From Psammoneis japonica (lineage: Eukaryota), in the NCBI GenBank assembly GCA_008632985.1, contig QPGO01000155.1, positions 1-64,000 of the forward strand: 64,000 bases of DNA. The letters run 5' to 3'. Within the stretch, counting starts at the first letter, position 1; each line of letters begins with the position of its first letter. The notes beneath the pieces were generated by a model that made no database searches, was not told where the DNA came from, and saw only the letters and a list, made by a program, of their open reading frames with translations. The position numbers were made by a program, and so were the translations under genes. This document shows positions 1-64,000 of the stretch, in pieces.

Positions 1-993
1 GGGCTAACGGCAACCAAATTGCACCCCCAATTGTTTGCCATGTCGTCCATGGCGTCGTTTGGGATTGTTCAATGTGCAAAAGAGCAAGATGCAAGATTCA
101 AGAAGAGTGTCCCAAAAGATGATTGGATGGAAAAGAGGGGAGGTGTTGCAGTTCTGTTGATGGGCTTACGCAGCGCAGAGGAGTTGTGAAAATGAGGTGG
201 AGCAACGCATGTGCTCTCAATCACCAAAGGCACAAAACACGTGCATTCTGCTACACTGCGCATTTGCAGACAAGCCCTGTACGTGCGCAGGGCCCCAAAC
301 ATGTTCCACACGCTGAAAGAGCAGCGTGCGCGCACGCATGCACTCCCACCCAATCGTGTGATTGCACAATGCATTTCATTCAACAACGCAGATGAAGCGA
401 GCACTTTAAAAAAGAACACACATGAAAAATCAAACTTCAATTGTGGAAAATCGTACATTCAAAAGTGAACCAATGAGAACCCAATTTTTGTTCAAGGAAA
501 ATTTTGTTTCAAATGGGAGGAAAGAACAATCTTCTTAACACAACAGGTCGACATGGTTGTCAATGTTCATTTCAGAACAACAATGCTTGATTGAAACAAT
601 GAAAAATGCAGAAAAGAATGAAACTGAACACAATTCAAAAACCGTGCAATGAGAACATGCAACCGTGACTTTGCAATTGTGCCAAACAGATTCGGCTCAT
701 CCCGGACCATCCACAAGCACAAAAAGCTAATTAGAAGTCGAAAACACAATGATGAATTCATTTCATCAGACACAGGTGTCGGTCGTCAGCCTTGATCTCA
801 CAAACACATCGAGGGCAAACACTTCAACAGAGGGAAACACAACCCTGTCAAGGACAGATGTTGCAATGGCGGGGAACACAGGCAGGTGCATTTGAAATCG
901 AAGTGTGTGTTTGGAAGCTAACATTGTGATCTGACATGCAGTGGGAAGCTTCTGTGACAAATCCAGGGGAAAAAAACAGCACCCAATCGTCCA

Positions 994-3728
994 TTGGATT
1001 GTCCAAGAGACTTTTTCCATCCGACGACAGGGGCCAACCCCACAAGACCAGAGGATGCTGCTCTTTTGTGGTCATGCCGAAAGGCACGTCCACAACTTGG
1101 TGAGGTGGAGACGGTGCCGCCCAATGGCAAGAAGATGCTTCAAGAGGTGGCACAAATCCAGTTGTCCCTTCAACAACATGTCATGACTCAACACCTGGAG
1201 GGCTGTCGGAAAAATGCAATGGACAAGGAGGTGGCAATGCCATCAACAAACACCAATCCCGTCACAACAGAAGACTTCAAAAACATTCTGGCAAGCATGG
1301 ACATCACAACCGAGAATCAGCAGCTCGTGCATCAAGTTTTCCACGCCTTTCATCGCAACAGAGGATGGCTGTCTGCTGCCATTGACAAATGGTTCACAGC
1401 AAACAACATGAAGCTCATGCCGCAAGCCACGGACGCTTCCAGCAAACCTCGCAAAATGTGTCGCGATGACAGAGGCGGGTTTGCTGTGGTGGCACGCCAA
1501 GCCAAATGTCAAATGACCAAAACGTTTGTGGAGTTCATGCTGCGGAAAGCAGGCTGGTGTGTGGCAACTACAATGCACAAGAGCAACAAGGAGAATGGAG
1601 GTAAAACACATGTGGCCGTCCCCGCTGCAACCAATGCAGAAACAACAACCAAAGCAAAGTTTTACGTCGTGTCGATGAAACCAGTGGCGGTGAGTTAGTC
1701 GCACATTGTTTGTTTGTCCTTTTGTTGACAACCTTGTTTGGTTGACGACTTCGTTCCCATTTCCGGTCCTTGACAGCAGGAGGAGAACACCGAAGCATCA
1801 AAACAAGTTGCTCAGGGAGCATCCAGCAAAGACATTGACATTGCATCCCTTGTGGACCTTGCAAAAACAGCAAGCATGTTGTCAGAACAAATGGGAGTTC
1901 CGCTGTCCAAGGAAGATTTGCTCCAGTTGATTCGTGGCAGCATGACAGTCACCAGTTCATCCCAAATGGTCAACGAAGAGATTGTGCTTGATCCGCAACA
2001 TGAGTCCGAAACTCAGGTGTCAACACTGACCATGGACACCGCGCTAAATTGCCCATCCGAACCAACGGCAAAGCGGAAGTTAACCGAGAAGGAGAAGGAG
2101 GCAGAGCAAATTCCTCGTCGGGAGCGCAATGATGAACTGGAACCCCTCACCATGGATTTGGATGTCATCGATGGTTGGAGTTCCAATGACGAAGAGTTGG
2201 CAGAAATGGCGTCACAGGTGACTGTGTGATTTGGTGGTCCAATTGCTGTGGTGTTGGATGGCTCTAACCAACTTCCGCTTTGATGCCTTGTTTGGCTTGT
2301 CAGACACAGTTGCCTGGGTCCCCTTGTTGCAGGACGGAACAAGAGCCCGGGAACGCTCCAGCGGTGAGAAAAATGCATTGTGTCATGCGGCTGAATTGCA
2401 CGTCGCTCACACCACTGTTCTTCATGCAAAAGGTTGATGAGATGGACGAGCCAACTGGTGCAAAAGAAAAGGTGAGAGCATTGTCGGTGCTCCAGCTGTC
2501 AATTTGGACTGTTGCTCTAACAGCTCTTTGGCCTCATTGGGTTGCTGGATGCCACACCAAACCATCCCAGACAGTTGAAACACTGGAGCGAGCACAAAAA
2601 AAACAAGTGAGTGAACAGAGTTCTGAGGCAGAGCGCGACACATGGATTGGACCCAACCAATCACACTGCTCCTGCTGTTCTTCATGACCAGGCAAATGAG
2701 GTGGTTGACAGCGGCAATGATGAAAAGGTGAGAGCAATGTCGGTGCTCCAGTTGCAAATGAAACAATTGCTCTGACCACTTTGGGGCGTCATTGCTGGAT
2801 GCCAGACTCAACCATCCCCAGTTGCTGAAATGCCAGAGAGAGCACCACAGAAGATGGTAAGATCACATTGTTTTGCAGCCAATTGTGCAATTCATCGGAC
2901 ACGTCTCACACAGCCATTGTTGTTTGCAATGAGAAAGGTCGAAGAGACAATGGCAAATGGCGCAAATGAAAAGGTGAGAGCATTGTTGGTGCTCCGGATT
3001 GCCATTGAGAAGTTGATCTAACGGCATTCAATGTGTGTCATGATGGCATTTCTTTTGCAGACTCAACCAGCCAACCACTCTAACCCATTGTTAAATCCAT
3101 TGCAAAACAAAGCGGTGAGAATGCATGATGAAGTCGTGCGGATTGTGCCAAGTGTCTTGGAAACATCACCTCTCACTTTGTTGTTTGTTTGCAACAAAGA
3201 CAAAGACAGCAAATGACAAATGCACACACAAAACTGCAACACTCGTTGTGGCTCAAGTGGATCAAACAACTGCTTGCAATTCGCAGGTGTAGAGCAAACG
3301 TCATTGTTGATTTGGCACGCCTGTTGTTGTGTTGTCTTGTTTGCGCACACAAACCAATTGTGTTTGTTTGTTTGTGTTTGCAGTGCAAGTGCGAGGAGGC
3401 TCACTTGTTCCATGCCTTGGTCCATCAAGATGACGGAAAATGTTTTGCTCAAGCGCACTTCAAAACCAACCCACTGTTCCCTGCAAAGTGCTGTGGCGAA
3501 AAGTGTGATGTTGTTTTTGGATCAAGCAGTTACAAGGTTGGACAAAGAAAGGCAGTTTGGGTTTGCATGAACGCATTGAATGGTTCTTGCAATTGCAGGT
3601 TTGCATTGTGTGTGCAGTGTCATCAAAAGACCATGTCAGCTGCATCTAACAAACGGCGCCGAAGGACAACCCGAAACAACAACAACAAACAACAAGGCAA
3701 CGCAACACATGCGCACAACGCAATGTAA
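994..3728 (+). pseudogene. Multi-exon gene of unknown function inside a TpA-depleted domain, probably TE-borne; Cys-rich C-terminal part
   Basis: ORFs 994-1698 and ~1778-2229 can be joined through a GTGAGT (1690)...TTGACAG intron. A later segment reads KCCGEKC...VWVCMNALNGSCNCRFALCVQCH. No family recognised. Confidence 0.3.
2455..3005 (+). repeat. Three dispersed copies of GAAAAGGTGAGAGCA(T/A)TGT(C/T)GGTGCTCC, spaced about 250 bp apart
   Basis: Motif at ~2467, ~2722 and ~2968. Flanks of copies 1 and 2 are also similar (GCTGGATGCCA...AACCATCCC). The motif contains a splice-donor-like AG|GTGAG. Confidence 0.75.
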
Positions 3729-3824
3729 CACACAATTGCTTGGGATTGATTTCACCGGCACAGTCAGGGTTCGGCGGATGTGTTTGTTGACAGAGTCAAT
3801 CGAAGCACAGCTTCGTAAATGACA

Positions 3825-4260
3825 GTTGTTCAGAGCGTCAGCAAATTTGTTCATAGTTGTGATCTGTTTAAATGGAGAGGCTGTCGTTGTCCGTTGTTCA
3901 TTCAGAGCTTTGCTCTAGCCAAATGTCCGTTGTTTGTTCAGAGCTTTGCTCCAATTAAATGGAGATTCCACGGGCATCCAAACATCATTCAGAGTCGTGC
4001 TCTGATTGAATGGACACAATCACAGCAGCGCTCTGAATGTCAGCACAATGCTCTAATTTGCAAATTAATGCTCTGAATGCAATGCTCCAAACAAAATTCC
4101 ATGGCTCCGAATGACCAAATTTACTCTGATTGTGCTCTGCGTGGGCGTCATCGCCTCAATTGACTCTCATTTGCTCTGAATGTCCCACATTGTGTCGGGA
4201 CAATTTAAATGAAGCGTTGCTCAGAATAAAATGTTTGGAGCACAAATGAAGAGAATCTCA
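3825..4260. repeat. Cluster of short CAGAGC / GCTCTGA(A)T motifs in both orientations, resembling transposon subterminal repeats
   Basis: Repeated TTCAGAGC, TGCTCTGAATG, GCTCTAAT and GCTCAGAAT within about 430 bp. Confidence 0.6.
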
Positions 4261-4694
4261 TCTGCAGTGCAGGCAGCTCCGATTTTATGAAAAAAAGGAA
4301 GAGGAAAGAGAGGAGGGGAGAGAGAGGGCTCTACGTTCAATGATCACGCACGACGTCCAGATGCCTGACGCGCCTCAGACCTGCCGCAAAAACAACACAC
4401 AAAAAAAAACAACCATGGCGGCAGCAACTGCCCTGCTCGATTGTTCCGCCAAACCTTTCCCACACAACAAATGAATGTGCCACATTCCATTGTTTTCTCT
4501 GACAAGTGTGTGCAGCAACAGAGAGGCAAGAGAAAATCCAAAAATGGATGAAAACTCCCTTCTGGGATTTTGCTGCTGTTGGTGTTTTCTCACAACTGGC
4601 GCGTTTCAATTGTTGTTCGCACTGGACAGATTGAAGAGCACTTTTGGAAAAGTCCATGTGTGAATGGCAGTCGAGGTTGACCTCGGGCTGGGTG

Positions 4695-4990
4695 GCGTGG
4701 GAGTCGGCGGCGTTGGAGCAGATGGGCTGCATGGTGTCAGTCGGCGGCATGGTGTTCAGTGGCGTTGGAGCGCTGCAGCAGGCGGTGCAGGAGTCAGCGG
4801 CATTGGAACAGCTGGGCAGCATGGTGGGCAGTTTGGCCAGAGCAGCCAGTTTGCGCAGGTCATGTCAGTTGGTGATTCGGCGGCGTTGGAGCAGCTGGGC
4901 AGTGCAGGAGTCGGCGGATGGCGACTCGGCGGCAAGAGCAGGTGGCACTGGAGCAGCCATGCAGCATTGAAGTCGGCGGCATTGGAGTTG
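4695..4990. repeat. Imperfect tandem repeat GAGTCGGCGGC(G/A)TTGGAGCAG(C/A)TGGGC
   Basis: At least 5 degenerate copies; the minus strand translates as repeated CSNAADS/CSNAAES. Confidence 0.8.
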
Positions 4991-5229
4991 CTGGTCGTGA
5001 TTTTGTTGCATTGCATTTGTCACTTTTGTCCTAGAGAGCTCATCTCTGTGGCATTGTTTCTGACTTCAGTCATTGACAGCGTGTTCCACAGGGCACGCAA
5101 GTGCGACTGCTGCAGCCACTCTTGCGACTGCTGCTGCAACTCTTGCTGCTCGGGATCCATTGCAATGCCGAAAAGAGGGGGGAAGGGGAGAACAAACCAT
5201 GATGATGACCGGGCCACATTTGTTGTCTA

Positions 5230-8200
5230 TGAGTTTTCCATCACCAATTCGGGAACTCGGGGTCGACTGCTGTGCCCTTCTCCGTTCGAATCTTCTTCCA
5301 CCTGCGTTGCATTGCATGAGTTCCTGTCTCTTTCGTGTCATCTCCAATGTTGTGTCCATGTGGCACCTCCCAGTGTGGCACCCTGTTGGCATCTGGCACA
5401 GTGCAGCATTCAGCGGCATTTGGCTTGGCCCGTCTGCTGTGGTGCTCTCCCTTTCGCTTCCCACCACAACGGAAACAGCGCTGCGCCTGACGATCGGAAG
5501 CTTTTCTTTTCTTGCTGCTGCTTTCTTGACTTGGGGGAGGTTCCGGCATTCGGATGTGTCGCCTGTGTTGGATGGACTCCATGACAGCTTCATTCCGAGT
5601 CGGTCTGCTCATCTGAACGGGCGGCAAATTCACGGGTTGGGACTCTCCTGGTGCTCCACATGGCTCAGATCGTTCCGGTTGGTTTGAACGCGGTGATCGA
5701 AACGTTTGCTCACGAGCACTCGATTGCACGTTCTTTCGGATTCGCTTTGACTCGCTGCGCACAACAACTGTCCTGAGCACACCAGAGTCGGCACGAACTG
5801 TGCTTGTCTGTCGCATGGTTCTATCCTTGAGTTTCTGTCTCTCTGCCTTTTTGCAATGGGCTGCAAGAATCGGGGCTGTCTTTCTGAACATTTGACGACG
5901 CTCACTGAGGGGTTTCTGCCATTCAGTGTCTACAAGGTCATCCCAATGGGTGTTCATGCGCACAAAATCATACAACCCTCGCTGGTTTCGGTTGTTCTGA
6001 CTGCGTTTTGTGAACTGCGGCAGCACATCCTGAAATAGTTGACTCAGCATGCATTTTAGTTGTCGGCGTTGGAACATTGTGGCGATCGTGCGCAGTGCTG
6101 GAGCGGCGCAGGCGGTGTCAGCAGTGACGACTGCCATCTTCTCCAGCCATCTTGAATGGCAATGACGACACTGTAAGTGCAGATTGCTGAATTGTGCATT
6201 TGTTTTGTCATTGCCGAGTTCTCATCCATCGTCACCAATTTGGAAACTCAGGGTCGACGCCAATGTTGTTGTCCATCGGATCCTCTTCCATGTTCGCTTT
6301 GCAATGTTTGAGTCTACTGCTCTGAGATCATCTCCAGCATTGCAGCCATTTGGCACTTCCCAGTGTGGTGCCCTGGCCTCAGCCGGCACGGTGCAGTGCT
6401 CCGTGCTGTTGGGCTTTGCCCTGCGGTTGTGACGTGGACCATTTCGGGTCAAACCACAACGGAAGCAGCGCTGCGCCTGGCGAGTGGAAGCTTTTCTTTT
6501 CCTGTTTTCATGATGTGGTGGAGGATCTGGCATTCGGATGTGTCGCCTGTTAGCTGCCAATTCCAACACAGCTGCATTTTGAGCCGGTCTGCTTGTGTTT
6601 GCAGGCGGCAAATTCATGGGCTGGCACTCTCCTGCAACCCCAAACGGCTCAGACCTTTCTGGTGGGTTTGGAAGAGGATCACGAAAGGTTTGTGCACGAG
6701 CTGTTTCTTGTGTGTCTGCTCGGATTCTATCTGTCTCCCTGCTCACAATGACTGTTCTCTCGACGCCAGTGCTGTCACAAGTGGTTGTGGTTTGCCGCAC
6801 AGTGCGAGCTTTGAGTTTCTGTCTCTCGACCTTTTTGTGATGTGCCGAGAGAACAGGCACTCGCCAAGTGGTTTTTGCCATTCAGCATCTGCCAGATCAT
6901 CCCAGCATGTGTTCATGCGTGCAAAGTCATGCAAACCCCGCTGGTTTTGGTTGTTTTGTGCTGCTTTTGCGAATCTTGGGAGCACTTCCTGAAACAATTC
7001 GGCTTCACAGCCGGTGACCTGAGTGACCGGAACACCATCCCTTCCATCTCGTTCCGCTGGAATTCCAAAGCTTCGGACATGGCGTTTTCTGCTGTTGCTG
7101 CAGGTGACTCGGAATCCTCCACATTGATTGTTGCCATGCACCGGTCCTCAATCGGCGTGCATGCACCTCCTCCGGCATGTCCAAAGTCATTGGGGTTTAC
7201 AAGGTCGCCTTGGTGCTGATGCACTCCATGCTCATAGTTTGCGGTTTGCATGTTGTGGACTGTTTCGTGATTGTAGAATTGCGAGTGCTCGGAAGGTGCA
7301 AGTCCCCTTTCTGCTGCGCGATCATGGTTCCATCGGTGTGCAAATGTGGCCAGAAGACAAACCGCTGGCAAGGGGGATGAATGACATGCCGCTAGAGCTT
7401 CTTTCAGGTGCTTGTGAAAGCCTTCGAGCTGCGAAGTGCCACGAATTCAATGCATGGTTGTTTTCCCACTCGACGGATTGGCTCGGATGTGGCAGCAGTC
7501 AAAGCCTGGTCTGTCGCTCACACATCCTTTTTGGACATGTTTGACAAAGTTGAAATGAACTTTCCAGGTTTCCTTTGAAAAGAGTGGTTCCCCCGACTTG
7601 GCGCACTTGACATTGGCAATGAATCGAACCATGCTCTTGATTCGTGCCAAAAGATCGCGGGGTGGGGGCATTGTTCTCTCGATGTCCGCCAAGGTCTTGG
7701 ACGACGGCCGATTCATCCTCCTTTGCACCTCCTTCTTTGCTTCCTCGTGATTGTTGTGCCACCTGCCATGCACATGGTTTGTGAGCTTTGCCGCCAGCTT
7801 CTCGACTTCAAGGTCCAGCCGCTCCTGATTGATTGGCAGCATGGAGTCACGAAGCAGTCCCGACGCTTCTTCATAAAAACCATGCTTCTTCTTCCAAGTG
7901 CTTTTGACATCCTTGAGAAAATGGAAGCAATCCCCTTTCACACAGTTTCGTGCGAACACCTCGGCAGCTGCTTCATCCCCAGCAAGCAACTCAATGTCGC
8001 CGTCCTCGTGATCATGCTGCAGCACTGCAAACTGGAGCTCATCATCATCGTTTTTGTTTCGAGAGCCATGTGAGTCTGGGAACTCACTCAGGCTGCTTCC
8101 TTCTGGCAGGTGCCCTGTTTCTTCTTCGTTTGAGCTGAGGTCTCCCCTTGGTGAGCTGGAACCGGCAGGGTTGCTGCAGCATCACATTTCGTGTGAAAAA

Positions 8201-10024
8201 TTGTGCGAACCCAGATGACGTCGGCCAAATTCAGCTCCAAGATTTCCTTCCCTCCGCCAAACACTCCTCATCACGCGCTTCGCTCGCCAAGAACAAAAAA
8301 CAACGCAACGACACAATGATGGTGTCGCTCCCAAGAGCAGCAGAAGCAATGCGGCATTTGAGCCACAAGCTGCCACAAGCAAACACACCACACGCCAAGG
8401 CACCAACAGAGAGACAGCTCGGGTGCTGATGCTGCAGACAGCATTCAGAAGAGACAGCACAGGCGACGAAGCCACCCTCGTTGACCCAACTTCTCGACTC
8501 GAATGGTCGACTCAGCTTGTTCTCTTGGTGGCTGTGGCATCCTTTGGTGGACCCAAATGCAAGTTTCTCCTTGAAGATTTGTTTTTGCTCGAAAATGACT
8601 TCAACAGTGGTTCTGCTTGCTTTGGTCGTGCACCGTGCCGGTTCCAGGTTGCGAGTGCTCGGAAGGTGCAAGTCCCCTTTCTGCTGCGCGATCATGGTTC
8701 CATCGGTGTGCAAATGTGGCCAGAAGACAAACCACTGGCAAGGGGGATGAATGACATGCTGCCAGAGCTTCTTTCAGGTGCTTGTGAAAGCCTTCGAGCT
8801 GCGAAGTGCCACGAATTCAATGCATGGTTGTTTTCCCACTCGACGGATCGGCTCGGATGTGGCAGCAGTCAAAGCCTGGTCTGTCGCTCACACATCCTTT
8901 TTGGACATGTTTGACAAAGTTGAAATGAACTTTCCAGGTTTCCTTTGAAAAGAGTGGTTCCCCCGACTTGGCGCACTTGACATTGGCAATGAATCGAACC
9001 ATGCTCTTGATTCGTGCCAAAAGATCGCGGGGTGGGGGCATTGTTCTCTCGATGTCCGCCAAGGTCTTGGACGACGGCCGATTCATCCTCTTTTGCACCT
9101 CCTTCTTTGCTTCCTCGTGATTGTTGTGCCACCTGCCATGCACATGGTTTGTGAGCTTTGCCGCCAGCTTCTCGACTTCAAGGTCCAGCCGCTCCTGATT
9201 GATTGGCAGCATGGAGTCACGAAGCAGTCCCGACGCTTCTTCATAAAAACCATGCTTCTTCTTCCAAGTGCTTTTGACATCCTTGAGAAAATGGAAGCAA
9301 TCCCCTTTCACACAGTTTCGTGCGAACACCTCGGCAGCTGCTTCATCCCCAGCAAGCAACTCAATGTCGCCGTCCTCGTGATCATGCTGCAGCACTGCAA
9401 ACTGGAGCTCATCATCATCGTTTTTGTTTCGAGAGCCATGTGAGTCTGGGAACTCACTCAGGCTGCTTCCTTCTGGCAGGTGCCCTGTTTCTTCTTCGTT
9501 TAAGCTGAGGTCTCCCCTTGGTGAGCTGGAACCGGCAGGGTTGCTACAGCATCACATTTCGTGTGAAAAATTATGCGAACCCAGATGACGTCGGCCAAAT
9601 TCAGCTCCAAGATTTCCTTCCCTCCGCCAAACACTCCTCATCACGCGCTTCGCTCGCCAAGAACAAAAAACAACGCAACGATACGATGATGGCGTCGCTC
9701 CCAAGAGCAGCAGAAGCAATACGGTATTTGAACCACAAGCTGCCACAAGCAAACACACTATATACCAAGGTACCAACAGAGAGATAGCTCGGGTGCTGAT
9801 GCTACAGACAGTATTCAGAAGAGACAGCATAGACGACGAAGCCACCCTCGTTGACCTAACTTCTCGACTCGAATAGTCGACTCCGCTTGTTCTCTTGGTG
9901 GCTGTGGCATCCTTTGGTGGACCCAAACGCAAGTTTCTCCTTGAAGATTTGTTTTTGCTCGAAAATGACTTCAACAGTGGTTCTGCTTGCTTTGGTCGTG
10001 CACCGTGCCGGTTCCAGGTTGCGA
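5230..10024 (-). mobile_element. Rearranged DNA-transposon relic with DDE-type transposase fragments (MULE/ISL3-like DxxH; RGTSQLEGFH...RWN type)
   Basis: Minus strand reads DCFHFL...IERTMPPPRDLL...GEPLF...HVQKGCVSDRPG...MH*IRGTSQLEGFHKHL...HRWNHDR. The C-terminal part is present twice in diverged form (5241-6137, 6222-7141) and the core is present twice (7447-8025, 8817-9395). Confidence 0.55.
7279..10024. repeat. Near-identical 1370-bp tandem duplication (7279-8648, 8649-10018) with TTGCGA microhomology at the junctions
   Basis: Matching ORFs are offset by exactly 1370 bp (7447/8817, 7723/9093, 7950/9320). TTGCGA occurs at 7279, 8649 and 10019. Confidence 0.95.
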
Positions 10025-10333
10025 CATGATGGCGGCCATAGGCCCACGTCTTAATGTTTGTCGTCTCTGTTCTTCAACGTACTGGTGAATAAGGCGTCAG
10101 TGCTACGATTCATTCAGTTTTTTTTTACTTGAGTGACTGAAGCAAAGGAAAAAAGAAAAGAAAATGATCCACGACAGGCCGTCTGAGATTCAGTGCCACT
10201 ACGATGTTTTGGGAGGTCCCTCGATGCCACAGCTGCTCTAACCACCCAGCAAATACTGCCGTATGATAAAGATTATTCACAGTCTTTTACCTTAATTGAT
10301 TGTTGCTAACATCACCACCATTCATTGCTTTCC

Positions 10334-10694
10334 ATGGCGTTGAGCCAGGATGAATTGAAGAAGATGATCGGATACAAGGCCGTTGATGATTACGTGAAGA
10401 GCGGCATGATGGTTGGACTCGAACGGGAGGCACTGCTTACTATGCTGTCGAGCGTGTTGGCGAATTGCTCAAGTCTGGCAAACTCAAAAACATCCTTGCC
10501 ATTCCCACTTAGATCCGTACAAAAAATCAAGCTGAGAGCCTTGACATTCCGTTGGTGACCCATTCCAAGCTGGACGTTGCGACAGACGGTGCCGACGAAG
10601 TCGATCCTGATCTCAACCTTAGCAAGGGAGACGGCGGAGCTTTGTTCAGGGAAAAGATTGTGGATGTCTGCTCTGACAAGTTCATCGTTATTGG
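10334..10694 (+). pseudogene. rpiA: Ribose-5-phosphate isomerase A pseudogene (5' part, frameshifted)
   Basis: MALSQDELKKMIGYKAVDDYVKSGMMVGL, then a frameshift, then ...TAYYAVERVGELLKSG...[30 protein letters not shown] (RpiA DGADEVD and KGxGGALxREK motifs), with an internal stop. Confidence 0.85.
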
Positions 10695-10719
10695 TAAGTG
10701 GTTGAGAAGTAAACTATCG

Positions 10720-11904
10720 ATGGTATCGCCCTTTTGGTCCTTCGCCAACTCCAACTTTTCGTTGGAGACAGACAAGGCCAGTTACAGAGTCAAGGTAGTC
10801 ATGGCCCAAGTCGGGAGTATCCTTGGTCCTACTGTTGTGAATCGATACGGTCCTACCAAGTGTTACCTTGTTGGTGCACTCTGTGTGCTCTTGGCCGAAG
10901 AACAGCAAGGTGAAGGAATTCTTGGACCAAGGGCATTTTCGCCATTTCATACCTCTTCGTGGTTGAAGTCACCATTGATGATTACACCATGAAGGTGCTG
11001 GCGCGAGACTACTTTGCCGATCATCTTCATCCTTGTCTGAAGGTATGAGTTGCGACAATCCTCATAACGGAGACCACGGCATGTCGCAAGACGCAACCGC
11101 CGCCTTTACCACCATATGGGACTCTTCGGGCGAGCCACTAACACGCTATCCTTCCTCTTGAACGTGTTGGGAACGAATGCAGTTATTCGTTGTTTGGGAT
11201 TGTGCTTGACGCTTTTTTTGTTCCCCTCGCTCTGTCGGTCTGGTTGTCATTATCTTTTTCAGATTTCATGCGACCCTTTACGTTGTCTTTGCAGCCATAA
11301 TGTTGCCCAAGGCTTGTTCCTACGCCTTGAACAATCCCACGAAGGAAATGCTCTACCAACCAAACTCGCCTGCTGTCAAGTACAAGCCAAAGTCGTGGAT
11401 TGATATCTTTGGTGCACGTGGAAGCAAGGTAAGCGCAAGCTCGTCACACACTTGTCACCAAGAAAATGATGAAGGGTACTCACATCTACCTGTATATCCC
11501 TTAAATGTTTTACGATTTTTCTTTACCTTTAGGCTACGGGAAGTGTTGTGACGAACGCCTTCTCTAACTCTGCGTCGTCCTTGGTTACAAACGGTAGCTT
11601 GGTGGGAATGGCGGTCGCCTCCTTTTTGATTTGGAATGCCCGCTTCATGGTAAAGAAATTCGGTTAATACTCCGAGAGCGGATACATTGTCGGAGGCGAC
11701 AATGATGAGTATAACCAAATGAACAATGGTGAGAAGAACTTGGAAACGGCCATGGTGCAGACCGAAGACAAGGATACGAGTTGTGCCATTGCCGATGACA
11801 CCGAGGTTGGGTCGGAAGAAGAAGGAGAGTCCGTTGATGGCAGTGCTGCCAGCCTAGGCAGCGATATGGACAGCAAGGGAGACGCTCGAATACAAATGGT
11901 GTAG
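10720..11904 (+). pseudogene. TLC/NTT (ATP/ADP or nucleotide transporter) family pseudogene fragments
   Basis: [12 protein letters not shown]...[38 protein letters not shown]...[17 protein letters not shown]. Multiple frameshifts and deletions. Confidence 0.75.
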
Positions 11905-12339
11905 ACGTAGGTCGACACTTACTTTGAGAATGATTGCTTGTAGACGACCTACTCCATTCCCTTTTTCACGATGAGACACACAAGGTGCAGAAAGATACTT
12001 AGAGCATGATACTCTCTTTTGAGGATTTTTCAAATATTTGAATGATTACTACTAGCGCAATGATAGTCTCTTTAGTACCAACTAGAGGGTTTGCAAGGGA
12101 CTCCATATTTCTGAACGAAGTCAGAGTCGTGCGAAGGATTGCACTCTATCCCAAGTACAGTATGAGAATCCAGTGAATGTCATAGTGGTTTAGCGGTAAG
12201 TTTCCCAAAGATAACGATTCATGCATTCCGCCGGGTATACCATTTGGTTGGATCGGATATTTGCTTCGCGGCCAAACTGTTTCTGCATATCCTCAGCAGC
12301 TCGACGCATGGGCTGTAAAAAGAAGGGCGCGCGCATTCT

Positions 12340-12504
12340 AGCGAATAAATCTGGATGTGGAGGTGCGGCTACATCCACAGCTCCCTTACCGTTCGTAAGC
12401 TTAAAGATTCGTTATCGTATCATTCTCTCTAACGTTATAAGCTACTCTTCTCTCTTGTGGCTTGTACTAGTACCGTCTGTACGACCACCGCATCGGATTT
12501 TACT
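12340..12504 (-). repeat. 3' LTR (165 bp), TpA retained
   Basis: Direct repeat of 18868-19019. On the minus strand it is preceded by a short purine-rich tract (GCGGGGACCG) and a CGAGTCGG...CCGACTCG hairpin. Confidence 0.9.
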
Positions 12505-12651
12505 CGGTCCCCGCGAGTCGGCATTACTAGACCGACTCGTACTCTCGAAACATCCTCTTGTTAAGAGGTAAAACACACCCAGTTAGCCGCCAATTAGTTT
12601 GGCCTGGGAGGTCGCAAGACGTGGACGCGAGTCACAGGCCCTGGACCTTGG

Positions 12652-15600
12652 CTACCAAAACAGAAATGAACAAAGCTGCCATCGCTTCTCACCCTTCAAA
12701 ACTTTCGTCAACAGATCCGCAAGATTGGTCTCAGTGTCTTCCTTTCCGACCCTCGTGATCCCAGCCGCAACCGCTTCCCTCACTGAATGGTAGTTGATCG
12801 CGTTGTGCTTCTTGTGCAATGTGGATTTGGGAACACTTACATTCTTTACCACGCCACGATTGTCACAAAACACATTCGCCGGCCCATCAACCGGGACCCC
12901 AAACATGCGAAGCTTGCAACGCAGCGTGACAATCATCTCCTTACAAATCCGCATTGCCACTGACTCGCTCCCAAATGCAGACGTTTCCACTGTATTCTGC
13001 TTCTTGCTGAACCACATGGTTGGTGCATTGTTCACAAAGAGGACAACCCCAGAGTGCGACCTGCGAGTGACGACATTCCCAGCATGATTCGCATCGACAA
13101 ACGCACTGACAGTTGCCGGATTCCCGTGCGCCTTCGGCATTCTGGGCGGCATTTCCTCCTCGACTTCTCTGCAGAACTCCGTCCAGTCCGCCTTGGTGTT
13201 AAACAGTGACTCATCGATCTCAGGCACCTTCGGATCGCAACCCACTTGGCCCATGTTTGGGTGCTTCTTCATGTGCGCGAAGACGTGATGCAGCGCCTCC
13301 AAACGCCCTTTCCTCGGGTTTGCCTGACATTGAGACAACAAAGACACTTCAAGCAGCACATCAATGCGCCCAAGTTCAATCGCCCACCTTGCTGTCCCAA
13401 TCAGCTGCAAGTGTCGCGACAACAGTTCTGGCCCCAACTCATCCGTCACGTCCAACTCCGGTTTGCAGTTTGCTGGAAACGGGCCCTTTGCGTTGTTCTT
13501 GAGAACCGCACCATTGCGGTCCTCCGTCAGCAGGTCCTCCACTGTCTTAATTGCATTCTTGATGTGCGCCCATGGAGAGCTGGCCCAAATCATTCGCCCA
13601 TCTGGAGTCTGTGCCTTCTCGATCGTGGCGCCCAGGCATGTCTCAGGTTCACCTTCGCTTCCGGGTTTGATTTTGCAATGCGACAAAATTGCTTCGCAAA
13701 TTGACTTGCCTTGGTGTGATGCGATCAACACATCATCGACACAGACCAAAAGCATCTTGTGGTGCTCGTGTCCGTCCCCGCGAGCCGCGGCATGCAGGCA
13801 AACGTCTGGATCTGCTGGAGTCGGCTCGAAACCCACATCGCGGAGTGCAGAGGCAAATGCTGATCGCCAAGAAAACCCCGCGCTCTTCAGTCCGTAAAGT
13901 GCTCTGACAACAATTAACACGCACCCTTTGAACTCACCGCACTCAGTGCCACCCTCAAACCATGTCTTCTCAGCACACGGTGCATTCAAATGTGCATTCT
14001 CCAGGTCAATTGCAGTGACATCAACGCCGTTGAGCGCCGCCAACATGAGAGCAATGCGAATGCTGTCTCGGGAAACCACACTGGAGCACACAATCAAATC
14101 TGGGGCTGCAGCAGCATGTCCGCCCGCAACAAACCTTGCCTTGCGAGTGAAGCCCATCTCAACGTCGAAGACCATGTGACACTGGATTTCCTGGTGACCT
14201 CGCAACGCATTGCTCTTGCCCTTGCGAACCTCCTCGGGTGTCTCACCTTTGTGTTTGCGCCAGGCGACCTTTGCCTTGCTCATTTCCTTGTTGATTGCTC
14301 GTGCCCAGTAATCTGTCCCCGTTTCTCTGTCGATCCGGAGTGCATCATCCACACTCTTTGGCAGCATGACCCCAAACTTGTGCATCGTGCGCCAACACTT
14401 TGACTTGGCCTTGGAAATGGTCCGGCTGCGCTTGCGCAAAACATGTGACACCCTCCAAGCAAACGCTGGTTCATCAGAGATCCGGTTTGCCACTGCGCAT
14501 TCGTCAACTTCAATCGGGTTAGACGCCTTGAGGTCTTTTAGCTTGACCCAGCTTGTGCTCCCATCGCGCCAGAGTGCCAGAAGCTCCCATCCCTTTGTTG
14601 TGGCCTTTTGTTTAACCTGCCCACCGGCTGTCGTGACCGTGCCATCTGCGGCTTTCCGGTGGTCCTGAATCTCCTGCAAGATGGAGAATTGACGCCCCTC
14701 CAAGTCGACCTGAGCATGCATGTTCTTGGCAATGATGTTTGCAGCACACTTGTCTGTCGTGCCATCGGCAAACTCGACCTCATGCTCCCTCATGTCAAAC
14801 AGTGAGTGCTGGTGCCGCCGACCCAGGGGCCTGCCATCGTTGCCGCGCGCTTGCTTTGTGACTGCCCCACGCCTTTCACCCTCGGTGCCAACGTCCATGA
14901 TGAGCTCCATGCCAAGATGTTGGTCGACAACCTCCTCGTCATTGTTGTCTGGGCACTCACCATCCTGCAGCATGTCACCGCACTCCTCGTCGCTTGGGGT
15001 TGCGCCCCCTTCGCATTGGATCCCATCGCTTCCATCGATTGCAACATCGTCCAAACAGAAAGCCGGTGCTGCCTCGTCGCCCTCAACCACAAAGTTCGTG
15101 TCGTCAAGTTGCCAAGTCAAGGCCTCATTGAAATTGTTGATCTGCTTCCGCTTGTCCAACTCAACACAATCGGCCTGCACAACGTGCTCCACTGAGGTTT
15201 TCGACACCAACTCACCGCTCTCGGTGATGATCCAGCAGCACATGTCGGACCCAACCTTGTGCGACATGCCAAGCCAATGCCCAAGCCGCCTCGGATCGTC
15301 TGTTGCATTTGGCTTGTCTGGTCGGTCCCACCACCATGCTAAGTCGCAGAACCTAAAATCCAAGCACTCACCAATCTCTGGTGTTTGCCCAGTCACTTCC
15401 TCATGTCCGGTCCTGCAGTCACGTCCTCTGGCCATGTGCGACACCAGCTCTGACTCACACACAAGTCCAAAATCCCATGATCGCTTTGGCACTTTCTTCT
15501 TCATCATCCTGGGTCTCCAGCGCTTCACAAGGAATCCAATCTCGCGTTCCGCCACACAGTTCTGATTCTTGCGTCCCTGTTCCGAGTTTTGGAGCTGAGC

Positions 15601-15810
15601 GCGCATGCGCCTTGCGTGTTTGACGAACTCTGTGTTCTTGCCGGTGAACTCTCCAGCACCGTCCGTGAGCAATGTCTCAGGCACACCAACGTCATCCGTA
15701 AAGTCGATCAATGATTGCCCTGAGTCTGACCTGGCTGCCATGGGAACAACTTTGACAAACTTCCCCTGAGTGCAAACGTTCGCGCACGTGTTTCCCAGTG
15801 ATGACTTCAC
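12652..15810 (-). CDS. Copia pol (integrase core, reverse transcriptase, RNase H); catalytic YVDD reads CVDD
   Basis: LLTDGAGEF (integrase); TRKARFVAGGH, RALYGLKSAG and LLVCVDDVL (RT); AFVDANHAG...RRSHSG, FCDNRGVV and NLADLLTK (RNase H). Confidence 0.93.
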   Translation of the reverse strand: MKSSLGNTCANVCTQGKFVKVVPMAARSDSGQSLIDFTDDVGVPETLLTDGAGEFTGKNTEFVKHARRMRAQLQNSEQGRKNQNCVAEREIGFLVKRWRPRMMKKKVPKRSWDFGLVCESELVSHMARGRDCRTGHEEVTGQTPEIGECLDFRFCDLAWWWDRPDKPNATDDPRRLGHWLGMSHKVGSDMCCWIITESGELVSKTSVEHVVQADCVELDKRKQINNFNEALTWQLDDTNFVVEGDEAAPAFCLDDVAIDGSDGIQCEGGATPSDEECGDMLQDGECPDNNDEEVVDQHLGMELIMDVGTEGERRGAVTKQARGNDGRPLGRRHQHSLFDMREHEVEFADGTTDKCAANIIAKNMHAQVDLEGRQFSILQEIQDHRKAADGTVTTAGGQVKQKATTKGWELLALWRDGSTSWVKLKDLKASNPIEVDECAVANRISDEPAFAWRVSHVLRKRSRTISKAKSKCWRTMHKFGVMLPKSVDDALRIDRETGTDYWARAINKEMSKAKVAWRKHKGETPEEVRKGKSNALRGHQEIQCHMVFDVEMGFTRKARFVAGGHAAAAPDLIVCSSVVSRDSIRIALMLAALNGVDVTAIDLENAHLNAPCAEKTWFEGGTECGEFKGCVLIVVRALYGLKSAGFSWRSAFASALRDVGFEPTPADPDVCLHAAARGDGHEHHKMLLVCVDDVLIASHQGKSICEAILSHCKIKPGSEGEPETCLGATIEKAQTPDGRMIWASSPWAHIKNAIKTVEDLLTEDRNGAVLKNNAKGPFPANCKPELDVTDELGPELLSRHLQLIGTARWAIELGRIDVLLEVSLLSQCQANPRKGRLEALHHVFAHMKKHPNMGQVGCDPKVPEIDESLFNTKADWTEFCREVEEEMPPRMPKAHGNPATVSAFVDANHAGNVVTRRSHSGVVLFVNNAPTMWFSKKQNTVETSAFGSESVAMRICKEMIVTLRCKLRMFGVPVDGPANVFCDNRGVVKNVSVPKSTLHKKHNAINYHSVREAVAAGITRVGKEDTETNLADLLTKVLKGEKRWQLCSFLFW

Positions 15811-15855
15811 CTTTGAAATTAGGGCATCGGCATGCCACGTCCCCTTTAGTCGCTT

Positions 15856-16938
15856 TCAGTGCAGGTCCAAGTGATCCACCCTGACGCGCCTTGACATGGG
15901 CCATGTTGACGTCCTGACACCCCGCTGAGTGGTCACATTAAGTGTGTCCTTTGCTGCATCTAGGCCGACGTTCCACTCACGCGCCAGCTCTTCAGGAGTG
16001 ATCTTTGAGTGTCTGTCCTGGGTCCTCAGTTCAGAGATCTTGCGCTCGCGCCTGTTGACATCCTCCCTGCATGTGCAGGCAATCTTCACAGATGCAATCA
16101 TGCGGTCACAGAACGTCTGGAGGTTGTGAATCGGGGAAATGCTTGCCACAGTTTCTTCGACTTCTCCCCACTCTACCGCCTTGGACTGCTTTCTCTCTGC
16201 TCTCATCTCTGCAATCTCAGACTTGCGCATGTGAGAGGTCAAGGATTGAACAGTGCGCATTTCTTGTTGCTCACGAGTTTTGTTCGGGAAACCCATGTCC
16301 ACCTCTGTCGGGTTCCACATCTTGCCGGTCAAGATGATAACTGGCAAATTCTGCTCCTCCCAATCTGTTGGCACTCGAGTGTTGAAGGACACCACTGTCC
16401 CCGTGGTGTGGAAAGGGATGAAGGCTTCGTCCGTTGAAATGCCAAATGAGTCCTGAGGATCGTACGGGTTGTCATTGACTGGCATGTTGCATGCACGCAG
16501 TTGGTTTGGATTGATCAAGGAGTGTTCCATCTGCTGCCCAAACCATGACATCCAGTCGCCCACCAGCAGGCAATTCTTCGTCGTCTCCGGGTCTGTCCAA
16601 ACAGCGCAGCAACGTGTGACCGGAATCTCTTTAACAGGTTCATGCGATTCAAGGAAAGGACTTGCTTCGCATGTTTCATTCGTGAGCTCCATGAGTTTCC
16701 AATTTGCTCCGGCGCAGCAAGTGTCTGCATGTGTGTCACATTCATTTCGCAAAACGTGCCCCGGCTCTGTGTGTGTTGATGTCGTGGTCGCGTTTGCGGC
16801 CCTTGCACTGCACTTGGAAATCACTGAGATCCTGCGAGGTGTGCTTTTGAGGGTGTTTGGGTGGGGTTGAGACAGCAACAAGACCAAGATCAAGGGCAAA
16901 ACAAACACGTTTACGCAGCATGCACCAAGTGCTGTCAA
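15856..16938 (-). CDS. Copia protease / pre-integrase region
   Basis: NECDTHADTCCAGAN (aspartic-protease-like motif), SLINPNQLR, ITPEELAREWNVGLDAAKDTLNVTTQRGVR. The true start is probably internal or frameshifted from gag. Confidence 0.8.
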   Translation of the reverse strand: MTALGACCVNVFVLPLILVLLLSQPHPNTLKSTPRRISVISKCSARAANATTTSTHTEPGHVLRNECDTHADTCCAGANWKLMELTNETCEASPFLESHEPVKEIPVTRCCAVWTDPETTKNCLLVGDWMSWFGQQMEHSLINPNQLRACNMPVNDNPYDPQDSFGISTDEAFIPFHTTGTVVSFNTRVPTDWEEQNLPVIILTGKMWNPTEVDMGFPNKTREQQEMRTVQSLTSHMRKSEIAEMRAERKQSKAVEWGEVEETVASISPIHNLQTFCDRMIASVKIACTCREDVNRRERKISELRTQDRHSKITPEELAREWNVGLDAAKDTLNVTTQRGVRTSTWPMSRRVRVDHLDLH

Positions 16939-16956
16939 AGCTGTTGCCCCACACCT

Positions 16957-18411
16957 TCAGGACCGCCCTCCGCAGGCACCGCGCCCAAATCCTGCACCAT
17001 GGCGCCCACCATTGTCGTCGCTGCCTCCTCCGCCACCTGCGGTGCTGGGTGTCACTTGATGATCGTCCTGTTGCTTGCCATCCTTCTGCACTGCTGCCAC
17101 TTGGCGTTTGTTGTTGCGAGGGCCACCTCGCCCTTGCGAGTGGCCTCCACGGCCCTGCATGTGCTCCCCAGCTTGCCTCACGTAAGTCCAACCCCCGTTG
17201 GGTTTGAGCCCATCCCATTCGTCGGGAGAGAAAGTGCAAGTTGGGTCAGTGCAATCAACACCATTGATTGAGACCTCACCGCCGTGGCCACGACCGCCGT
17301 CGCGACCGCAGCCTCGACCACGTCCACGTCCTCCTCCGTCGCAGTTGCGACCACGTCCGGGGCCACCCGCAACCTGGGAGACCTTGCGCTTGTTCCTGCA
17401 ACACTGCGCCTCGAGCTGCGCTGGGCCGTGTAAACGAGCAACCTCTTTAGAGAAGAAGGTGCAGGCCCCTGCAAAGTCATTGCCAAAGCGTTCGCTGATG
17501 ATCGCCGTGCATGCGCAGAGGGCAACATCGTCCGTCTCAATCCCTTTTGGGAGTGCATCTGCTTTCTGGGAAGCGCTGGTTAGTTTGGAAGTGTACATTT
17601 CAAATGACAAGCACCTTTCATTTTTGTGATGCAGCATCTCGAGCTGCTTCTTGGCCAATTGAGTGTGCTTGCTGAGCTCGCCCTGGCCGTCACAGTGATC
17701 GGACCATGCCCAAAAGGCACGCCGCCTGTCCTTGGTGTCATTGAAAGACTCAATCCATGCGCATCCGTCCGTGTTGATGAGGCATTCCTTGAGGAAATGG
17801 CACACGGTCTTGTTGTCTTCCTCGAAGGATGGTCCGTTCAAGGGGACATCGAACATGCGCTGCTTGGCAGTGTCTGCAAATGCCGCCGGTGCTGCTGCGG
17901 GCCTCACCACATGACGCAAAGGTTCCTGATTGACCCCAAGCTTCTGAGATGAGAGGTTGAGGAACGCGTCTTCCATGGTCTCAAACTCGTCTGCGTCAAA
18001 CTTCGGCAGATGGCTCACTTTCGTGTCAGAGTCAGGACGATTGGCCTGAACACGCTTTAACTCACGTGCCACAACCAACGCCGCATGATCAAAGTCTGCC
18101 GCCACCAGGGCTTGTCCAAGCTTCTGAAGATCATGAAGCCACCAAACCAAGACTTGTAGATTTTTGAGCTGGATGGCACCTGTCACCACCCTGCCATCCT
18201 GCACGGCACGCCTGCCGGCGCGACTTGCCAACTCTTCGATGTCTTTGTCACTCTCCATCAGGGCTGAGTCTTCCAGGGTGTCAAATCCATCGTAAAAGAC
18301 GAGAGGAGCCCTTCCTCCTTGATTGGCAAAGCCACACACTTGCAACACGGCATCAACATTGTCAGCCGCTGCCAAAGCCGCAAGGGCTGCTCCTGGCGGG
18401 GCTGCTGCCAT
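16957..18411 (-). CDS. Copia gag-like ORF with an RGG-rich C-terminus
   Basis: 484-aa ORF between the PBS and pol; GGRGRGRG tracts; PLRHVVR...FEEDNKTVCHFLK...DGCAWI typical of diatom copia gag. Confidence 0.8.
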   Translation of the reverse strand: MAAAPPGAALAALAAADNVDAVLQVCGFANQGGRAPLVFYDGFDTLEDSALMESDKDIEELASRAGRRAVQDGRVVTGAIQLKNLQVLVWWLHDLQKLGQALVAADFDHAALVVARELKRVQANRPDSDTKVSHLPKFDADEFETMEDAFLNLSSQKLGVNQEPLRHVVRPAAAPAAFADTAKQRMFDVPLNGPSFEEDNKTVCHFLKECLINTDGCAWIESFNDTKDRRRAFWAWSDHCDGQGELSKHTQLAKKQLEMLHHKNERCLSFEMYTSKLTSASQKADALPKGIETDDVALCACTAIISERFGNDFAGACTFFSKEVARLHGPAQLEAQCCRNKRKVSQVAGGPGRGRNCDGGGRGRGRGCGRDGGRGHGGEVSINGVDCTDPTCTFSPDEWDGLKPNGGWTYVRQAGEHMQGRGGHSQGRGGPRNNKRQVAAVQKDGKQQDDHQVTPSTAGGGGGSDDNGGRHGAGFGRGACGGRS

Positions 18412-18853
18412 AGTTCTGTTGGTGAATGCAAGGGAAAAAGGTTAGGTTGTGAGATTTGCGCACGCACACTGGGTTGGTTGGGAGACTGAGCGCATCCGAG
18501 CGCCATGGCAATGGGTCCATGTAGCCAACCGGTGCTGGGTGGCCAAACCCAGACCATTTCTTTCTCATTGGGCACATGCCCGGGCATGCCGCCCCACGCT
18601 GCGCTGTCCAACACCCATTGACATGTTGGAAACTGTTTGAGTTGCAAGCGTGATCCCATTCTGACCGTAAATCCCATCGTCAAGTTCGACAATTTTCTCA
18701 TTCACACGTGGCAGATTCGCACACGTGGGACTCAGCACACTTTCTGCGGTCAGCTCCCAGGTGGTTCTCAACAACAGCGAATGTGTGCGTGTGTCGCTCT
18801 CAATGCAGGTCATGCAATCACAGTTTCAATGCGCCCAGATGCTCACTCTGAAG

Positions 18854-18866
18854 CCTGGCTCTGATA
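18854..18866 (-). other. Primer-binding site, tRNA-iMet-like (TATCAGAGCCAGG)
   Basis: Immediately inside the 5' LTR. Matches the familiar TGGTATCAGAGCCAGG PBS without the TGG. Confidence 0.75.
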
Positions 18867-18867
18867 A

Positions 18868-19019
18868 AGCGAGTGAATCTGGATGTGGAGGTGCGGCTAC
18901 ATCCACAGCTCCCTTGCCGTTCGCAAGCTTAAAGATTTGTTGTCGCATCATTCTCTCTGCTCTTCTCTCTTGTGGCTCGCATTGGTGCCGTCTGTGCGAC
19001 CACCGCATCGGATTTTACT
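18868..19019 (-). repeat. 5' LTR (152 bp), TpA largely converted, 13-bp deletion relative to the 3' LTR
   Basis: Aligns end to end with 12340-12504. Confidence 0.9.
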
Positions 19020-20010
19020 TGCTGGGACTGCTTTTCTTGCGACAACAAACAACCACCTGATGTGCCGCACCGCACAGCTGCGGGGATCTCTCCATTTGTG
19101 AGTCTCTCAAGCCGCTTGCCAGCCATGACACCCACACCAAGAGTTGTCATCGTTGAGCGCATGAGCAGTTTCTTCTGGACACGTCCAGCCATGCCTGATC
19201 CAAACAAGACCTCCATGCTTGTGGCCCCGATTCTGCATCCACAGGGACCATTGCAACCAGTGTTCAATCAGCATGGCTTCGGAGCGTCTCGAACACATTG
19301 TCATTTGGACCACTCAGGTGCTGACAGAGTCGATGGATCGAACAATTTCATGGCCTGTGGTTGACTCCAAAAATGTCATCAATTTCCCTCCCACTGTCAA
19401 TGATGGTGTCCACCCACTGGCGTTCTCTCTGTTTTGTCTTTGCTGTTTGTGTGAAGGCAACGCTGCATGAACCGCACTTGTCACAAGATTCAACATCAGA
19501 TCAAACGAATGTTCCGCTGCCCTTGTGCCGTCCTCACCCAGAGCTACAGCCAAAAGTGACGCATCCTTTTCGTCCTCTGCAAGAGAGAAGCATGCATCAC
19601 GTCGTCGCATGGGCGTCTCAACACAACGGTGTCCAGTTTTCTTTTTACCCTGCTTGTTCTCCCGAGCAAGAATCTGCCTTCAAATCCAAGATTTTGTGCT
19701 CTCGTTGTGTTCATCATTAGGAACAAAATGCTGTGGAAGCATCTGGACCACATGTCCACCATGACATCAGCACTCCACCTGCTTGATTGCTTCTGCCGAG
19801 GTCAACATTGACATGTCCTCCATTTTCCTGTGGACGTTCTGCAAGTGCGGCGCACTGATCACTCTCATGATGGATGGTTGCTGTTGTTGAATTGCTTTCA
19901 AAGCAACCACCGCAGCTCTTCTTCTCTGGCAACCGTCGCTCAAACTCAAGCCCCAGTCACCAAGAGCACTCGATTGTCACCACTCGAACAATCTTTGTTG
20001 CACCGAGTTT

Positions 20011-20312
20011 TCAAATTGCACTAAAACCGATCGCTGCTGCTGCTGTCCTGCAATGTTGTGATGCCGATCCTTGGATGTTCCCACCTGCGCGCCAAAACGA
20101 TCTCCCTTCTCCCGTCAAACAAATCACTGCAACCACACTTTCTGCATCCAACACCAACTGCATTCGGAAACATGTCTCGACAACAATTCGCAAACTTTTG
20201 TGTTGAAACAGTTCAGACGATCGGGACGATTCAACGACAGAATAACTGCATCTCCACCCGACTTGGGAAGACTGACGCGTTTCGACAGGATGGCCGCTGA
20301 CGACGCCACATG
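20011..20312 (-). pseudogene. Enoyl-CoA hydratase/isomerase-like N-terminal fragment
   Basis: AVILSLNRPDRLNCFN..., then a frameshift, then VICLTGEGRSF-x-AGGNI (crotonase LNRP and TGxGRxFCAGxD motifs). Confidence 0.6.
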
Positions 20313-20899
20313 CTTCTAGCTAGCTAGAGCTAGTCTAGGCAGAGAGTGGAGGTGCGATTTTTTGTTTCGTGCGCTTTCCGGCCGGCCGTCTTGGTCAGGT
20401 CGGAGGGAGAAATTTTCTGATTTCAAAATTTTGTGCTCCTGCATGCTTCCAAGTAACTGCACGTGTCGAACCATTCAACTCATGACAGCATCATCCACAT
20501 GACGAGAGAGGTTGCAATCGTTCATGGCAGTCTGACAAAGTCAAGAGCAACACGTGAGAAATGGCAGAATGCAAAATCCTCATTCTTGCTGCAGAAAAGG
20601 AGGGGTTGCGGTGTGCCGGCATGACGCTGTGTGCTGACAGGTGAAGATGTGCAAAGTCACCAAAGATGCAATTGACGACATTGTTGTGAGTGCTTCTGTG
20701 TGTTGAAGATTCTTCAGACTGCCTCCCCTTCCAATTGTTCTCACGCTTGACACACATTTCCAATGCTCATCGACGCAGCAAGCAAAAAAAATCAATTTGT
20801 CGGCAATTCCATCTTTCGCATCGATGGCGAAATCACGCAGCCGTGGAGCTTGCACACACAGGCCATTTGGCAAGATTTGCACCCTGTGAGAAATGTGAG

Positions 20900-23565
20900 G
20901 TTGCATCTTTGTAGAGACAATGCTGCCAAGGACACAGCTCTGTCGTCCTGTGCAAGGATGTGGAAGATCTGGATGACACGCGGACCCTCGCAACACTCAA
21001 CGCGAACGAGGAATGAAGGCTCACGTGTTTCCGCAGAGCTCGACATTCGGATCGAACTTTGTCATGCATTGGCTGCTCTTGCCAACATTCTTGAAACTGT
21101 TCGAGAATCTTTAAGCCAATCAATGAGATGCTTGAGGGATGTGCCGAGGCCACAGAAAACGGTGCCATCGACATTGTCCTCCGGATTGCGTCCTTGCCAG
21201 ACAGTTCTTTTGTGTTCCAAGGTGCTGATTTGATGAGCATGTCAACCTCATCATAGAATCTCTCCATTCTTTGTCATCAATCCCCCCTCTCCTGCTTTCA
21301 GAGTGTTGATCAAATTTTGCATGGTGCACATGTGGCATTTTGAAGGCTCTCGCTGCTTGCTCTGGTCCTGCCCCAGTCAAACTCAAAATTTTGATTTTAC
21401 GTGCCAACACTTGTGACAAAAAGGAAGACACTGCAATCAAATTGGGTTTGAAAAAAAAATGCCGTTGTTTCCAAGCATTCATGGCAGAAATGGCTGCAAG
21501 GAGAAACGCTTTTCTTGTGCTTTTCAATCAATCAGAGGATGTGACCATTCAGTTCTTGGCCCAAAACATGGATGACGTCGGCAAGTGCGGAGATGGATTT
21601 GCATTGCTTGTTCTGGAACTGACTTGCATGGTTTGTTGTTGTGATCCTGTTCACAAGTCACGATTTGTCCGGGTCTTGTGTCAGATGCTTTCCAACACGT
21701 CTGCTCCATGTCCTGCGAGGCAGTTTGGACTCCAGTGTTGTTTTCTTTGGTGACCACTCCCACTCGGGCTGCCGCTGTCACGTTTACAAACTTTTTGAAC
21801 AGCAAGAATGACAACAATTTCATGCTTGTTGTTCTCGAGCGATTGGAAGACCTCAAGACTTGTTGTCACAAGATCTTGCGGGAGCTGCTCATGGACATTC
21901 CTTTTGCTCTTAGTTCCCCAAGCGCTGACATCTGCAAGAAGGTCCTCGATGTTGCCATGGACATTGTCACCCCTCGTGACATCGCCAATGTGGTGTCAAC
22001 GCTCAAGGGCAAGATTGCCAAGACGGCTCAACAGTGGGACTTCACCATGGCGGAAGCTTGGGGCATGGCCCACCAGAACATGCTGATTCGGGCCATTCAC
22101 GGATGTGCTGTGCGATTCACCGATGTTGCCGAGTTGGTTGTTTTTAACCTCATGGACTTTTTGGACACTGATGGTGGCATGCAGGTTGCCATTTTGTCAT
22201 GAACCATTGTCGAACAGTGCCCCACACTGCCAGGATCAATCTTGCCCAAGTTGTTGGGTGCCGTTGAGGACATTTCTTCTGGCAACATTGTGTGCGCACT
22301 GGCATGCCTCTGGATCTTCGGTGAATGGTCGGATGCGGAGGAAACCAATGTGGTGACCTTTGAAACCACATTGGAACAGTCAAGTCCAACCCCATTCTTG
22401 ATTGCCAAGGAAGACAATCATGAAGAGAAGCACAAGGGAGAGGCTCCCAAAATGATCACCAAGAATGTCATGTTGGCCGACGGTGCTTGTGCAACCCAGA
22501 CCGTCCACCCCGAAGACGTTCTTCCGGATGAGTCAAACAATGAGATCATTTGCGCAAGATGTCTTGTGAACCGTTCTAGCTTCTTTTTGTCTTTGAGGGC
22601 TGCGGATCTGCCTCCAGTGGACCCATTGGTGATTGCGACAATCACGTCCAATGCGCTGCTTGTCATGTGTGGTGCAGTCAAAATGGCCAAGGCCAGCACT
22701 TCAGCTCGGCATCCCACCATGGCTGATCATTCAGAATGCATTGCACTGTTGCCGTGCGTTGTTGGAATCCAAGGCTTTGCTCAAGGACGCTCTCCTGAAC
22801 GATGGCAAAGCAACGTCTGCCCGGTTTCTCAAGACACTCAAAAAGAAACCAACATGCAAACTCGTTGCGGCACAGCCTGACAACTTGATCCACTTTCGTC
22901 AGTTGCTTCCCACAGCTTTTTAGGGTGGTGATGTCAACCTTGACAATGGAGACAATTTGGAAGGTGCCACTGGTCATGTTGGTGCCAACGATTTGCTTGG
23001 TCCTGGCTGAATCATGTCTGCCAACTCAGTTGCTTTGCGGATGATGTTTGCGCGGAGGACTTTGTCACGGTCCATGAACATGTTGGTGTCTTGGAGATTC
23101 TGGTGATCAATCGCACTCCCAACACACTGGCCAACTTGGTGGTGTAGCTTGCCACCATGGGTGAGACATGAAGAATGTCAAACGACCGCAGCATCAAAAC
23201 ATTGGCCCTCTCAATCAGGTCACCGTTAGCGCCTCCATCAAGGTCTTCTCCACCAAGATGCGGGGCATGTCTTTGGAGCCATTGTCTGTGAAGACACGGC
23301 GACATGAGAGAAGGGATGCATCAATCTCAAGGACATTCACATGGACATCAAGTGTTGCATTTGCCCCGCAACTTGTGCCGACGAAGCCTTTTGATCCATG
23401 TGGGCCGAGTTTGAATGGGAAAACAATGAGGTCGCCATTTCAACCTCATTCTCAACTTGTTGAATTTTCTCAATCACATTGTCGAGTCAACTAGCATGTG
23501 TTGCCTCACTCTGCATGACACTTTGGAAACGGCAAACTTCCTTGCCGCCAATCTCTGTGCAAGTG
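20900..23565 (+). pseudogene. COPB1: Coatomer subunit beta (beta-COP) pseudogene, hypermutated
   Basis: NDNNFMLVVLERL...LLMDIPFALSSPSADICKKVLD; LADGACATQT; DDVCAEDFVTVHEHVGVLEILVINRTPNTLANL; SMWAEFEWEN; FLAANLCA. Many frameshifts. Confidence 0.88.
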
Positions 23566-24394
23566 AGACAGTGCTCATTTTCAATTCGCGCTTCCCGATT
23601 GTTTCCCGGTGCGGTTTCGTGTTGAATGCTGTGCACTGCAACACGCTTTTTCACAAGCAGTGACTGTCACTGCCGGGAGACCAGGAGAAAGAAGCTTCTT
23701 GCGAAACTGTTGGCACCAACAAGGCACCTTGCGATGCACGCAGCACCATTGCAAGCATGGGTGCACACCCGTGTGGGATCAATCCTTGTGTGTGCTTTAG
23801 CGCAATGGTGCATCATGTCCATTTGCTGACAGAGCTCAAGTTTCACACTCTTTAAACCGTCAACTGACACAAGCGTGCTTTTGTTGTTTTTGGCAGTGAT
23901 TTTGGCAAAGACGCCCTCATTGTTAAGAAGGATGACAACGACATTGCTCTGAGTTTGGGAGGTTGCATCACCATCATTCAGAGGGCAATGCCCGAAGCCA
24001 AGCAGCAAAGCAAAGGATTGGGACAGAGCTCACAGAGTGTGTTCTGAGCCACAACACCACTTCTCAAGCATTGCACTGCATGGACTAGCCCCACCGGCAT
24101 GCATTTCATCCCACTCTCTGGGCTTCTCTACTTCGGTGTGGTTTCGTGGGCTGCTGCCACTGGAGGGTCGATCGCTTCCTTGACGCCAATCGGGAACAGG
24201 CTGCAGAGAACACAAAGTGCATTCTGAACTAAAAAATGCAACTTTAGCATGACACTGCATGTCTGGCCCGGCATGCGTTGATCATGCCATGGGCTTCTCT
24301 CCTTGAATTTGATTTCCATGGCTGCAACTGGGGTCGATTGCTTCCTTGCGCATGATGCCAATCGGCGATGGGCCACAGCCAAAACCGCAATGCT

Positions 24395-24610
24395 GGGCAG
24401 TGTGTGGATCAAGCCTCCCAGCAATGTTTGTGTTTGGCAATGACAAGATTGTGTGGGGATCCATTTGAACAAGAAGATTGAAAAGCTGCATGGATGACAA
24501 CGATGCCAGAGGCAGTGTGTGGATCAAGCCTCCTGGCAATGGTTGTGTTTGGCAACAACAAGATTGTGTGGGGATTGATTTGAATGAGAAGATTGAAAAG
24601 CTGCATGAAC
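24395..24610. repeat. Two tandem copies of about 115 bp
   Basis: GGCAGTGTGTGGATCAAGCCTCC...CAAGATTGTGTGGGGAT...GAAGATTGAAAAGCTGCATG at ~24396 and ~24511. Confidence 0.85.
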
Positions 24611-25489
24611 AACAAAGTTCTGCATTTGTTCTAGACGCCACAGAATGCTTTCCATCATCTGTCACCACAGAGAGGAGCCGCTGTCCTTCCTTGCACACAG
24701 ACAGAACCATTCCGCGATGCCAACACTTGCCTTGTTCTTTTCATTCTTGCACAATTCATTCTCCATGTCCAAAACAAGCAAGGGCTTTGTTCATTGACTG
24801 CCGCAGGTCTCAAGCAAATGCAAAAAGAGTCATCATGTCGTTGAAGCACCAATCATGCCTGGCACACATTTTGTTCCGGAAAACACAAGTCACGGGCGGG
24901 ACCCACTGTCACTTGAACCTTGGCATTTCAACAAAGACTGACTGCCACATCGTTCAAGTTGGGTGGTCGAACCGGTGTGAGGGCGCATTTCCATGTCAAC
25001 AAAATGAAGATGAAAAGCAATGTCAGCAAGCAAATCTTAGACAAAAAAGCAAAACAGACACGAAATTGACTTGCATTGGGGGTGCATTCAAATGTAGCGC
25101 AGCACAACAAGTGCACCCCATGGCATTTGAATTGCACGACAAACTCGTACAATGTTGGCAAGTCTTTGATGCGCACAAAAGCTGCATTGCACCATAAAAT
25201 GGAACAAAGAGATGCCCCCATGCATGCTCCATGTCCAAGAGCACAAAACAAGCAGCCAATGAGTCCAGTGGCGATTCATGATCTTTGCAGATCTACGCAC
25301 GACACGCCCAGCATTAGACGAAAGAAAGACGCTGCCCGTTGCTCCACCAAGCCCAGGCGAGCATCTCAAGAAGACAGGACAACGGGCTGCTTTCTCCTCA
25401 TTTCTCGCAACAACAACAATGCCCACCGGATCGCCGTTTTTGTCTGGCGACTCTGCATTCTCCAAGTCTTGATCCTCTCCTTCTGGCAC

Positions 25490-25995
25490 AATGTTGTGTT
25501 GCACTGGCCCATCATCCACAGGATCCTCCGAATCGTCCATCGGCATTTCCACATCTGGTGGATCGCTCAAGGCATCGTCAGGCTCCTTGTCTGCTTCCGG
25601 AACGATTTCCTCCTCGTCAGTGACAGAATTTTCATCATCATCAACAGTGGGATCAGCCAAGGGCTCCTCTTTGCCCTCTCCTTCTAGAACAATGTCATGA
25701 TGCAATGACCCATCATCCAAGGGATCCTCCGAATCGTCCATCGGCTCTTCCGCATCAGGTGGATTGTTCAAGGCACCGTCAGGCTCCTTGTCTGCTTCCG
25801 GAATGATTTCCTCCTTGTCAGTGACAGAATTTTCATCATCATCAACAGCGGGATCAGCCAAGGTTTCCTCTTCGCCCTCTCCTTCTAGAACAATGTCGTG
25901 ATGCAACAACCCGTCATCCACAGGATCCTCCGAATCGTCCGCAGGTGCTTCCACGTCTGGCGGATCGTTCAAGGGATCGTCAGGCTCCTCATCAT
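25490..25995 (-). repeat. 201-bp (67-aa) acidic tandem repeat, about 2.5 copies, within ORF 25088-26128
   Basis: GGATCCTCCGAATCGTCC at 25521, 25722 and 25923. Translation DDSEDPVDDG..HHDIVLEGEG..LADP.VDDDENSVTD. Confidence 0.9.
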
Positions 25996-26049
25996 GCACT
26001 TCAACGACTGCATCCACAGGAACCGCTTCCCCCTTGGTGACAGGATCAT

Positions 26050-26510
26050 CAGCAACAACAGCCTCGTGCGTTTCAATGGCCGCTGGAGTTCTCACCCATC
26101 CATGCCAGTGATCATGCCTTGGATTCAATGCATGTTCACGAATGCATCAGTCTTGCTTCCAGTCAAACTCAAGCAGCGCAGCAGCCAATTGCTGGTCATT
26201 CAGGACGGGAATGACACGGGTGTGTCGAGAGATCCAAAGACATGGTGGAGCGGCCACACCAGCAGGGACTGGAGGAGCATCAGCAATGGGTTCCTTGGCC
26301 ACTGCAACAGCCTCGTGAGTTTCAATTGCCGCTGGAGTCCGCACCCATCTACGCCAGTGATCAAACCTTGGATCCGTTTGATGCTCACGAATGCATCGGT
26401 CTTGTTTCAAGCCAAACTCAAGCAGTGCAGCAGCCAATTGCTGATCATTCAAGAGGGGAATGACACAGGTGTGTTGAGGCATCCGAAGACTTTGTGGAGC
26501 GGCCACGGGA
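26050..26510. repeat. Two tandem copies with a period of about 249 bp
   Basis: CAGCCTCGTG...CCGCTGGAGT...CAGCCAATTGCTG...GGAATGACAC at ~26060 and ~26309. Confidence 0.85.
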
Positions 26511-28561
26511 GCGTCACCAACGCAATGGTTCTTCAGCATGACTCGGTCCGGTTTCCATCTAATCCGACCGCGACCAACTGTTTTGCGCTTCAAGAGCAGC
26601 AGCCACAGGAACAGACACCGCAAGGGAATTTAGATGAAGCAGGTGAACCAATGCACGGTCCACACAACCACTGCAACCGCGAGAGCAGCCACAACAGCAT
26701 CGCACGCTCGATCCCAAAGAAGAGTGGCAAGGTCGTCGATTTCCACAATTCAGCAGGACAAGAAATGGACCTCACCACCAATCAACTTCAACGAGGAGTG
26801 TATGAATGTCCCAACAGGCAAGGCGACGAAAACTTGCCAGATCGCAATGACAAAGGACACGACAGCGTGAATCGTGCAGCGAATCTTGTCCCACGCTTCC
26901 GAAAGGAAACCGCCGACGATTCGGCCGTGGTTCTGCTTCCGTGAAAAACGCGTAGCAGGAGATTGATAAATTGAATGAGTAGCGCAATGTATGCAATCAT
27001 AATGGGGGTAGTAGTATCAATAAAGATAGATTTGCTTCAGAGTGTTTCAACGCAAGCAAAACTTGAAATTGTGGTTTGAGCGTGACGGTCGCTCGTTGTT
27101 GCGGCTGGCCCATTCGTGAATGCGTAGAAACTGTACTGGATAATCCTGTAGAAAAGCCGACAGTCAGTCACGCTTTTCTAGTTTTGACGGGAGGCGGGGC
27201 ACGTTTGCATTCGGTTAGTCGTAGGCTTCTTGGTAGGAACAATCAGAGATCGAGACTGACGATGGATTTATTCATAATGAATACTATCTATTTAGAGCTA
27301 TTTCTCGCTTCCTGCGTCCGTAGCGTATTCCCGGCACACTTTGGCACGTCAAGTAGACCATCCGCTTGGGGACTCAGACTCGAGAGCTCACACCATCCAC
27401 TCGTGTCCTCAGCATCGTATATTCGCAGATCGGTTGTTTCTTTCGTTGGACTCGGTCGCCTGCTCAGTTGAGGCCCATCATGTAGCTCATTCTCGGTACA
27501 AACAGAAGAGTTTTTCTCTGCGCTATCGAGTATGAAATGGCGCTTGCTGGTTTTGTTTGCAAACTTTGTCATTTGGGAACAGGGCTCTGGTGCCGAATTA
27601 TCAAGGAGCTTTCGACTGGCACCATTCGTAATGAGTCCCTTTTCCATCGTGACCATGTCCCATGTGCACCACGTCCTCGTCCTGCCTACCAAATACGGAA
27701 CGGGTGCATCAAAAGGACCAATTGCATTTGCGATAGTAAGACTGGGATATACAATCCTTGTCATTCAAATGGGACAATCAGACTCAACAAAGATTCCGCC
27801 ACGGGTTTCAGGAGCGATCGGTACTGTGAGCGCAACACAATACGTCCTTCTTGAAGCAGCATCCCCCAAAGCATTCGACAAGCTCAAGACGGAAAATAGT
27901 GGCCATGCATTCTCATTCTATCAGACCGAGTAAGCACCAAGAGTTTCACAAGAGAACACCGAGATTATTGCTTTTGTTGCGATCCGTTAATGCTTCGACT
28001 TGCCGCTACCGGGTAGACGGGAACCAGCAAACTTACGAAAGACACGGTGTGCGCTGCTACATGGACACACCAATGTATCTGAAATGCCTTGCGAATTACC
28101 AGAATATATGGAAACGTGTCAAGTCGTCGACAATGAACAATGAGGGGTATGTTAGCGTTGCCATAGAATTCCTTGGTGAGAGCTGTACAAGTCGCCGCTG
28201 CTCAATCCAATTCTATTCAGCGACAAACATCTGGGCAGCTTTCTTTCAAACAATTCTGATCTCGGCTCTTGACCAGCTATGGTCTCAGCTCACTATGGCC
28301 ATTTCTACATCATCATCATCCAACAAAGGAAATAGTGCATAACACCAAACGCCCGCGTAAACGCTTGAGATACGCGATGGAGATTCCCTGAAATCGTAGG
28401 TGGGCGGCCTCCGTAATCCGTGAGCGGTAGGTTGCCGGTGCTGTATTGTGGCAAAGTAACAAAACATGTCAATTTATACGCTTTATCATGGCACCGTCAA
28501 TATAGTTGATAGAGCACGTTTTTGACTGGGCAGTCGTTCGCTGCGTCAGGTTCTCGATTAA

Positions 28562-30210
28562 CTACTTACGATGAAAGCTCAGAAGTTTTAAACAAGCACC
28601 AAAGAGACAGTTGCCAGAGCTGTGGGTAGAATGACCGGGATGAGATGCGACGTGACCAACGAAGCCGACGAAGTCGTCGGCTGCGAAGTAGAGCCTGGTG
28701 TCGGTATTTTGCTGGGGGGGGGCAATTGTTGCGGTAGGAGACAAGGATGGCATGTCGGTAAAGAGAGGTGACTCGCAAACATTGGAGTCAGAGTTAACGC
28801 GCGTCATGTTGCCACCTTGCTCTGAAAAGCTTACAATATCGCACGCGTTTCCGAGGTCGTCCGTCAACATAACCGTATTGTCTTGCCCAAAGTTTGTGGT
28901 CGCAGTAACGGTTTGCTCATCGCCGGACCATGCAATCATAGCTCCCGGTGACGTTTTGTTGTAGAAACAAGATGAATCGACGAGTCCAGTGGAATTCAAA
29001 CCGTAGTCAACAATGGAAAGCGGGTTACCCTACGCGAGCAATTAAGGAGTGTGTGAGAGAAGAGATTTTTTAGTAGAAAAGCATAAACATCTAAATCTAA
29101 ATGGGCATACGCAGTAGCCAAACTTACCGAGCTTAATCCTCGGTTTGATCGAAAGGTACATTCTTCAACAGAAACGTCAATCCTCCCAACACGCCGGTGC
29201 AATTTTCGCATCTGTTGTTGACGTTAATCAAAGCTACGGCAACGTCAATGATCTGCAAAAAACAAGAACACCGTGTGAATATAACAGGGATAAATAATAG
29301 AAGGGTGAGGACCTTGGGCGTAGAAGCACCCAAGAGCAAGTCTGCTATGACATACGAAACAAACGTACTTCAAAGAGGCTTTGCTGAACTGTATCGGTTG
29401 CCCGTGGGGCATTCGTGCCGTTTGCGCCGTCATTGGACTCCACGTATTTTACTTAAAAAGGCTGATCCAGGCGGGTTGGTTGCATTACTGTCCTGTCCAA
29501 GCGGTGATAATTAAGAGCGGATATGTTTTGAGACATGCGCCATTCTAACAGCGACGAGCTGTCAAACTCGTACAGCAAAACTGTATACGTAACCTATCAC
29601 GCACCTTCCAGATGAAACCCCTAAACAGAATGTCTTGACCCGGAACGGTAATTTGTGTAGAGGAAGTTCCACGACTTCCAAAATTGGTGAAAGTCAAGCC
29701 GCTTACGAACAAATTTGAAACATTCGGGATGAAACCAGCAGGGACCAAACCCTCGGGATTGAATGCGGCAAACTGAAACTCGCCGCCTGTCGAGCTACAA
29801 TTGCTGCTGCTTTCGCCTGTTTCACCGCATCTGAATAAAGCAATGAGGAAACCAATATGATCGGCATACTCATGCGAGAATCTCTTGGTGTACTTACAGA
29901 ATGTTCACGTTGGGAATGATAACTACAGTAGGCATGTCGCCGCCCACAAATTCCACGCTATCCGGAATCCGTAGACTACCGAACACCAATCTGCGCCACC
30001 GAGTTACTGCATACAATATTATAAGTCCTCTTCTCGTTCAAGTCTTGGCCTGATTGCAGCAATCCAAGCTCCCAGAAATTGAGCTGCTGCATGGAGCTCC
30101 AACAGTTTCCTCCAAACGTGTAAGTAAAGTCGCCAACAGCCTTTTCAACAGCAAGAAGAAAGCAGAGGAAGCAGCTGCTGCGAAGAAACATTATGTTCAT
30201 GAACAGGAAG
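28562..30210 (-). pseudogene. Secreted protein of the diatom CGxxGxSSxNC-motif type, fragmented or multi-exon
   Basis: Signal-peptide-like MFLRSSCFLCFLLAVEKAVG; exon CGETGESSSNCSSTGGEFQ...LFVSGLTFTN; C-terminal PSLSPT linker. Frames are not cleanly joinable by eye. Confidence 0.4.
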
Positions 30211-30334
30211 ATACTGCGTTGGGATTTGAATGATGCACTGCGATGCGAGGTCAATTATTCAGACGCGATTGTTGTGCATGTGCTACTTTGTGATTGCCTT
30301 CGTGAGGACTTCATCGGTTCGTTTTTGGCTTGCC

Positions 30335-30412
30335 GCGAACCACTTGATGGTTCGGGGAAGGAATCGCGCGCATTCGTGATTTCGCGCGGCGAACCACTGC
30401 ATGGTTCGCGCT
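30335..30412. repeat. Two adjacent short hairpins CGAACCA-n5-TGGTTCG
   Basis: cgaaccacttgatggttcg and cgaaccactgcatggttcg, located between two minus-strand genes. Confidence 0.6.
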
Positions 30413-30456
30413 GGGAGTGGGGCTAGAGTACCGGTAGAGGAAAAAGCGTGAATTCA

Positions 30457-32061
30457 TCATTGGAACATAGTAAATCCAACCCGTTGGAGTCTGTCTTCCA
30501 TTGATAGGGGTTGATCGCCATGAACAGTTCCCAGTACTGTCTCAGTCAAAGGCAATGGATCGTTGTATCGATAATAGTTCTGAACACTGGAGAAGGTAGC
30601 AAGACTCTTGTTGAGTTCCTCTTGTTGGGATCGCTCGTCCTCTGCAGCTGTATCAATCACCATAGATGTTCGTTTTGTTCCGAGGGTGGGCTCTTGTGCA
30701 TTGGGCTTGGCTTCCCCCCCCTTCCTCACCCCCGCAGGGCGTCCGCGAGTGCGCTTTTTGTTTACAAAGTTTTGCACTTCAGATTCTAATGCATCACCAA
30801 TACGAACACCAGTGGCCAGAAATTCTTCTTCGGTGAGGTCGCAATTGGCGGACAGTTTGTGTAGCCATGCCATAATACACGTCATCCGTCCAGGTTCAAT
30901 CTCACGATGGGAAAGATAGGCCATGCTCTTTCTCGGAAAATGTATCAAAACGTGAAGGCATAGACCGTCACACAGTACAGAATAAAGTACTTGAGGAAGC
31001 TCTTTGTTCTTTCGTAGGAGTCCCAGCGACTTGGCAAGTGACTCGGCCATAAGCTGCGATTTACAGTCCAACGCTGAATTTTTTAATTTCCTTGCCTGCT
31101 TCATTTCTACATGATACGCGCAACGAAGAAAGGCCTGATTTGAATCGTCGACGAAAGATTTGTGGCAGACGACGGCATCGCTTTTTATCGCAAGCTGACG
31201 CGAGATGCCAGTTCCTCCAGAATTCTCAGGTTTGCCGGCTGCACGCAGGTATTCATTGCACACTTCAACCACGACACTAACGGCGTTCATACCCACCACA
31301 TCACAAACTCTCATAGCACTTTCAGGCCCTTCTAACTCTTGAACAAGGCCACCCAACCAATGCAAAAACAGGGCTTGAACCTCTAACTCCATGAAGATGT
31401 TGCTTCTTAGCACATGCTGTATCATCTCCAGTCGCAGGGGGTGGTCGACAAGTTTGTCACGCGGAATATCGAGGAGTTGGCAGAACTTTTCGTCGACGAG
31501 ACATGGATCCCCTTGACAGCGACGCAACCCAGACATGAGCGGATTGTCTCCGAACGAGAATCGTTGGCATTGAATTTTCGTTTCACCATGGCTGAACATC
31601 ATAAAGTGAACGGAATCACCGTCTAACTCATTTATGGTTCTTGTACTAAACAGAGCGTTTGTTGTAAGCGTTTCATAGGACTGCTCGATACCATTGGTAG
31701 CATAGCCGGACGGGTCCAATGATCTCGGGATCTCGTATTGTTCTTGAAAGAGGAAGCGTGCAAGAAGAAGGTCCGTATCTCGTGGACTGATGGTTTGTTT
31801 CGAAAGTGTTTGTAACTTCGACAGAGCCTCGTTCTTGGCACTGACTCTTGCAAAATATGTCGCCCCACCTCCCTTCTTCAATTGATCGAGAGTTTCTTCC
31901 CTCCTATCTGTTGAATCAAGTATCTGCTGCAAATCATCTTTGGATATTTCTTGTTGGACGGATGAAGGTAAACTGACGTATGCAGCGTTGACCTCATCGC
32001 TGTACTCAACTGTCGGGATGAGACCCGACAGTCGCGCTGCCGGAGAAAATGCCATGCTCAA
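30457..32061 (-). CDS. 534-aa protein with a possible PD-(D/E)xK restriction-endonuclease-like domain
   Basis: Long intronless ORF with normal composition; motif order KSDAVV...HVEMKQ...SQLMAE...SVLCDG. Confidence 0.6.
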   Translation of the reverse strand: MSMAFSPAARLSGLIPTVEYSDEVNAAYVSLPSSVQQEISKDDLQQILDSTDRREETLDQLKKGGGATYFARVSAKNEALSKLQTLSKQTISPRDTDLLLARFLFQEQYEIPRSLDPSGYATNGIEQSYETLTTNALFSTRTINELDGDSVHFMMFSHGETKIQCQRFSFGDNPLMSGLRRCQGDPCLVDEKFCQLLDIPRDKLVDHPLRLEMIQHVLRSNIFMELEVQALFLHWLGGLVQELEGPESAMRVCDVVGMNAVSVVVEVCNEYLRAAGKPENSGGTGISRQLAIKSDAVVCHKSFVDDSNQAFLRCAYHVEMKQARKLKNSALDCKSQLMAESLAKSLGLLRKNKELPQVLYSVLCDGLCLHVLIHFPRKSMAYLSHREIEPGRMTCIMAWLHKLSANCDLTEEEFLATGVRIGDALESEVQNFVNKKRTRGRPAGVRKGGEAKPNAQEPTLGTKRTSMVIDTAAEDERSQQEELNKSLATFSSVQNYYRYNDPLPLTETVLGTVHGDQPLSMEDRLQRVGFTMFQ

Positions 32062-33789
32062 TTTGGCTGCGGTGGTTGAGAAGAGACTCTGTACAGAAAG
32101 GGAGGAAGAATGAGACAGAGAATTTTCGAGGCTTGTGGCTTATCCATTTCGTTACCGTAACCATTGCTATACACACAAGAGCGGCTCCCAATCTCCAAAA
32201 TCGACTGGTTGGCAGTTTATGGGTGTCGCCATCGCACTTACATTACAGTAGGAACTACAGCGAGAATGAATGAATGAATCGCAGTGGCGGTCTGTCGTGT
32301 ACGGTGATTTCTACGCATGTTTTGTACCAGTGCTTTCCATCTTCAGTCAAGGCACAACTCGCTCCATCAATTTGTGAATTTGAGCTGAAAATCATGACAA
32401 GAAATCCCAAGAAAACAGGGGCTTCTTGCAAGGCAAAAGTTGACAGCTTGGAAGCAATCATGGCAAGTGTCTTCATCCCTGCTCTGCACAAGATGACCCA
32501 ACAATGCTAGAGACTTGGGGCAATGTCTTCACCTTGACACTGGTGCATTCTTGGGAGACCAACGAGGGAGGATCTAAGGCTGTCAGTGCTCTTCATTGGT
32601 TGGCTTCCAAGTGAGATGAACCAGCTCATGCAGGAAATGGCAACATTGTTGCTTCCACTGTCACTCCATCACCCAATTGCAAGAAGCTTGTGTCTTTGTC
32701 TCTGAAAGAGGCTCGTGATGAAATTCCTTTTGTTTTTGATGACCAAAAGTGCAGCCAGCCTTTTCCACTTTCTAACAAGAGGTCCAGCAAGTGCGGAGAC
32801 TGTGAAAAGTTTGTCACGGACAACAGCACTCATCAGCTGAAGGGGCAAGTCAAGCCACTTCATGCACTGGCTCATTTCATTCTGCTTGGACCAGCAAAAA
32901 AGGCAAACGTGGTCAAGGCCATCCATCACAAAAAGAACAATGCCACGCGCAATCTCAGCCACAATGTGGCTTGACTGAGGCCAGAGCCCCAAGCTTTTTG
33001 AAGTTGAGTCTGGCTCACATGCAGTCAAAAAAGAGGTGCTCTCGACTGCAAAGAAAGCACACATCAAAGATTCCCTGTCATTTCATGTTTCAAAGGAGTC
33101 TTGCTGCAAACAACTGGTCGCAACTTGAGCTTGCAGTGCTTGGCCTTGTTTGCAATCCACCTTGTTGATCTGAATCCACAGTGACAGACACACTTTTGGA
33201 ACAATTCATCTGGCTCTCTTTGAGTCATTGTGCAGACAAGAGTTGAAGTGCTGCAATCATCCTGGCTCATTGCGTTCCTTCCTTTGTGGCCACGACAGTT
33301 GTTGTTGTTGCTTGGACATTTCTTCACACTCTGCACTCATGTTTTCCATCTTGTCACCAGAGAAATCATTCTCATTTTTGCGCATCATCAACAGAGAGGA
33401 CTTTTTCATCATGAAGGGCATCAGCCTTGTCAAAATGTGCGCAGTTGGCTCACTCATTGTCAACTGCATGCAGCACTTGCATGTGACTGGCATTGGCTGC
33501 ACAAAATCTGTTTTTGAAAAGTCACAATTTCCGTTGTTGCAGAGGCTGCAAGCTGACTGGTGATGTGTTTTGTGTCAATTTTTGAGCATTGATGGGACAA
33601 ACATTTGAGCAGCTGCTCACATCCTTCAAATGTCTCCCGGCCAGACAGATTGTGTTCCACCCAGGTTTGCTGTGAGCCTGTGGCTTGCATCATGATCATG
33701 CGTGTGTGTGATGTGCACAGACTTCTTGCCTGCAACCGCTGAGACCCTTTGCACTGGTGGCAGAGGGGTGCAGTTTGGGGTGCAAATTT

Positions 33790-35800
33790 GGGGTGTAAAA
33801 AAACACACGACGCACGTGTTTGCACCCCTCAAAAATTGCAGCCAACAAATGGGCCTCCTGGAACACTGATGAAAATGTTGCAAACACAGAAGAGCTGAAC
33901 ATTTTGCATTTGCAAGGGACACTTGAGTGCATTCTTAGAATCTGGTTGATTTGTCAAATGACCATGTCAAATGAACGCAACTCACTGCTTTTTGTGTGAC
34001 ACTCAGACAATGTCGCCAAAATTGCCAGCCGCACTCAAGGGATCCAGAGTGTTCTTGAGCATCCTTTCATGTGTTTGTGAGTTTCAGGAAGGGCAACACA
34101 GGGAGACAAACAGAGACAAAGGGAGACAAGTGGAGACAGTCTGCAGTGGAGACAAAGGGAGACATTTGGTGACCACATGACATGGAGACAAATGCAGACT
34201 GTTTTCATTTTTGTCCCAACATGAGGATGTCATGAAAACATCAACAGATTGACAGATGGCCATGGATGTGGCACAAGCACTGCTCTGTGCCGGCAGAGCA
34301 GTGGTGCAGCAGCTCTGCTGCAGCTGCTGCACTCTCTGGCAGCTGGAGTGCTGGCAGCTGCTCCAGCTGGCTGGCAGCAGTCATGTGGCAACAGTGTTGC
34401 AAACAAAAACAATCAATTTCTGCGCACAAAAAGCACTCCTGTCTCTGATGCCAGCTGTGAGGTGCGGCACAAATGGTCACACGGCAGACTTGTTCCAGAC
34501 TCAGGCAGTGCACACATGCCCCTTTTTGTGCCACAAACAAAAATTTGTGCTTTGTTCAATGTTGTTGACAGCGCATCATTTTGTTTGCATGCATGTGTGA
34601 AGAATGAAGCAGACAGATGAAAGTCGAACCAACTCATGGCCAAAATGGTGGCCATGGCTTTCAGCAACCATGACGTCACACTTCTTTCAACCTTGTGGGA
34701 AATTGAACAACATGACAATGACCACAGCATTTTGCACAGTGTGCTTCATCAACAACAATGATGACGACGCTTTTGTTGCTGGCTGCAACAAAGCACAAGA
34801 GGACCAATCTGTCATTGACAACAATTTGCACCTCACTTCATTCACAACTTGCCTCTGAGGACAATTCTTTTTCCATTGCCATGTAAATTTTTTCCATGGC
34901 ATCAAATGATGCAAGCACTTCAGTCATTTGTGTCAACAAAGCAGTGAAATGGGGTCCAAAGTTGATGCCATTGCACTGGCTGAGATTCATCTCTTCTCAA
35001 GTCTTGCAAGACTCACTCATCAATGAGCAGTTCATTTGATTTGTTGCAAGTCACTTGTGTTCATGTGTTTTGACAAAACAGTGCTCACATCTTGTGCAAG
35101 AGTCAACTCATGTGTGTGAATGTTTGTTTTGCATTTTTGTCCAGACATTGTTTTGGTTGTGAGCCGCCAATCGGAAAATCAAGCTCTCATCTTGCGGTGA
35201 CAACTGGCAATCAGTGACTCAATCCATCCTCAGATTTGAGTGCATGGGTGCACAAACAAGACCTTTCTGCATGCGCACCCATGACAACACATTTGAAAAT
35301 TGTGCCGCAAGTTTGGGCCATGCGTTTCATGCAAAAAGGGTCTTTTTTGTGTGAGCACACCCAAGTCTGGGCAGCATGTGCAATCACGTGGCAAAAAAGC
35401 AGTGCTGCAAACCAAAGCACAGCAATCCATTTCTGAACAAAAAGAGTTGTTGTCTCCGTTTGTTTTGGTTTGTCTCCACATGAGTTGCCAGATGTCTCCA
35501 TGTGCCTCCCTCCTTCTCTAAAACTTGCACGAATGTGATGCAACACTTGAGAGCACTCCAGATCACTTGAGAAAAATGTTTGATCTTGGCGACATTGTCT
35601 GAGTGTTGTTCATTTGACAGAGCCATTTGACAAATCAACCAGATTGGAAGAGTGCACTTGAGTGTCCCCTGCAGATGCAAAATGTTGCACTCTTCTGTGT
35701 TGGCAACATTTTTGTCAGTGTTCCTGAGGCACATCATTTGTTGGCTGCAATTTTTGTGTGAGAGCAAACCGCATTGGCAGCAGAAAATGCAAAACACCTT
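33790..35800. repeat. Diverged inverted repeat pair (~33790-34200 versus ~35440-35800) with GGAGAC motif clusters
   Basis: AAAATTGCAGCCAACAAATG...GGAACACTGA...CATTTTGCAT...AATCTGGTTGATTTGTCAAATG at 33832-33960 is the reverse complement of ~35620-35755. Confidence 0.75.
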
Positions 35801-36469
35801 GCATTTTCTCACCAGAAGATTGCACCAACAACAGCATGGAATGCCAGAAGATGACAGATGCTGTGACAGCAATCAGGGGTGGCACAACTCCTGGAGAGAT
35901 GAAAACAACCATTGGCACCAGGTTGTCAGCTGACGCAAGTTGCTTGGATTTGTTGTGGTTGTTCAGCATCGTGTTGGGCAGAGCGGCTCACAAGACTTTT
36001 CATCTTTTTGTGGCATGGGCTCTTCTTGCATTTATTTTTCTGCTCCTGGTGCCAGCACTTCAAAGAAATGACTGGGCACTGGAAGACTCCTTGCTCTCCT
36101 TCCTCCTCTCAATGGAAGAGACCAAATTTGCCTTGGCTTCACAGGAAAGTCTGGGACAAATGAGATTGCAGACATGTGATTGCACAATTGCCAGGTTGCA
36201 GAGCTTGACCCAATTCATGTTCTTGCAGGAACATTTGAAGGTGGAGTGGAGCTCACGTTCCACCAACTCTTGGGATTTTTTGCATGCCTTTTGCAGAGGC
36301 ATGAGCATCAGCACAAGCCTTGGCATTGGTCAGATGTTTGGCAAGGACAGTCTTGGCAACCTTCCCATCCTTCAACTTCTTCGGCATGTTGACCAGGGTC
36401 AAGGCGTTGTTGCAAAACAACACAAACTGCTTCTTCCTCCAGAGAAAATTGCCACACTCTTTTGATCCA

Positions 36470-39203
36470 GAGATGTGACAAAGCAAGCCGCAAAGCCAGT
36501 TTCACATTCGGCATTGTCCACAAATGAGTCAGTGCAAGATGAAAGACGTTGCTTTTGCTTGGGCATGACTTTGAGGCAGGGCATGATTGCAGCAGCGGAA
36601 GAGGCAAATTGCCATGGGCAACAGAGGCACAAACAGTGTGTGTGGAATCCTGCAGACTGCTTGTCACATCCCTTCCGCGGCTCTGCACTGACTCACCAAA
36701 AACACAGGGGACTGGATCTGCAGATCACAAGCAGAAGGGACAAATGCCATGCACATGATTGGTCTGATGAATGATGCAAACACAAAATTGTGATTGGACG
36801 GCAACGATGGGCTTCAGAGGGCAGGCTGAAAAAGGTGAAAATTTTGCTGAATGATTGACACACATCATGAGGATGGAAATTCAGTGCTTTTGGCAAAAAT
36901 GGCACATGCAATGTAAAAATTGACGTTGCAGCTGTTCAGAGCACAGAAGGGCAACATGAGATGGAAGGGTTTGATGACCTGTGACTCATGGCCCCTGTGT
37001 GGGTCTCTGATGCACAGTCTGAGCCTTGCATGGACTCAAATTGTCAGGTGCACAATTTGGCAGCAACCTTGTGCAATGTGGGATTCAAGTTGCAATGTGG
37101 GATTTGAGTTGTGCAATGCAGACCCAGATGTCGGGATGCAGCCTGCCCTTGCGCCGGATGGCTTCAAGCATTGGGGGCATGCACGTAAACATGTGGACAA
37201 CTTGTTGTGCATCTCCCATGACCGTCAGGAGATCATGGAACACATTGGCTCTGGGCCCACATCAAAGGATGGAAGTGTCCCAGAACTGAGCTGAATGCCC
37301 AGGTGCAAAAGTCAGAAAGCGCCAATTTTCTGACTTGGATGGCATGACATGTTTTGGGCTGTGTCCTCTGACTTGCATGTGAAAAGGGCACCAGATGATG
37401 TTGAGCTGGAACTTAAAAGAACCAACAGATTTCTTCCAATGCAGGCTTTGTGCCTTTGAGTTCTGCCTGAGCTGGACAGTTTGCCAGAATTCAGTGCCAA
37501 AATGGCCAACTGCTGTCAAGGCCTTGTCAGAGTGGTGTGTGGTGCTGAATCATGTAGCCTGCATGCGCAAAACTGGCACAGTTTCTACGAAAAAAAATCG
37601 AAAAAACACCCAGTTCACGAGACAGCTCTGGCACAAAACCTGCGCAATTAGCCCTGGTCCCCATGCATTCACACAGAACTCTACGCATTTCCGGGTTGCG
37701 GGTCCCTCCGGCCACATTGTTTGTGGGGTTCCACGATGAATTTCTCTTGTGTCTTCCTGCCTTGCACCATCCCAAATTGAACATCTGGGCAAGGTGCTCT
37801 GCATCATTGCCTGCTTGAATGCCCCCGCTTGAAGTCTGCTCTTGTGCTCAACAACACTGAGCCAATCTTTCACAAGAGCCAATTTGCCAACTGTGCTTGG
37901 GCAGAATGTCACCTGGCATGGACAAGCCTTTGCCACCAAACGTGCCAGAGACACATGGGAACAGCGCAGCTGCTGCTTTGCAGTGGGTGTTGCTGTGTGG
38001 CCGCCAATGATGCTGCTTTCCTGGATCTGAAGGCTGTCTGCAGCAATGCTGATCCTGCAAAAGTGTGCACTGGAAAATGCAACTGCCAGTGCAAGACCTG
38101 CAACAGGTTGCAGGAGTTTCATGTGACTGAGACCCGCGCAACTGGCCATTGCATGAGCCACTCACATTGCATGAAGAGTCTGTGCAGGATGCATGCAGCA
38201 CTGAGAGTGATTGATTCCATGCAAAGACCAAAGCTCCACATGTCTTGCTGTTGCGCATGCATGCACTGCTCTGCACAAAACAGTCTCACAATTCACGCAA
38301 CACACCACAAACTGTCAACAGTTTGAGCACTTGTCTGATTCCTGCATGGGCCACAGAGCAATGCCATGACTGTCAGCCACTTTGCAGAAAAGAGTGGGAT
38401 GCAAAAGTGTGCCATTTTCCTGTTCTCTGTGATTTTCCTCAGGAGGACAGCAGAAAGCAAAAAAAATGCCAAAACAGCAAGGTGCCAACAGCCATGCATG
38501 GCCAGCTGCATTTGCTCAAGTCAACAAAACAGCGCCGTCCTTCATGCATGAGAAGGCATGCTGGTGGACACATGTGACATGTGCAAAAACGTCCCTGGCC
38601 AGCAGCAGGATCTTCTGTCACTCCTGCTGTCTTGTCATGGGGGCAAGTGCAGTGGGCATCCCTGTGCAGCCACCAATGACGCTGCTTTCCTTCATCTGCA
38701 GGTTGTCTGCAGGATTGATGCTGATCCCACAGAAGTGCACGCTGGAAAATGCAACTCCTGGTGCAAGACCTGCAACAAGCTGCAGGAGTTCCATGCAACT
38801 GAGACTGGTGCAACTGGCCATCACACAAGTGACTCACCTTGTGTGAAGGGTCTGTGCAGGGTGCACGCAGTGCCAAGTGTGATTGATTCTGTGCAAAGAC
38901 TCAAGCTCCCCATGTCTTGCTGTTGAGCACACACGTGATCTGTGCAAATGCTTTTTCAATTTGTGCAACATGACACAAGTTGTCAACAGTTGTCCAATTC
39001 CTGGTGGGTCAGCTTGCTTTGTTGACACTGATCACGCAAGATGCCGTGTGATGTGCAGGTCCCACACTGTGATCCTGACATTCATTCAACCTGCGCCCAT
39101 TTTGTGCTGCTCAAAACAGCAGAAGAATGCCACAGAGTTGTCTGTCTTTGGGTCTGAATTTGTTGCAATGAAGACTGGAGTGGAGCAAATTAAAGCATTG
39201 TGA
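36470..39203 (+). mobile_element. Highly degenerate second copia RT/RNase H relic
   Basis: ADPDVGMQPALAPDGFKHWGHARKHVDNLLCISHD (RT YVDD region, ~37120-37225); FVDTDHARCRVMCRSHTVIL...VFGSEFVAMKTGVEQIKAL (RNase H, ~39015-39200). Confidence 0.8.
37975..38925. repeat. Diverged direct repeat of about 280 bp (37975-38250 versus 38645-38925) inside the copia relic
   Basis: CCAATGA(T/C)GCTGCTTTCCT...GCTGATCC...CTGGAAAATGCAACT...GTGCAAGACCTGCAACA...GTGATTGATTC in both copies. Confidence 0.8.
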
Positions 39204-39689
39204 CACAAGTGTCCAGTCAACTTGTTTTTTTGTCTGTCAGCACTGTTGAAACAACAGAGGCACAAATGGCAAAGCTCATCATCCATTTTGCAAGGATTGG
39301 AAAACCTGCATCAGGCATGCCAAAACTCCCAATCACTTGCAAGCCTTTGCAGAAGCTTCAAATGCAGCACAAAGTGTTGCTGATGCTGTCCATGCGCTGT
39401 CAGAGCTGGCGCAAGATGTTTGGTGCAATGGCAACAATGATGCTGCTGTTTTCAAGAGCAGCACAACAAATGACATTGAGGAGGATCCTGACAATCACGT
39501 CAACTGGATTTGCAAAGTCAGTTGAGCCGGCTCGCGTCCTCTTTTGTGCGCCAATGAACTTTGCCAACAAGGCTTTGATCCAGACTCCAACAGCTCTGCC
39601 TTTTTCAGTGCAAGCATTTGCATCCTGAACAAGGAGTTCAAAAATTGCCAGCCTGTGCATTTGAATTGATTCTCACCAAGGTCATCAAA

Positions 39690-40990
39690 GAAGAAGTGGC
39701 CAATTTTCCCCTTGCTGTGGCAAGTCTGCTGTTGCAACCCACATGCTTGTCACAGGAGGATGCATGCTAGAAACTTCAGGTGAAGGATGCAAGCAGGCTG
39801 CAAATGGCTGCAATGGCTGCCTTGCACTCAGTGTTTGGAGCAGAGGTGGGAGCGGGCTCTGGAGGAGGAGCTGCTGCTGCTGCCGGAAGAGTGGTTGTGG
39901 CACCAGCCACTTTGGCAACAGGGAAGCAGTGCTTGGCCTTGCAATGACAATGACGATCTTTGCCGCTGTTGCTTTTTTTTGCTTTGGTTGGTGGTTGCCA
40001 TTTCTTGGAATGGGCTGGTGAGGCAATGCACCCTTGTTGGAGGGTTGGCCATTGTTCTGAGCATGTTTCACATCAAAAAATCACAACTGGCTTTGGACAA
40101 TTGGCCAAAGCACGCCAGTGCATGGGTGCCACCACAGTCAAAGCAGGAAACAACACCAGCAACAAACAAAGTGGCTTTTTCTTGGCAGCCACACTGGACC
40201 ACTTGTCAGATGTCACAAGGGACAAATGCTCAAACTTGGCAAAAGAGAGGATGTCCTCTGCTGCAGTGTTGCCTGTGGCAGAGCCACTCTGCCTCTGAAG
40301 CTCAGAGGTCTTGGAGGACTTGGGAAAATGACAAAAGAGTGCATTTGATGCCAGCACACTTGAGGTTTGGAATGCCTTGGCAACATTGTCTGTAAAGTCA
40401 GATGGGACAACTGACTGGCCCTTCTGGTCCAAAAGGTTCTCAAGTCATGAGTGACCACACCACGGATGAGAGAGACAACTTTGATGACATCTTTGCCGCC
40501 AAAGTTGGAAATCTTGAGGTTGGCTGCATCACAAACCAAATGGTGAGCAGCTTCCATTGAGTTGCTCTGAAGGAGCTTCATCATGAGGACAAAGAACAAG
40601 GGTCTGCCCTGCCCATTGCAAGGACACTTCAGGCATGCCTCGCTGACTTTCTTCTGAGGGGCATGTGAGGCATTGATTGTTTCAGGACTTTGACTGGACC
40701 GTGCAAGAGCACTCAACGTTCTGCATGTGGGGTTGCATGCAAATGTGCACAGAGCTCAATTTTCATCCACTGGAGAGAAAGAGATGAACACAGGAGTCGT
40801 GGAGTGTGATGGCTGGGCTCTCAACCTGCAACAAGAACAACTCTTGTCTGAGAGCTGGAGAAGGTCGACTGAAGAAGGTTGAGCAGACAGGTGCATTGCC
40901 ATCAACAGGGTAAACGACTGTGGTGTAATCAACAGAGCAGCTAATGTCTCATTACACCAGGGCCCGATGTTGCAATTGTGAGCAGCAAAG
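39690..40990 (-). mobile_element. Degenerate retroelement gag-like fragment
   Basis: GRPLFFVLMMKLLQSNSMEAAHHLV...LKISNFGGKDVIKVVSLIRG resembles diatom copia gag, from memory. Confidence 0.4.
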
Positions 40991-41544
40991 AGAAAAAGGT
41001 CACCAAAGGTGAAGGGCGGGAAACCGCACACGCAAGTGTGAGCGCGCGAATCGCGAATGAGTTCGCACTGTGTTGACAGCACCGGCAGCGGGGCCCCGCA
41101 CAATGTGAACAGAAGCAAAAGGACAAAGTGCTGGAACAAGCAATGGATGATTTAGATGTTGGCTGTAACGTACAAAGCGTCGGCGTCCAAGATAGCTGAA
41201 TACAGCGTTCAGGTCCCTGCATGACGCGTACATCATGTTTCTGCGCTCCCCCCTCGGCTTGAGCAATGATGAGCAACAAGAATCACGTGAAAAAAGTGTC
41301 TGAATGACGTCCGTACACCCAAATTCTGAGCTACCTTTTCCACAAACCGCTACTCCAGTAGAGAGTAGTGCGAAACTAGAAACCAACCGAAATCTAACTA
41401 CGAAGAATACACTCCAAGAAAAGACTTTCTGAAAAGCATATCTTGTGGGCCTATTCTTTGTGCGAGACCCGATAAAATGCATTTTGGTTCAATCCCTTAT
41501 CGCCATTGTTTTAAGCCAGTCGCATTGCCTACTACCCATAAGAA

Positions 41545-42728
41545 TTACGGAGTTCTTCTCATTGCCACTGTAACACCATTGTTATTGACGTCGAGTCGTT
41601 TGCTTTTCAATTCCACAGTCGTTCCGTGTTCGACATCATGGGATTTTTCCAACAATAGTTGTTCTCGTTCTTCCTCGACATGCTCGTGTTTTTTGTCTTG
41701 CTTTTCCAATACGCTCACGTACGAGTATCGCGCCGATCCCACCAAGACAACGAAAATACCAGCTCCATTCAACGTCGAGATTGGTGTTTGGAACATAATC
41801 GTTGATATCAAAATCATCAAAACTTGCTTGACATTGGCCGCAATGCATAGCGTTAGCGGAGAAGTCAGTTTGTTGGCTTGGAGCGAACAGATATTGAGGG
41901 AAAACGAAAACAATCCACTTGATAAGACCACCAACAATGTAGGGTGAAGTGTTAAATCTGTCCTTGCCAGTATGGACGACACTTCGCCCGTCAGTATACT
42001 CAGCAACAAACATTGCACCATGGCGAGTGGCGCCATATGTCCCAACAAATCCACGGGATGCAATTGAAAGGGTCCCGTTAATAATTCACCCGATGCCACT
42101 ACTTTCAACGCCGCCAAAATGACACAGGCAACGGTATAGACAAATCCCAGTGCCGTATAACTTAAATCTCCAAAACACGCCATGGCCACTCCGAATACGA
42201 CTGGCAACACAGCAACAGCTCGCCTTGAAGAGATTGGCTTCTTCATGCACCATCCCATGCAAATTGTGATTGCCGGTACCAAGCTCCGCATGACTTGATT
42301 GAAATTGACAGAAACATATTTCAGAGAGACGTTTCCCACGGCAATATTGAGAGAAAACACCACAGAAAACAACAAAATGCGATTGTACCGCACAGACTTG
42401 TTTCTCGGAATTTCAGAATTATATCTCAGAACAAACCATGACCCAATCGAGTTGCAAAACATGTGTACAAACGAAAGAAAAAACGGATACCGAAAATCAA
42501 CCTTTTGAAACGCAGACTTGTTGAGCAGCGTCACACCAACATTGTTTACGGTCCATACAACTAGCCAAAGACTGTATTTTATTGAATTGAATTGAGCATT
42601 GGGAACAGGAGTTACAGTGAGCTTTAAGTACAAAAGAGTGAATAATAAAACAAAACAACGACTCACAAGGCACTGTCTTTGGATGACAACCACGACGACG
42701 ACGACATGGTGGCATTGGTTTTATTCAT
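41545..42728 (-). CDS. Triose-phosphate/nucleotide-sugar transporter family protein (TPT/SLC35E-like), 2 exons
   Basis: LLNK...[31 protein letters not shown] and [15 protein letters not shown] motifs. Predicted intron 42572-42666 (GTGAGT...TACAG) joins [21 protein letters not shown] to LWLVVW. Confidence 0.9.
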
Positions 42729-42799
42729 GTCGTTGGTTGTTGGCGTTGCGTGTAAAATAATATATGCTAACATACGTGATTGTACCGGTATGGTTTTTG

Positions 42800-44395
42800 T
42801 CAAAAATGAGTTGCGATGAGTGCGGTCGGTTGGTTGACGACGACGACTGCGCCCCGCCTCTGCACCCTCGGGCATGTCATCGATGTCCGCGAAATGACCG
42901 ACAAACGGACAAGAACTGCGACAACGCACACACTTGAGTTGCACCATCTTGCACCAACATGAACAACACACGTGTTTGCAGACAGCTGCAGTGCATCCTT
43001 GCAAACAAAAGCTGTTCTTGTTTGCCAACAGGAGCAACCCTGGTGGCTTGCTTGCCAGGAGCAGCAGCAGCAGCAGCATTGCACGTTTTGCTGTTGGCAG
43101 CAGCAGGTGCCGGAAACAGCAAATTTTTTTCTTTCCTTTGGGTTGGTGTGCAGAAAAGGAATCAACATTTGAGGACTTCCCACCATGTCTCCTTGGGTGG
43201 GCAGCCTTTCCACTTTTGCTCCCCCACAAAAACTCAGGAAGCAGGCTCTCTCTGCTGCCTGGTGCCAAGATTGCTGGTGTGTCATCTGACCAAGCCCTCA
43301 GCGCACACCAAGTGTCGGGGGGCATGCCAAACCCACATTTCATGAGGTGCTGAAAGCATTGAAGCACCTTCTTGGCCTCTGCTGCACACAAAAAGCAAGA
43401 GGGGGACACATGCTTGTGACTGCCAGTTGGGGGGCAACCCAAAATGCTGTTGCGGCGGGCAGCTGTTGTCACTGGGAAAGTCGGGCACACCCCCCCCTTG
43501 CTGCCTGGAAGAACAGCAGCTCATGGCACACAAAATGGGGGGAGTGCTGCTGGCACCACTTTGTTGACAAAGTGTTTGTGGGCAAGGAAGGCACACTTTG
43601 CTCACAGCAGCCAGCTCATCATCGTGGCTTCTCACCTTTCAAAATTTTGCCACAGGCGCACCTTGTGTGGATGCAAAACAGATGGTGAGAGCAGCGCAAA
43701 CACAATCAAAGCCGCCAAGAGTGCTGCACAACACCTGAGCATTTGGAGTGCCAGCTGAATTTGCCAAGAGCAGTGGGCAAGAGAGCAATTTTGTCAAGAG
43801 CCTGGCTCATGATCTTGGCATGGGTTGTGGCCCCGGCACCATGTTCCATGTTTGAGAGGTTTGTCTCATGGCAGCTGCTTTGGTTTCTGCCAATTTTTTC
43901 AGAAATGATGTTCAGTGTTGTTTGCCTCATGCAGCTTGTTCTCTCTGAGCAGGTGGGTTCATCAAGAATCTTGAGAAAATCATGGCTTCAACAAAAGAGT
44001 GTTGTGCCAATCAAGTGAGAAAAAGAGTGGCCTGAGCAAGCTGCCAATTGCTTGAGATCTGCTCAAATGATGCCAGATTCTGTCCATCTTGCTCTGTTGC
44101 TTTTGACAAGAGAGAGCAAGCTCCAGTGAGAGGGTGAGCTGTGGTGTGCAAGTGAAAGAAGACACAGAGCTTCCAACCTCCCAGCCTTGGCTTGGTGGTC
44201 TGTTTTGATGCTTGCATGCTTTGCTGAAGTTTGACTGTTTTGGCTGCAAGTGCTCAACAGGGTGCATCACAGTCATTGCCGGCACCTCTCCTGCAAGCAA
44301 TTTGATGTGTCCATCCCACATGGACACATTGAAATTTGCCCACAATCTTCACCTGCAGCCTGAAGCTGACAACAAATGAGAGGTGGTTTTGATGT
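42800..44395. other. TpA- and CpG-poor domain, unidentifiable relic
   Basis: Essentially no TA dinucleotides between two intact genes; CA/TG-rich. Confidence 0.8.
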
Positions 44396-44720
44396 GTTAG
44401 CGGTCGAAGCAAGCAGTGAGACATGTAAGAACGAAACCGCACTTGACGCCGGGGCGAAGGTGAGCACCGGAATCAAAAATTTTGACGTCCAACTTTTTAG
44501 GTTACAAACGACGTGCCCTCAGGTTACATTAACGGTGCGATTGACCAAAATGAGATGAGAAACAGTGATGGCTTCTAATTCACATGGCACTAGTCTATCA
44601 CTTGCTGTTGTTCTGTCTGCTTGTTTCTGATCTTTACGATTCGTTTTTATTCTCTATTGTTATAGTAAGCTCACGACAACGCGAGCCATCTCTTTAAGCT
44701 TAGCTTTCGTTATTCGTTGC

Positions 44721-46076
44721 TCACAAAGATAGCTTTGCTGTTATAGTTCTTCCAAGCGGCGAGTCAAGAATCGCCGTTGATACAAATACTGTTAGAACAA
44801 CGCCGAGGATGTCCATCACCACTTGTATTGTCGTAGAGCTGTGAGCTGGGTCAATGTTTATTCTTTTCAGCAACAGTGGTAGCAACGCCCCAAGACACAC
44901 ACTAGAGAATACAATCATGGCAAGAGCGGCCGTTACCGCAATTGTTTCTGCCATTGGAGTGTGAAAGAGAAATGCTCTGACGAATCCGGCCAAACTCAAT
45001 ACCAAGGACAAGCTCAGTGCCATTTTGAATTCTCTTTGCAGAAATTGTCCTTGCGTCCTGTCATTGAGTGTCCCAAGTGCAATGCCTCGAATAACTAAGA
45101 GAAGACGAAGAGGATGTCAGTTATTAAACGTGCAAAGAGTGACAAACCAGTGCTGCAGGGACATACCTCGCACACTAGCCTGGTTGCCAGCGTTTCCACC
45201 AGCGCCCACAAGCATGGTTAGGAAATATACAATCACTGGGTGGCTTTGCAGCAGTTGCTCATTGTGGCTAAGAATCAACCCTGAACATGATTGGAGAGCC
45301 AGCAAACCCACCAACCAATAGGCTCTGTCCCGAAGAGCGTCTGTAAAGGATACATTTGGTTCAATGGGACAGGTGTCTGATCCCATTTCTAACTCATCAC
45401 ACCATAGCAAGACGTCCTCGTCCTTATCAATAAAGGATGTACTTGTAGCCTCGAGTTCTTCTCCTGTCAGCGTCAGTCCCTCGTTGACTTCAGCGTTTTC
45501 TTCCAAGTCAGCTTCTGGGAACCACGAAACGTCTGTATTTGGACTTCCTAAAGCTGCTGCACGTCGCAATCTTCCTTCTCCTTCGAAAGTTTCAATGACA
45601 ATTTTTGGTGTCTGCTTTTCTATTTTCAGTGATTCGTTTTCTAATTCGAGTTGCGTGATTGTTTTGCGCAGCAATTCGTTCTCTTTACGGAGCATGGCAT
45701 ACTCTGTTTTTGAGTTGTCAGCGCGTACTGGTACGACTCGAGAGAACATCGAAGCTATTCCATGCCGGATCCCTTTCTTCGAAGACGAGGACGAGGACGA
45801 GTCGTCTCCAACATCACTTCGTGATGCCTTCAACACTTTCGTGCTCTTCCAGTCACGATGAGATGATGGTGCCGGTGTGTGGGAAACAACGTGTCGTCGA
45901 TGAATTCCCTGTGCTCCCAGTGGCAGTAATGCTTGTGCTTCTTGAGTCATTATTGGAAGGACGGCAACAGTCGTAGTAACGACTATTAATGAAAGGTAAT
46001 GCGGATCGAACTTCATCGCCTCGTCGTCATGGTCACTTTCGATTATTTCGATTGGCGCGGCGCCGCGTGATGACAT
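44721..46076 (-). CDS. MgtE/SLC41-like divalent cation transporter, 2 exons
   Basis: FLTMLVGAGGNAGNQASVR|VIRG and IDPAHSSTTIQVVMDILG. Predicted intron 45095-45166. Start codon uncertain. Confidence 0.88.
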
Positions 46077-46382
46077 TCAGTACGGTACATAGTCTACATG
46101 CATGCCTACTGTACGCAGCGCAGGCAAGTCCTATCCGGGTTCTCTCTTTTCCCGCGCAAAATCGCCGATCGCATCGCAGACGATCGAGTTGTTCTCGCAG
46201 TAGCAGTTCTCACATGCTACATGCTGATGTACATCGTACATCGAACAACATCAACAAAATTATATCCAATAACATCATCACACTTGCTTCAACGCTCAAC
46301 GGACGACCCAACTTGCATTCTCCTTGACACACCAACTGTTGACGTCTTTGCACCGTGTCATCTCAATCTACATGCACACAGA

Positions 46383-46793
46383 ATGAAGTCCCTGAAAATT
46401 AGTCTCCTCTACTTTGCTGTTGTGGATTTTCTGATATTCATAACATCGCAAGCGGACCCCCAACTTGTGTTGAAGCTTTTGCCGCAGTTTTCAATGGGCA
46501 AATCCGACCAAGATGAGCAGTTCAAGTTGGCATATGTCCGACTCGTTGGTATTCTGTTTCTAAGCCTCGGTATCTCTCGATTTTTTGGCGCTGTTTATAT
46601 GACTGAAAAAGGCATTGTTGAAATATCCATGTTGAGCTGGATTGTTGAGTTGACGTACGTCGGATTAGAGTTGGCAAGAGACACCTTCAGAATGGAGGAA
46701 AATGTCGCGACATTGGTCCTGGCCCCGCTTATGCTCCTCTGGAGTGCATTGTACTACACGAGGAATTTTTATCGACCAATCAAGCAGGACTGA
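46383..46793 (+). CDS. Small multi-pass membrane protein of unknown function (136 aa)
   Basis: MKSLKISLLYFAVVDFLIF..., about four hydrophobic segments, normal composition. Confidence 0.65.
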   Translation: MKSLKISLLYFAVVDFLIFITSQADPQLVLKLLPQFSMGKSDQDEQFKLAYVRLVGILFLSLGISRFFGAVYMTEKGIVEISMLSWIVELTYVGLELARDTFRMEENVATLVLAPLMLLWSALYYTRNFYRPIKQD

Positions 46794-47312
46794 TTATTTG
46801 TTTCTCAGAAGTGAATCAAGCGTACATGAACTATGGGAAAGCGACCTTACAAGAATACAACCAAGCTAGGGGATCAGTGATTGAAATACAGTTACTGAGT
46901 GTTGGTTATCTTTTCAACAATTGCGATTATAAAAGTGAAATGCGTTCCAAACTTTACACCGCCAGCTGTCACAATCTCGTTGGTTTTTGCAAGCTATTGT
47001 GTTCTTTTATTCGCTAGACTTGTCTTCGCGCCTTCAGTACATCAGAGAAGGAGGGACAACACTCTCGTATCGAATATTTCTACGGCAGCGTTAGCGACAC
47101 AACTGCAATGGGCTCCACCTTGAATGAGGAAGCGAAGGCACACGTCCGCGTCTACTTGTGCACGCGATGGGGAACGTGACACATTCATTCCTCCTTCGTT
47201 ACAATGCGTCTTGATAGCAATATGTTCAAGTGTATACAGTAGCAACATCTCTCTCTGTCACTGTGGTGCCCGACGGTTGAATCTGACATCATCGGTATCA
47301 TCTTGTATGACA

Positions 47313-48530
47313 TCATGGAGCCGCATGAGGTGTCACAATGACTTCCATAGGACTCAATAATTTGGCTTGGACGTCATTCAACAGTTTCGAGTCGTCATAC
47401 CCTTTGTACATTGTGCCGACAAGTCTTTGGTAGTCTTTTCGTTTTCGCACCGCAGTCATCTTCTCTTGTCGTCGGTATCGGTTCGTGGCTTTCCTCCCAG
47501 TCGAATCCGTTTCACCAATACGGTCAAGACAAGAAATTGCAGATTGCTTGTCAATGATAAAAATGTTATTCCGATGGATACCGGCCATCTCATACGCCAT
47601 GGCGTCGGCGGTATTGTTACCAAACCCAACAACGATTGGCGTGTGCGTTTGATCGGACGAACCCACTACCGCAGCAAACGGCAAAACTACCTGTCGCAAT
47701 AGCAGGTCAGCCTTGTACTTGTACACATCTTTCGAAACCAATTCAGAAAACAAAACTTGTCCCAAGTGACCCGAATGACAAAATAGTGGACCGGGTGGCA
47801 ATCTGCACCCATCCTTTTGCTCAAGATGAAACAAAAAGTCTCGAGTCGACTGTGCCAAACTCATTGGCCGTGACGTAAGATAAAGAATACGGACATTGCT
47901 TTTGTCTACAGAATCTTCTCCCCCAGAAATGGCGGATAAAAATTCGCACACACCCTGATGAGCATACAAATGTCTTTCCAATACGACTGTATCGAGGACT
48001 CCGCGAACATTGCTTTTTGTAATCGTACCGTCAATGTCGCTCACGATTACTTTGTCAGTCGCACGCCACAAGTAAATGCTAAAGTGTGCTACTCCAAGAT
48101 TTGTTCTCGTAGCTTTTGAATCTTTCTTAGAGGAACAAGTCAAAACGTATCGAGCTTGGTTTCGCCCAGGTTTGAGTAAAGCAGACAATCGGAGCAGAGC
48201 ATCGGCATCCGGTTTGGTTGAGTGACCCCGGAAGAACACAATTTCGCCATTGCGTCGGCAAATCAAATCTAGACCGACATCTTCTTCCTCCTCCTCTTGA
48301 GGTTTCTTCTTCGATACAGTCGAGCTTCCGAGAAAAATTTTGACAGACAAGAGGTCTTGACGACGTTGCTGCGTAAAAGGGAATCGCACGACAAAATCGC
48401 TGCACGCCACTTTTTCTCCGCTGCTTACCAAAATTGCATCTGCTGCGTCGCCAGTGAATAAGCAATCATCTTGACCACAAGATAGTGAACAACTGTCAGG
48501 TATGGAAATATGACCCGGTTCGAGCGCCAT
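47313..48530 (-). CDS. Lipin/LNS2 phosphatidate phosphatase-like protein
   Basis: VIVSDIDGTITKSNVRG (HAD DxDxT motif), YLTSRP, LPPGPL and GFGNNTADAMAY. Likely ATG at 48530. Confidence 0.9.
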   Translation of the reverse strand: MALEPGHISIPDSCSLSCGQDDCLFTGDAADAILVSSGEKVACSDFVVRFPFTQQRRQDLLSVKIFLGSSTVSKKKPQEEEEEDVGLDLICRRNGEIVFFRGHSTKPDADALLRLSALLKPGRNQARYVLTCSSKKDSKATRTNLGVAHFSIYLWRATDKVIVSDIDGTITKSNVRGVLDTVVLERHLYAHQGVCEFLSAISGGEDSVDKSNVRILYLTSRPMSLAQSTRDFLFHLEQKDGCRLPPGPLFCHSGHLGQVLFSELVSKDVYKYKADLLLRQVVLPFAAVVGSSDQTHTPIVVGFGNNTADAMAYEMAGIHRNNIFIIDKQSAISCLDRIGETDSTGRKATNRYRRQEKMTAVRKRKDYQRLVGTMYKGYDDSKLLNDVQAKLLSPMEVIVTPHAAP

Positions 48531-49136
48531 TGCGGGCAAACAGGGTACCGGTACAGCAGCTCCTATTTTGGAATTTTGGTTTGGTTGCCGGCACTGTAGG
48601 TCCGTCGGTCCTGTGGTCGGTCGCGCACGCGGGACACGAGGGATGCATGACGTGGACGTCTCGCACAGCCAGCCATTTTCCCGCCAAATTTTCATTAGTA
48701 AATAATCTACATAACCATATATCATTTCCAAATTTGAAATGTCTCAAACTCCTTCCGACAGCGTCCGTGTGTCGTCAGTGGATACGATGACACGCAACAA
48801 CGCAGTTTCAATTTGAATAGCAAAGGGCGCCACGGCGGCAGCACAACGACTCGACAGTCAAATGTTCCTTTTACATACTATATGCTACTAACTAATGATC
48901 ATATGGTAACAACTCGAAACTCGCATGAAGAATTGCGTCCGAAATGAGAAAATGCTCTGACCTAAATTCTTTGCTACGGATGAAGTTAATTCACACTGAA
49001 ATGACTCGCTGTCTGCCACATGAAAGTCTATTTTCGCGCCGCACCCACCAAGGTCCCGACGGATTACGAAAATACTCGTCCGTTAACCAGGGTCGCAGCG
49101 GTTGACAAAGTTACTCAAGCATCCATGCATCACCGA

Positions 49137-51026
49137 TTAGCTGCCGGCCGCATAAAACGATGCATCAAATTGCATTTTGAAATGACCAAGGCACCTGCCA
49201 AGAGCCCGATCGTTTATTCCTTGAGTGTCTACCAGGACCAGCAGCGGTTTACAAAGCAACTGAAGTATCCATGCAGACTCAAAATAGAGTGGCAACCTCC
49301 ATATCCAAGCTAAAAACCTGCCGAACTTTTTGACCCGATCGGTCCACGGGCTCGTTTCCACCACCAAATTGAGGCATGATAACATGAACACGATCTCTGT
49401 CAAATATGTTGTTTACTTCCTCCTTTTCCGGGCTACCTCCTTTCTTGAAGGAATCCATTTCTAGGAGCTTGTTCAACTTCCCCAATCCAACAAACCGCCA
49501 CCCGACATAAATGTCCTGTGAGTTGATAGACCAAAACTTACGGTAAGCCTCAGACGTGATCTTTGGTTGTGCGGATGTCTCGAAAGGAAGCCTTGCACCT
49601 ACCTGGAGCGTATAGTGATGTAGTTTAAACACGCCACCTGCTGTTAAATTCGATATCGCTTCAAAACTCACTTGCTGGAAAAGAAAAATACAATAACGAT
49701 AGTAAGCATAACGGTAACAAAATGCAAAAAGGTAGAAGGATCTTGAAGCTCCTTCGCATTGGAGACTTACAACTTCCAGCAGAGTTGTTGAAAGGCTATT
49801 CCGAATCGATGTGTAGTCATTGATAGTCGACGGCCACCCGCCCACTTCTCGGATTTCTTCCTTGACGGATGGTTTAAGTAATGGCGATTCTTCATTCAAA
49901 ATGTGCCGCACATAATAGCCAGCGTCGAGAACTGGTATTTGCGATGGTGTGACTTCAAGATTGGAGTATATTCGTATTGCACCTTCATTAGTTCTTTGAG
50001 AAGCAATTGTCTCTGGACTCGGTTCAGACTTTGTTTCGATAATTTGGCGCAGAAGGGGTGTCTGAAGCATGCCCACAACCACACAAGAGACCGATGCCTT
50101 GAGAAGTTCATGCTTCGGTAGTTTCAGGTTCTTGGCAACGAAAGAGAACAAAAGTCAGAGAACAAATTGGTCATGGTTCGTAAGGTGTATGCTTTGTTTC
50201 TTACATCGTTGACTAGTCGAATGTCGAGAACAGGATATGGCAGCGTGCCACTCTCATTTTTTATTGCAATGTCCGTTTCCAAGTGCGGTTTCTCTTCAAG
50301 GTTGGGGACAAACGTCTCTTTCTTGCCGCCAGAGAGGTACTTCGTGAGAGTATCTTCGTCGTCCGTCATGATCAACGGAAGGTCCGTAATTCCCTTGCCA
50401 AACTGTAGACAAGCAGCACTACTAAAAGTCACCTTGGCCACTGATGTTTGCCTCGACACTTTTGAGTAGAAAATCGCTCCACAAAAACCACTAAACAGTA
50501 CGCCAACAAACGCTATGAAGGAGAGAAGCACGCGGATTCCAAAGCAGCCATGATCAGCTGGCGGTGATATGGTACCGTAACCCACGGTTGAGAATGTAGT
50601 CCATGCCAATGAAAATGCAACTTCCCAATTTTTGGTCCTCCTGTCTGAACCTTCCAAATCGTAATCGAATCCATTCAGACACTCTCTCCCGTCGTTGTCG
50701 TAAGCTATTACTACGAAAAGCAAAATTGTAGCGAAAATTGAGATTGCAGCAAGGTACACAACAAAAAACCAACCAAGGGCTCCGCCATACGTCGTCCGAT
50801 AGAGATAATCCGTCCAAGATGCGATACCCCCCTGCAACAAGATTTTGAGTCCTCTCTTTAGCGCAAATTCATTCTCCTGTCTCGGTGGGATTCTGACTGG
50901 CTTGTAAAGCCCAATTTCCGGTGACGTGTCCGTGTGTTCTTTGCGAGGAAACCGATTTCGCAGTGTTTGGGCACCCCTAAAAACTCCACGGTATCGGGTG
51001 GCCTTGTCTTGGTCTAGCTCCGCCAT
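49137..51026 (-). CDS. Inward-rectifier-like potassium channel, multi-exon
   Basis: TM1, AFSLAWTTFSTVGYG selectivity filter, TM2, then AKVTFSSAAC...LDIRLVN and YVRHILNEESPL (Kir cytoplasmic domain). Exon boundaries and 3' end approximate. Confidence 0.85.
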
Positions 51027-51929
51027 TGCGATGTCAAGAACGTTTCGTCTGCGTCATGGTCATGCATTGTTCGGTGATTTGTGATTTGGTGGTCGTCTTG
51101 CGGTTGAGCGCGGAAGGATGCGTTGAGGATTTTCAGCGATTGCCCACACGAGCTCGATTTTTCCGTTTTGAGTTTTGCTTCATTTTGTCATATAGACAAA
51201 AACATGACCACCTCCCATGCTTTTTAGCCCTACGTGTGTTTCCAATCGACGAAAATTCGATCAGGTTGAAAAATTTACGAGCTTTTTCCGATAAATAAAA
51301 AAGGACGACTCGAACTGTACGGTACCATATCAAACATCATAACACCATGTTGTATGAGGTCACTGTTCACCGCAGTGCTGTTCAGAAGAAGAACAAAAAT
51401 GAGAAATGAGGCTACCCTTGAGGCTACCGCAGTGGTATGAAGCATGAGGCTCTCTACTCTCTACAGCTAGTGTAGAGGAAGAGTAGGGCCCTATTGGCAA
51501 GCTCGATATTGATTAGCATGAGAAAGATCGAATGCAGAACGAAGCGCCATCTACTCTACTGACGTACTTGAAGACGTGAAAAGAATCTTTTCCGTCAGCT
51601 TGGAGGGATCCTATCGTTATAATCTCTCCAACATACGATGGATCAGTCAAGAGGCGACTATCTTCAATCTTTCCTGTCGAGAACCAATGGTACCATGCCA
51701 TGGATCCAAGGCTTTATCAGGTCGTCGATTCCCTTTTCCAGCGTGATCGTTTTCGCTGAATTCTGTCTTAGAGGCATCGGTCAAAGGCGGTGCGTCACTT
51801 GAAGCTTAGGGCGCGCCCGCAGGATAGTCGCCGAGGCTCGCTATTTCCTAAACAATCCCTTGGCTGGGTTGTTGATACTGAGATTGGCCTTTGTTTGTCC
51901 AATCTACGAGATGCGCCATGCACTGCATT

Positions 51930-52886
51930 ATCGCTATCATCTGTGGTGATTTGACTGCACATTTGCTTGAGTTTCACAAGGGCTCGTGCGGTCAGGCTTT
52001 TTTGGGTACAGTCCTTTCCTTGCAGGTTTCGCGAAGAACGCCGCGGCTACTCTGCAGCTGTTGCGATTGCCACGACTATCTTTTCGTCCCTGTCTTATGC
52101 CCTTTTTTAGTGTGGGCAAGCTACTGATTCCATTCGTGTCTCCGCCACCTACACTTCCGTTCAATGTCGCTACTATGATGCATTTGCTTGCGACACCAAA
52201 CATGTTACCATTGCGCACGGGTCCAGTCCGCGATCAAAGTGGACACGTCCATCGCGAAGCAAGAGACTTTTTTGCAAGCGTCATTCAAGCTGTTGGGCAG
52301 GTACTTCTTGGCCGACGATATTGTCTTTGGAGTACTTGTTTTGTTAGTCATCGTCGCATGTTTGCGAATTTCAGCATTTGCGTCAATCGTCGGTTCTGCG
52401 TTGGGAGCTGCGGTTGCTCTCGCGACGGGTGTATACCTGGCAAAGCTATCGAGAAACTATGCTTTCAAATCCAGTCTCTCTTTTACAGCAATACGAATGT
52501 TGTATAATCCGTCGTATGGTGCGCTGATCATTTTGGGCACTTTAGCTGGATGATTCATGGCAGTTTTTTGGACAACAAGCACTTTCTGCATTCTTTTTGA
52601 GCCGTTTAGCCTACCGCAGTCATGACTCTGCCATTTTGTGCGGTCGCTTATGCCTTTCATGCTTTGGGGTACAATATCTCTGGTTGTCGTTGTTCCCCTT
52701 GGTGCCGTGGCTGTTGCGGAAGATCATCTCAGAAATGTCAAATCCTTGAAAGACGGATTCAACTTTCTCAAAGAAGCCCCACACCATGAGAATGCGCATA
52801 TCTTCAAGCCAACCTGTAGAACAGGACTCTTAGGAGAGATCCATGCAAGCTTTCGAGTGCCGTTGTTGCCGAAGAGGCGCCCATAA
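51930..52886 (+). pseudogene. Urea transporter (SLC14/Utp family) pseudogene
   Basis: SGFFGYSP, PPTLPFNVAT, QAVGQV/FLADDIVFGVLVL...SAFASIVGSALG and VVVPLGAVAVAEDHL, spread over several frames with stops. Confidence 0.7.
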
Positions 52887-53859
52887 GGATAAAGCAGGTT
52901 TCAGTGCAGGTGGGCACGAGTTCATTGAATCCGGCGAGATTGAGGACGCATTGGAATATCTCGGAGAGCCGTGGGGATTGATGATGTTGAAAAATTTCTA
53001 CTACGTGACGATTGCAAGAATCAAGGCGATGGTCTCTGAGGCAACAGGCGTGTCGGGTTCAGAGACGTCGTGAGTCGGTTATTTCCAACTCGGGGCGATA
53101 AGTTTGAGTATTTCTCACATGAAACTATGGGTAAGCCATGTCAGCTCTACAGTGGCCTATTATGACTTTGCATATCTATCTAAGGAGCTACTATTCTGTA
53201 GCCGAGTTATTGTTTTTGAATGTAAACACTACTTTCTAGTGCCACTAGTTGTCAGAATTCACTGCGCTTCTCATCGGCCCGAAAGCAGAGAACCTTCCAC
53301 CTAACCAAAATTGTGACTTGAAGCTTTTCCGGCAAACAATAATTGCCCTATTGCCATTCGGGTTCCGCATTTATGTCGGCGCCCACGTTTCCATAGCTAC
53401 ACACGGAAACGGGTCAGTGGACCAGTTTTTCGTGCTTGCATGGATAGAATCTTGGTACTTATCGCTACACATTGACTTGAGGGCTCACCGTTGTATTTGG
53501 ATCTGCGACCAACTCCTCCGCCACGGCACCTGCGAGCAGCATCGAGATACTCTCTCGCTCTAGAGAGACCAGCTTGAATCACTGTTCTCCTCAGTTAGGC
53601 ATGAGTTCTCCCATTTGCTCATTCTCCCACTCACCAACCGCCACAATACTCTGACCGTGCCTAACCTATTTCCTTTTTGCAATGTAAGCGACTGTCCAGT
53701 CTGCAATCACAGAACGCTGAAACATTGCAGCTGATGTTCCGTTGAACGCACGCCAAGCGTTCAGTGAAGCAAAGTTTATATTTTCAAAAAGCTAACTTTT
53801 ATATGTATGAAAGATGTAATTGACCAGGCAAGGTCCCTACTACAAGAAAAGGGCGCTTT

Positions 53860-54705
53860 CTAGTCGCCGCCTCCACTCACACGCTCTTCTTCTACCGGTA
53901 AATCTCCCGTTTCTTCCAAATCTTGGAGTTCTTCCTCGAGATAATCTTCTTCATAAGTCTCAGTCGTGTCCTCTTCTTGCTCGTCCTCATCCTCTAGGTA
54001 CTCATCATAACTATCGGGCGATAGTCCTTCTTGCTCACTCTCGTCCACTTCATACTCAAAAGGATCAAAGGGAGCATCCATGCTTCCGTCAAAGCTGTTG
54101 CTAGACAAATCGTCAACCGATGATGAGCTCTCCGTGGAGAAGCCCTCGGTGCTCGAGAAGGAAGAGTCCTCACTTGAGCTGCTACTGTCGTCAGAAGAAG
54201 AGGAGCTGCTGCTGCCGCTGCTGCTACTCCACATGCGATCCCACCACCTCGCTCCGCCTTTACCACCTTTACCGCAAGGAGGATGACCGTGAGGTCCTCC
54301 CTTGGGTCCATAAGGTGGGTGTGGAAGACCATCAGGTCCATGAGGTGGAGGATGAGGTCCATGAGGTCCATGAGGTGGAGGATGAGGACCATCAGGGTGA
54401 ACGGGGTGATGCCAGTCGCCTGGACCTGGATGATGATGATGGTGGTGGTGGCCATGATGAACGCCCTTTCCATACCCGGCTTGGTGGTGAGCTCTCAGCA
54501 TGGCTTTATTGTCAGATGACGAATCCGAGTCACACGCGAGGAGCGACAAAAGTACAACGAGCGAAAGAGAAATACCAACGATGCTCAGCATGCGACAGAA
54601 CGCGCCGCGGGCCTTGTCGCGACTCTCTCCACGTACATCATCCACTAAGACGCTATCTGTCATCGGCACGGCCACATAGGGGCCAGTTACAACCTTTTTG
54701 CTCAT
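53860..54705 (-). CDS. Single-TM protein with His/Pro/Gly repeats, poly-Ser and an acidic tail
   Basis: MSKKVVTGPYVAVP..., TM helix, HHHHHH, repeated GPHPPPHG, SSSS tract, D/E-rich C-terminus. Confidence 0.75.
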   Translation of the reverse strand: MSKKVVTGPYVAVPMTDSVLVDDVRGESRDKARGAFCRMLSIVGISLSLVVLLSLLACDSDSSSDNKAMLRAHHQAGYGKGVHHGHHHHHHHPGPGDWHHPVHPDGPHPPPHGPHGPHPPPHGPDGLPHPPYGPKGGPHGHPPCGKGGKGGARWWDRMWSSSSGSSSSSSSDDSSSSSEDSSFSSTEGFSTESSSSVDDLSSNSFDGSMDAPFDPFEYEVDESEQEGLSPDSYDEYLEDEDEQEEDTTETYEEDYLEEELQDLEETGDLPVEEERVSGGGD

Positions 54706-54959
54706 GGTTCGATTTGGTATGGTTATCAACACCACTCAAAACTCTGACACTGTTTTGTGCACCCGGTAGTTTTGTTCGCTCGGAGAAATTTTGTTCGTGT
54801 TTTGCAGATCTACGTAGAATCTTACGTGTCTCAGTACGAAGGTCATCGTTCTCGAAGATGCTTCCGAATCCCGAATCTGCGGCACGAGCTCTATGTTCCA
54901 GCTCTATCCTGTGGCGAGATCCTCGTTCCCTTTGCGGACACTTGCCGCAGTCTACCGCA

Positions 54960-57595
54960 CTCTGCTGCATTCATTTGAACTTTGATGCCGAAGACAACAT
55001 GGAAAGTTGTTGGTGACATTGAAGCATTGCTTCTTTTGTTCTTGTTCTCTCTGCTGGTGGTTGCAACTGTTGCAGCAAGCATGCCTTTCTTGCAATCATC
55101 TTCCTCAGCCGGCACCCTCAACTGCTGTCTTTGGCACAGGTTGTGCAGCTGGTTGCAGGGTTGCTGGCTGTGTTCAAAGCAAAAAGTGTGAGTGTGAATG
55201 GATCATGTGGCTTTGTTCTACAAAGACTCCATCAGTGCACACAATGACAGTCTCTCTGCTGCACCAGCGCTGCAGACCCCCCCCATGCTTCTGTTGGTGC
55301 GGCCAAGGACTTTTCTGTGGAGCCGGAGTGTCGGAGCAAGTTAGACCAGGGCATTGGAGAACCCAGAATGAGTTGAAGCCTGCAGACATTTGTCTCCTGA
55401 TGTGGCCGTCTGATGACAATGTGTTTTTTGTCATCACACTGTTGTCCCCGAAACACGAAGCATTCCAACTCTTTGGAGTGCATCATGTGGCACACGAGCT
55501 GTTGTCATTGGTGCTGGGGAGCATCTGTTAAAACCAAATCCACTTGGTGAACAAAGTTACATTGAACAATCTTCTGGGCAAACCACAGCCACACAAGCAG
55601 CCAGGATGTGTGTTTTGAGAGCGGACACGAAGCTTCACAAGATGTTCCCTTTTGCCGCCATTCGCACATTGGTTCAACACAGAGTGTCAGCCAGTCAAGG
55701 CCAAATGCACTGAGTTCCCAAGAAACACATGGTGACTTGACAGAGGAGGAAAGTGCTTGTGGCACACTGCAAGCATCCAACCATGCAAACAGATGCTCGG
55801 TGGAGCTTTTCCATTGCACTGCTTGCACGTGCTTTGGAGGAGGGTTTGCACCACTTGAGATCCCAGAAATGTGAGTGTCCTGAGCAGTGGGTCCATGAGA
55901 GTGCATCTGGTGCTGCAGCATGGACAATGCTCAATGGGGTCAAGGCCTGGAATGCACTGCTGGCCGCCACTGGTGCAGCCAATTGCTTGTTGAGAGTTGC
56001 TCACACACTCATTGTCCAGCTGCTTGACTTGAAGATGGTGCTGCCAACAACTTTTTTGGCACAGAGCTGGTCTTGTTGGACTTGATGAATCTAAATGAAG
56101 GCACAACTCTCAATCACAAGGTGACCTCAGTGATTTGTGGTGTGAGGTTGAAGTTTCTGTGCTGCATTGACACATGGTTTGATGCTTGTCATTGAGGTTG
56201 GGTCTGACACAAGTCATGATCCCAAGAATCTGAATGACTTGCAATGCAGATGCCATTTTCAAGGCCACCACAGGCACCACTTGGGTTGAACGGGAAAGAA
56301 ATTTGTCTCAAAGAGCACTTTTTCTTCAGTGCTTTGGTCTGAAAAAGATGTGTGCTGCAGGATGAGATTCCCTGTGGCTGGGCTGGGCTGTGCAAACAAC
56401 TTGAAAAACTCTTGAGTTCTTTGAAGGGGGCTTGGGCACACTGGTTGCACATGAGCATTGTCTGCTGTGCTGGGGCTCAATGAAGTTTGCAGATTGTTGT
56501 TGTGTGCTTTTTCTGCAATTGCAGATGCTTGGAGGAGCTTGAGAAAACCGCTGTCAAGATCGCACAACACATTGTCTTTTGCAACGAAAAGATGGCACTG
56601 GAGCTGACTCCAATGCCACAGAGCCACAATCATCAAAGCCAACTGCAAATGTTGAGAGCAAGCAAAAGCAGAGAGGAGATGCGTGGCTGCACATGTGCAG
56701 CTCCTCTTTCTTGCAAATTCCCAATTGTGTCATCTGCTCAAATTGACAGAAATCAAAATCTGAACAAGAGTGTGAGTTGTGCAAAGTGCAACTTGGTGGT
56801 GAGACAGTCACAATTGCAAACACAACAAACAGACCTCAGCCCAGAGCACTCCTGTGTGGGACATGGAGAAAACACAGAAGCCAGCCAAAATGTGCCAGCA
56901 AGCCAACGCTCATTTGGCCCATGGGGGAGCTCAGGCTTGAGGTGCTCAATGAGCAACTCTGACTCTAACAAGTGGGGTCTAAGCCACCTTGCAACCTTCA
57001 CAAAAAAGGCTTCCCTCTGCCATGCAGCCACGACATCTTGGTGTCCATGTGACATCAACAGGCGCACTCAGCGTGCACAAAAAAAATGCAGCGGCACCAC
57101 TCTAAAAAGGTGTGATGGCTGGCAATGCCTGCCGTTCCATTTGACCTTTGCAAGCACTTGATGCACACGCAAGAAGTGAGTTTGCTGGGAGGGCACATCA
57201 TGGCGGCACATCCCCCCCGTTGGAGTTGGATGCCCCGAGACACCACACAGACCACTTTGACAGGCAATGTGGTCACTTTGCCTCAAGCCAATTTTCAACT
57301 TCAAAAGACACAGATGAAAGCAATCAAGAACCTGAGCCTTCAGGTTCACATGGAAGCTGTGTGCTGCAGATGACGCTCAATGACTTTTGACTTCAGAAGA
57401 TCTGATGACGCTCGTCTCCCAGCCAACAAGAGCGAAAGATCGACTCACACCTTTGTGATGCAACCATGGCAATCAAGATGCAGCAACATGTTTCAAAAGG
57501 TCCAAATGGCAATTCATGTGTGCTCCATGCAACAATGAGCAAAAGTGATTCGCAATTCACTTGGCCCTGGTTTGCTGTTTTCAATTTTTTCAAGA
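54960..57595. other. TpA- and CpG-poor domain, unidentifiable relic
   Basis: Only scattered TA in about 2.6 kb; flanks have normal composition. Confidence 0.8.
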
Positions 57596-57793
57596 CGTCC
57601 GAGCTCCGAATTCCGCGAACTCGGAGATTTCGTCCCTTATTTTCGCTCCGCCGCCCAAAGGCCTAGCCATAGCCCGCGCGCCGCCGCCGCTGAAACACAA
57701 ATAACAAAAAATAACTACCGTAATGCGATGGCGCTGACAGCTTGAATAAGCTGACATTAGAAGCGGCAGCTAAGAAAAACCCCTTGCTAAGCC

Positions 57794-59986
57794 ATGAAGC
57801 ACCAAGATGTCCCTACCAAGGAAATTGGACTGTGTCAGAGAGGACCATGGAGTGGGAAACTTGTGATGAGGGTGTTGGACGCGTCAACAAAGTCAGAGTA
57901 CCAGAGTTTGAAGCCAGCATGCTACTTTGATGCCGGCAAACTACTTTCGGGAAGCGGACCCTTGCATTGCTTGCCATGGAGCTCAACTTCTACAGATCGA
58001 AAAGGTAGTGACAATAGTGTTAGGGAGGACATTTCAGGCGTTGGAAACACGGTCGTATCCGACTGTAGCGAAGAAACAAATTATGATTTGTATCTCTTCA
58101 ACACAAACAACGATGGTGAGGTTCTAGAGGTACACCAAGTACACATGAATCGGAAATCGAATGAAGAATTCCGTCGAGTATTGAAGCGCCTAGAGATATC
58201 TATATCCAAGAAACTAGGACGAGGTACGGCAAAACAGAACAAGAAACAAAAACGCAACAAGCAAACGAACACCATGCTCGGCACCTCGTCAGTCTTGTGG
58301 AGGAGGAGGAGACCTCATCGAACCAACACCGACAATGACTCGCCATTAGATGGCTTAAAGCCATGGGACACTGCCGGCTTGACTCATCTAGAGCTACGGA
58401 AAAAGGCCCTTCAAGAATCTGTAGATCTTGCAGTGTCGGTTTCGATTGCATCCGAAAATGTAACGATTCCGATCGAGATTGATGTGTGTCCGCCCACCGT
58501 ACTATGTGTCCAAACTTTTGAGACTTTCGAAGCAAGTATCCTTGTTGGAGTTCCTCTTGTGGTTGAAACTCAAGTCATGTATGGCAGCCGTGCCATTGTG
58601 GACTGGTACGTTGGAGGGTCTAAGGTACAAAGCGATAGCCCGTGCTATACACCCGTCCAAGAAGACGTCGGAAAGGAAGTTGCTGTGGTCATTACGCCTG
58701 TTCGCAAGAATCACAGTGGACGTGGTTGTGAAGAAGCCTACCGCTTCAAAAATTCCGTCGAGCCTCTTCCTCGTATGCCCATTCTGAATCCACTCCGTGA
58801 GGAATGGATCAATGGCCAGTCACCAACAACAAATAAATCTCTGAGAATCGTAACGTACAATATCTTGGCAGACCAAAATGCTTATCCTCGAGACTCAAGT
58901 GTTGAAAACATTTACCCATACTGCGACTTGAAATTTCTAGCACGGTCTCGGCGTATGCCAATGATTGTCTACGAGATACTGGCATACCAAGCCGATATCA
59001 TCTGTCTGCAAGAAGTCGACGAGGGGATGTATGAATCTCTCTTTGGGCCCGTCTTGAGTGCCAAGGGGTATCAAGGATTTTATAGTGTAAAAAAGACTGG
59101 ATCTACCAGGGAGGGATGCGCCATGTTTTGGTCTCTACGCAGTTTTGAGAGAGTGCTCGAGGAGGAAATGACAACTCATGTGATTCGTGATTTATTTCCT
59201 GAGCCAGTCGACGCTTGCATTCCCGACAACGATTCCAGTAGCAGCATTGACTCATGGGAGTCCATTCGTGCAATCGGGGAGTTGCTTCACAAATACGACA
59301 ACTTGAAAGATGTGATTCAAAACAAGCTTGGTCATGTCTTGCAGGTGACGAAATTGACTCCCAAACAAGGCCGTTTCGGCGACAACGTTGCGGAAAAGGT
59401 CGTTGTTGCAAACACACACTTGTTCTTTCATCCCAATGCCGGCCACATTCGAATGATGCAATTGTTGGTGTCTTGTAATCTACTGGATTCTGTAAGGAAG
59501 CAAGACCGTGAAAAATGGCCACTTGTCTTTTGTGGAGATTTTAATTCATTGGCTCATTCCGGGAGCTGCAAACTCATGTATGAACGCACAGTTCCTCCTA
59601 ACCACAACAATGGTCATACATGGGAGCATCTACAGTCATTTGTTTGGGAACGTGACTTACGCATGGCAAATAGTAATACTGAGAAAGATGCAGACACCCA
59701 ACTGCCAACCCTTTCGCTTCCTCCAGAGTTCCCTCGTCTCTGTTCCGGATGGGGTGGTGTTCTTCCAGAATTTACTCACTACATTGTTGGTTTTCAAGGC
59801 GTCTTGGATCACATTTTGGTATCGGAAACGTCTAATCAGGAACCGTACGGATTCAGACCAAAGAAATGGGCAGCCATGCCAACCGAGAAGGACATTACAC
59901 AGTATGTGGCAATGCCAAACGAATTCATGCCGAGTGATCACATTGCTCTGGTGTGTGATATTGAGTTGGTGAGCTACAACAAATAA
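57794..59986 (+). CDS. PDE12: 2',5'-phosphodiesterase 12 / CCR4-like EEP nuclease
   Basis: TYNILAD, DIICLQEVD, ANTHLFFHP, CGDFNS, LDHILV and PSDHIALV motifs, with an upstream Ig-like YTPVQEDVGK segment. Confidence 0.88.
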   Translation: MKHQDVPTKEIGLCQRGPWSGKLVMRVLDASTKSEYQSLKPACYFDAGKLLSGSGPLHCLPWSSTSTDRKGSDNSVREDISGVGNTVVSDCSEETNYDLYLFNTNNDGEVLEVHQVHMNRKSNEEFRRVLKRLEISISKKLGRGTAKQNKKQKRNKQTNTMLGTSSVLWRRRRPHRTNTDNDSPLDGLKPWDTAGLTHLELRKKALQESVDLAVSVSIASENVTIPIEIDVCPPTVLCVQTFETFEASILVGVPLVVETQVMYGSRAIVDWYVGGSKVQSDSPCYTPVQEDVGKEVAVVITPVRKNHSGRGCEEAYRFKNSVEPLPRMPILNPLREEWINGQSPTTNKSLRIVTYNILADQNAYPRDSSVENIYPYCDLKFLARSRRMPMIVYEILAYQADIICLQEVDEGMYESLFGPVLSAKGYQGFYSVKKTGSTREGCAMFWSLRSFERVLEEEMTTHVIRDLFPEPVDACIPDNDSSSSIDSWESIRAIGELLHKYDNLKDVIQNKLGHVLQVTKLTPKQGRFGDNVAEKVVVANTHLFFHPNAGHIRMMQLLVSCNLLDSVRKQDREKWPLVFCGDFNSLAHSGSCKLMYERTVPPNHNNGHTWEHLQSFVWERDLRMANSNTEKDADTQLPTLSLPPEFPRLCSGWGGVLPEFTHYIVGFQGVLDHILVSETSNQEPYGFRPKKWAAMPTEKDITQYVAMPNEFMPSDHIALVCDIELVSYNK

Positions 59987-60388
59987 TAATGCAGCAGCTG
60001 CAGTACTACAAAGTCTGAGGCTATTGCGCTACCGTAGTGAGATTCTTTATCCAGTACTACTCGTGTGCAAACTGTTTGTCACGAGAAGACTACCGTCTTG
60101 TGGCTTTTCCTTGTTCATCTAACTGTAATTGTAACAGTTTCAGCGAATAGTACTTCCGAACACACCAACCTACAAATTGCGACTAATCCTAACGCTTCCA
60201 AATCGTAAGAACAATGAGGTAAGAAATGTTTTAGCGTGACACTGACAAATAAGATATTAGTTACACGTCTATGAATCACAAAGCAATTTAGCTTGGACTT
60301 GGTCCGGTGATTTACAGCCTAGGATCCGATCCAACCGCAAAACGAGTTACATAAAATGACTGCAGCTCTGCTGGAGTAAATTTCCTGT

Positions 60389-61836
60389 CTACAAGCTATA
60401 CACATCTTCTCCTCCAATCGAAGAAGCAGCAGCGACAGAATCGAGCACAGAGGCTCCGCCTCCAATGGCGCTAGTATCGTCCCTGAGATAGGACATCACC
60501 GATTCGTCTTCTCCCCGAGGAGAGGCTGCTTCTCTGGTTTCCGAGGCCATGGTGCTTGGAGTGTCTGGTACTTTGACATCATCCTCATGTCGTTCAACTT
60601 CGACCGACTGTTCCAATTCCAATTTGTTTTGTGTTTGTTTCGAAAGCCGATGGACATATGCAAAAATGGCAATGGCACCAAGGCCACAAACAATAGCGGC
60701 AATAATACTAAACACAAACAACCCCGTGTTTCCACTGTCCCCTCCCCCATCACCAGTACTTTCGTTTGGTGACTCAAACGATCCACTAACAACATTGACA
60801 TCACCCGTCTGCGACAAGACGGGATCATCCGAATCCCGGAGCGCCTTTAAAAAGTCATCACTCATGAGAGCATCCCTCGTTGCCTCATCGACTTGTGTCT
60901 GTGTCGGCGGCTGCGAGATGAAAAAGGCCGTTCCCAATATAAGTCTTGAAAGCACACCCTCGTTTACCTCTCCGTTTTGTTGATCCAAAATGGTCAACTC
61001 GAGTGACGCCGCAGGTTTTGGCAGAGCAGTTTCGTAGTACGTCAAGAGATACTTGTACATGACGTCAAATAATGCATTCGTTTGCTCTTGTGAGAGTCGT
61101 CGTCGTTGTCGTTGTCGCGTTCCAGTCGTATCGAGGCGTAGCGCAATGGTAAAGGGCGTCAAGGGCACACTGATTAATTCTCCAACCGGCTTTGGAGTCG
61201 TGGGTGTTGGCTCGGGTGTGGGCTGTGAAGTTGGACTGCCTGTTGGCGAATCTGTAATCGGTGCTACAGTCGGAGACCGCGTCGGCCTCATTGTTGGCGG
61301 TCTTGTCGGACTTCGGGTTGGCTTTTTCGTAGCTGTATCATCGTTCATCGTGTATTTATCGCGGCGGAAAGAAAGAAAAAATAAAGGTGAGAAAATTAAC
61401 TTTTGAACATCACTTCAACAACAAACCACTTACGCTGCGGAGTTGGTCTCGGGGTGGGTTCTGGTGGAGAGGTAGGTGGAGAAGTAAGTGGAGGTGGCCT
61501 TGGGACTGGAGGATTGACTACTGGAGGGTTAGGATTGACAGGAGGGTTGATGGGAGGGGGAGGATTAACAGGCGTCCTTCCTGTCAAACAATCGGGATTG
61601 TTCTGATCACAATGTCCCCATCCACTTCTGTTTACATGATAACACCAGGGCGTGTTGCCATTGTTTGCAGTCGTACAAGTATCGTAAGTTTGGCCGTTCC
61701 ATGTAAAGGGAAAGCCACATTCCTTGTTCTTGGGTCCGCTTCCCTGCGTGTCAGCTAGACATTGCGCATCTGACGGCTTTGCACAGAACAAAAGCATCAC
61801 ACAGCAGCACCACGAGATTATGCTAGCGTTTCTCAT
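60389..61836 (-). CDS. Type I membrane protein: signal peptide, fibronectin-type-II-like domain, Pro/Thr linker, TM; 2 exons
   Basis: CGFPFTWNGQTYDTCTT...PWCY...WGHC. Predicted intron 61333-61433 (GTAAGT...ATACAG) keeps the frame. TM LFVFSIIAAIVCGLGAIAIFAYV. Confidence 0.82.
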
Positions 61837-62289
61837 TTTGATTGGTATTTTCTGGTATATATAGTTGAGTACTTGTAGTACTTGTAGTCTCGTCTTTGCA
61901 ACTGAACAGCGATGTATGATGCGTTATTGTTGTTGCATTGAGCGAGTCGAAACTTTGAGGCCGCTAGGTGTGAATCTTGCAAAGCAAAAATTCGAAAAAA
62001 TGGACGGACTAGCTTCAGCGTGCGATTCGTACTGCTGTCTACGTGGTAACCCGCGGAAAAAAAACGAAAAAATGGAGTCATTCAAATTTTTTTTAAACTT
62101 CAGGGAGATAAACAAACATAAAATGTCATTTAGGGAAACACTCTTATTTATAAGATTCAATAGTGAAGGATAATTATAAAACGTTTCGATAGTACGACTA
62201 GAATATAAAGATCAAGAAATGATTACTTACATTTATCACATTGAAATTTCAAAAAAATCAAACGGCTCGAAAAGGAAAGGGGGCTTTTT

Positions 62290-64000
62290 CGCGGAGAGAA
62301 TCATCATGATCCTGCCCGCTGCCTGCAGCACCTCCATCAGCATCCTTCGGCAACTCCACATCAGTGAGAAGAAACGATTGTAAAAATGATCAAGAGAAAG
62401 TGGCACAAAGTTGTCTTTGAGGGGTTGCAAGCCAGTCATCATGCAAACTGTTCGGCGCTGCATTGGGTGTGAGTCCCTTGTGGTGTGTGTGTCCACTTTG
62501 GCACTGCAAGCCTCTTCATCAAAGCTGTTGCTGCTGGCTCTTTGAATTCAACCCAGCCATGATGGCAAGAGTCAAGCAAGTGCTGGCTGTTTGAACATCC
62601 AGAGACAAGGAGGTGGGTGGTCAAACTTGCTGACCCAACGTTGTCTTCAGTCTTGGGGCAAAGAGCTGGTGCCAAAAGAACACCCCCAATGGAACCTCAT
62701 TTTTGGCACGTGGTTGTCATTTGGCAATCATGTGAGGACTTTCTTCTTTCAAGCTGGCTCTGTCTGGAACCCCTCTTCTTCCAGGGCTTGAATCTCTGCC
62801 AACCACAAAGGCAACACAGCCCACTTTTTAGAGAATGGCAACATGGCGACACCACACCATTGGAGTCATCGACTGGTGCTGCAACAGCTTGTGCTTTCTT
62901 CTTCTTGGGTCATGCAATGACAATGTTCTCCTCATCATGGACATCAATGTTGGCATCATTGTCACATCCAAGCCGTGCACAAACAAGCAACAGCATTGCT
63001 TGGAGCTTCTTCCAATCCGCGCCAGCAAAAGCAGCCAGCTCAACAGCCAGTCATTGGCAGCACCAAAATGATTGCTCCTTTGTTCAGAGAATGTTGCTTT
63101 GCCCTTCTGACATTTAAAAAAATCAAGAGCAAGGCTGAAGAAAGACTCGTCAAACAGCCACTTCTTGAGCCATTTTGACAATGCTGAAGAGTGTGATTTT
63201 GCAATCCCCAGGGAGGCAAACAAAAGATTGAGAAGGAGGCGGAGTGATTGCATGCTCACAGGTGAAGACCAGTGGTGCCACTCTAATTTCTTCTTGTTTC
63301 TTGTCAAGCATCATTCTTGTGATCTCACTTGATTTAAATGTCTTGAGTTTTCCCAGACCCCAGATCAAAACCACCAACAGAGTGAGATGTTGCACTCACA
63401 GCTTTGAAAGGGTTGCACAATGGCTGCAGCAGTTTTTGCTTGTCTCTCAAAACTCTGAGAGCTGAAGTGGTGCCCTCATGTGCACCATGTGGACAATGCA
63501 CACACATGCCAAAACAATCACAAATGATGGAGCCCTCCTTCTTTGACAAAAATTTAGAAAAAGAAACCCCACACACCACACAGAGAAGGCAGAGCAACTC
63601 AAGCCAATGCATGAAGAAGCAACCCGACAATGCATCTGCACCTCCAGAACTTGCACAGCCCAGCATGCAAGCAGACAGAGGTGTTGTTCACTCCACACAA
63701 GACTTTGTCAGACTCAACAAGGCCAAGGGGGCTTGCTTTGCCACAGCTGCCTGTGGCTGCAACAGTTGACTGAGCCTGGGTGAGGGAGTGGCTGCAGCAG
63801 CTGCTGGGTTGGCAGAGGGGTTTACAAACCCAGCTCAACCCCTGAAGGTGCTAGAAGAACTCTGAAGTGCTCTTGGATTTGTCTGCCATGGTGCAATTGT
63901 GAGGTTGTTGCTGTGAGTTGCATGCATGTGTTGAGTGGAGCAAGAGCAAGCAGCACTGCCAAGCTGCTTCTGGCACTCTGTGGCTCAAGTTTGGCACTTG
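62290..64000. other. TpA- and CpG-poor domain running off the window end
   Basis: Same compositional signature, starting just after an AT/TA-rich stretch at 62080-62240. Confidence 0.75.

What the first reader, a model, noticed from the sequence alone, without database searches (positions are those of the whole stretch)
1..64000. Candidate reverse-RIP genome-defence system: domain-restricted TpA->TpG/CpA (A-to-G, both strands) hypermutation
Seen in sequence: six domains (~1-10.0, 12.65-26.95, 32.3-41.1, 42.8-44.4, 54.96-57.6, 62.3-64 kb) are almost free of TpA and rich in TG/CA, while gene islands are normal. The domains hold the transposons. Paired copies and conserved codons show TA changing to TG or CA, and because TA is palindromic this equals A->G on either strand. 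Established knowledge: fungal RIP does the opposite (CpA->TpA), and 5mC decay gives CpG->TpG/CpA; neither removes TpA. Inference: a process targeted to repeats or heterochromatin mutates A in 5'-TA context in genomic DNA. Candidate mechanisms are a TadA/ADAT-like DNA adenine deaminase (TadA-derived editors prefer TA) or Pol-eta-type error-prone repair (A->G at WA) recruited to methylated DNA. The enzyme is not visible in this window. I do not know of a published description, but could not search.
Basis: partly seen in the sequence, partly recalled or inferred. Interest (0 to 1): 0.96.

Follow-up and report, generated by a model that had tools for sequence, protein, structure and literature searches.

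The report
TpA-erasing hypermutation blocks in a diatom
In this diatom genome, blocks of silent DNA holding transposons and a dead gene copy have had nearly every TA step rewritten to TG or CA, the same odd mutation pattern recently measured in a distant alga, so it may be a widespread genome defence whose enzyme is still unknown.

Summary
Six blocks (38.2 of 64 kb) have TpA observed/expected of 0.00-0.10, against 0.58-0.64 in the gene islands, with step-like borders. Loss of TA (39.2/kb) plus CG (20.8/kb) equals the gain of TG+CA (61.9/kb).

The direction of change is shown three ways:
- 25 of 28 TAs in unconverted sister copies read TG, CA or CG in the converted copy.
- 23 of 25 conserved Tyr codons of a Copia element now read Cys or His.
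- High-depth paralogues in the same genome keep TA.

A k-mer assembly of raw reads reproduces the blocks with 0-1 differences, so an artefact is unlikely. The host is a raphid pennate diatom.

A 2026 preprint measured the same TpA>TpG/CpA hypermutation in integrated viruses of Bigelowiella natans. It does not mention diatoms.

New here:
- the diatom host;
- near-complete conversion of retrotransposons and a beta-COP pseudogene;
- a 5'-TAY-3' flank rule that fits a one-strand-at-a-time model;
- CpG decay in the same blocks.

The enzyme is unknown; adenine deamination is my leading inference.

The parts
1..9500 (.). TpA-free block 1, which runs off the window start. TA o/e 0.093, CpG o/e 0.67. 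No recognisable protein domain.
7279..8654 (.). Tandem copy B, wholly inside block 1. 2 TA left.
   Evidence: 97.97% identical to copy A over 1376 bp, 28 mismatches, no gaps.
8649..10024 (.). Tandem copy A. Its tail 9501-10024 lies outside the block and keeps 16 TA, all 16 of which are changed in copy B.
   Evidence: in the tail, 17 TA-linked, 4 CG-linked and 2 other mismatched bases in 524 aligned.
12340..19019 (-). Full-length Copia-type LTR retrotransposon. LTRs at 12340-12504 (unconverted, outside the block) and 18868-19019 (converted). The gag-pol frame 12655-18441 is open apart from two in-frame stops.
   Evidence: (RVT_2); homologue P0121 maps to 16866-12655 in one HSP at 62% identity.
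12600..26952 (.). TpA-free block 2. The segmentation starts it at 12848, but the dense TA run ends at 12595. TA o/e 0.10, CpG o/e 0.72.
21469..24008 (+). Coatomer beta-subunit (beta-COP) pseudogene covering residues 199-976 of a diatom homologue, with frameshifts and 5-6 stops. None of the homologue's Tyr positions is still Tyr.
   Evidence: (Adaptin_N, E 6e-12); of 16 Tyr positions, 11 codons now start TG, 3 CA, 2 other.
26001..27334 (.). Repeat family at the edge of block 2. High-depth paralogous contigs in the same run carry TA where this copy has TG or CA.
   Evidence: of 19 listed differences, 8 are paralogue TA, 2 paralogue CG, 9 other.
32326..40910 (.). TpA-free block 3, also CpG-poor. 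TA o/e 0.031, CpG o/e 0.23.
37073..39227 (+). Old Copia remnant: RT/RNase H fragments at 37073-37285 and 38994-39227.
37979..38991 (.). Two in-block repeat copies (37979-38323 and 38648-38991). 18 adjacent TG<->CA double differences among 74 mismatched positions indicate that the copies were converted independently.
42790..44397 (.). TpA-free block 4. 0 TA in 1608 bp, CpG o/e 0.29. One 9367-base contig of run X1 bridges it together with both flanking islands.
54954..57637 (.). TpA-free block 5. TA o/e 0.046, CpG o/e 0.29.
62235..64000 (.). TpA-free block 6, which runs off the window end. TA o/e 0.068, CpG o/e 0.18.

Best explanation
A real DNA-level hypermutation process in a raphid pennate diatom converts the two A:T pairs of TpA steps to G:C (TA>TG or TA>CA, rarely both, giving CG). 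It acts after insertion and only inside discrete blocks that hold retrotransposons, other repeats and a dead gene copy. Shown: it hits each strand independently and has a three-base footprint 5'-T-A-Y-3'. The implied hit rates by the base 3' of the A are T 2.76, C 1.68, G 0.64, A 0.39. It runs at least about 20 times faster per site than CpG decay in the same DNA and hundreds of times faster than other substitutions. It removes about 90-100% of TA, so proteins are wrecked by missense changes (Tyr to Cys or His). It also removes TAA and TAG stops, so reading frames stay open. It carries the same signature as the TpA hypermutation measured in silent integrated viruses of Bigelowiella natans. Inferred: the blocks are silent, CpG-methylated chromatin, and that state recruits the activity. 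Inferred, at about 0.45 on its own: the chemistry is enzymatic deamination of adenine to hypoxanthine in DNA by a TadA/ADAT-like or toxin-derived deaminase.
For: Signal and borders. Mass balance: TA -39.2/kb and CG -20.8/kb against TG+CA +61.9/kb. The largest trinucleotide gain is TGC/GCA at +31.6/kb, with TAC/GTA at -25.0 and TAT/ATA at -22.7. Polarity: 28 ancestral TAs in the two sister-copy pairs became 12 TG, 12 CA and 1 CG, with 3 kept. Of 25 conserved Tyr columns in Copia, 15 are Cys, 8 His and 2 Tyr, while Gly changed at 2 of 48, Asp at 3 of 41 and Phe at 1 of 22. No Tyr is kept in beta-COP. The family is normally TA-rich: 118 of 120 homologues have 2.75% Tyr or more against 0.28% in the window, and 80 metagenome loci have median TpA o/e 0.73 with none below 0.2. 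Post-insertion and position-bound: one LTR and one tandem-copy tail escaped. Relative speed: TA 16/16, CG 4/30, other bases 2 in 524. One-strand model: four parameters fit 16 NTAN contexts (chi2 6.9, 12 df, p 0.87; LRT against uniform loss 184, p 1e-39). The model predicts the product at 23 of 30 strongly predicted polarised sites (p 0.005). TG 3866 against CA 3910 overall, and no strand runs. Not an artefact: contigs assembled from run X1's reads match 32021-34626 with 0 differences, 38880-41601 with 1 and 41819-46000 with 1. Precedent: bioRxiv 10.64898/2026.01.13.699255.
Against: No enzyme, DNA-modification data or chromatin data could be examined, because no whole genome is held. Run X1 comes from one sample that may be the source of the assembly, so it excludes a base-calling or assembly error but is not biological replication. 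The survival model takes the gene islands as a proxy for the ancestral composition of the blocks. A>G on one strand cannot be told from T>C on the other, so the deaminase chemistry is not distinguished from thymine-side chemistry. Step-like borders are not what simple heterochromatin spreading predicts. Four of the six blocks hold nothing identifiable as a transposon. Seven of the 30 strong product predictions failed.
Confidence: 0.8

Rival explanations
1. Same hypermutation, but the chemistry is on the thymine. A TET/JBP-like oxygenase or another modifier marks T in 5'-R-T-A-3' within silent chromatin (5hmU/5fU-like), and the modified base mispairs with G at replication, giving T>C. This would be the TpA counterpart of 5mC decay at CpG.
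For: The data are exactly symmetric. The mirror parametrisation of the flank model has the same likelihood. CpG decay, also a by-product of a base modification, sits in the same blocks. That 5hmU favours TpA in dinoflagellates and that 5fU mispairs with G are recalled, not tested here.
Against: No evidence for such a modification in diatoms was seen in any call. The one paper that measured the signature proposes adenine deamination. Near-complete conversion needs a very high mispairing rate.
Confidence: 0.15
2. Targeting is by sequence homology or repeats (RIP-like recognition or small RNAs) rather than by chromatin position.
For: The blocks hold Copia elements and repeated families. The beta-COP pseudogene is presumably a duplicate of an essential gene. 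Step-like borders fit element-wise recognition better than spreading.
Against: The tail of tandem copy A is 98% identical to copy B yet untouched, with 16 of 16 TA kept. The 3' LTR of the Copia is untouched while its 5' LTR is converted. Other copies of the 26.4-26.8 kb repeat family in the same genome keep TA. In B. natans the main target was single-copy.
Confidence: 0.2
3. Sequencing or assembly artefact: a modified base in these blocks is miscalled, and the true DNA has TA.
For: Conversion is nearly 100% and the borders are sharp, as a systematic miscall would be. All three runs come from one sample and one study.
Against: 31-mer contigs made from raw reads, at word depth about 58-108 and up to 315 kb long, reproduce the blocks with 0-1 differences. 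One contig bridges island, block and island. I infer that noisy long reads could not give such contigs. Paralogous contigs in the same run read TA at the same positions, so TA is callable in this sequence context. Tyr-less, Cys/His-rich Copia ORFs occur as separate entries in public protein sets.
Confidence: 0.03
4. RNA editing (ADAR/ADAT-like) of retrotransposon transcripts, fixed by reverse transcription.
For: ADAR-type enzymes prefer U before the edited A (as cited). The best-preserved target is a retrotransposon.
Against: Both strands are hit equally (TG 3866, CA 3910). The two LTRs of one element differ, and the border cuts through the element. A tandem duplicate and non-retroelement DNA are converted. 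There are no strand-coordinated runs.
Confidence: 0.02
5. Error-prone repair by a Pol-eta-type polymerase at WA motifs, recruited to methylated DNA.
For: Pol eta makes A>G errors at TA (recalled).
Against: AA is not targeted: 2 of 43 AA changed against 16 of 16 TA in the tandem tail, and AA+TT differ by only -7.7/kb against -39.2/kb for TA. Transversions are almost absent, 1 of 28 mismatches in the tandem pair.
Confidence: 0.02
6. The elements are natively TpA-free, or TA is removed by selection.
For: None beyond the composition itself.
Against: 118 of 120 homologues and all 80 metagenome loci are TA- or Tyr-normal. Sister copies and paralogues keep TA. A pseudogene with stops and frameshifts is converted too.
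Confidence: 0.01

Closest known systems
TpA hypermutation of integrated NCLDV and virophage DNA in Bigelowiella natans (Mettrop et al., bioRxiv 10.64898/2026.01.13.699255). I read the abstract, both parts of Results, the Discussion and term look-ups.
   Same: Almost only A>G and T>C changes, all at TpA, giving TpG or CpA. Confined to discrete regions of foreign, silent DNA. About 1000 times the background rate there, compared with TA 16/16 against 2 other changes in 524 bases here. That genome also has clusters of TpA-poor, CpA+TpG-rich 1-kb windows and low-TpA ORFs enriched in RT and DDE domains.
   Different: The host is a rhizarian, not a stramenopile. The main targets there are giant-virus and virophage insertions that are still TA-rich (Rho TpA 0.45; 3.3% TpA). 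Here retrotransposons, repeats and a pseudogene are converted almost to completion (o/e 0.00-0.10). Its main text has 0 occurrences of 'flanking', 'context', 'trinucleotide' or 'CpG'. The TAY rule, the one-strand model, the co-located CpG decay and the step borders are therefore additions from this window. There the rate was measured directly; here it is inferred from sequence.
Repeat-induced point mutation (RIP) of ascomycete fungi
   Same: Fast, context-specific transition hypermutation that disables duplicated or mobile DNA in the genome itself.
   Different: The direction is opposite: RIP makes TpA from CpA, lowers GC and creates stop codons. Here TpA is destroyed, GC rises (0.48-0.52 against 0.45-0.48) and stops are removed (TAA+TAG 3.4/kb against 18.5/kb). 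RIP mutates both copies of a duplication; here a duplicated copy outside a block escaped.
5-methylcytosine decay (CpG>TpG/CpA) in methylated transposons. Methylation of diatom TEs by DNMT5a: PMC9998398, passages only.
   Same: Gives the same products (TG/CA), is present in the same blocks (CpG o/e 0.18-0.29 in four blocks, 0.67-0.72 in two), and is restricted to the blocks (4 of 30 CG changed in the in-block tandem copy).
   Different: It cannot remove TpA. It is much slower here than the TpA process (4/30 against 16/16).
TadA/ADAT tRNA adenosine deaminases and TadA-derived DNA base editors
   Same: A>I next to a 5' U/T. A pyrimidine 3' of the target A recalls the UAC of the TadA substrate loop (recalled, not tested).
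   Different: No such protein could be looked for, because no genome is held. The natural enzymes act on RNA loops. Domain-wide action on chromosomal DNA is unproven in any organism except as proposed in the B. natans preprint.

Membership tests
TpA-specific A:T>G:C hypermutation of silent foreign DNA (B. natans type) | Changes are almost exclusively A>G / T>C transitions | tested here: met
   Tandem pair: 27 of 28 mismatches are transitions. In the two sister-copy comparisons there are 27 TA-linked, 6 CG-linked and 4 other mismatched bases.
TpA-specific A:T>G:C hypermutation of silent foreign DNA (B. natans type) | Mutated A is preceded by T (TpA>TpG; TpA>CpA on the other strand) | tested here: met
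   25 of 28 ancestral TAs converted, to 12 TG, 12 CA and 1 CG. 23 of 25 conserved Tyr codons changed to Cys or His.
TpA-specific A:T>G:C hypermutation of silent foreign DNA (B. natans type) | Confined to discrete regions of foreign or mobile origin, with the rest of the genome normal | tested here: met
   Six blocks with step borders. Copia elements in two blocks. But four blocks are unidentified, and one holds a host-gene pseudogene.
TpA-specific A:T>G:C hypermutation of silent foreign DNA (B. natans type) | Directly measured, ongoing rate about 1000 times background | not testable with these tools
   Only indirect evidence: TA 16/16 against other bases 2/524 between copies 98% alike. The internal tail of a tandem duplicate was converted after the duplication.
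TpA-specific A:T>G:C hypermutation of silent foreign DNA (B. natans type) | Target region is transcriptionally silent | tested here: inconclusive
   One RNA-derived run was laid. Missing cover is not evidence. No chromatin data.
Fungal RIP | C>T at CpA creating TpA; AT-enrichment | tested here: not met
   Opposite direction: TA lost, GC gained.
Fungal RIP | All copies of a duplicated sequence are mutated | tested here: not met
   The tandem-copy tail and one LTR escaped. Paralogues keep TA.
5mC decay | Loss confined to CpG | tested here: not met
   It explains the CG loss of 20.8/kb but not the TA loss of 39.2/kb.
Retro-copied ADAR/ADAT RNA editing | One-strand A>G over the whole retro-copied element, with both LTRs alike | tested here: not met
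   Both strands are hit. The LTRs differ, with 10 of 13 TA changed in one only.
Pol-eta WA signature | A mutated at both AA and TA, with transversions | tested here: not met
   AA 2/43 against TA 16/16. 1 transversion in 28 mismatches.

The most novel reading that the evidence does not exclude
The diatom and the rhizarian Bigelowiella share one ancient, dedicated genome-defence system. In this reading a chromatin-guided enzyme edits A:T pairs at 5'-TAY-3' directly in chromosomal DNA. It disables transposons, integrated viruses and stray gene copies by missense change alone while erasing stop codons. It would then be a SAR-wide or older counterpart of RIP and APOBEC, and the TAY footprint plus presence/absence across diatom genomes would identify the enzyme.
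Probability: 0.4. Interest if true: 0.9.

Novelty: new member of a known kind. Interest (0 to 1): 0.78.

Why it matters
Until 2026 no cellular process was known that specifically destroys TpA in genomic DNA. The only report is one preprint on one rhizarian alga, with the enzyme unknown.

Finding the same signature close to saturation in a diatom has several consequences:
- It shows the process is not a peculiarity of one species or of integrated viruses.
- It extends the process to retrotransposons and pseudogenes.
- It gives a sharper biochemical footprint (5'-TAY-3', one strand at a time, no processive runs) against which candidate deaminases or thymine modifiers can be tested.
- It places the phenomenon in a group with transformable, CRISPR-ready model species.

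There is also a practical warning. Converted elements lose TAA and TAG stops and keep long open frames, so gene predictors will call them as genes. Tyr-less, Cys/His-rich 'proteins' already sit in public databases.

Tried and rejected
- Whole-genome search for the enzyme or for genome-wide maps: no genome is held.
- tRNA and Rfam scans of the window: 0 hits.
- Pfam on 20 long ORFs and on 145 of the 172 ORFs of at least 110 aa. The 27 left out were 4 already scanned, 14 overlapping the Copia frame and 9 overlapping annotated genes. No deaminase, polymerase or DNA-modification domain was found. ORFs under 110 aa and intron-split genes were not covered.
- Expression: no listed run is on record as RNA. 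Run X2 is spliced: its contigs skip three pieces that are GT..AG introns on the minus strand. X2 gave no cover over most of blocks 3 and 4. That is missing cover only and is not used as evidence of silence.
- Metagenome relatives: 80 of 562 confirmed Copia loci were kept. None is converted like the window. L040 (TpA o/e 0.25) and L043 (0.30) are 90.65% alike. Their 87 mismatched positions include 11 TA<->TG/CA, 7 TG<->CA doubles and 20 CG-linked changes. This is suggestive of partial conversion but too weak to claim.
- Strand-coordinated runs of TG or CA products: not found, |z| < 1.5 in four series. TG/CA ratios are heterogeneous at 0.5-1 kb scale in the blocks (chi2 132.8, 74 df), which I attribute to codon context and not to processivity.
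- Earlier notes of this scan: nothing on this genome, and nothing with this signature in a eukaryote.
- Literature: 9 searches found no report of TpA hypermutation in a diatom or any other stramenopile. Subscription journals and bioRxiv supplements are not covered.
- GC-biased gene conversion: rejected, because A:T>G:C is confined to TpA.

Full report
**What is there.** The window is nuclear DNA of a raphid pennate diatom. A triose-phosphate-transporter-family gene at 41545-42720(-) has its best named relatives in Craspedostauros, Cylindrotheca, Nitzschia and Fistulifera at 57-68% identity.
- 1-9500
- about 12600-26952
- 32326-40910
- 42790-44397
- 54954-57637
- 62235-end

Together they cover 38,247 bp. 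TpA observed/expected is 0.00-0.10 in the blocks and 0.58-0.64 in the five gene islands. TG and CA o/e are 1.55-1.87 in the blocks. Borders are steps: TA occurs every 20-30 bp, then stops. Block 42790-44397 has no TA at all in 1608 bp.

The surviving TAs are scattered singly, apart from one small cluster at 20317-20336. The islands carry ordinary genes: ribose-5-phosphate isomerase, a TPT-family transporter, MgtE, lipin/LNS2, an ion channel, a urea transporter and an Exo_endo_phos protein.

**It is a conversion, and its direction is TA to TG or CA.**
- Mass balance. Relative to the islands the blocks lack 39.2 TA and 20.8 CG per kb and hold 61.9 extra TG+CA per kb. The largest trinucleotide gain is TGC/GCA (+31.6/kb) and the largest losses are TAC/GTA (-25.0) and TAT/ATA (-22.7). 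This also explains the excess of GpC.
- Sister copies. A tandem duplicate (7279-8654 and 8649-10024) is 97.97% identical with no gaps. Where the second copy leaves the block (9501-10024) it keeps 16 TA, and all 16 are changed in the in-block copy. Only 4 of 30 CG and 2 other bases in 524 differ.
- LTRs. The two LTRs of a Copia element behave the same way. The one outside the block (12340-12504) keeps 13 alignable TA, of which 10 are changed in the one inside (18868-19019). Over both pairs, 28 ancestral TAs gave 12 TG, 12 CA, 1 CG and 3 unchanged.
- Outgroups. Of the 120 listed homologues, I aligned the Copia polyprotein with the 40 best. That alignment has 25 columns where Tyr is conserved. 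The window has Cys at 15, His at 8 and Tyr at 2. By contrast Gly changed at 2 of 48 columns, Asp at 3 of 41 and Phe at 1 of 22.
- Family state. The family itself is not TA-poor. 118 of 120 homologues have 2.75-4.82% Tyr against 0.28% here. 80 related loci from metagenomes have median TpA o/e 0.73, and none is below 0.2.
- Paralogues. High-depth paralogous contigs of the 26.4-26.8 kb repeat, from the same sequencing run, read TA at 8 of 19 listed differences where the window reads TG or CA, and CG at 2 more.

**It is not an artefact.** One run (X1) holds 95% of the sampled 31-mers of 36001-46000. Its contigs were assembled from raw reads at word depth about 58-108, the longest being 315 kb. They match 32021-34626 with 0 differences, 38880-41601 with 1, and 41819-46000 with 1. 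The last is a single 9367-base contig crossing island, block and island. I infer that such contigs cannot come from noisy long reads, so a modified base miscalled by a pore is very unlikely. The run may be from the assembly's own sample, so this is not biological replication.

**It acts on DNA in place, not on RNA and not by homology alone.**
- Both strands are hit equally: TG 3866 against CA 3910 in the blocks.
- The border cuts through a retrotransposon, leaving its 3' LTR untouched.
- A repeat copy outside a block escapes.
- In-block repeat copies were converted independently: 18 adjacent TG<->CA double differences among 74 mismatched positions at 37979-38323 against 38648-38991.
- In the tandem duplicate, the first 852 bp of both copies are already TA-free and differ at only 5 positions, while the internal tail differs at every TA. 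The simplest history is a duplication across an existing block border, followed by conversion of the piece that became internal. That implies a recent or ongoing, position-dependent process (inference).
- The blocks do not hold only transposons. 21469-24008(+) is a beta-COP (coatomer beta) pseudogene with frameshifts and 5-6 stops. Of 16 Tyr positions of the homologue, 11 codons now begin TG, 3 begin CA and none is Tyr.

**Footprint.** TA survival depends strongly on the flanks. Counts in the blocks, against the number expected from the island frequencies with no loss, are:

| Context | Found | Expected |
|---|---|---|
| ATAT | 0 | 105 |
| TTAA | 25 | 55 |

In the model, each of the two A:T pairs is hit independently at a rate set by the base 3' of the A. 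It fits all 16 NTAN contexts with four parameters. Per-strand survival is T 0.063, C 0.186, G 0.526 and A 0.675. The fit has Pearson chi2 6.9 on 12 df (p 0.87), and the likelihood-ratio test against uniform loss gives 184 (p 1e-39).

The model was derived from survivors only, yet it predicts which product arose at polarised sites: 23 of 30 strong predictions were correct (p 0.005). Products show no same-strand runs (|z| < 1.5 in four series). The unit event is therefore a single A:T>G:C change at 5'-TAY-3' (equivalently 5'-RTA-3' on the other strand), accumulated one by one. The data cannot say which base of the pair is attacked.

**Relation to CpG decay.** CpG o/e is 0.18-0.29 in four blocks and 0.67-0.72 in the two blocks that hold the young Copia and the 98% tandem copies. 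CpG loss is also specific to the blocks (4 of 30 in the tandem tail). I infer that the blocks are CpG-methylated silent chromatin, and that the TpA process is at least about 20 times faster per site than 5mC decay. Diatom TEs are known to be CpG-methylated by DNMT5a (PMC9998398, passages read).

**Consequences for the elements.** The process never creates a stop codon and removes TAA and TAG: 1.93 and 1.46 per kb in the blocks against 9.82 and 8.66 outside. The Copia gag-pol frame of about 1929 codons has only two in-frame stops, yet its RT scores only E 1e-13 in Pfam and its integrase is not recognised. Inactivation is by missense changes.

**What is known.** bioRxiv 10.64898/2026.01.13.699255 (version dated 2026-04-14) reports that in mutation-accumulation lines of the chlorarachniophyte Bigelowiella natans:
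- 231 of 302 new point mutations fall in two integrated viral regions;
- 230 of those are A>G or T>C, all at TpA;
- the rate there is about 6e-7, some 1000 times background;
- hypermutation was seen in only 11 of 15 lines.

That genome also has 124 clusters of TpA-poor, CpA+TpG-rich windows and 324 low-TpA ORFs enriched in RT and DDE domains. The authors propose an ADAT2-like DNA adenine deaminase. I read the abstract, Results, Discussion and term look-ups.

The paper has no mention of diatoms or stramenopiles and no flank-context or CpG analysis in its main text. Nine literature searches found nothing on diatoms. This window is therefore a new member of a very recently described kind.

**Beyond this window.** Four further Copia ORFs in public protein sets have 0-0.37% Tyr and raised Cys and His: P0183, P0463, P0481 and P0456. 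They are 37-53% identical to one another, 41-60% identical to the window's Copia, and none is encoded by this window. They came from 1 of 120 nearest homologues and 3 of 150 cluster representatives. P0183 has His at 8, Cys at 5, Phe at 1 and Tyr at 2 of 16 conserved Tyr columns. Their organisms are unknown, and they may or may not come from this species.

**Verdict.** The mutational reading is supported. The claim of no prior description is superseded, the Pol-eta option is rejected, and the enzyme and the targeting signal remain open. My leading mechanism is adenine deamination in DNA at 5'-TAY-3', recruited by silent and probably CpG-methylated chromatin (about 0.45 for the chemistry, about 0.8 for the process as described). 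Thymine-side chemistry is the main rival.

Noticed in passing
window 30460-32139 (-): A 560-aa open frame with no Pfam match. Run X2's spliced (RNA-derived) 2184-base contig covers 30066-32248 and ends 78 bp before block 3 begins.
   Followed up: no
window 28028-29900 (-): Run X2 is listed as 'DNA?', but its contigs skip three pieces of 99, 118 and 69 bp that are canonical GT..AG introns on the minus strand. It is therefore RNA-derived, and a multi-intron gene lies here with no Pfam match.
   Followed up: partly
window 51971-52550 (+): The urea-transporter (UT) domain is split over two overlapping frames (51971-52504 and 52179-52550). This points to an intron or a frameshift.
   Followed up: no
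L046 and L047 (metagenome Copia loci): Two related Copia copies, 80% identical, have CpG o/e 0.03-0.06 but TpA o/e 0.38-0.47. That is extreme CpG decay with at most mild TpA loss, so another organism silences the same TE family with a different mutational outcome.
   Followed up: partly
window 20317-20336: The only cluster of surviving TAs inside a block: five within 20 bp. It may be a refractory context or a recent microsatellite-like gain.
   Followed up: no
window 61399-61923 (-): An ORF with a fibronectin type II (fn2) domain match (E 1.2e-05). This domain is mostly known from animals.
   Followed up: no
window 12655-18441 (-): Because the process removes TAA and TAG, the dead Copia keeps a frame of about 1929 codons with only two stops. 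Gene callers will report such elements as proteins, and Tyr-less Copia 'proteins' are already in public sets (P0183, P0463, P0481, P0456).
   Followed up: partly

Follow-up and report, generated by a model that had tools for sequence, protein, structure and literature searches.

In the chlorarachniophyte alga Bigelowiella natans, the de novo rate of mutation from TpA to TpG or CpA in integrated viral DNA exceeds the background approximately 1000-fold (Mettrop et al., bioRxiv 10.64898/2026.01.13.699255). The parts of that preprint on which we draw describe exclusively T/A-to-C/G transitions that turn TpA into CpA or TpG depending on the strand, a restriction to certain regions that consist of foreign or repeat DNA, and a long-term depletion of TpA with a gain of CpA plus TpG in kilobase-scale clusters; they also report that TpA-poor coding sequences are enriched for reverse transcriptase and DDE domains (10.64898/2026.01.13.699255). 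The locus described here, a tandem duplicate within a 64-kb stretch of DNA that was analyzed as a whole (the window), shares the type of transition, the limitation to such regions and the kilobase-scale clusters. In both cases, the rate exceeds the background by about three orders of magnitude; here, three clock-like differences gave a rough minimum of about 1600. The organisms differ, with a diatom-like stramenopile here and a rhizarian there, and so does the extent of erasure, which is near-complete over multi-kilobase blocks in the window (TA observed/expected ratio of 0.0 to 0.15), whereas the preprint gives a ratio of 0.45 for the NCLDV region of B. natans (10.64898/2026.01.13.699255). 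Furthermore, the mutations were measured de novo in B. natans, whereas the present data show a footprint. To those parts of the preprint, the paired copies analyzed here add identical sequences with position-dependent fates and action after integration. Our literature search found no report of TpA loss in diatoms.

Repeat-induced point mutation (RIP) of ascomycete fungi, whose substrate is duplicated DNA, resembles the present case in that transitions at one dinucleotide affect transposons or duplicated DNA in the manner of a genome defence and can leak into neighboring sequences. However, chemistry and direction are opposite: RIP converts CpA to TpA, with an enrichment of TA, whereas the present process destroys TpA. 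In addition, RIP mutates both copies of a duplicate, whereas one of the two identical patches was left untouched here. Fungal RIP was rejected on observations detailed below, namely, that TpA was erased and not enriched, that Tyr residues were replaced by Cys or His, and that the patch in copy 2 has a normal TpA density and lacks double differences of CA versus TG. ADAR-type A-to-I hyperediting of double-stranded RNA from repeats and APOBEC-type editing of retroelements share with our observations A-to-G changes that favor a 5′ U/T neighbor, the involvement of both strands, and repeats as targets. These enzymes edit RNA or replication intermediates, whereas the putative long terminal repeat (LTR) pair, the tandem copies and a host pseudogene point to chromosomal change after integration; moreover, ADAR is not known outside animals. 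RNA-level hyperediting that becomes fixed via reverse transcription was rejected as well, since the putative LTRs differ at 10 TpA sites and since tandem DNA and a host pseudogene are also affected. Decay of methylated CpG to TpG or CpA likewise ends in CA/TG, yet it cannot remove TpA and constitutes a minor component here (6 of 28 differences). The two processes are separable, because 23 of the 35 TA-free bins of the window keep a CpG observed/expected ratio above 0.35, whereas the other 12 are also CpG poor.

Results

The window is diatom-like, and in 35 of its 64 one-kilobase bins the TA observed/expected ratio is at most 0.2, with CA/TG ratios of 1.4 to 2.3. This TA-free DNA holds a copia element, an element of the DUF6729/exonuclease type and a pseudogene, whereas the host genes (rpiA, TPT, LNS2 and others) sit in TA-normal DNA (Table 1). 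Like old relics, the TA-free domains show frameshifts, ordinary divergence and in-frame TGA stops. The borders of certain blocks are razor-sharp (42789-44398), which fits element-bound targeting better than it fits a soft chromatin edge. In seven pairs of older repeats, 39 adjacent double transitions were counted, of which 29 read CA against TG, indicating independent conversion in each copy; as the ancestral dinucleotide of such sites may have been either TA or CG, we took them to show only that each copy changed independently in situ. All of copy 1 and the greater part of copy 2 of the duplicate lie in the leftmost domain, and the adjacent rpiA gene has a normal TA content and is read away from the duplicate.

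Table 1. Positions of the features discussed in the text (window coordinates)
Feature	Position	Strand	Remarks
TpA-erased domain	1..9500	.	TA observed/expected 0.00-0.16 per kb, CA and TG 1.4-1.9; transposon-like ORFs
Transposon-type ORF, copy 1	6913..8181	-	423 codons, one in-frame TGA
Copy 1 (interior)	7279..8654	+	2 TpA in 1376 bp
Converted patch, copy 1	8131..8514	+	0 TpA; 22 of 28 copy differences
Duplication joint	8649..8654	+	TTGCGA, end of copy 1 and start of copy 2
Transposon ORF, copy 2	8649..9551	-	Truncated by the duplication joint; homology ends at 9536-9545
Copy 2 (at domain edge)	8649..10024	+	17 TpA
Unconverted patch, copy 2	9501..9884	+	16 TpA
Last 148 bp of the unit	9877..10024	+	TA-free in both copies; TG 18 vs CA 7
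Ribose-5-phosphate isomerase A (rpiA), host gene	10337..10992	+	Pfam match 10516-10992; start at 10337 set by eye
Putative 3′ LTR of copia	12340..12504	+	At the edge of the following TA-free domain; 16 TpA
copia (RVT_2) gag-pol ORFs	12652..18441	-	Tyr replaced by Cys/His
Putative 5′ LTR of the same copia	18868..19019	+	Domain interior
Coatomer subunit beta pseudogene, frameshifted	21466..23564	+	Inside a TA-free domain; 0 Tyr

An ungapped comparison at an offset of 1370 revealed a head-to-tail duplicate with a period of 1370 bp (7279-8654 and 8649-10024). On the assembly as given, the arrangement is that of a microhomology-mediated tandem duplication, in which the copies follow each other head to tail and a short motif marks both the joint and the outer ends (TTGCGA at 7279-7284, 8649-8654 and 10019-10024). 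No additional copy of the 1370-bp unit was found by blastn within the window. The ORF that runs into copy 1 is homologous to residues ~885 to 1270 of proteins of about 1500 amino acids with a 3′-5′ exonuclease domain and sometimes DUF6729, and this homology ends at 8166-8175, slightly within the patch that distinguishes the copies. A Pfam search gave no match for the ORFs of the patch, nor for seven of the eight first ORFs, and Rfam and tRNA scans of positions 7000-10500 and of the whole window gave no match.

The two copies differ at 28 of 1376 positions, with transitions accounting for 27 of these differences, and 22 of the 28 fall within positions 8131-8514, that is, within 384 of the 1376 bp (binomial p = 3.8e-8). 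One of the TpA dinucleotides of copy 2, at 9244, is common to copy 1, while the other 16 lie at 9501-9874 and read CA (9), TG (6) or CG (1, changed on both strands) in copy 1. The only unshared TpA of copy 1, at 7393, is CA in copy 2, and the first 852 bp of the unit hold two TpA in copy 1 and one in copy 2. The first-pass annotation of this DNA, which had described near-identical copies that are TA-poor over their first ~850 bp and 16 TA of the second copy that are lost in the first, thus agrees with the alignment, and all of the sequence examples that it quoted are present. The near-saturation that it had proposed for one copy is matched by the complete absence of TpA from the copy 1 patch, and the few extra A/G and CpG differences that it mentioned correspond to six sites with CpG versus CA/TG and three sites outside both TA and CpG.

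The pairwise spectrum, suggested in the same annotation as a check, pointed to TpA as the affected context. In the patch, 19 of 22 differences are A/T in copy 2 and G/C in copy 1; read as A/T-to-G/C changes, 17 of these 19 lie in TpA, compared with 15 of 172 unchanged A/T positions (Fisher p = 1e-13), and two A-to-G changes fall outside TpA. When the same 19 differences were read in reverse, as G/C in copy 1 changing to A/T in copy 2, 15 were located in CA/TG (Fisher p = 4e-5), but the odds ratio was 8.8, compared with 89 for the reading as TA loss. The TpA density of copy 2 over 9501-9876 is 42.6/kb, versus 43.9/kb in the TA-normal parts of the window. Three CpG of the copy 2 patch are CA/TG in copy 1. 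No double differences of CA versus TG were found between the copies, and this result, together with the equal density, marks the copy 2 patch as untouched. Outside the TpA sites, the two copies disagree at 10 of 1376 positions (0.7%).

The annotation had further placed the spared patch nearest to the domain edge. It is indeed the copy at the edge that was spared; however, the last 148 bp of the unit are free of TA in both copies, and TpA-free gaps of 148 bp or longer make up only 4 of 1079 in normal DNA. The TA-bearing patch is therefore an island of ~375 bp and not the extreme end of the unit. The 148 TA-free bp that separate the patch from the unique flank are not predicted by a simple edge-sparing rule and count against the explanation that we favor below.

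The direction of change could be read from the proteins encoded in the neighboring TA-free domains. In the copia polyprotein, 21 of 23 conserved-Tyr columns, defined as those with Tyr in at least 80% of 60 homologues, are occupied by Cys (14) or His (7), as predicted by a change of TAY to TGY or CAY, and the Tyr content is 0.28%, versus 3.21% in the 60 homologues. The coatomer-beta pseudogene lacks Tyr throughout its 686 residues; none of its 14 conserved Tyr columns is kept, with Cys or His in 9, and hence host-derived DNA was converted too. Furthermore, two different diverged contigs related to the duplicate, obtained from sequencing reads, carry TA-TA where copy 2 reads TATATA and copy 1 reads CACACG, with this outgroup evidence covering one of the 16 patch sites. 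The transposon ORF of the duplicate itself yielded just three usable columns (Cys, His and Tyr) in the same test, for which 48 of 88 homologues were kept after those shorter than 300 amino acids or with less than 2% Tyr had been dropped; this number is too small to carry weight. The comparisons with copia, the coatomer pseudogene and the related contigs support the direction from TA to CA/TG that the annotation had assumed, with TpA as the substrate rather than the product and TA as the ancestral state.

A metagenome scan with the copia protein returned one locus, with 39% identity and a normal TA content (observed/expected ratio of 0.56). Tyr-poor homologues are present in public data (P0153, P0250, P0252 and P0264).

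The copia element offered a second comparison of paired sequences, in two flanking segments whose status as LTRs was assigned solely from their spacing and their position on either side of the copia ORFs. Between these putative LTRs, 10 of 14 mismatches have TA in the edge LTR and TG/CA in the interior LTR, and none has the opposite sense; counted by base, 11 of 14 are A/T in the edge LTR and G/C in the interior LTR. Opposite the 16 TpA of the edge LTR, the interior LTR has TG at seven, CA at three and a shared TpA at three, and the remaining three fall within a 13-bp gap. The left edge of the copia is graded, with TpA declining gradually from 12595 to 12993, and edge sparing thus recurs both here and in the putative LTR pair. 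As the edge LTR keeps TA that the interior LTR has lost, the process acts on integrated DNA and by position, and it spares a few hundred base pairs at the domain edges in these sequences. The role of position rests on two paired comparisons, namely, the tandem copies and the putative LTR pair.

The annotation had also suggested a burst-like or processive event, a proposal that our data did not favor. Arranged by the strand of the change, the 15 single-hit sites of the patch read AAATATTTTTATTTA (7 runs, P = 0.34; 6 against 9, p = 0.61), and the order of Cys and His along the copia was random as well (13 runs, P = 0.48). The choice of strand thus looks random from site to site, there is no strand-coordinated tract, and a processive burst is not supported. 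A steady rate per TpA that exceeds the background divergence between the copies at least ~1600-fold would give the same picture, although this is a rough figure whose clock consists of three differences; some 1000-fold over background would suffice.

In the sequencing reads, exact contigs were recovered for both versions of the patch, and one contig links the TA-rich patch to the unique flank; the sequencing runs possibly derive from the same sample from which the window was assembled. The joint at 8649 was bridged by none of the contig pieces listed, and the bins 7444-7554 and 9331-9441 were without cover.

Discussion

Silenced, mostly transposon-derived blocks of this diatom-like genome probably lose TpA through position-targeted mutation of chromosomal DNA. 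Within such blocks, TpA would be changed to CpA or TpG on either strand until almost none is left. The original 1370-bp unit would have consisted of the erased, truncated tail of a large transposon gene together with ~480 bp of adjoining TpA-normal DNA, and it would then have been duplicated in tandem at the 6-bp microhomology. In copy 1, this adjoining DNA, now placed between two erased transposon pieces, would have lost all 16 TpA, while the identical DNA of copy 2, at the border by the active host gene rpiA, would have lost none. Since the same DNA met a different fate depending on its location, targeting would follow the position within the domain and not the sequence itself. Our comparisons established the pattern, its direction, its action after integration and its independence of sequence origin. 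Domain position most likely stands for chromatin state. The chemistry may be an enzymatic deamination of adenine in TpA (A to hypoxanthine to G) or an oxidation of thymine in TpA, two routes that are indistinguishable here because TpA is self-complementary.

Several other explanations have to be weighed against position-targeted loss of TpA. Diatoms are diploid, and the assembly could have joined two haplotypes or culture lineages of a single-copy locus, in which case the patch would reflect an allelic difference in the extent of hypermutation. The unbridged joint among the contig pieces listed would agree with this, as would diverged contigs that cover the right part of the unit together with the supposedly unique flank and thus indicate a second version of the neighborhood in the sample. 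However, the joint is clean, with its 6-bp microhomology and without any N or gap, and the word depths of the patch versions (41 and 32.6-58.9) are not below that of the flank (29.3), a weak hint given that depth is not copy number. We consider such an artefact unlikely; were it true, direction and saturation would stand, and the role of position would be left to the LTR pair. It is less likely still that the differences are older than the duplication and that an unequal exchange between a converted and an unconverted allele produced the tandem pair. The level of the 10 non-TpA differences is one that allelic divergence could reach, but the exchange would have had to fall exactly at the microhomology between alleles whose domain borders were shifted by ~400 bp, and the same asymmetry of edge and interior in the LTR pair would be left unexplained. 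Selection instead of targeting, by which mutants would be purged from copy 2 because its patch, 460 to 840 bp upstream of the rpiA start, serves as regulatory DNA while the redundant copy 1 decays, appears very unlikely to us. All 16 sites are retained at a TpA density that looks like that of neutral, normal DNA, the patch region contains no RNA family or tRNA that our scans could find, and the spared copia LTR and graded copia edge are transposon DNA, on which such selection is hardly to be expected.

Two further explanations would overturn the reading of the differences themselves. A RIP-like change of C to T at CpA/TpG could have created the 16 TpA of copy 2 after the duplication, and both the nature of duplicated DNA as the substrate of fungal RIP and the location of 15 of the 19 reverse changes in CA/TG would speak for it. 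Nevertheless, the replacement of Tyr by Cys or His at conserved positions of copia and coatomer indicates that TA was lost and not gained, related contigs have TA at the visible site, reading the changes as TA loss gives a far stronger context enrichment, and the three CpG of the copy 2 patch that are CA/TG in copy 1 fit copy 1 as the derived copy; this opposite direction is accordingly most improbable. Some other protists are known to concentrate modified bases in their repeats, and a modification at TpA in silenced DNA might be misread by the sequencer. Such miscalling would need to reach nearly 100% within the domains and nearly 0% outside them, the domains also bear frameshifts, in-frame TGA stops and ordinary divergence, and exact contigs of high depth show both states, albeit in runs that may be the assembly's own data. 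We therefore assign a negligible probability to a read-out artefact.

With position-targeted loss of TpA as the preferred explanation, the chances appear even that diatoms carry an in situ DNA-editing defence that erases TpA to saturation from DNA of any origin within silenced chromatin, a counterpart of RIP with the opposite chemistry that is targeted by position and not by homology. It would be common to diatoms and chlorarachniophytes by descent or by convergence and might be widespread in the SAR supergroup. So far, according to the sources on which we draw, a TpA-erasing signature has been measured in one rhizarian alga only, B. natans, and its saturation in a stramenopile would make it a candidate general defence instead of a curiosity. 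Diatom genomes would be shaped to a major extent by a process that strips one dinucleotide from transposons down to the last site, and with TAA and TAG gone, dead elements would show very long open frames that distort gene prediction. The paired copies serve as natural experiments, suggesting that the process works on integrated DNA and depends on location rather than on sequence, and such dependence on location would narrow the search for the enzyme to those recruited by chromatin state.

The two copies of the tandem duplicate differ mainly in TpA

The head-to-tail duplicate (see the table below) carries the hexamer TTGCGA at 7279, 8649 and 10019, i.e., at its two ends and at the joint, a hallmark of microhomology-mediated tandem duplication. 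The copies differed at 28 of 1376 positions, 27 of the differences being transitions, and 22 of the 28 fell within the patch of copy 1 (binomial p = 3.8e-8). Only one of the 17 TpA sites of copy 2, that at 9244, was also found in copy 1, while the remaining 16 (9501-9874) were read there as CA (9 sites), TG (6) or CG (1); the sole site in the reverse direction was 7393 (TA in copy 1, CA in copy 2). TpA was the context of 17 of the 19 patch changes from A/T to G/C, compared with 15 of the 172 A/T positions left unchanged (Fisher p = 1e-13). The differences outside TpA comprised six CpG-versus-CA/TG sites and three sites that were neither TA nor CpG. The first-pass annotation had thus described accurately a tandem pair with TpA loss in one copy, and the loss far exceeds chance. 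The TA-bearing patch that it had placed nearest the domain edge is indeed present, but as an island of about 375 bp, since the final 148 bp of the unit lack TA in both copies. This TA-free end is identical between the copies and contains TG 18 times versus CA 7 times. The corresponding TpA gap (9875-10038, 165 bp) spans the right end of the unit and continues just past it; either an older tract converted on one strand or mere chance may account for it, gaps as long as this being 4 of 1079 in TA-normal DNA.

Coordinates of the features compared in this section
Feature	Coordinates	Strand	Remarks
Copy 1 of putative head-to-tail duplicate	7279-8654		period 1370; interior copy
Copy 2 of putative head-to-tail duplicate	8649-10024		period 1370; copy at domain edge
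Patch in copy 1	8131-8514		converted
Patch in copy 2	9501-9884		unconverted
Transposon-type ORF of duplicate	6913-8181	minus	one in-frame TGA
rpiA (ribose-5-phosphate isomerase A)	start read at 10337; Pfam match 10516-10992
Putative edge LTR	12340-12504		direct repeat flanking copia ORFs
Putative interior LTR	18868-19019		direct repeat flanking copia ORFs; spacing to edge LTR 6528 bp
copia polyprotein	12652-15855	minus
Coatomer subunit beta pseudogene	21466-23564	plus	frameshifted, 5'-truncated, residues ~201-923 of 979; inside TA-free block

The transposon-type ORF had 626 relatives at E <= 0.001 in a representative library. Among 11 long relatives scanned, nine contained a 3'-5' exonuclease domain and three DUF6729, and the match of the window began only at about residue 885 of theirs. 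Homology to the transposon gene ran as far as 8166-8175 in copy 1 and 9536-9545 in copy 2, so that the patch lies almost wholly outside the recognisable gene; the order is transposon fragment, patch as adjoining DNA, unique flank and rpiA. The TpA density of the copy 2 patch (42.6 per kb versus 43.9 per kb in TA-normal DNA) indicates that the erased block ended, before the duplication, roughly at the end of the transposon fragment. An older tandem duplication (5241-6221 and 6222-6881, minus strand; ~70% identity, period ~960-990) corresponds by tblastn to the C-terminal portion of this DUF6729/exonuclease-type protein family, and its many aligned CA-versus-TG dinucleotides show that these copies decayed independently after duplication.

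TpA was lost, not gained

The copia polyprotein was aligned with 60 of the 120 homologues listed. At 23 columns with Tyr in >=80% of these 60 sequences, the window encoded Cys 14 times, His 7 times and Tyr twice, and its overall Tyr share was 0.28% versus 3.21% in the homologues. As TAY becomes Cys through TGY and His through CAY, TA was lost, in agreement with the direction originally proposed. The coatomer beta pseudogene contained no Tyr in 686 residues, and of its 14 conserved-Tyr columns (again from 60 of 120 listed homologues) six held Cys, three His and five some other residue; host-derived DNA was therefore converted like transposon DNA. Within the patch, outgroup support for TA ancestry comes from one multi-TA site only: two different, more diverged relative contigs from one public sample, compared by eye, show TA-TA at the position of TATATA in copy 2 and of CACACG in copy 1. 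Four public homologues of the copia protein and the transposon ORF (P0153, P0250, P0252 and P0264) were almost devoid of Tyr, with high contents of Cys and His (in one example, Tyr 0.29%, Cys 2.5%, His 5.3%), which suggests that TpA-erased copies may exist in other assemblies.

Edge sparing recurs in the copia element

The direct repeats flanking the copia ORFs are most simply its LTRs. At ten of their 14 mismatches the edge LTR had TA and its interior counterpart TG (7) or CA (3), and at none was the direction reversed; the edge LTR otherwise held three TpA common to both LTRs and three inside a 13-bp gap. The claim that the domain edge was spared thus holds for both pairs, the copy 2 patch having likewise kept its TpA. 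Along the copia edge TpA dropped stepwise, being normal to 12595, six in 12653-12993 and almost absent beyond. Seven older repeat pairs inside TA-free blocks contained 39 double transitions at adjacent bases, 29 of them CA versus TG, so each copy changed independently in place; an ancestral CG would look identical.

TA-free blocks across the window

Altogether, 35 of 64 one-kb bins had a TA obs/exp of <= 0.2 with CA and TG at 1.4-2.3, several holding just 0 to 2 TpA per kb, and the remaining bins ranged from 0.26 to 0.77. Gaps between successive TpA reached 1370-1609 bp inside the blocks, whereas in TA-normal DNA they averaged 22.6 bp. The blocks contain the copia element (RVT_2), the transposon-type ORF and unannotated ORFs; recognisable host genes (rpiA, a TLC-type fragment, a TPT transporter, an LNS2 protein, an ion channel, a urea transporter and an Exo_endo_phos protein) sit in TA-normal DNA. 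CpG decay also occurs in the window, yet strong CpG depletion (obs/exp 0.09-0.29, with CA/TG reaching 2.0-2.3) was confined to 12 (33001-41000, 43001-44000, 55001-57000 and 63001-64000) of the 35 TA-free bins, and CpG obs/exp was 0.46-0.89 in the remaining 23; the two losses therefore look like separable processes, or else the blocks differ in age.

One block, 42789-44398, is 1609 bp without any TpA. The TPT transporter gene (41548-42720) is part of the TA-normal DNA around it, and both borders of the block are sharp, unlike the graded copia edge; its ORF (42666-43520, minus strand) matched no Pfam family. Another block harbours tandem arrays at 24396-24615, 25467-26069 and 26056-26506 (periods 115, 201 and 249) that lie partly in long acidic ORFs. 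Because TAA and TAG are gone, both strands of dead elements within 1-27000 can be read in very long open frames, e.g., 1067 codons in the decayed copia, and gene predictors would overcall genes in TA-free DNA.

Mechanism and alternative explanations

The differing LTRs, the differing tandem copies and the converted host pseudogene show that the process works on chromosomal DNA, after integration, unlike ADAR- or APOBEC-type editing, which acts before it. Two identical patches met opposite fates, with conversion intensities at least 9-fold apart (95% bounds), and targeting is thus by position, not sequence. The strand split at the patch sites (CA 9 versus TG 6, 7 runs, P = 0.34) and the Cys/His order along copia (13 runs, P = 0.48) indicate that either strand was hit independently at each TpA and do not point to a tract converted processively on a single strand. 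The burst-like or processive event initially envisaged is accordingly unsupported, and no burst is needed. By a rough calibration on three clock-like differences, each TpA of copy 1 changed at a rate of at least ~1600 times background. We propose that a silenced chromatin domain would recruit an enzyme that may deaminate adenine or oxidise thymine in TpA. After the duplication, the copy 1 patch, lying between two erased pieces, would have been engulfed, and the copy 2 patch would have stayed at the border beside an active gene. This model gives no account of why the final 148 bp of each copy lack TA or why some blocks, such as 42789-44398, have razor-sharp borders.

The duplication at 8649 is putative and rests on the assembly. 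Among contigs from three runs of one sample in one study, possibly the same data as the assembly, exact matches at 8282-8544 represented the converted patch and those at 9509-9681 and 9652-9888 the unconverted one, and one contig (9681-10202) linked the TA-rich patch with the unique flank; none of the contig pieces listed bridged the joint. We consider it improbable that the copies are alleles strung together by the assembler, and rather less probable still that the duplicate was born by unequal exchange between alleles. Under either, direction and saturation would stand, and the pair would be lost as evidence for position. Gene conversion from a TA-rich paralogue is unlikely, as just 1 of the 22 patch differences was a transversion. 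Selection on the DNA upstream of rpiA and a read-out artefact are also disfavoured, as is a RIP-like process in the reverse direction; fungal RIP itself differs in its opposite chemistry and in mutating both members of a duplicate.

Relation to known hypermutation

The signature described in a 2026 preprint on the chlorarachniophyte Bigelowiella natans (10.64898/2026.01.13.699255) is exactly that of the window. Mutation-accumulation lines acquired 231 mutations in two integrated viral regions, 230 of which were A>G or T>C, all on TpA according to the preprint text, at ~6e-7 per site versus 3.5e-10 elsewhere. The same text reports 124 TpA-poor, CpA+TpG-rich clusters, enrichment of reverse-transcriptase and DDE domains in TpA-poor CDS, and a proposed ADAT2-like deaminase. 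Full-text literature searches found no report of this signature in diatoms. Two host-type proteins had their closest relatives in diatoms, namely Craspedostauros, Cylindrotheca, Nitzschia, Fistulifera and others for the TPT transporter (56-68% identity) and Attheya, Cyclotella, Thalassiosira and Fragilaria for coatomer beta (44-51%), which marks the window as diatom-like and not Bigelowiella. It thus adds a new and more extreme case, from a diatom-like genome, to a type of hypermutation previously described once, in an unrelated alga.

Follow-up and report, generated by a model that had tools for sequence, protein, structure and literature searches.

The two long terminal repeats (LTRs) of a copia retrotransposon in the diatom Psammoneis japonica differ mainly at TA dinucleotides that one copy retains and the other has replaced with TG or CA. 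It is quite probable that the element inserted once with identical LTRs and was later hit by a DNA-level TpA→TpG/CpA hypermutation that is bound to a chromosomal domain, one edge of which lies inside the element. The evidence comes from a stretch of 64,000 nucleotides (the window), and all positions below refer to it.

MAFFT, repeat search and global alignment all pair positions 12340-12504 with 18868-19019. A sequence-only reading of the window had counted about 14 substitutions and a 13-bp indel between these copies, and the alignments give exactly 14 substitutions, all of them transitions (14/14), and a single 13-bp indel whose bases are present in the left copy (12340-12504) and missing from the right (18868-19019). 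Its tally of ten TA→TG/CA replacements in one direction and three surviving TAs was reproduced as well. Ten of the 14 substitutions have TA in the left copy and TG (7) or CA (3) in the right (12347, 12388, 12396, 12414, 12418, 12444, 12465, 12469, 12472 and 12481), none shows the reverse, and three aligned TAs are common to both (18898, 18930 and 19016). The other substitutions, given as left/right, are A/G at 12345, C/T at 12410 (CG left, TG right), T/C at 12463 (TG left, CG right) and C/T at 12467. With TA covering 26 of the 152 aligned positions as the baseline, the binomial tail for at least 10 of 14 is 1.1e-5, and the 10:0 polarity has P = 0.002 (two-sided sign test). A search of the 64-kb window found no further member of this LTR family, and the ancestral base at each site is therefore deduced rather than directly observed. 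Contigs from a sequencing run match the window exactly at 18886-19600 (715 nt, 0 differences, k-mer depth 33) and at 14019-14484 (run depth about 33). Because the matched part 18886-19019 holds nine of the ten TA-type sites, the TG and CA calls there are not specific to the assembly, although the run may itself be the assembly's source.

While the pairing of the LTRs stands, their exact ends had to be shifted. Three empty-site contigs (two from run X1 and one from run X2), which are paralogous copies of the flanks without the element, about 85% alike and not the same locus, join 12341 directly to the sequence after 19025 (the joint is given as 12341>19074). According to them the element runs from 12342 to 19021, with the 3' LTR at about 12342-12506 and the 5' LTR at about 18870-19021, both on the minus strand. 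With these refined ends one more transition is included, C at 12505 against T at 19020 (CG on the left, TG on the right), for a total of 15. The target-site duplication (TSD) that the sequence-only reading had not found is present: the outer copy is CTAG (12338-12341) and the domain-internal copy is CTGG (19022-19025), and the duplication was missed because the inner copy carries a TA>TG change. Read as 5 bp, the TSD is TCTAG/GCTGG, with two differences. The empty-site contigs and the TSD together support a single insertion of the copia element with LTRs that were identical at the start, as had been supposed.

The element (12342-19021) is a Ty1/copia LTR retrotransposon on the minus strand, identified both by its reverse transcriptase and gag-pol sequence and by its LTRs with TSD. 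Its RVT_2 reverse transcriptase matches PF07727 (E = 1.1e-13), and its gag-pol homologues, which include an annotated Fragilaria crotonensis reverse transcriptase, are 54-67% identical. Gag-pol occupies a single minus-strand frame (12652-18411) that has nearly lost Tyr and is interrupted by TGA stops at 16957-16959 and 15856-15858; at the latter position homologues carry Arg (CGA>TGA). A PBS-like stretch at 18855-18867 (minus strand, reading TTATCAGAGCCAG) adjoins the 5' LTR, and we take this TATCAGAGCC-like stretch to resemble the tRNA-iMet PBS of copia elements. At the other end, the 3' untranslated/PPT region (12507-12651, minus strand) is TA-normal, with eight TAs in 12506-12660.

Depletion of TA in the window extends well beyond the element. 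Six depleted segments make up 38.4 of the 64 kb (about 60%), with TA o/e values of 0.00-0.10 and TG and CA o/e values of 1.55-1.87, whereas the islands between them have TA o/e values of 0.58-0.67. TG/(TG+CA) is 0.47-0.52 in the domains, so there is no strand bias. Nine of the ten domain edges switch within 100 bp, and the edge at 12660 tails off, with a small number of TAs spread across about 500 bp. This edge passes through the copia element: the HMM places it at 12653/12667, between a TA-normal island (9501-12653; TA o/e 0.67) with RpiA-like and TLC-like gene fragments and a depleted domain (12667-26942; TA o/e 0.10, CG o/e 0.72) that includes most of the element. Within the element, the transition zone spans 12655-13300, and five of the six TAs left in 12661-13300 are in the sensitive T-A-Y context. 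The 3' LTR, which was said to have escaped next to a normal island, does lie inside that island and has 16 TAs; the 5' LTR, within the domain, has three.

Two further claims, that the change took place on DNA after integration and that it depends on chromosomal position, are supported by sequences outside the element. The depleted domain continues 7.9 kb past the 5' LTR into non-copia DNA, where it includes a hypermutated coatomer-beta pseudogene (21645-22877, plus strand) with an in-frame stop at 22200-22202. The 185-aa coatomer-beta ORF has no Tyr, and the Tyr positions of a solved homologue are Cys and His in the window. The repeat of about 620 bp into which the element inserted is split across the edge, its left half (12105-12341) having 14 TAs in 237 bp and its right half (19026-19410) none in 385 bp. 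Functional genes are located in the islands. Among 67 ORFs searched window-wide, nine have Pfam matches, one of them inside a domain, and most domain ORFs have none. The known contents of the domains are the copia element, the pseudogene and a second copia fragment (37094-39227, plus strand) that lies deep in a domain and has 0-1 TA per 500 bp on its 3' side. Four domains have CG o/e values of 0.18-0.29; two large domains combine strong TA depletion with a slight loss of CpG (CG o/e 0.67-0.72).

Protein alignments support the polarity TA>TG/CA. Of 24 conserved Tyr columns in gag-pol (40 homologues), two still read Tyr in the element, and the other 22 read Cys (TGY; 14 columns) or His (CAY; eight columns). 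The Tyr content of the element is 0.36%, versus a mean of 3.36% (minimum 1.71%) for 72 homologues, and its Cys content is 3.44% versus 1.21%. The 117 mismatches at 654 conserved gag-pol columns include 38 single TA>TG/CA steps and 19 CpG steps. The same polarity is independently backed by an island gene and by environmental sequences: the TPT gene of a TA-normal island, used as a control, retains conserved Tyr at 4/4 positions, and of 79 related copia loci from the environment, 77 have TA o/e values of 0.53-0.92.

A tandem duplication with a unit length of 1.37 kb spans the neighbouring edge and shows the same one-sided loss at 16 of 16 TA sites. Unit 1 (7279-8654, plus strand) is wholly within the depleted domain 5-9500, and unit 2 (8649-10024, plus strand) crosses the edge at 9500 and retains 16 TAs in its outer part (9501-10024). 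At the corresponding sites of unit 1 (8131-8654) there is TG or CA at 15 and CG at one. Where both copies lie within the domain, only 5 of about 852 sites differ and the TG/CA choices are identical, whereas 23 of about 524 sites differ where the domain covers one copy but not the other. These 23 differences include the 16 TA sites, three CpG sites and two off-target N-A-Y adenines converted in the inside copy; CpG losses number three in the inside copy versus none in the outside copy. Conversion of TA (16/16) compares with about 0.7% for other differences. The order of events was hypermutation, then duplication, then renewed hypermutation. Two haplotypes wrongly assembled one behind the other might conceivably mimic this duplication; its junctions do share a TTGCGA microhomology. 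In repeat pairs with both copies in domains, 17, 14 and 4 dinucleotides are discordant for TG versus CA, and these represent independent hits in separate copies.

The preferred target of the process is T-A-Y. With island composition taken as the starting state of the depleted domains, the estimated survival of TA is ~0.36 where neither strand reads T-A-Y, 0.078 where one does and 0.014 where both do, values consistent with independent per-strand survival of ~0.6 and 0.13. Among polarised sites with a single T-A-Y strand, that strand was hit in 16 of 20 cases (LTR 4/5, tandem 5/7, Tyr codons 7/8).

In the sequence of events that we favour, a Ty1/copia element on the minus strand would have inserted once into a small repeat with identical LTRs, and hypermutation acting on DNA would then have rewritten TpA to TpG/CpA over about 12660-26940. 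As the boundary of the domain falls within the element, about 90% of the TAs disappeared from the 5' LTR, gag-pol and the right flank, and those of the 3' LTR, the 3' UTR and the left flank persist. The data show the mutation class and its polarity, the confinement to domains, the edge within the element, the recurrence and the T-A-Y bias; we infer adenine deamination, an enzyme performing it and chromatin as what defines the domains. In the simplest chemistry, adenine would be deaminated to hypoxanthine and read as G, on either strand of the self-complementary TA, with 5'-T-A-Y-3' favoured. Each hit would remove its own target, and no sense codon could become a stop codon by a TA>TG/CA change. 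The action is limited to sharply bounded domains of transposon-like, largely unannotatable and pseudogene DNA, and it recurs over time at much more than the background rate. Since several domains also show CpG decay, they are probably marked as silent, methylated chromatin. A bolder possibility, to which we give somewhat less than an even chance, is that diatoms possess a DNA adenine deaminase system restricted to chromatin domains that acts at 5'-T-A-Y-3', repeatedly and almost quantitatively erases TpA in silenced DNA, coincides with cytosine methylation and has edges within tens of bases of active genes. If so, TpA hypermutation might, together with the Bigelowiella case discussed below, be a genome defence widespread in SAR lineages that mirrors fungal RIP and could naturally supply adenine editors for double-stranded DNA.

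An alternative to domain-bound hypermutation is that the process targets copia itself, perhaps starting from the 5' LTR/PBS or following the element's transcripts, and weakens toward the 3' end. The pol stop codon lies just where the HMM sets the edge (12653/12667), and two environmental relatives (L028 and L070) combine a TA-poor pol with near-normal TA downstream; since these also spare the 3' end, such a polarity may contribute to its sparing. As the main cause, however, it is unlikely, given that on the far side of the 5' LTR the domain takes in a long stretch of non-copia DNA, a host-type pseudogene included, the tandem duplication lacks copia sequence and shows a one-sided loss of the same kind, and the second copia fragment is depleted on its 3' side. 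Homology-dependent, RIP-like targeting through pairing or small RNAs, with domain edges at the ends of repeated segments, would fit the resemblance of the sharp edges to the ends of inserted elements, the many paralogous copia contigs (265 at >=80%) and the fact that a duplicated host-type gene fragment is also affected. Yet the 3' LTR and tandem unit 2, both repeat copies, are spared, and 12583-13104, which has the highest summed paralogue depth (383-665), retains more TAs than the gag/5' UTR/5' LTR region (65-148), which makes this explanation distinctly improbable.

Editing before integration, by an ADAR-like activity on RNA or a deaminase on cDNA, followed by gene conversion with an unedited copy that restored the 3' end, seems very improbable. 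APOBEC and ADAR systems are known to hypermutate retroelements, and the 5' U preference of ADAR would suit TA>TG, but both LTRs derive from one template in reverse transcription, non-copia flanks and the pseudogene are depleted equally, and the tandem duplication contains converted DNA without RNA passage. Editing confined to the element would leave the LTRs alike; they differ at ten TA sites, and the inner TSD copy and the flanks have changed too. A sequencing or assembly artefact, such as a modified base in TpA that is consistently misread, might produce a signature this extreme and domain-wise, but is more improbable again: besides the exact contigs described above, the same signature occurs in independent entries (proteins P0095 and P0088, metagenome contigs L028 and L070), and the identical TG/CA choices in duplicated in-domain parts suggest inheritance, unlike random miscalling. 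Finally, classical RIP-like C>T changes at CpA/TpG might have created TAs in the island-side copy, and the dinucleotide classes (CA/TG versus TA) do match fungal RIP. We give this opposite polarity almost no credence, since conserved Tyr codons were lost and none gained, the TA o/e of the islands is ordinary, as in the intact relatives, with functional genes there, and it is the domains that are the abnormal compartment.

The domain-bound process resembles fungal RIP in producing irreversible, dinucleotide-specific transitions in selfish or duplicated DNA, in involving TA, TG and CA, and in generating skewed compartments. RIP depends on the RID/DIM-2 machinery and takes place premeiotically. 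In ascomycetes it makes TA from CA/TG and creates stop codons, whereas here TA is destroyed and a TA>TG/CA change cannot create a stop. Neither the C>T changes at CpA and TpA excess of RIP nor its mutation of all long repeats is seen: the polarity is opposite, and the 3' LTR and 9501-10024 are spared. As repeat copies outside the domain are unaffected, homology alone is insufficient, unlike in RIP. Like APOBEC3 and ADAR, the process yields deaminase-type clusters of transitions that inactivate retroelements, and the 5'-U preference of ADAR resembles T-A. Those enzymes edit RNA or nascent cDNA before integration and their effects halt at element ends, whereas in the window the two LTRs are unlike, the changes extend to flanks and a pseudogene, and neither strand is favoured. 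CpG decay of methylated transposons is also domain-restricted, yields TG/CA and occurs in the same segments, but cannot remove TA.

The closest known case, and a very recently described kind of hypermutation that the diatom appears to join, is in the chlorarachniophyte Bigelowiella natans. As described in a preprint, mutation-accumulation lines of this species show A>G/T>C changes exclusively at TpA in two regions of integrated NCLDV and virophage DNA, at a de novo rate in cultured lines about 1000-fold above background, and an adenine deaminase is proposed (Mettrop et al., bioRxiv 2026, 10.64898/2026.01.13.699255). The window shares with that account TpA-confined A>G/T>C transitions and clustered TpA depletion with CpA and TpG enrichment, and its discrete domains may likewise consist of foreign or selfish DNA. 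The host here is a stramenopile rather than a rhizarian, depletion is near saturation (versus Rho 0.45 in the Bigelowiella NCLDV region), and the targets are a retrotransposon, a pseudogene of host type and DNA that mostly escapes annotation rather than integrated viruses; the Bigelowiella mutations arose de novo in culture, and those of the diatom are known from sequence comparison. Our literature search found no report of TpA hypermutation in diatoms, and the main text of the preprint does not contain 'trinucleotide', 'context', 'flanking', 'boundar' or 'diatom' (10.64898/2026.01.13.699255). To the Bigelowiella case the window adds the T-A-Y bias, sharp edges that can cut through an element, accompanying CpG decay and an order of events.

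The hypermutation also inflates age estimates based on LTRs, as the sequence-only reading had expected: divergence between the two LTRs is 9.2% (14/152) with all substitutions and 2.6% (4/152) without the TA class.

The two repeats that bound the retroelement at 12342-19021 (minus strand) were realigned by MAFFT, repeat search and global alignment, all of which pair 12340-12504 with 18868-19019. The pair differs by 14 substitutions, every one a transition (14/14), and by one 13-bp indel. Ten of the 14 oppose a TA in the left repeat to TG (seven) or CA (three) in the right, none runs in the reverse direction, and three aligned TAs are common to both. If transitions fell at random over the alignment (152 positions, 26 of them within a TA), at least ten of 14 would strike a TA with P = 1.1e-5, and the 10:0 polarity of the TA-type differences has P = 0.002. 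The LTR observation is confirmed: realignment reproduces exactly each count of the sequence-only reading (about 14 substitutions, a 13-bp indel, ten TA-type changes and three remaining TAs), the polarity bears out its claim that the TG and CA states all sit in one LTR, and the inflation of LTR-based dating that it foresaw amounts to about 3.5-fold in this element. The 3′ LTR alone has the 13 bp at 12431-12443, which on the element strand carry a TTATAA/TATAA-like motif that is missing from the 5′ LTR.

The DNA between the repeats has long ORFs on the minus strand, one with an RVT_2 domain (PF07727, E = 1.1e-13), and from 18411 to 12652 they join into one frame with two internal TGA stops. This gag-pol frame shares 54-67% identity with its homologues, and those that are named are annotated as Fragilaria crotonensis (diatom) reverse transcriptases. 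These features identify a minus-strand Ty1/copia retrotransposon, whose 3′ LTR is the left repeat and whose 5′ LTR is the right; a TATCAGAGCC-like stretch adjoining the 5′ LTR may be similar to the primer-binding site for tRNA-iMet found in copia elements. Self-BLAST found no second copy of the LTR or the element within the window, only a distant copia fragment at 37094-39227.

The sequence-only reading had found no target-site duplication, and LTRs derived from different events would have undone its inference. We aligned contigs of one sample to 11800-19600 at 80% likeness. Two contigs from one sequencing run (X1) and one from another (X2) match 12105-12341 and 19074-19410 and skip the 6.7 kb between, and the 38-40 letters in the gap of the empty-site contigs resemble window 19026-19063 when matched by eye. 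These contigs are paralogous copies, about 85% alike, of a ~620-bp repeat without the copia element. Because they join both flanks, they fix the insertion point, at which the flanking tetranucleotides are CTAG (12338-12341), outside the adjoining TA-depleted domain, and CTGG (19022-19025), inside it. These are a target-site duplication whose domain-internal copy was altered by TA>TG; taken as 5 bp (TCTAG/GCTGG), it has one more mismatch. The empty-site contigs and this duplication together answer the possibility of separate events. Other contigs match the window without a single difference over 18886-19600 and 14019-14484, with a k-mer depth of about 33, so that the TG/CA calls in these intervals are reproduced in accurate-read contigs, from a run that may be the assembly's own source.

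As the base at each LTR site is inferred, we tested the direction of change elsewhere in the element by alignment with 40 full-length homologues. In the 24 columns with Tyr in at least 80% of homologues, the window encodes Cys at 14, His at eight and Tyr at two; Cys and His are just what TAY>TGY and TAY>CAY produce. The Tyr content of the element protein is 0.36% versus a homologue mean of 3.36% and minimum of 1.71% (n = 72), and the Cys content 3.44% versus 1.21% in the 72 homologues; the surviving Tyr codons of the element are all TAC (7/7). At 654 conserved columns the element has 117 mismatches; a single TA>TG/CA step accounts for 38 of them and a CpG step for 19, including the CGA>TGA change that created the stop at 15856-15858. 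A control gene in a TA-normal island keeps its conserved Tyr (4/4), and the observed/expected ratio (o/e) of TA is 0.53-0.92 in 77 of 79 related metagenome copia loci. Tyrosine loss, the intact-gene control and the metagenome loci together contradict, at the level tested, a family consensus bearing TG/CA, and the gag-pol Tyr columns bear out the proposed direction TA>TG/CA.

Over the whole window TA o/e is 0.31, and TG and CA o/e are about 1.46. Two-state segmentation defined six depleted domains totalling 38.4 of the 64 kb (TA o/e 0.00-0.10; TG and CA o/e 1.55-1.87) and five normal islands (TA o/e 0.58-0.67). Each segment has as much TG as CA, indicating no strand bias. The edges are sharp, with the change occurring within 100 bp at 9 of 10, and at edge 42789 a 37-bp stretch with eight TAs gives way to 1.6 kb with none. 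The segment that begins there (42791-44397, 1.6 kb) has zero TAs and razor-sharp edges, and starts 70 bp from the start of an intact TPT-family transporter ORF (41548-42720, minus strand). The domains also fall into two classes by CpG, four strongly CpG-poor (32331-40902, 42791-44397, 54961-57637 and 62236-63999; CG o/e 0.18-0.29, TA o/e 0.00-0.07) and two mildly so (5-9500 and 12667-26942; CG o/e 0.67-0.72, TA o/e 0.09-0.10).

A Pfam search covered 67 of the 77 ORFs of at least 150 aa, the ten omitted overlapping the copia frame or other listed ORFs, and matched nine of the 67, eight of them in normal islands. By Pfam, island genes encode LNS2, TPT, K+ channel, urea transporter and Exo_endo_phos proteins. 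The best named matches of a lipin/PAH1-like protein in TA-normal DNA are from Thalassiosira and Mayamaea, and those of the triose-phosphate-transporter-family protein, also in TA-normal DNA, are from diatoms only, at 56-65% identity (Craspedostauros, Cylindrotheca, Nitzschia, Fistulifera, Epithemia and Entomoneis). Together with the gag-pol homologues, these matches identify the host as a diatom that lacks a close relative among sequenced species. Domains contain the copia element, the second copia fragment, a coatomer-beta (COPB) pseudogene (21645-22877, plus strand; PDB 9qpq_H, E = 8e-22) and otherwise many long ORFs without a Pfam match. The pseudogene has an in-frame stop, no Tyr among 185 aa, and Cys and His where the solved homologue has Tyr; its depletion indicates that host-type sequence is affected besides transposons. 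Among 13 further ORFs searched with Pfam around island 9501-12653, the only matches were RpiA and a weak TLC, both gene fragments (profile positions 8-70 of 173 and 397-449 of 491), so the TA-normal state seems not to need an intact gene.

Another edge, at about 12660, falls inside the copia element, whose 3′ LTR and 3′ UTR are TA-normal. Six TAs survive in 12661-13300, five of them in sensitive contexts, and past 13300 survival is about 13%. Of the two halves into which the insertion divided the flank repeat, the left (237 bp) has 14 TAs and the right (385 bp) none. A tandem duplication of a 1.37-kb unit (7279-8654 and 8649-10024; 98% identical, with TTGCGA microhomology at the junctions) crosses the edge at 9500 and is a second, independent natural experiment. 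Where both units lie inside the domain, 5 of ~852 sites differ and the TG/CA choices are the same, indicating that this part was already hypermutated at the time of duplication. Where unit 1 is inside and unit 2 outside, 23 of ~524 sites differ, and every one of the 23 can be read as a mutation of unit 1, with none that requires unit 2 to have changed. Each of the 16 TAs in this part of unit 2 is replaced in unit 1 by TG or CA, or at one site by a double change to CG, and unit 1 has further lost three CpGs and acquired two A>G substitutions at N-A-C. Conversion of 16/16 TAs, against ~0.7% for other differences, puts the TA rate at hundreds of times background. Repeat status is alike in both units, yet only the domain-internal copy was mutated, and the edge kept the same sequence position before and after duplication. 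The order recorded in 7279-10024 is thus hypermutation, duplication, hypermutation. At the double change (8393-8394 versus 9763-9764) both bases of an ancestral TA were replaced to give CG, which is expected to be rare if the first hit destroys the target.

Three repeat pairs with both copies inside domains have 17, 14 and 4 dinucleotides that are TG in one copy and CA in the other, a discordance that marks independent hits on one ancestral TA. In the direct repeats 37979-38323 and 38648-38991, which overlap the second copia fragment in a depleted domain, 34 of 73 mismatches are of this discordant type.

The edge inside the element, the flank-repeat halves, the tandem duplication and the depleted pseudogene support the earlier proposal of a post-integration, DNA-level and position-dependent change. 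Sparing of the 3′ end by the element itself carries some weight, as two related metagenome loci, L028 and L070, are also near-normal in TA downstream of pol. These loci (L028:1-1590 and L070:1-1126) belong to one copia family, are 81% alike, have TA o/e of 0.26 and 0.30, and show 12 TG/CA discordant dinucleotides in pol. However, chromosomal position is favoured by depletion in the flanks, in the pseudogene, in the tandem duplication and on the 3′ side of the copia fragment. Targeting guided by homology fails, since the spared copies (the 3′ LTR and unit 2) are repeats themselves. A homology-dose model was also rejected, summed paralogue depth not tracking TA loss. Several results contradict each of the other three readings, namely a sequencing artefact, editing before integration and the polarity of classical RIP. 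The interpretation of the LTR asymmetry as position-bound TA hypermutation, of a kind very recently described, is supported.

TAs surviving in domains are enriched in YTAR: TTAA, CTAA and CTAG survive at about 0.3-0.4, and ATAT, ATAC and GTAC at 0-0.04. Assuming that domains began with island composition, estimated survival is about 0.36 with no T-A-Y strand, 0.078 with one and 0.014 with two, which fits independent strands (T-A-R about 0.6, T-A-Y 0.13; two-strand prediction 0.017). Without the composition assumption, 16 of the 20 polarised sites that have a single T-A-Y strand were changed on it (LTR 4/5, tandem duplication 5/7, Tyr codons 7/8), and Tyr codons with T-A-Y on both strands split 7:7. 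Off-target A>G changes were at N-A-Y in 3/3 cases.

The simplest account would be that an enzyme deaminates adenine to hypoxanthine in 5′-T-A-Y-3′, on either DNA strand, inside marked domains, and that replication then fixes hypoxanthine as G. Every hit would destroy its own target, so that CG is almost never the product and the process saturates. Silent, methylated chromatin may define the domains, as CpG decay in the same DNA and edges that are both sharp and stable suggest. Because TAA and TAG are erased and TA>TG/CA cannot make a sense codon a stop, domains keep long open frames, many of them spurious, and lose Tyr codons along with TA-rich signals. The replacement of Tyr by Cys or His, with changes in other codons that contain or straddle TA, hides transposon proteins from Pfam. 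Dinucleotide-based analyses are confounded in genomes with such domains, and an enzyme deaminating adenine in genomic T-A-Y would interest base-editor builders.

A literature search on TpA loss in diatoms or elsewhere, extended to adenine deamination of DNA in protists at large, found only a preprint on Bigelowiella natans. As its main text reports, of 231 mutations that arose in two integrated viral regions of mutation-accumulation lines, 230 were A>G/T>C, all on TpA, at about 1000x the background rate; the genome has 124 TpA-depleted clusters, and the authors propose an ADAT2-like deaminase (bioRxiv 10.64898/2026.01.13.699255). That main text does not mention sequence context, flanks, boundaries or diatoms (bioRxiv 10.64898/2026.01.13.699255). 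Compared with what is reported there, the window shows the same kind of process but in another eukaryotic supergroup and near saturation. It adds new constraints on how TpA hypermutation is aimed, and its natural experiments, which are replicated, bear on the rate, the timing, the target motif and the role of position. The LTR pair, tandem duplication and repeat pairs also provide a design for a genome-wide test, with pairs classed as inside/inside, inside/outside or duplicated after mutation. The process would be extended from one rhizarian alga (the 2026 preprint) to diatoms, which are major, genetically tractable phytoplankton, and its occurrence in both groups would point to an old or repeatedly evolved defence. 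Among database copia proteins, 13 of 16 conserved Tyr are His or Cys in P0095 and 7 of 24 in P0088, and the controls P0062 and P0116 keep 23/24; together with L028 and L070, P0095 and P0088 suggest that the process is not confined to the Psammoneis genome.

Follow-up and report, generated by a model that had tools for sequence, protein, structure and literature searches.

A dead copia-type retrotransposon in a TpA-depleted repeat domain of a diatom genome: probable hypermutation after integration

Results

Structure of the retrotransposon

The window analysed here, a 64-kb stretch (64,000 nucleotides) of Psammoneis japonica contig QPGO01000155.1, carries at 12340-19019, on the minus strand, a dead Ty1/copia-type LTR retrotransposon of a diatom nuclear genome, with the flanking direct repeats expected of such an element (Table 1). 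A putative primer binding site read from the sequence, TTATCAGAGCCAGG, abuts the 5' LTR and contains TATCAGAGC, which we take to be a motif of copia primer binding sites for initiator tRNA-Met. The reverse transcriptase matches Pfam RVT_2 (E 1.2e-13, 51.7 bits against a cut-off of 31.6), and 1303 homologues were found at E<=1e-3; PF07727 occurs in 120 of the 120 listed, and the closest named homologues among the matches listed belong to Fragilaria crotonensis. Neither Pfam (at E<=5) nor a PDB profile search calls an integrase, protease or RNase H, intact homologues included; a D...E pattern (TDGAGEF, then AEREIG) can be read by eye at residues 64-107 of the 1067-residue frame. The gag-like frame has no Pfam match.

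The whole frame comprises 1930 codons, running upstream through both in-frame TGAs without a single frameshift. The long homologue P0250 gives no alignment across the TGA that separates the gag-like and pol frames, whose origin may be natural or mutational. A search for a target-site duplication found none: the 5-6 bases that flank the LTRs on the outside mismatch even when TA>TG/CA changes are allowed; the LTR ends may be off by a few bases, or mutated, which would account for this. Searches of the window with blastn and tblastn returned no second copy of the element family, the only other match within it being a distant copia remnant at 37.0-39.2 kb.

Table 1. Coordinates of the element, its parts and the surrounding domain, as positions in the window
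Feature	Position	Strand	Remarks
3' LTR	12340..12504	(-)	TA-normal, unmutated twin; basis: direct repeat, pairwise alignment, TA counts
3' untranslated stretch	12505..12651	(-)	weak purine run adjoins LTR; TA density normal to ~12600
TpA-erased domain	12600..26900	.	element minus its last ~260 bp, plus neighbouring repeats; TA obs/exp 0.05-0.19 per kb from 13001
Pol part 2 (integrase-like region, RT, RNase H region)	12652..15855	(-)	1067 aa, 3 Tyr; TAG end at 12652-12654
Pfam RVT_2 (copia-type reverse transcriptase) match	13699..14151	(-)	aa 569-719 of 1067
CVDD, RT active-site motif	13732..13743	(-)	Tyr column (44/46 homologues) now TGT = Cys
In-frame TGA inside pol	15856..15858	(-)	homologues have Arg at this column
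Pol part 1	15859..16956	(-)	N-terminal 366 aa, 1 Tyr; aligns to N-termini of 1300-1440-aa homologues
In-frame TGA separating gag-like and pol frames	16957..16959	(-)	natural or mutational
Gag-like frame	16960..18441	(-)	494 aa, 3 Tyr, first Met 18411
Primer-binding-site-like sequence	18854..18867	(-)	directly after 5' LTR; basis: sequence
5' LTR	18868..19019	(-)	hypermutated; basis: direct repeat, pairwise alignment, TA counts

Loss of tyrosine from Pol

A sequence-only reading of this DNA had described a Pol of 1052 residues with about three tyrosines, kept only in DYW, ALYG and INYH, and the counts bear it out: 12652-15810 encodes 1052 residues plus a stop (1067 residues from stop to stop, 12652-15855) with three tyrosines, in exactly these motifs. 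The four altered motifs that it named, CVDD, NAHL, CSSVVS and LRCKLR, are all present, with cysteine or histidine on columns that hold tyrosine in 44, 45, 46 and 44 of 46 homologues, respectively. Tyrosine makes up 0.28% of the frame; for 120 homologues among the 1303 the median is 3.51% (range 1.71-4.28). Cysteine stands at 3.5% against 1.2% and histidine at 3.5% against 2.7%; 37 tyrosines would be expected where 3 are observed (P(<=3) ~5e-13). Tabulated over the 25 columns with at least 70% tyrosine in the 46 homologues, the element has cysteine at 15, histidine at 8 and tyrosine at 2, and lowering the threshold to 50% gives 34 columns (17 Cys, 12 His, 2 Tyr, 3 other). The 137 departures from conserved columns include 39 single TA>TG/CA steps and 23 CpG steps. 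Codons bearing TA are scarce throughout the 1930-codon frame (TAT 0, TAC 7, ATA 0, TTA 4, CTA 6, GTA 4), and so is TA across codon borders, the base following the 408 T-ending codons being A in 13 cases and G in 242. Long strand-coordinated tracts are not apparent: the Cys and His outcomes, counted by hand, fall into 10 runs against ~11 by chance.

Regional depletion of TpA

The replacement of tyrosine by cysteine or histidine had been proposed as the change that inactivated Pol; it is indeed seen there, but it is not specific to Pol, being one part of a regional depletion that affects all repeat blocks of the window and non-coding DNA. TpA obs/exp is 0.0-0.15 in every repeat block of the 64-kb window, compared to 0.5-0.77 in host genes, and TA obs/exp of ~0.1 is accompanied by TG and CA at 1.5-1.7. 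Six blocks totalling 37,205 bp contain 172 TA, and the host-gene stretches (25,405 bp) contain 1110. Block borders, which lie among other places at about 12.6, 26.9, 42.8 and 55.0 kb, are mostly sharp, spanning one or two 200-bp bins, and Pfam-matched host genes are confined to the TA-normal DNA of the window; 12 long ORFs from other TA-depleted blocks have no Pfam match. GC per kb is 0.51-0.58 over 13-20 kb, compared with 0.45-0.49 for the majority of host-gene stretches, and CG obs/exp (0.68-0.89) is not raised. TA obs/exp lies between 0.47 and 0.93 in 77 of 78 related metagenome loci; by this comparison, TA erasure is not a trait of the element's family.

Sequence context of the change

An additive two-strand model describes how far each of the ten NTAN classes has survived (r 0.99, for 4 parameters on 10 classes and with reference compositions that are proxies). 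Depending on which base lies 3' of the A, its rate is 2.6 (T), 1.6 (C), 0.6 (G) or 0.4 (A), alike with either host genes or 76 TA-normal relatives as the reference. These values fit a preferred target of 5'-TAY-3' on either strand (T>C>>G~A), which is the tyrosine codon, and with such a target TAT and TAC would be the most exposed codons. Independently of this fit, a purine precedes the codon in 11 of 12 His outcomes versus 9 of 17 Cys outcomes (Fisher p 0.043), and five of the seven surviving TAC codons are preceded by a pyrimidine.

Direction and timing from LTRs and sister copies

The two LTRs show 14 differences over 152 aligned sites, besides a 13-bp indel: at ten the 3' LTR has TA and the 5' LTR has CA or TG, at none is it the other way round, two are of CpG type and two are other changes. 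TA counts are 17 over 12338-12504 (3' LTR) and 3 over 18866-19019 (5' LTR). The direction TAY to TGY/CAY, as the earlier reading had it, thus receives support from 23 of the 25 conserved tyrosine columns and, independently, from the TA-rich 3' LTR set against its TG/CA-bearing twin. That the LTRs were identical at birth is assumed, since there is no target-site duplication and the two differ by the indel.

Sister copies were taken from contigs of a public sequencing run, X1, which is probably the source sample of the window assembly. Contigs 90-99% alike differ from the window by 70-85 of each of the four transition types and 2-7 of each transversion type, although a TG/CA difference between copies can stem from TA or from CG ancestry, and homologues tell the two apart at 4 sites. 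At tyrosine codons 680 and 1131 a sister copy has cysteine and the window histidine, at valine codon 1013 the sister has GCA and the window GTG, and at position 13490 TA is kept in a sister copy. No active copies sharing CVDD were seen; the sister copies instead carry different residues at the same sites. Because of these alternative outcomes and the one-directional asymmetry of the LTRs, the comparisons place the change in DNA, after integration. A parent copy that was itself mutated may have passed on some of the changes, and the contigs 95-99% alike may be alleles or paralogues. Two other runs, X2 and X3, left the element uncovered and have no bearing on expression.

Stop codons and CpG decay

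The process destroys TAA and TAG and cannot make them, and the frame therefore stays long. Each non-coding frame of the element holds 5-12 TAA plus TAG, compared to 19-53 in a host stretch of equal length, and a related TA-depleted metagenome element (L063) retains an open frame of 1423 residues. The proposal that such a process leaves a long ORF stands, but the accompanying claim of a Pol free of stop codons does not, given the two in-frame TGAs upstream. Nor is inactivation due to tyrosine loss alone, although the tyrosines are replaced, because the TGA inside pol stands at a conserved arginine codon and also breaks the gene. In the homologue alignment this is row 367, R>X, in the context CTGAA, and it is best read as a nonsense mutation produced by a CpG transition, CGA>TGA. 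Alongside, a slower and ordinary CpG>TpG/CpA decay has produced one or more nonsense codons and another ~23 replacements of conserved residues.

Discussion

A probable DNA-level process acting after integration

We consider it quite probable that a host-side process, acting on DNA after integration, changed TpA to TpG/CpA across a repeat domain and killed off the copia element within it. The pattern, its direction, its timing after integration, its regional extent and its trinucleotide preference all emerge from the alignments and counts above. In mechanistic terms, A:T>G:C transitions on either strand would convert TpA to TpG or CpA throughout the repeat domain; tyrosine would become cysteine where the A of the coding strand is changed, and histidine where the A opposite the T is changed, the latter requiring a purine before the codon. 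LTRs that were alike at the start have met unlike fates, which points to targeting by position or chromatin state rather than by sequence alone. The process may be a defence driven by an enzyme, the simplest candidate being a TadA/ADAT-like adenine deaminase that works on DNA, by analogy with what is proposed for Bigelowiella natans.

The same regional TpA process could instead have its primary lesion on the thymine of 5'-RTA-3', for example by enzymatic modification of T followed by error-prone repair. By sequence, T>C on one strand is A>G on the other, and the fitted motif reads equally well as RTA; thymine hypermodification with a TpA preference occurs in other protists. We nonetheless regard a thymine lesion as unlikely: the sole experimental precedent proposes, in its preprint text, adenine deamination with an ADAT2-like candidate (10.64898/2026.01.13.699255), and bacterial TadA is described as editing within UACG, converting Tyr to Cys, which resembles the TAY preference (PMC11472039), although both the precedent and the TadA likeness are compatible with a thymine route. 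Changes might also have been introduced upstream of integration, by ADAR-like A-to-I editing of retrotransposon RNA before reverse transcription, so that copies were born mutated; differing sister copies could then stem from differently edited RNAs, and A>G beside a 5' U is the ADAR neighbour preference as given in the preprint text (10.64898/2026.01.13.699255). This explanation is largely refuted by the LTR asymmetry, since one RNA is the source of both LTRs and yet 10 TA sites differ in one direction only, and we give it very little chance. The depleted domain, moreover, ends ~260 bp inside the element and continues for 8 kb into non-homologous repeats, and TG and CA outcomes both occur on the coding strand. 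ADAR prefers a 3' G, and TAG is refractory in the element.

Two further explanations would leave the true element intact or alive. Systematic errors of long reads are known to arise at modified palindromic sites, and modified TA in silenced DNA might have been misread as TG/CA, the sequencing platform of both the assembly and run X1 being unrecorded. Five pieces of the element recur as exact-word X1 contigs of 308-1234 bp at word depth 19-35 with zero differences, and exact 31-mers that deep need accurate reads; this match is not independent proof against systematic base-calling error, because X1 is probably the same sample. We find an artefact very unlikely, however, since there are no frameshifts in 1930 codons, since independent miscalls of both bases would raise CpG (CG obs/exp is 0.68-0.89), and since the same signature appears in other assemblies, in L063 and three tyrosine-free homologues (P0368, P0387 and P0357); the B. 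natans phenomenon is, by the preprint text, seen in Illumina reads (10.64898/2026.01.13.699255). Alternatively, a living lineage may have been recoded to avoid TA, through selection against UpA or a TA-cutting nuclease, with cysteine and histidine functional in place of tyrosine. The long frame without frameshifts and the 1423-residue frame kept by the TA-depleted relative would suit such a lineage, but which residue replaces tyrosine depends on the route of mutation and the neighbouring base, not on the function of the site; sister copies differ at the same codon, the active-site tyrosine of the reverse transcriptase is gone, a TGA occupies a conserved arginine codon, the non-coding LTR and unrelated neighbouring repeats are depleted equally, and the element's own 3' LTR is undepleted. 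Recoding of this kind is hardly credible.

Relation to known systems

The process proposed by the sequence-only reading is supported as such but has a precedent. In its main text, a preprint of 2026 (Mettrop et al., bioRxiv 10.64898/2026.01.13.699255) describes how integrated NCLDV and virophage DNA of Bigelowiella natans is hypermutated from TpA to TpG/CpA, with de novo mutations in mutation-accumulation lines (Illumina) found only at TpA, towards TpG/CpA, in integrated viral DNA, and with 324 low-TpA CDS enriched in reverse-transcriptase and DDE Pfam domains. As far as that text goes, the two cases share A:T>G:C changes at TpA in chromosomal DNA, giving TpG/CpA, and a restriction to separate blocks of mobile or foreign DNA whose flanks are normal, with host genes spared (10.64898/2026.01.13.699255). 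They differ in host, a diatom (stramenopile) here and a chlorarachniophyte (rhizarian) there, in target, here an LTR retrotransposon and all repeat blocks of the window, and in degree, erasure being near saturation here (obs/exp ~0.1) against the 0.45 given in the preprint text for a B. natans NCLDV block (10.64898/2026.01.13.699255). New mutations were measured directly in B. natans, by the same account, whereas the diatom case is read from sequence comparison. The preprint's main text is silent on any 3'-neighbour preference and on tyrosine, stop codons and diatoms (10.64898/2026.01.13.699255).

Fungal RIP resembles the diatom process in being a regional, post-integration, dinucleotide-specific transition hypermutation of repeats, a genome-defence analogue likewise read from comparisons of LTRs and copies; the likeness established here is one of pattern, not of homology dependence. 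RIP itself (C>T at CpA or CpG, mainly CpA) raises TpA, creates stops and makes DNA AT-rich, and was rejected as the agent here, where the opposite is observed: TpA is erased, TAA and TAG are depleted and GC is up. Vertebrate APOBEC editing also leaves deaminase footprints fossilised in genomic LTR elements, but in the source consulted it acts as C>U on minus-strand cDNA during reverse transcription, is strand-specific and yields LTRs born alike (PMC4866542), unlike the A:T>G:C, two-stranded, post-integration changes in the diatom. Editing by TadA/ADAT at UACG shares an A after U/T and before C, with Tyr>Cys (UAC>UIC) as its typical result, yet it is described for RNA loops and needs the G of UACG (PMC11472039), whereas the diatom case concerns DNA in which TAT is hit above TAC. 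The element itself resembles the diatom CoDi-type Ty1/copia elements as portrayed by Maumus et al. 2009 (PMC2806351) in its RVT_2-type reverse transcriptase, short LTRs and diatom host, a likeness that rests on shared features and diatom-named homologues. Terms for hypermutation, dinucleotides or RIP are absent from that paper (PMC2806351), a term search of the available text of 10.1101/2025.10.24.684338 gave no diatom report of such hypermutation, and our literature searches found no report of TpA hypermutation for diatoms or LTR retrotransposons. TpA hypermutation is of a very recently described kind, of which the diatom LTR element is a new instance.

Implications

Several practical consequences follow if transposons are decaying in this way. 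Dead elements keep very long ORFs, so that gene and transposon annotation based on ORF intactness is misled, and TA-depleted DNA yields spurious ORFs in all six frames. Dating by LTR divergence is inflated, 14 of 152 sites differing here against 2 of 152 without TA and CpG sites. Other genomes can be screened cheaply for the process by looking for a tyrosine-poor, Cys/His-rich Pol, and the trinucleotide fingerprint (TAY, either strand) is a constraint that any candidate enzyme must meet.

We tentatively suggest, as possible and somewhat short of an even chance, a diatom genome defence that mirrors RIP, in which a TAY-specific candidate DNA adenine deaminase (TadA/ADAT-like), aimed through chromatin at silenced repeats, would kill transposons by erasing tyrosine and other TA codons without making stops. 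Occurring in a stramenopile as well as in a rhizarian, it would then be an immune mechanism that is either old and SAR-wide or repeatedly acquired. If this is true, TpA-specific hypermutation would gain a second eukaryotic lineage and its first diatom, and would pass from a single-species curiosity to a candidate for a widespread defence.

Tyrosine loss in a copia element

The Ty1/copia-type LTR retrotransposon at 12340-19019 (minus strand) carries a single reading frame, in which TGA codons at 16957-9 and 15856-8 are the sole interruptions; the last piece matches the copia-type reverse transcriptase family (Pfam RVT_2, 51.7 bits against a cut-off of 31.6). The 5' LTR is adjoined by a PBS-like sequence with TATCAGAGC, which may be a tRNA-iMet PBS; a target-site duplication was looked for at both LTR ends and none was found. 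The element has 1303 relatives in a public protein collection, and the 120 listed are 46-65% identical and mostly 1300-1440 aa long, with the named members coming from the diatom Fragilaria crotonensis.

Tyrosine is rare in all pieces of the frame (3 of 494 residues in the gag-like frame, 1 of 366 and 3 of 1067 in pol). Composition is 0.28% Tyr, 3.49% Cys and 3.49% His; in the 120 listed homologues the Tyr median is 3.51% (range 1.71-4.28), with 1.18% Cys and 2.67% His. About 37 tyrosines are expected in 1067 aa (P(<=3) ~5e-13), which bears out the sequence-only reading of a Pol nearly emptied of tyrosine. We aligned the element with 46 homologues (those of at least 1280 aa among the first 60 listed hits, minus protein P0138, itself Tyr-poor). 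It matches 577 of 714 columns conserved at >=70%, and where the conserved residue is Tyr (25 columns) it has Cys 15 times (TGY), His 8 times (CAY) and Tyr twice. The four motifs that reading had cited, including the reverse transcriptase active-site motif CVDD, sit on columns where 44, 45, 46 and 44 of the 46 homologues have Tyr. TA-bearing codons are scarce throughout (TAT 0, ATA 0, TTA 4, CTA 6, GTA 4), and the base following the 408 T-ending codons is A in 13 cases and G in 242.

Regional erasure of TpA

The loss is real in Pol, but the process is regional and not special to it: six blocks of the window are affected. TpA observed/expected per kb is 0.00-0.19 in the blocks and 0.5-0.77 between them (172 TA in 37,205 bp versus 1110 in 25,405 bp), with TG and CA raised to 1.3-2.3 within blocks. 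Borders are mostly sharp, spanning one or two 200-bp bins (TA 14 to 0 at 42800, 19 to 2 at 12600). ORFs with Pfam-recognised host functions are confined to TA-normal DNA, and Pfam matches sought for twelve long ORFs in the depleted blocks were not found. Named best hits of the two host genes compared are all diatoms: Thalassiosira, Mediolabrus, Pseudo-nitzschia and others for the lipin/PAH1-like ORF (34-42% identity), and Craspedostauros, Cylindrotheca, Nitzschia, Fistulifera, Epithemia and Entomoneis for the triose-phosphate-transporter ORF (56-65%). The host is therefore a diatom, distinct from Bigelowiella and without a near relative in the collection. A distant copia-like RT/RNase H remnant lies at 36989-39227 (plus strand), in a TA- and CpG-depleted block, with 28-53% tblastn identity to the element and its Tyr-free relatives. 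Tandem direct repeats occupy 24396-26506, within the element's own TpA-erased domain.

Coordinates of the element, the TpA-erased blocks and neighbouring features
Feature	Position	Strand	Remark
Single reading frame	18441 to 12652	minus	ends in TAG
Gag-like frame, 494 aa		minus	first piece of frame
N-terminal pol piece, 366 aa		minus	between the two TGA codons
Pol piece, 1067 aa		minus	last piece; includes 1052 aa at 12652-15810
3' LTR	12340-12504		direct repeat
5' LTR	18868-19019		direct repeat
TpA-erased block	1-9400
TpA-erased block	about 12600-26900
TpA-erased block	32500-40800
TpA-erased block	42900-44200
TpA-erased block	55000-57500
TpA-erased block	62500-64000
Triose-phosphate-transporter family protein	41548-42720	minus	TA-normal; <100 bp from block border at 42800
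Lipin/PAH1-like phosphatidate phosphatase	47316-48743	minus	TA-normal
Ion-channel domain protein	50127-51053	minus	TA-normal
Exo_endo_phos domain protein	57791-59983	plus	TA-normal
105-nt repeat units	24396-24615
201-nt repeat units	25467-26069
About 202-nt repeat units	26056-26506

Stop codons and CpG decay

The sequence-only reading had argued that TA>TG/CA leaves a dead element with a long open frame. Its logic is sound, in that such changes remove TAA and TAG and cannot make them: each non-coding frame of the element has 5-12 of these stops, versus 19-53 in an equal-length host stretch, leaving stop-free stretches of 100-283 aa in all six frames. Examples are seen at 14714-15565 (plus strand) and in other frames of 12.6-27 kb, and automated gene prediction would tend to pick up such stretches in TA-depleted DNA. 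Tyrosine loss through TA>TG/CA thus stands, but a stop-free pol does not. The TGA at 15856-8 falls on an Arg column of the homologues and is accounted for by CGA>TGA, a change of a second, ordinary process, CpG decay; pol is not intact. CpG decay is mild in the element (CG observed/expected 0.68-0.89; 0.46-0.89 in its block) and strong at 33001-41000, 43001-44000, 55001-57000 and 63001-64000 (0.09-0.29). TpA loss has come close to saturation in every block and is therefore much faster than CpG decay, and the repeats appear to be under two separate decay processes with different clocks.

Direction and timing

The element departs from the conserved columns 137 times, by single TA>TG/CA changes in 39 cases, single CpG>TG/CA changes in 23 and other transitions in 18, the remainder being 28 transversions and 29 that need more than one base change. 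The two LTRs of an element are copied from one template at integration. Here 14 differences are found over 152 aligned sites: at ten, TA in the 3' LTR stands opposite CA (7) or TG (3) in the 5' LTR, with no case of the reverse, and the other four comprise two CpG-type changes and two of other kinds. The aligned regions hold 17 TA on the 3' side versus 3 on the 5' side. With ~10 of 13 TA sites changed versus 2 of 152 other sites, small numbers as these are, the pair suggests that TA sites mutate roughly a hundred times faster than background.

Public sequencing run X1 yielded five pieces identical to the element (308-1234 bp, 0 differences, word depth 19-35); it is the sole run with the element's sequence and probably the window's source sample, its platform unrecorded, which is our main residual doubt. 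X1 also contains many contigs 90-99% like the element, whose differences are nearly all transitions (80 A>G, 85 C>T, 70 G>A and 81 T>C, with each kind of transversion seen 2-7 times). Forty of the 369 differences were listed, 22 of them within the element. Among these, Tyr codons 680 and 1131 are Cys in a sister copy and His in the window, Val codon 1013 is GCA in a sister copy and GTG in the window, and TA is retained in a sister copy at position 13490. The mutations are therefore copy-specific and arose in DNA once the copies had separated. The refuting case named by the sequence-only reading, active and recently transposed copies that also have CVDD and few Tyr, is thereby answered: Cys/His is not a shared, inherited recoding. 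Homologue polarisation, the LTR pair and the X1 copies agree on direction and timing.

The signature in relatives

TA observed/expected is 0.47-0.93 in 77 of 78 related metagenome loci, a count somewhat biased against mutated copies because each scan pattern accepted Y or C at one position but would have missed H there. The exception, L063 (1-6400), has TA 0.14, CG 0.27 and a 1423-aa open pol frame with 1.3% Tyr. Locus L040 (1-2085), which shares an accession prefix with it, is almost CpG-free (CG 0.03), with TA 0.47 and 4.2% Tyr, and this contrast indicates that the two decays can occur separately. Among 270 homologous proteins (the 120 plus 150 representatives), three fragments have Tyr <1%, Cys 3-4.7% and His 4.5-6% (P0368, P0387 and P0357; Tyr 0-0.4%), and one full-length protein, P0138, is Tyr-poor (1.7%). 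The Tyr-poor homologues show the same motif changes, with motifs such as NAHLN, ALCGL and LVHVDD, and are only 41-55% identical to the element, hence belong to other copia families.

Target motif, targeting and possible cause

For the ten NTAN classes in depleted blocks we used two references: host-gene DNA, and the 76 related elements of normal TA content that remain of the 78 loci when L063 and L040 are set aside. Survival is lowest for ATAT (<0.01) and highest for TTAA (0.2-0.45). With either reference it fits an additive model at a correlation of 0.99, the A of each strand being given a mutation rate that depends on the base 3' of it (2.6-2.7 for T, 1.5-1.6 for C, 0.55-0.6 for G, 0.4-0.7 for A); the duplex motif is therefore 5'-TAY-3'/5'-RTA-3', which explains why tyrosine in particular is erased. 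Polarised sites provide an independent check: at 34 columns with >=50% Tyr the element has Cys 17, His 12, Tyr 2 and others 3. His reflects change on the opposite strand, and a purine precedes 11 of 12 His but 9 of 17 Cys codons (Fisher p 0.043). Surviving Tyr codons are all TAC, five of seven after a pyrimidine.

TA density is normal across the 3' LTR and the next ~95 bp and drops at about 12600, within the element; from there depletion extends across the rest of the element, 5' LTR included, and reaches 26900 in unrelated repeats. With the border inside the element, LTRs alike at the start met opposite fates. We infer that sequence alone does not decide the target and that position does, whether as chromatin domain or as distance to unique or active DNA; a homology-pairing model that spares repeat edges may also account for the border. 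The LTR asymmetry and the extent of the domain rule out ADAR-type RNA editing as the main cause. Within UACG, bacterial TadA edits RNA so that Tyr becomes Cys (PMC11472039). This preference resembles TAY, and a TadA/ADAT-like DNA deaminase is on that account the simplest guess; T-directed chemistry on RTA, in place of adenine deamination, would leave an indistinguishable sequence. In the TA-normal flank beside the 3' LTR, two contigs of X2, a public run whose type is only guessed, skip 104 bases with GT..AG ends (11426-11531), which looks like a spliced intron of a neighbouring host gene.

Comparison with known systems

Fungal RIP is a functional analogue of opposite direction. The main text of a 2026 preprint reports the same signature in the chlorarachniophyte Bigelowiella natans. 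There, two viral integrations followed in mutation-accumulation lines (Illumina) had 231 mutations, of which 230 were A>G or T>C and lay at TpA without exception, a rate of about 6e-7 per site per generation; RT and DDE domains were over-represented among 324 low-TpA CDS, and the candidate enzyme proposed is an ADAT2-like deaminase. The sequence-only interpretation is supported, amended by the CpG-made TGA in pol, the regional extent and this precedent. That main text lacks the terms diatom, tyrosine, stop codon and trinucleotide; relevant terms are likewise absent from the paper that first described CoDi elements and from a 2025 preprint on diatom TEs, and full-text literature searches for TpA hypermutation in diatoms turned up no report. 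The element extends a kind described only once, in both host lineage and target class; what it newly adds is the TAY target, a fate of the twin LTRs that depends on position, and a protein-level footprint.
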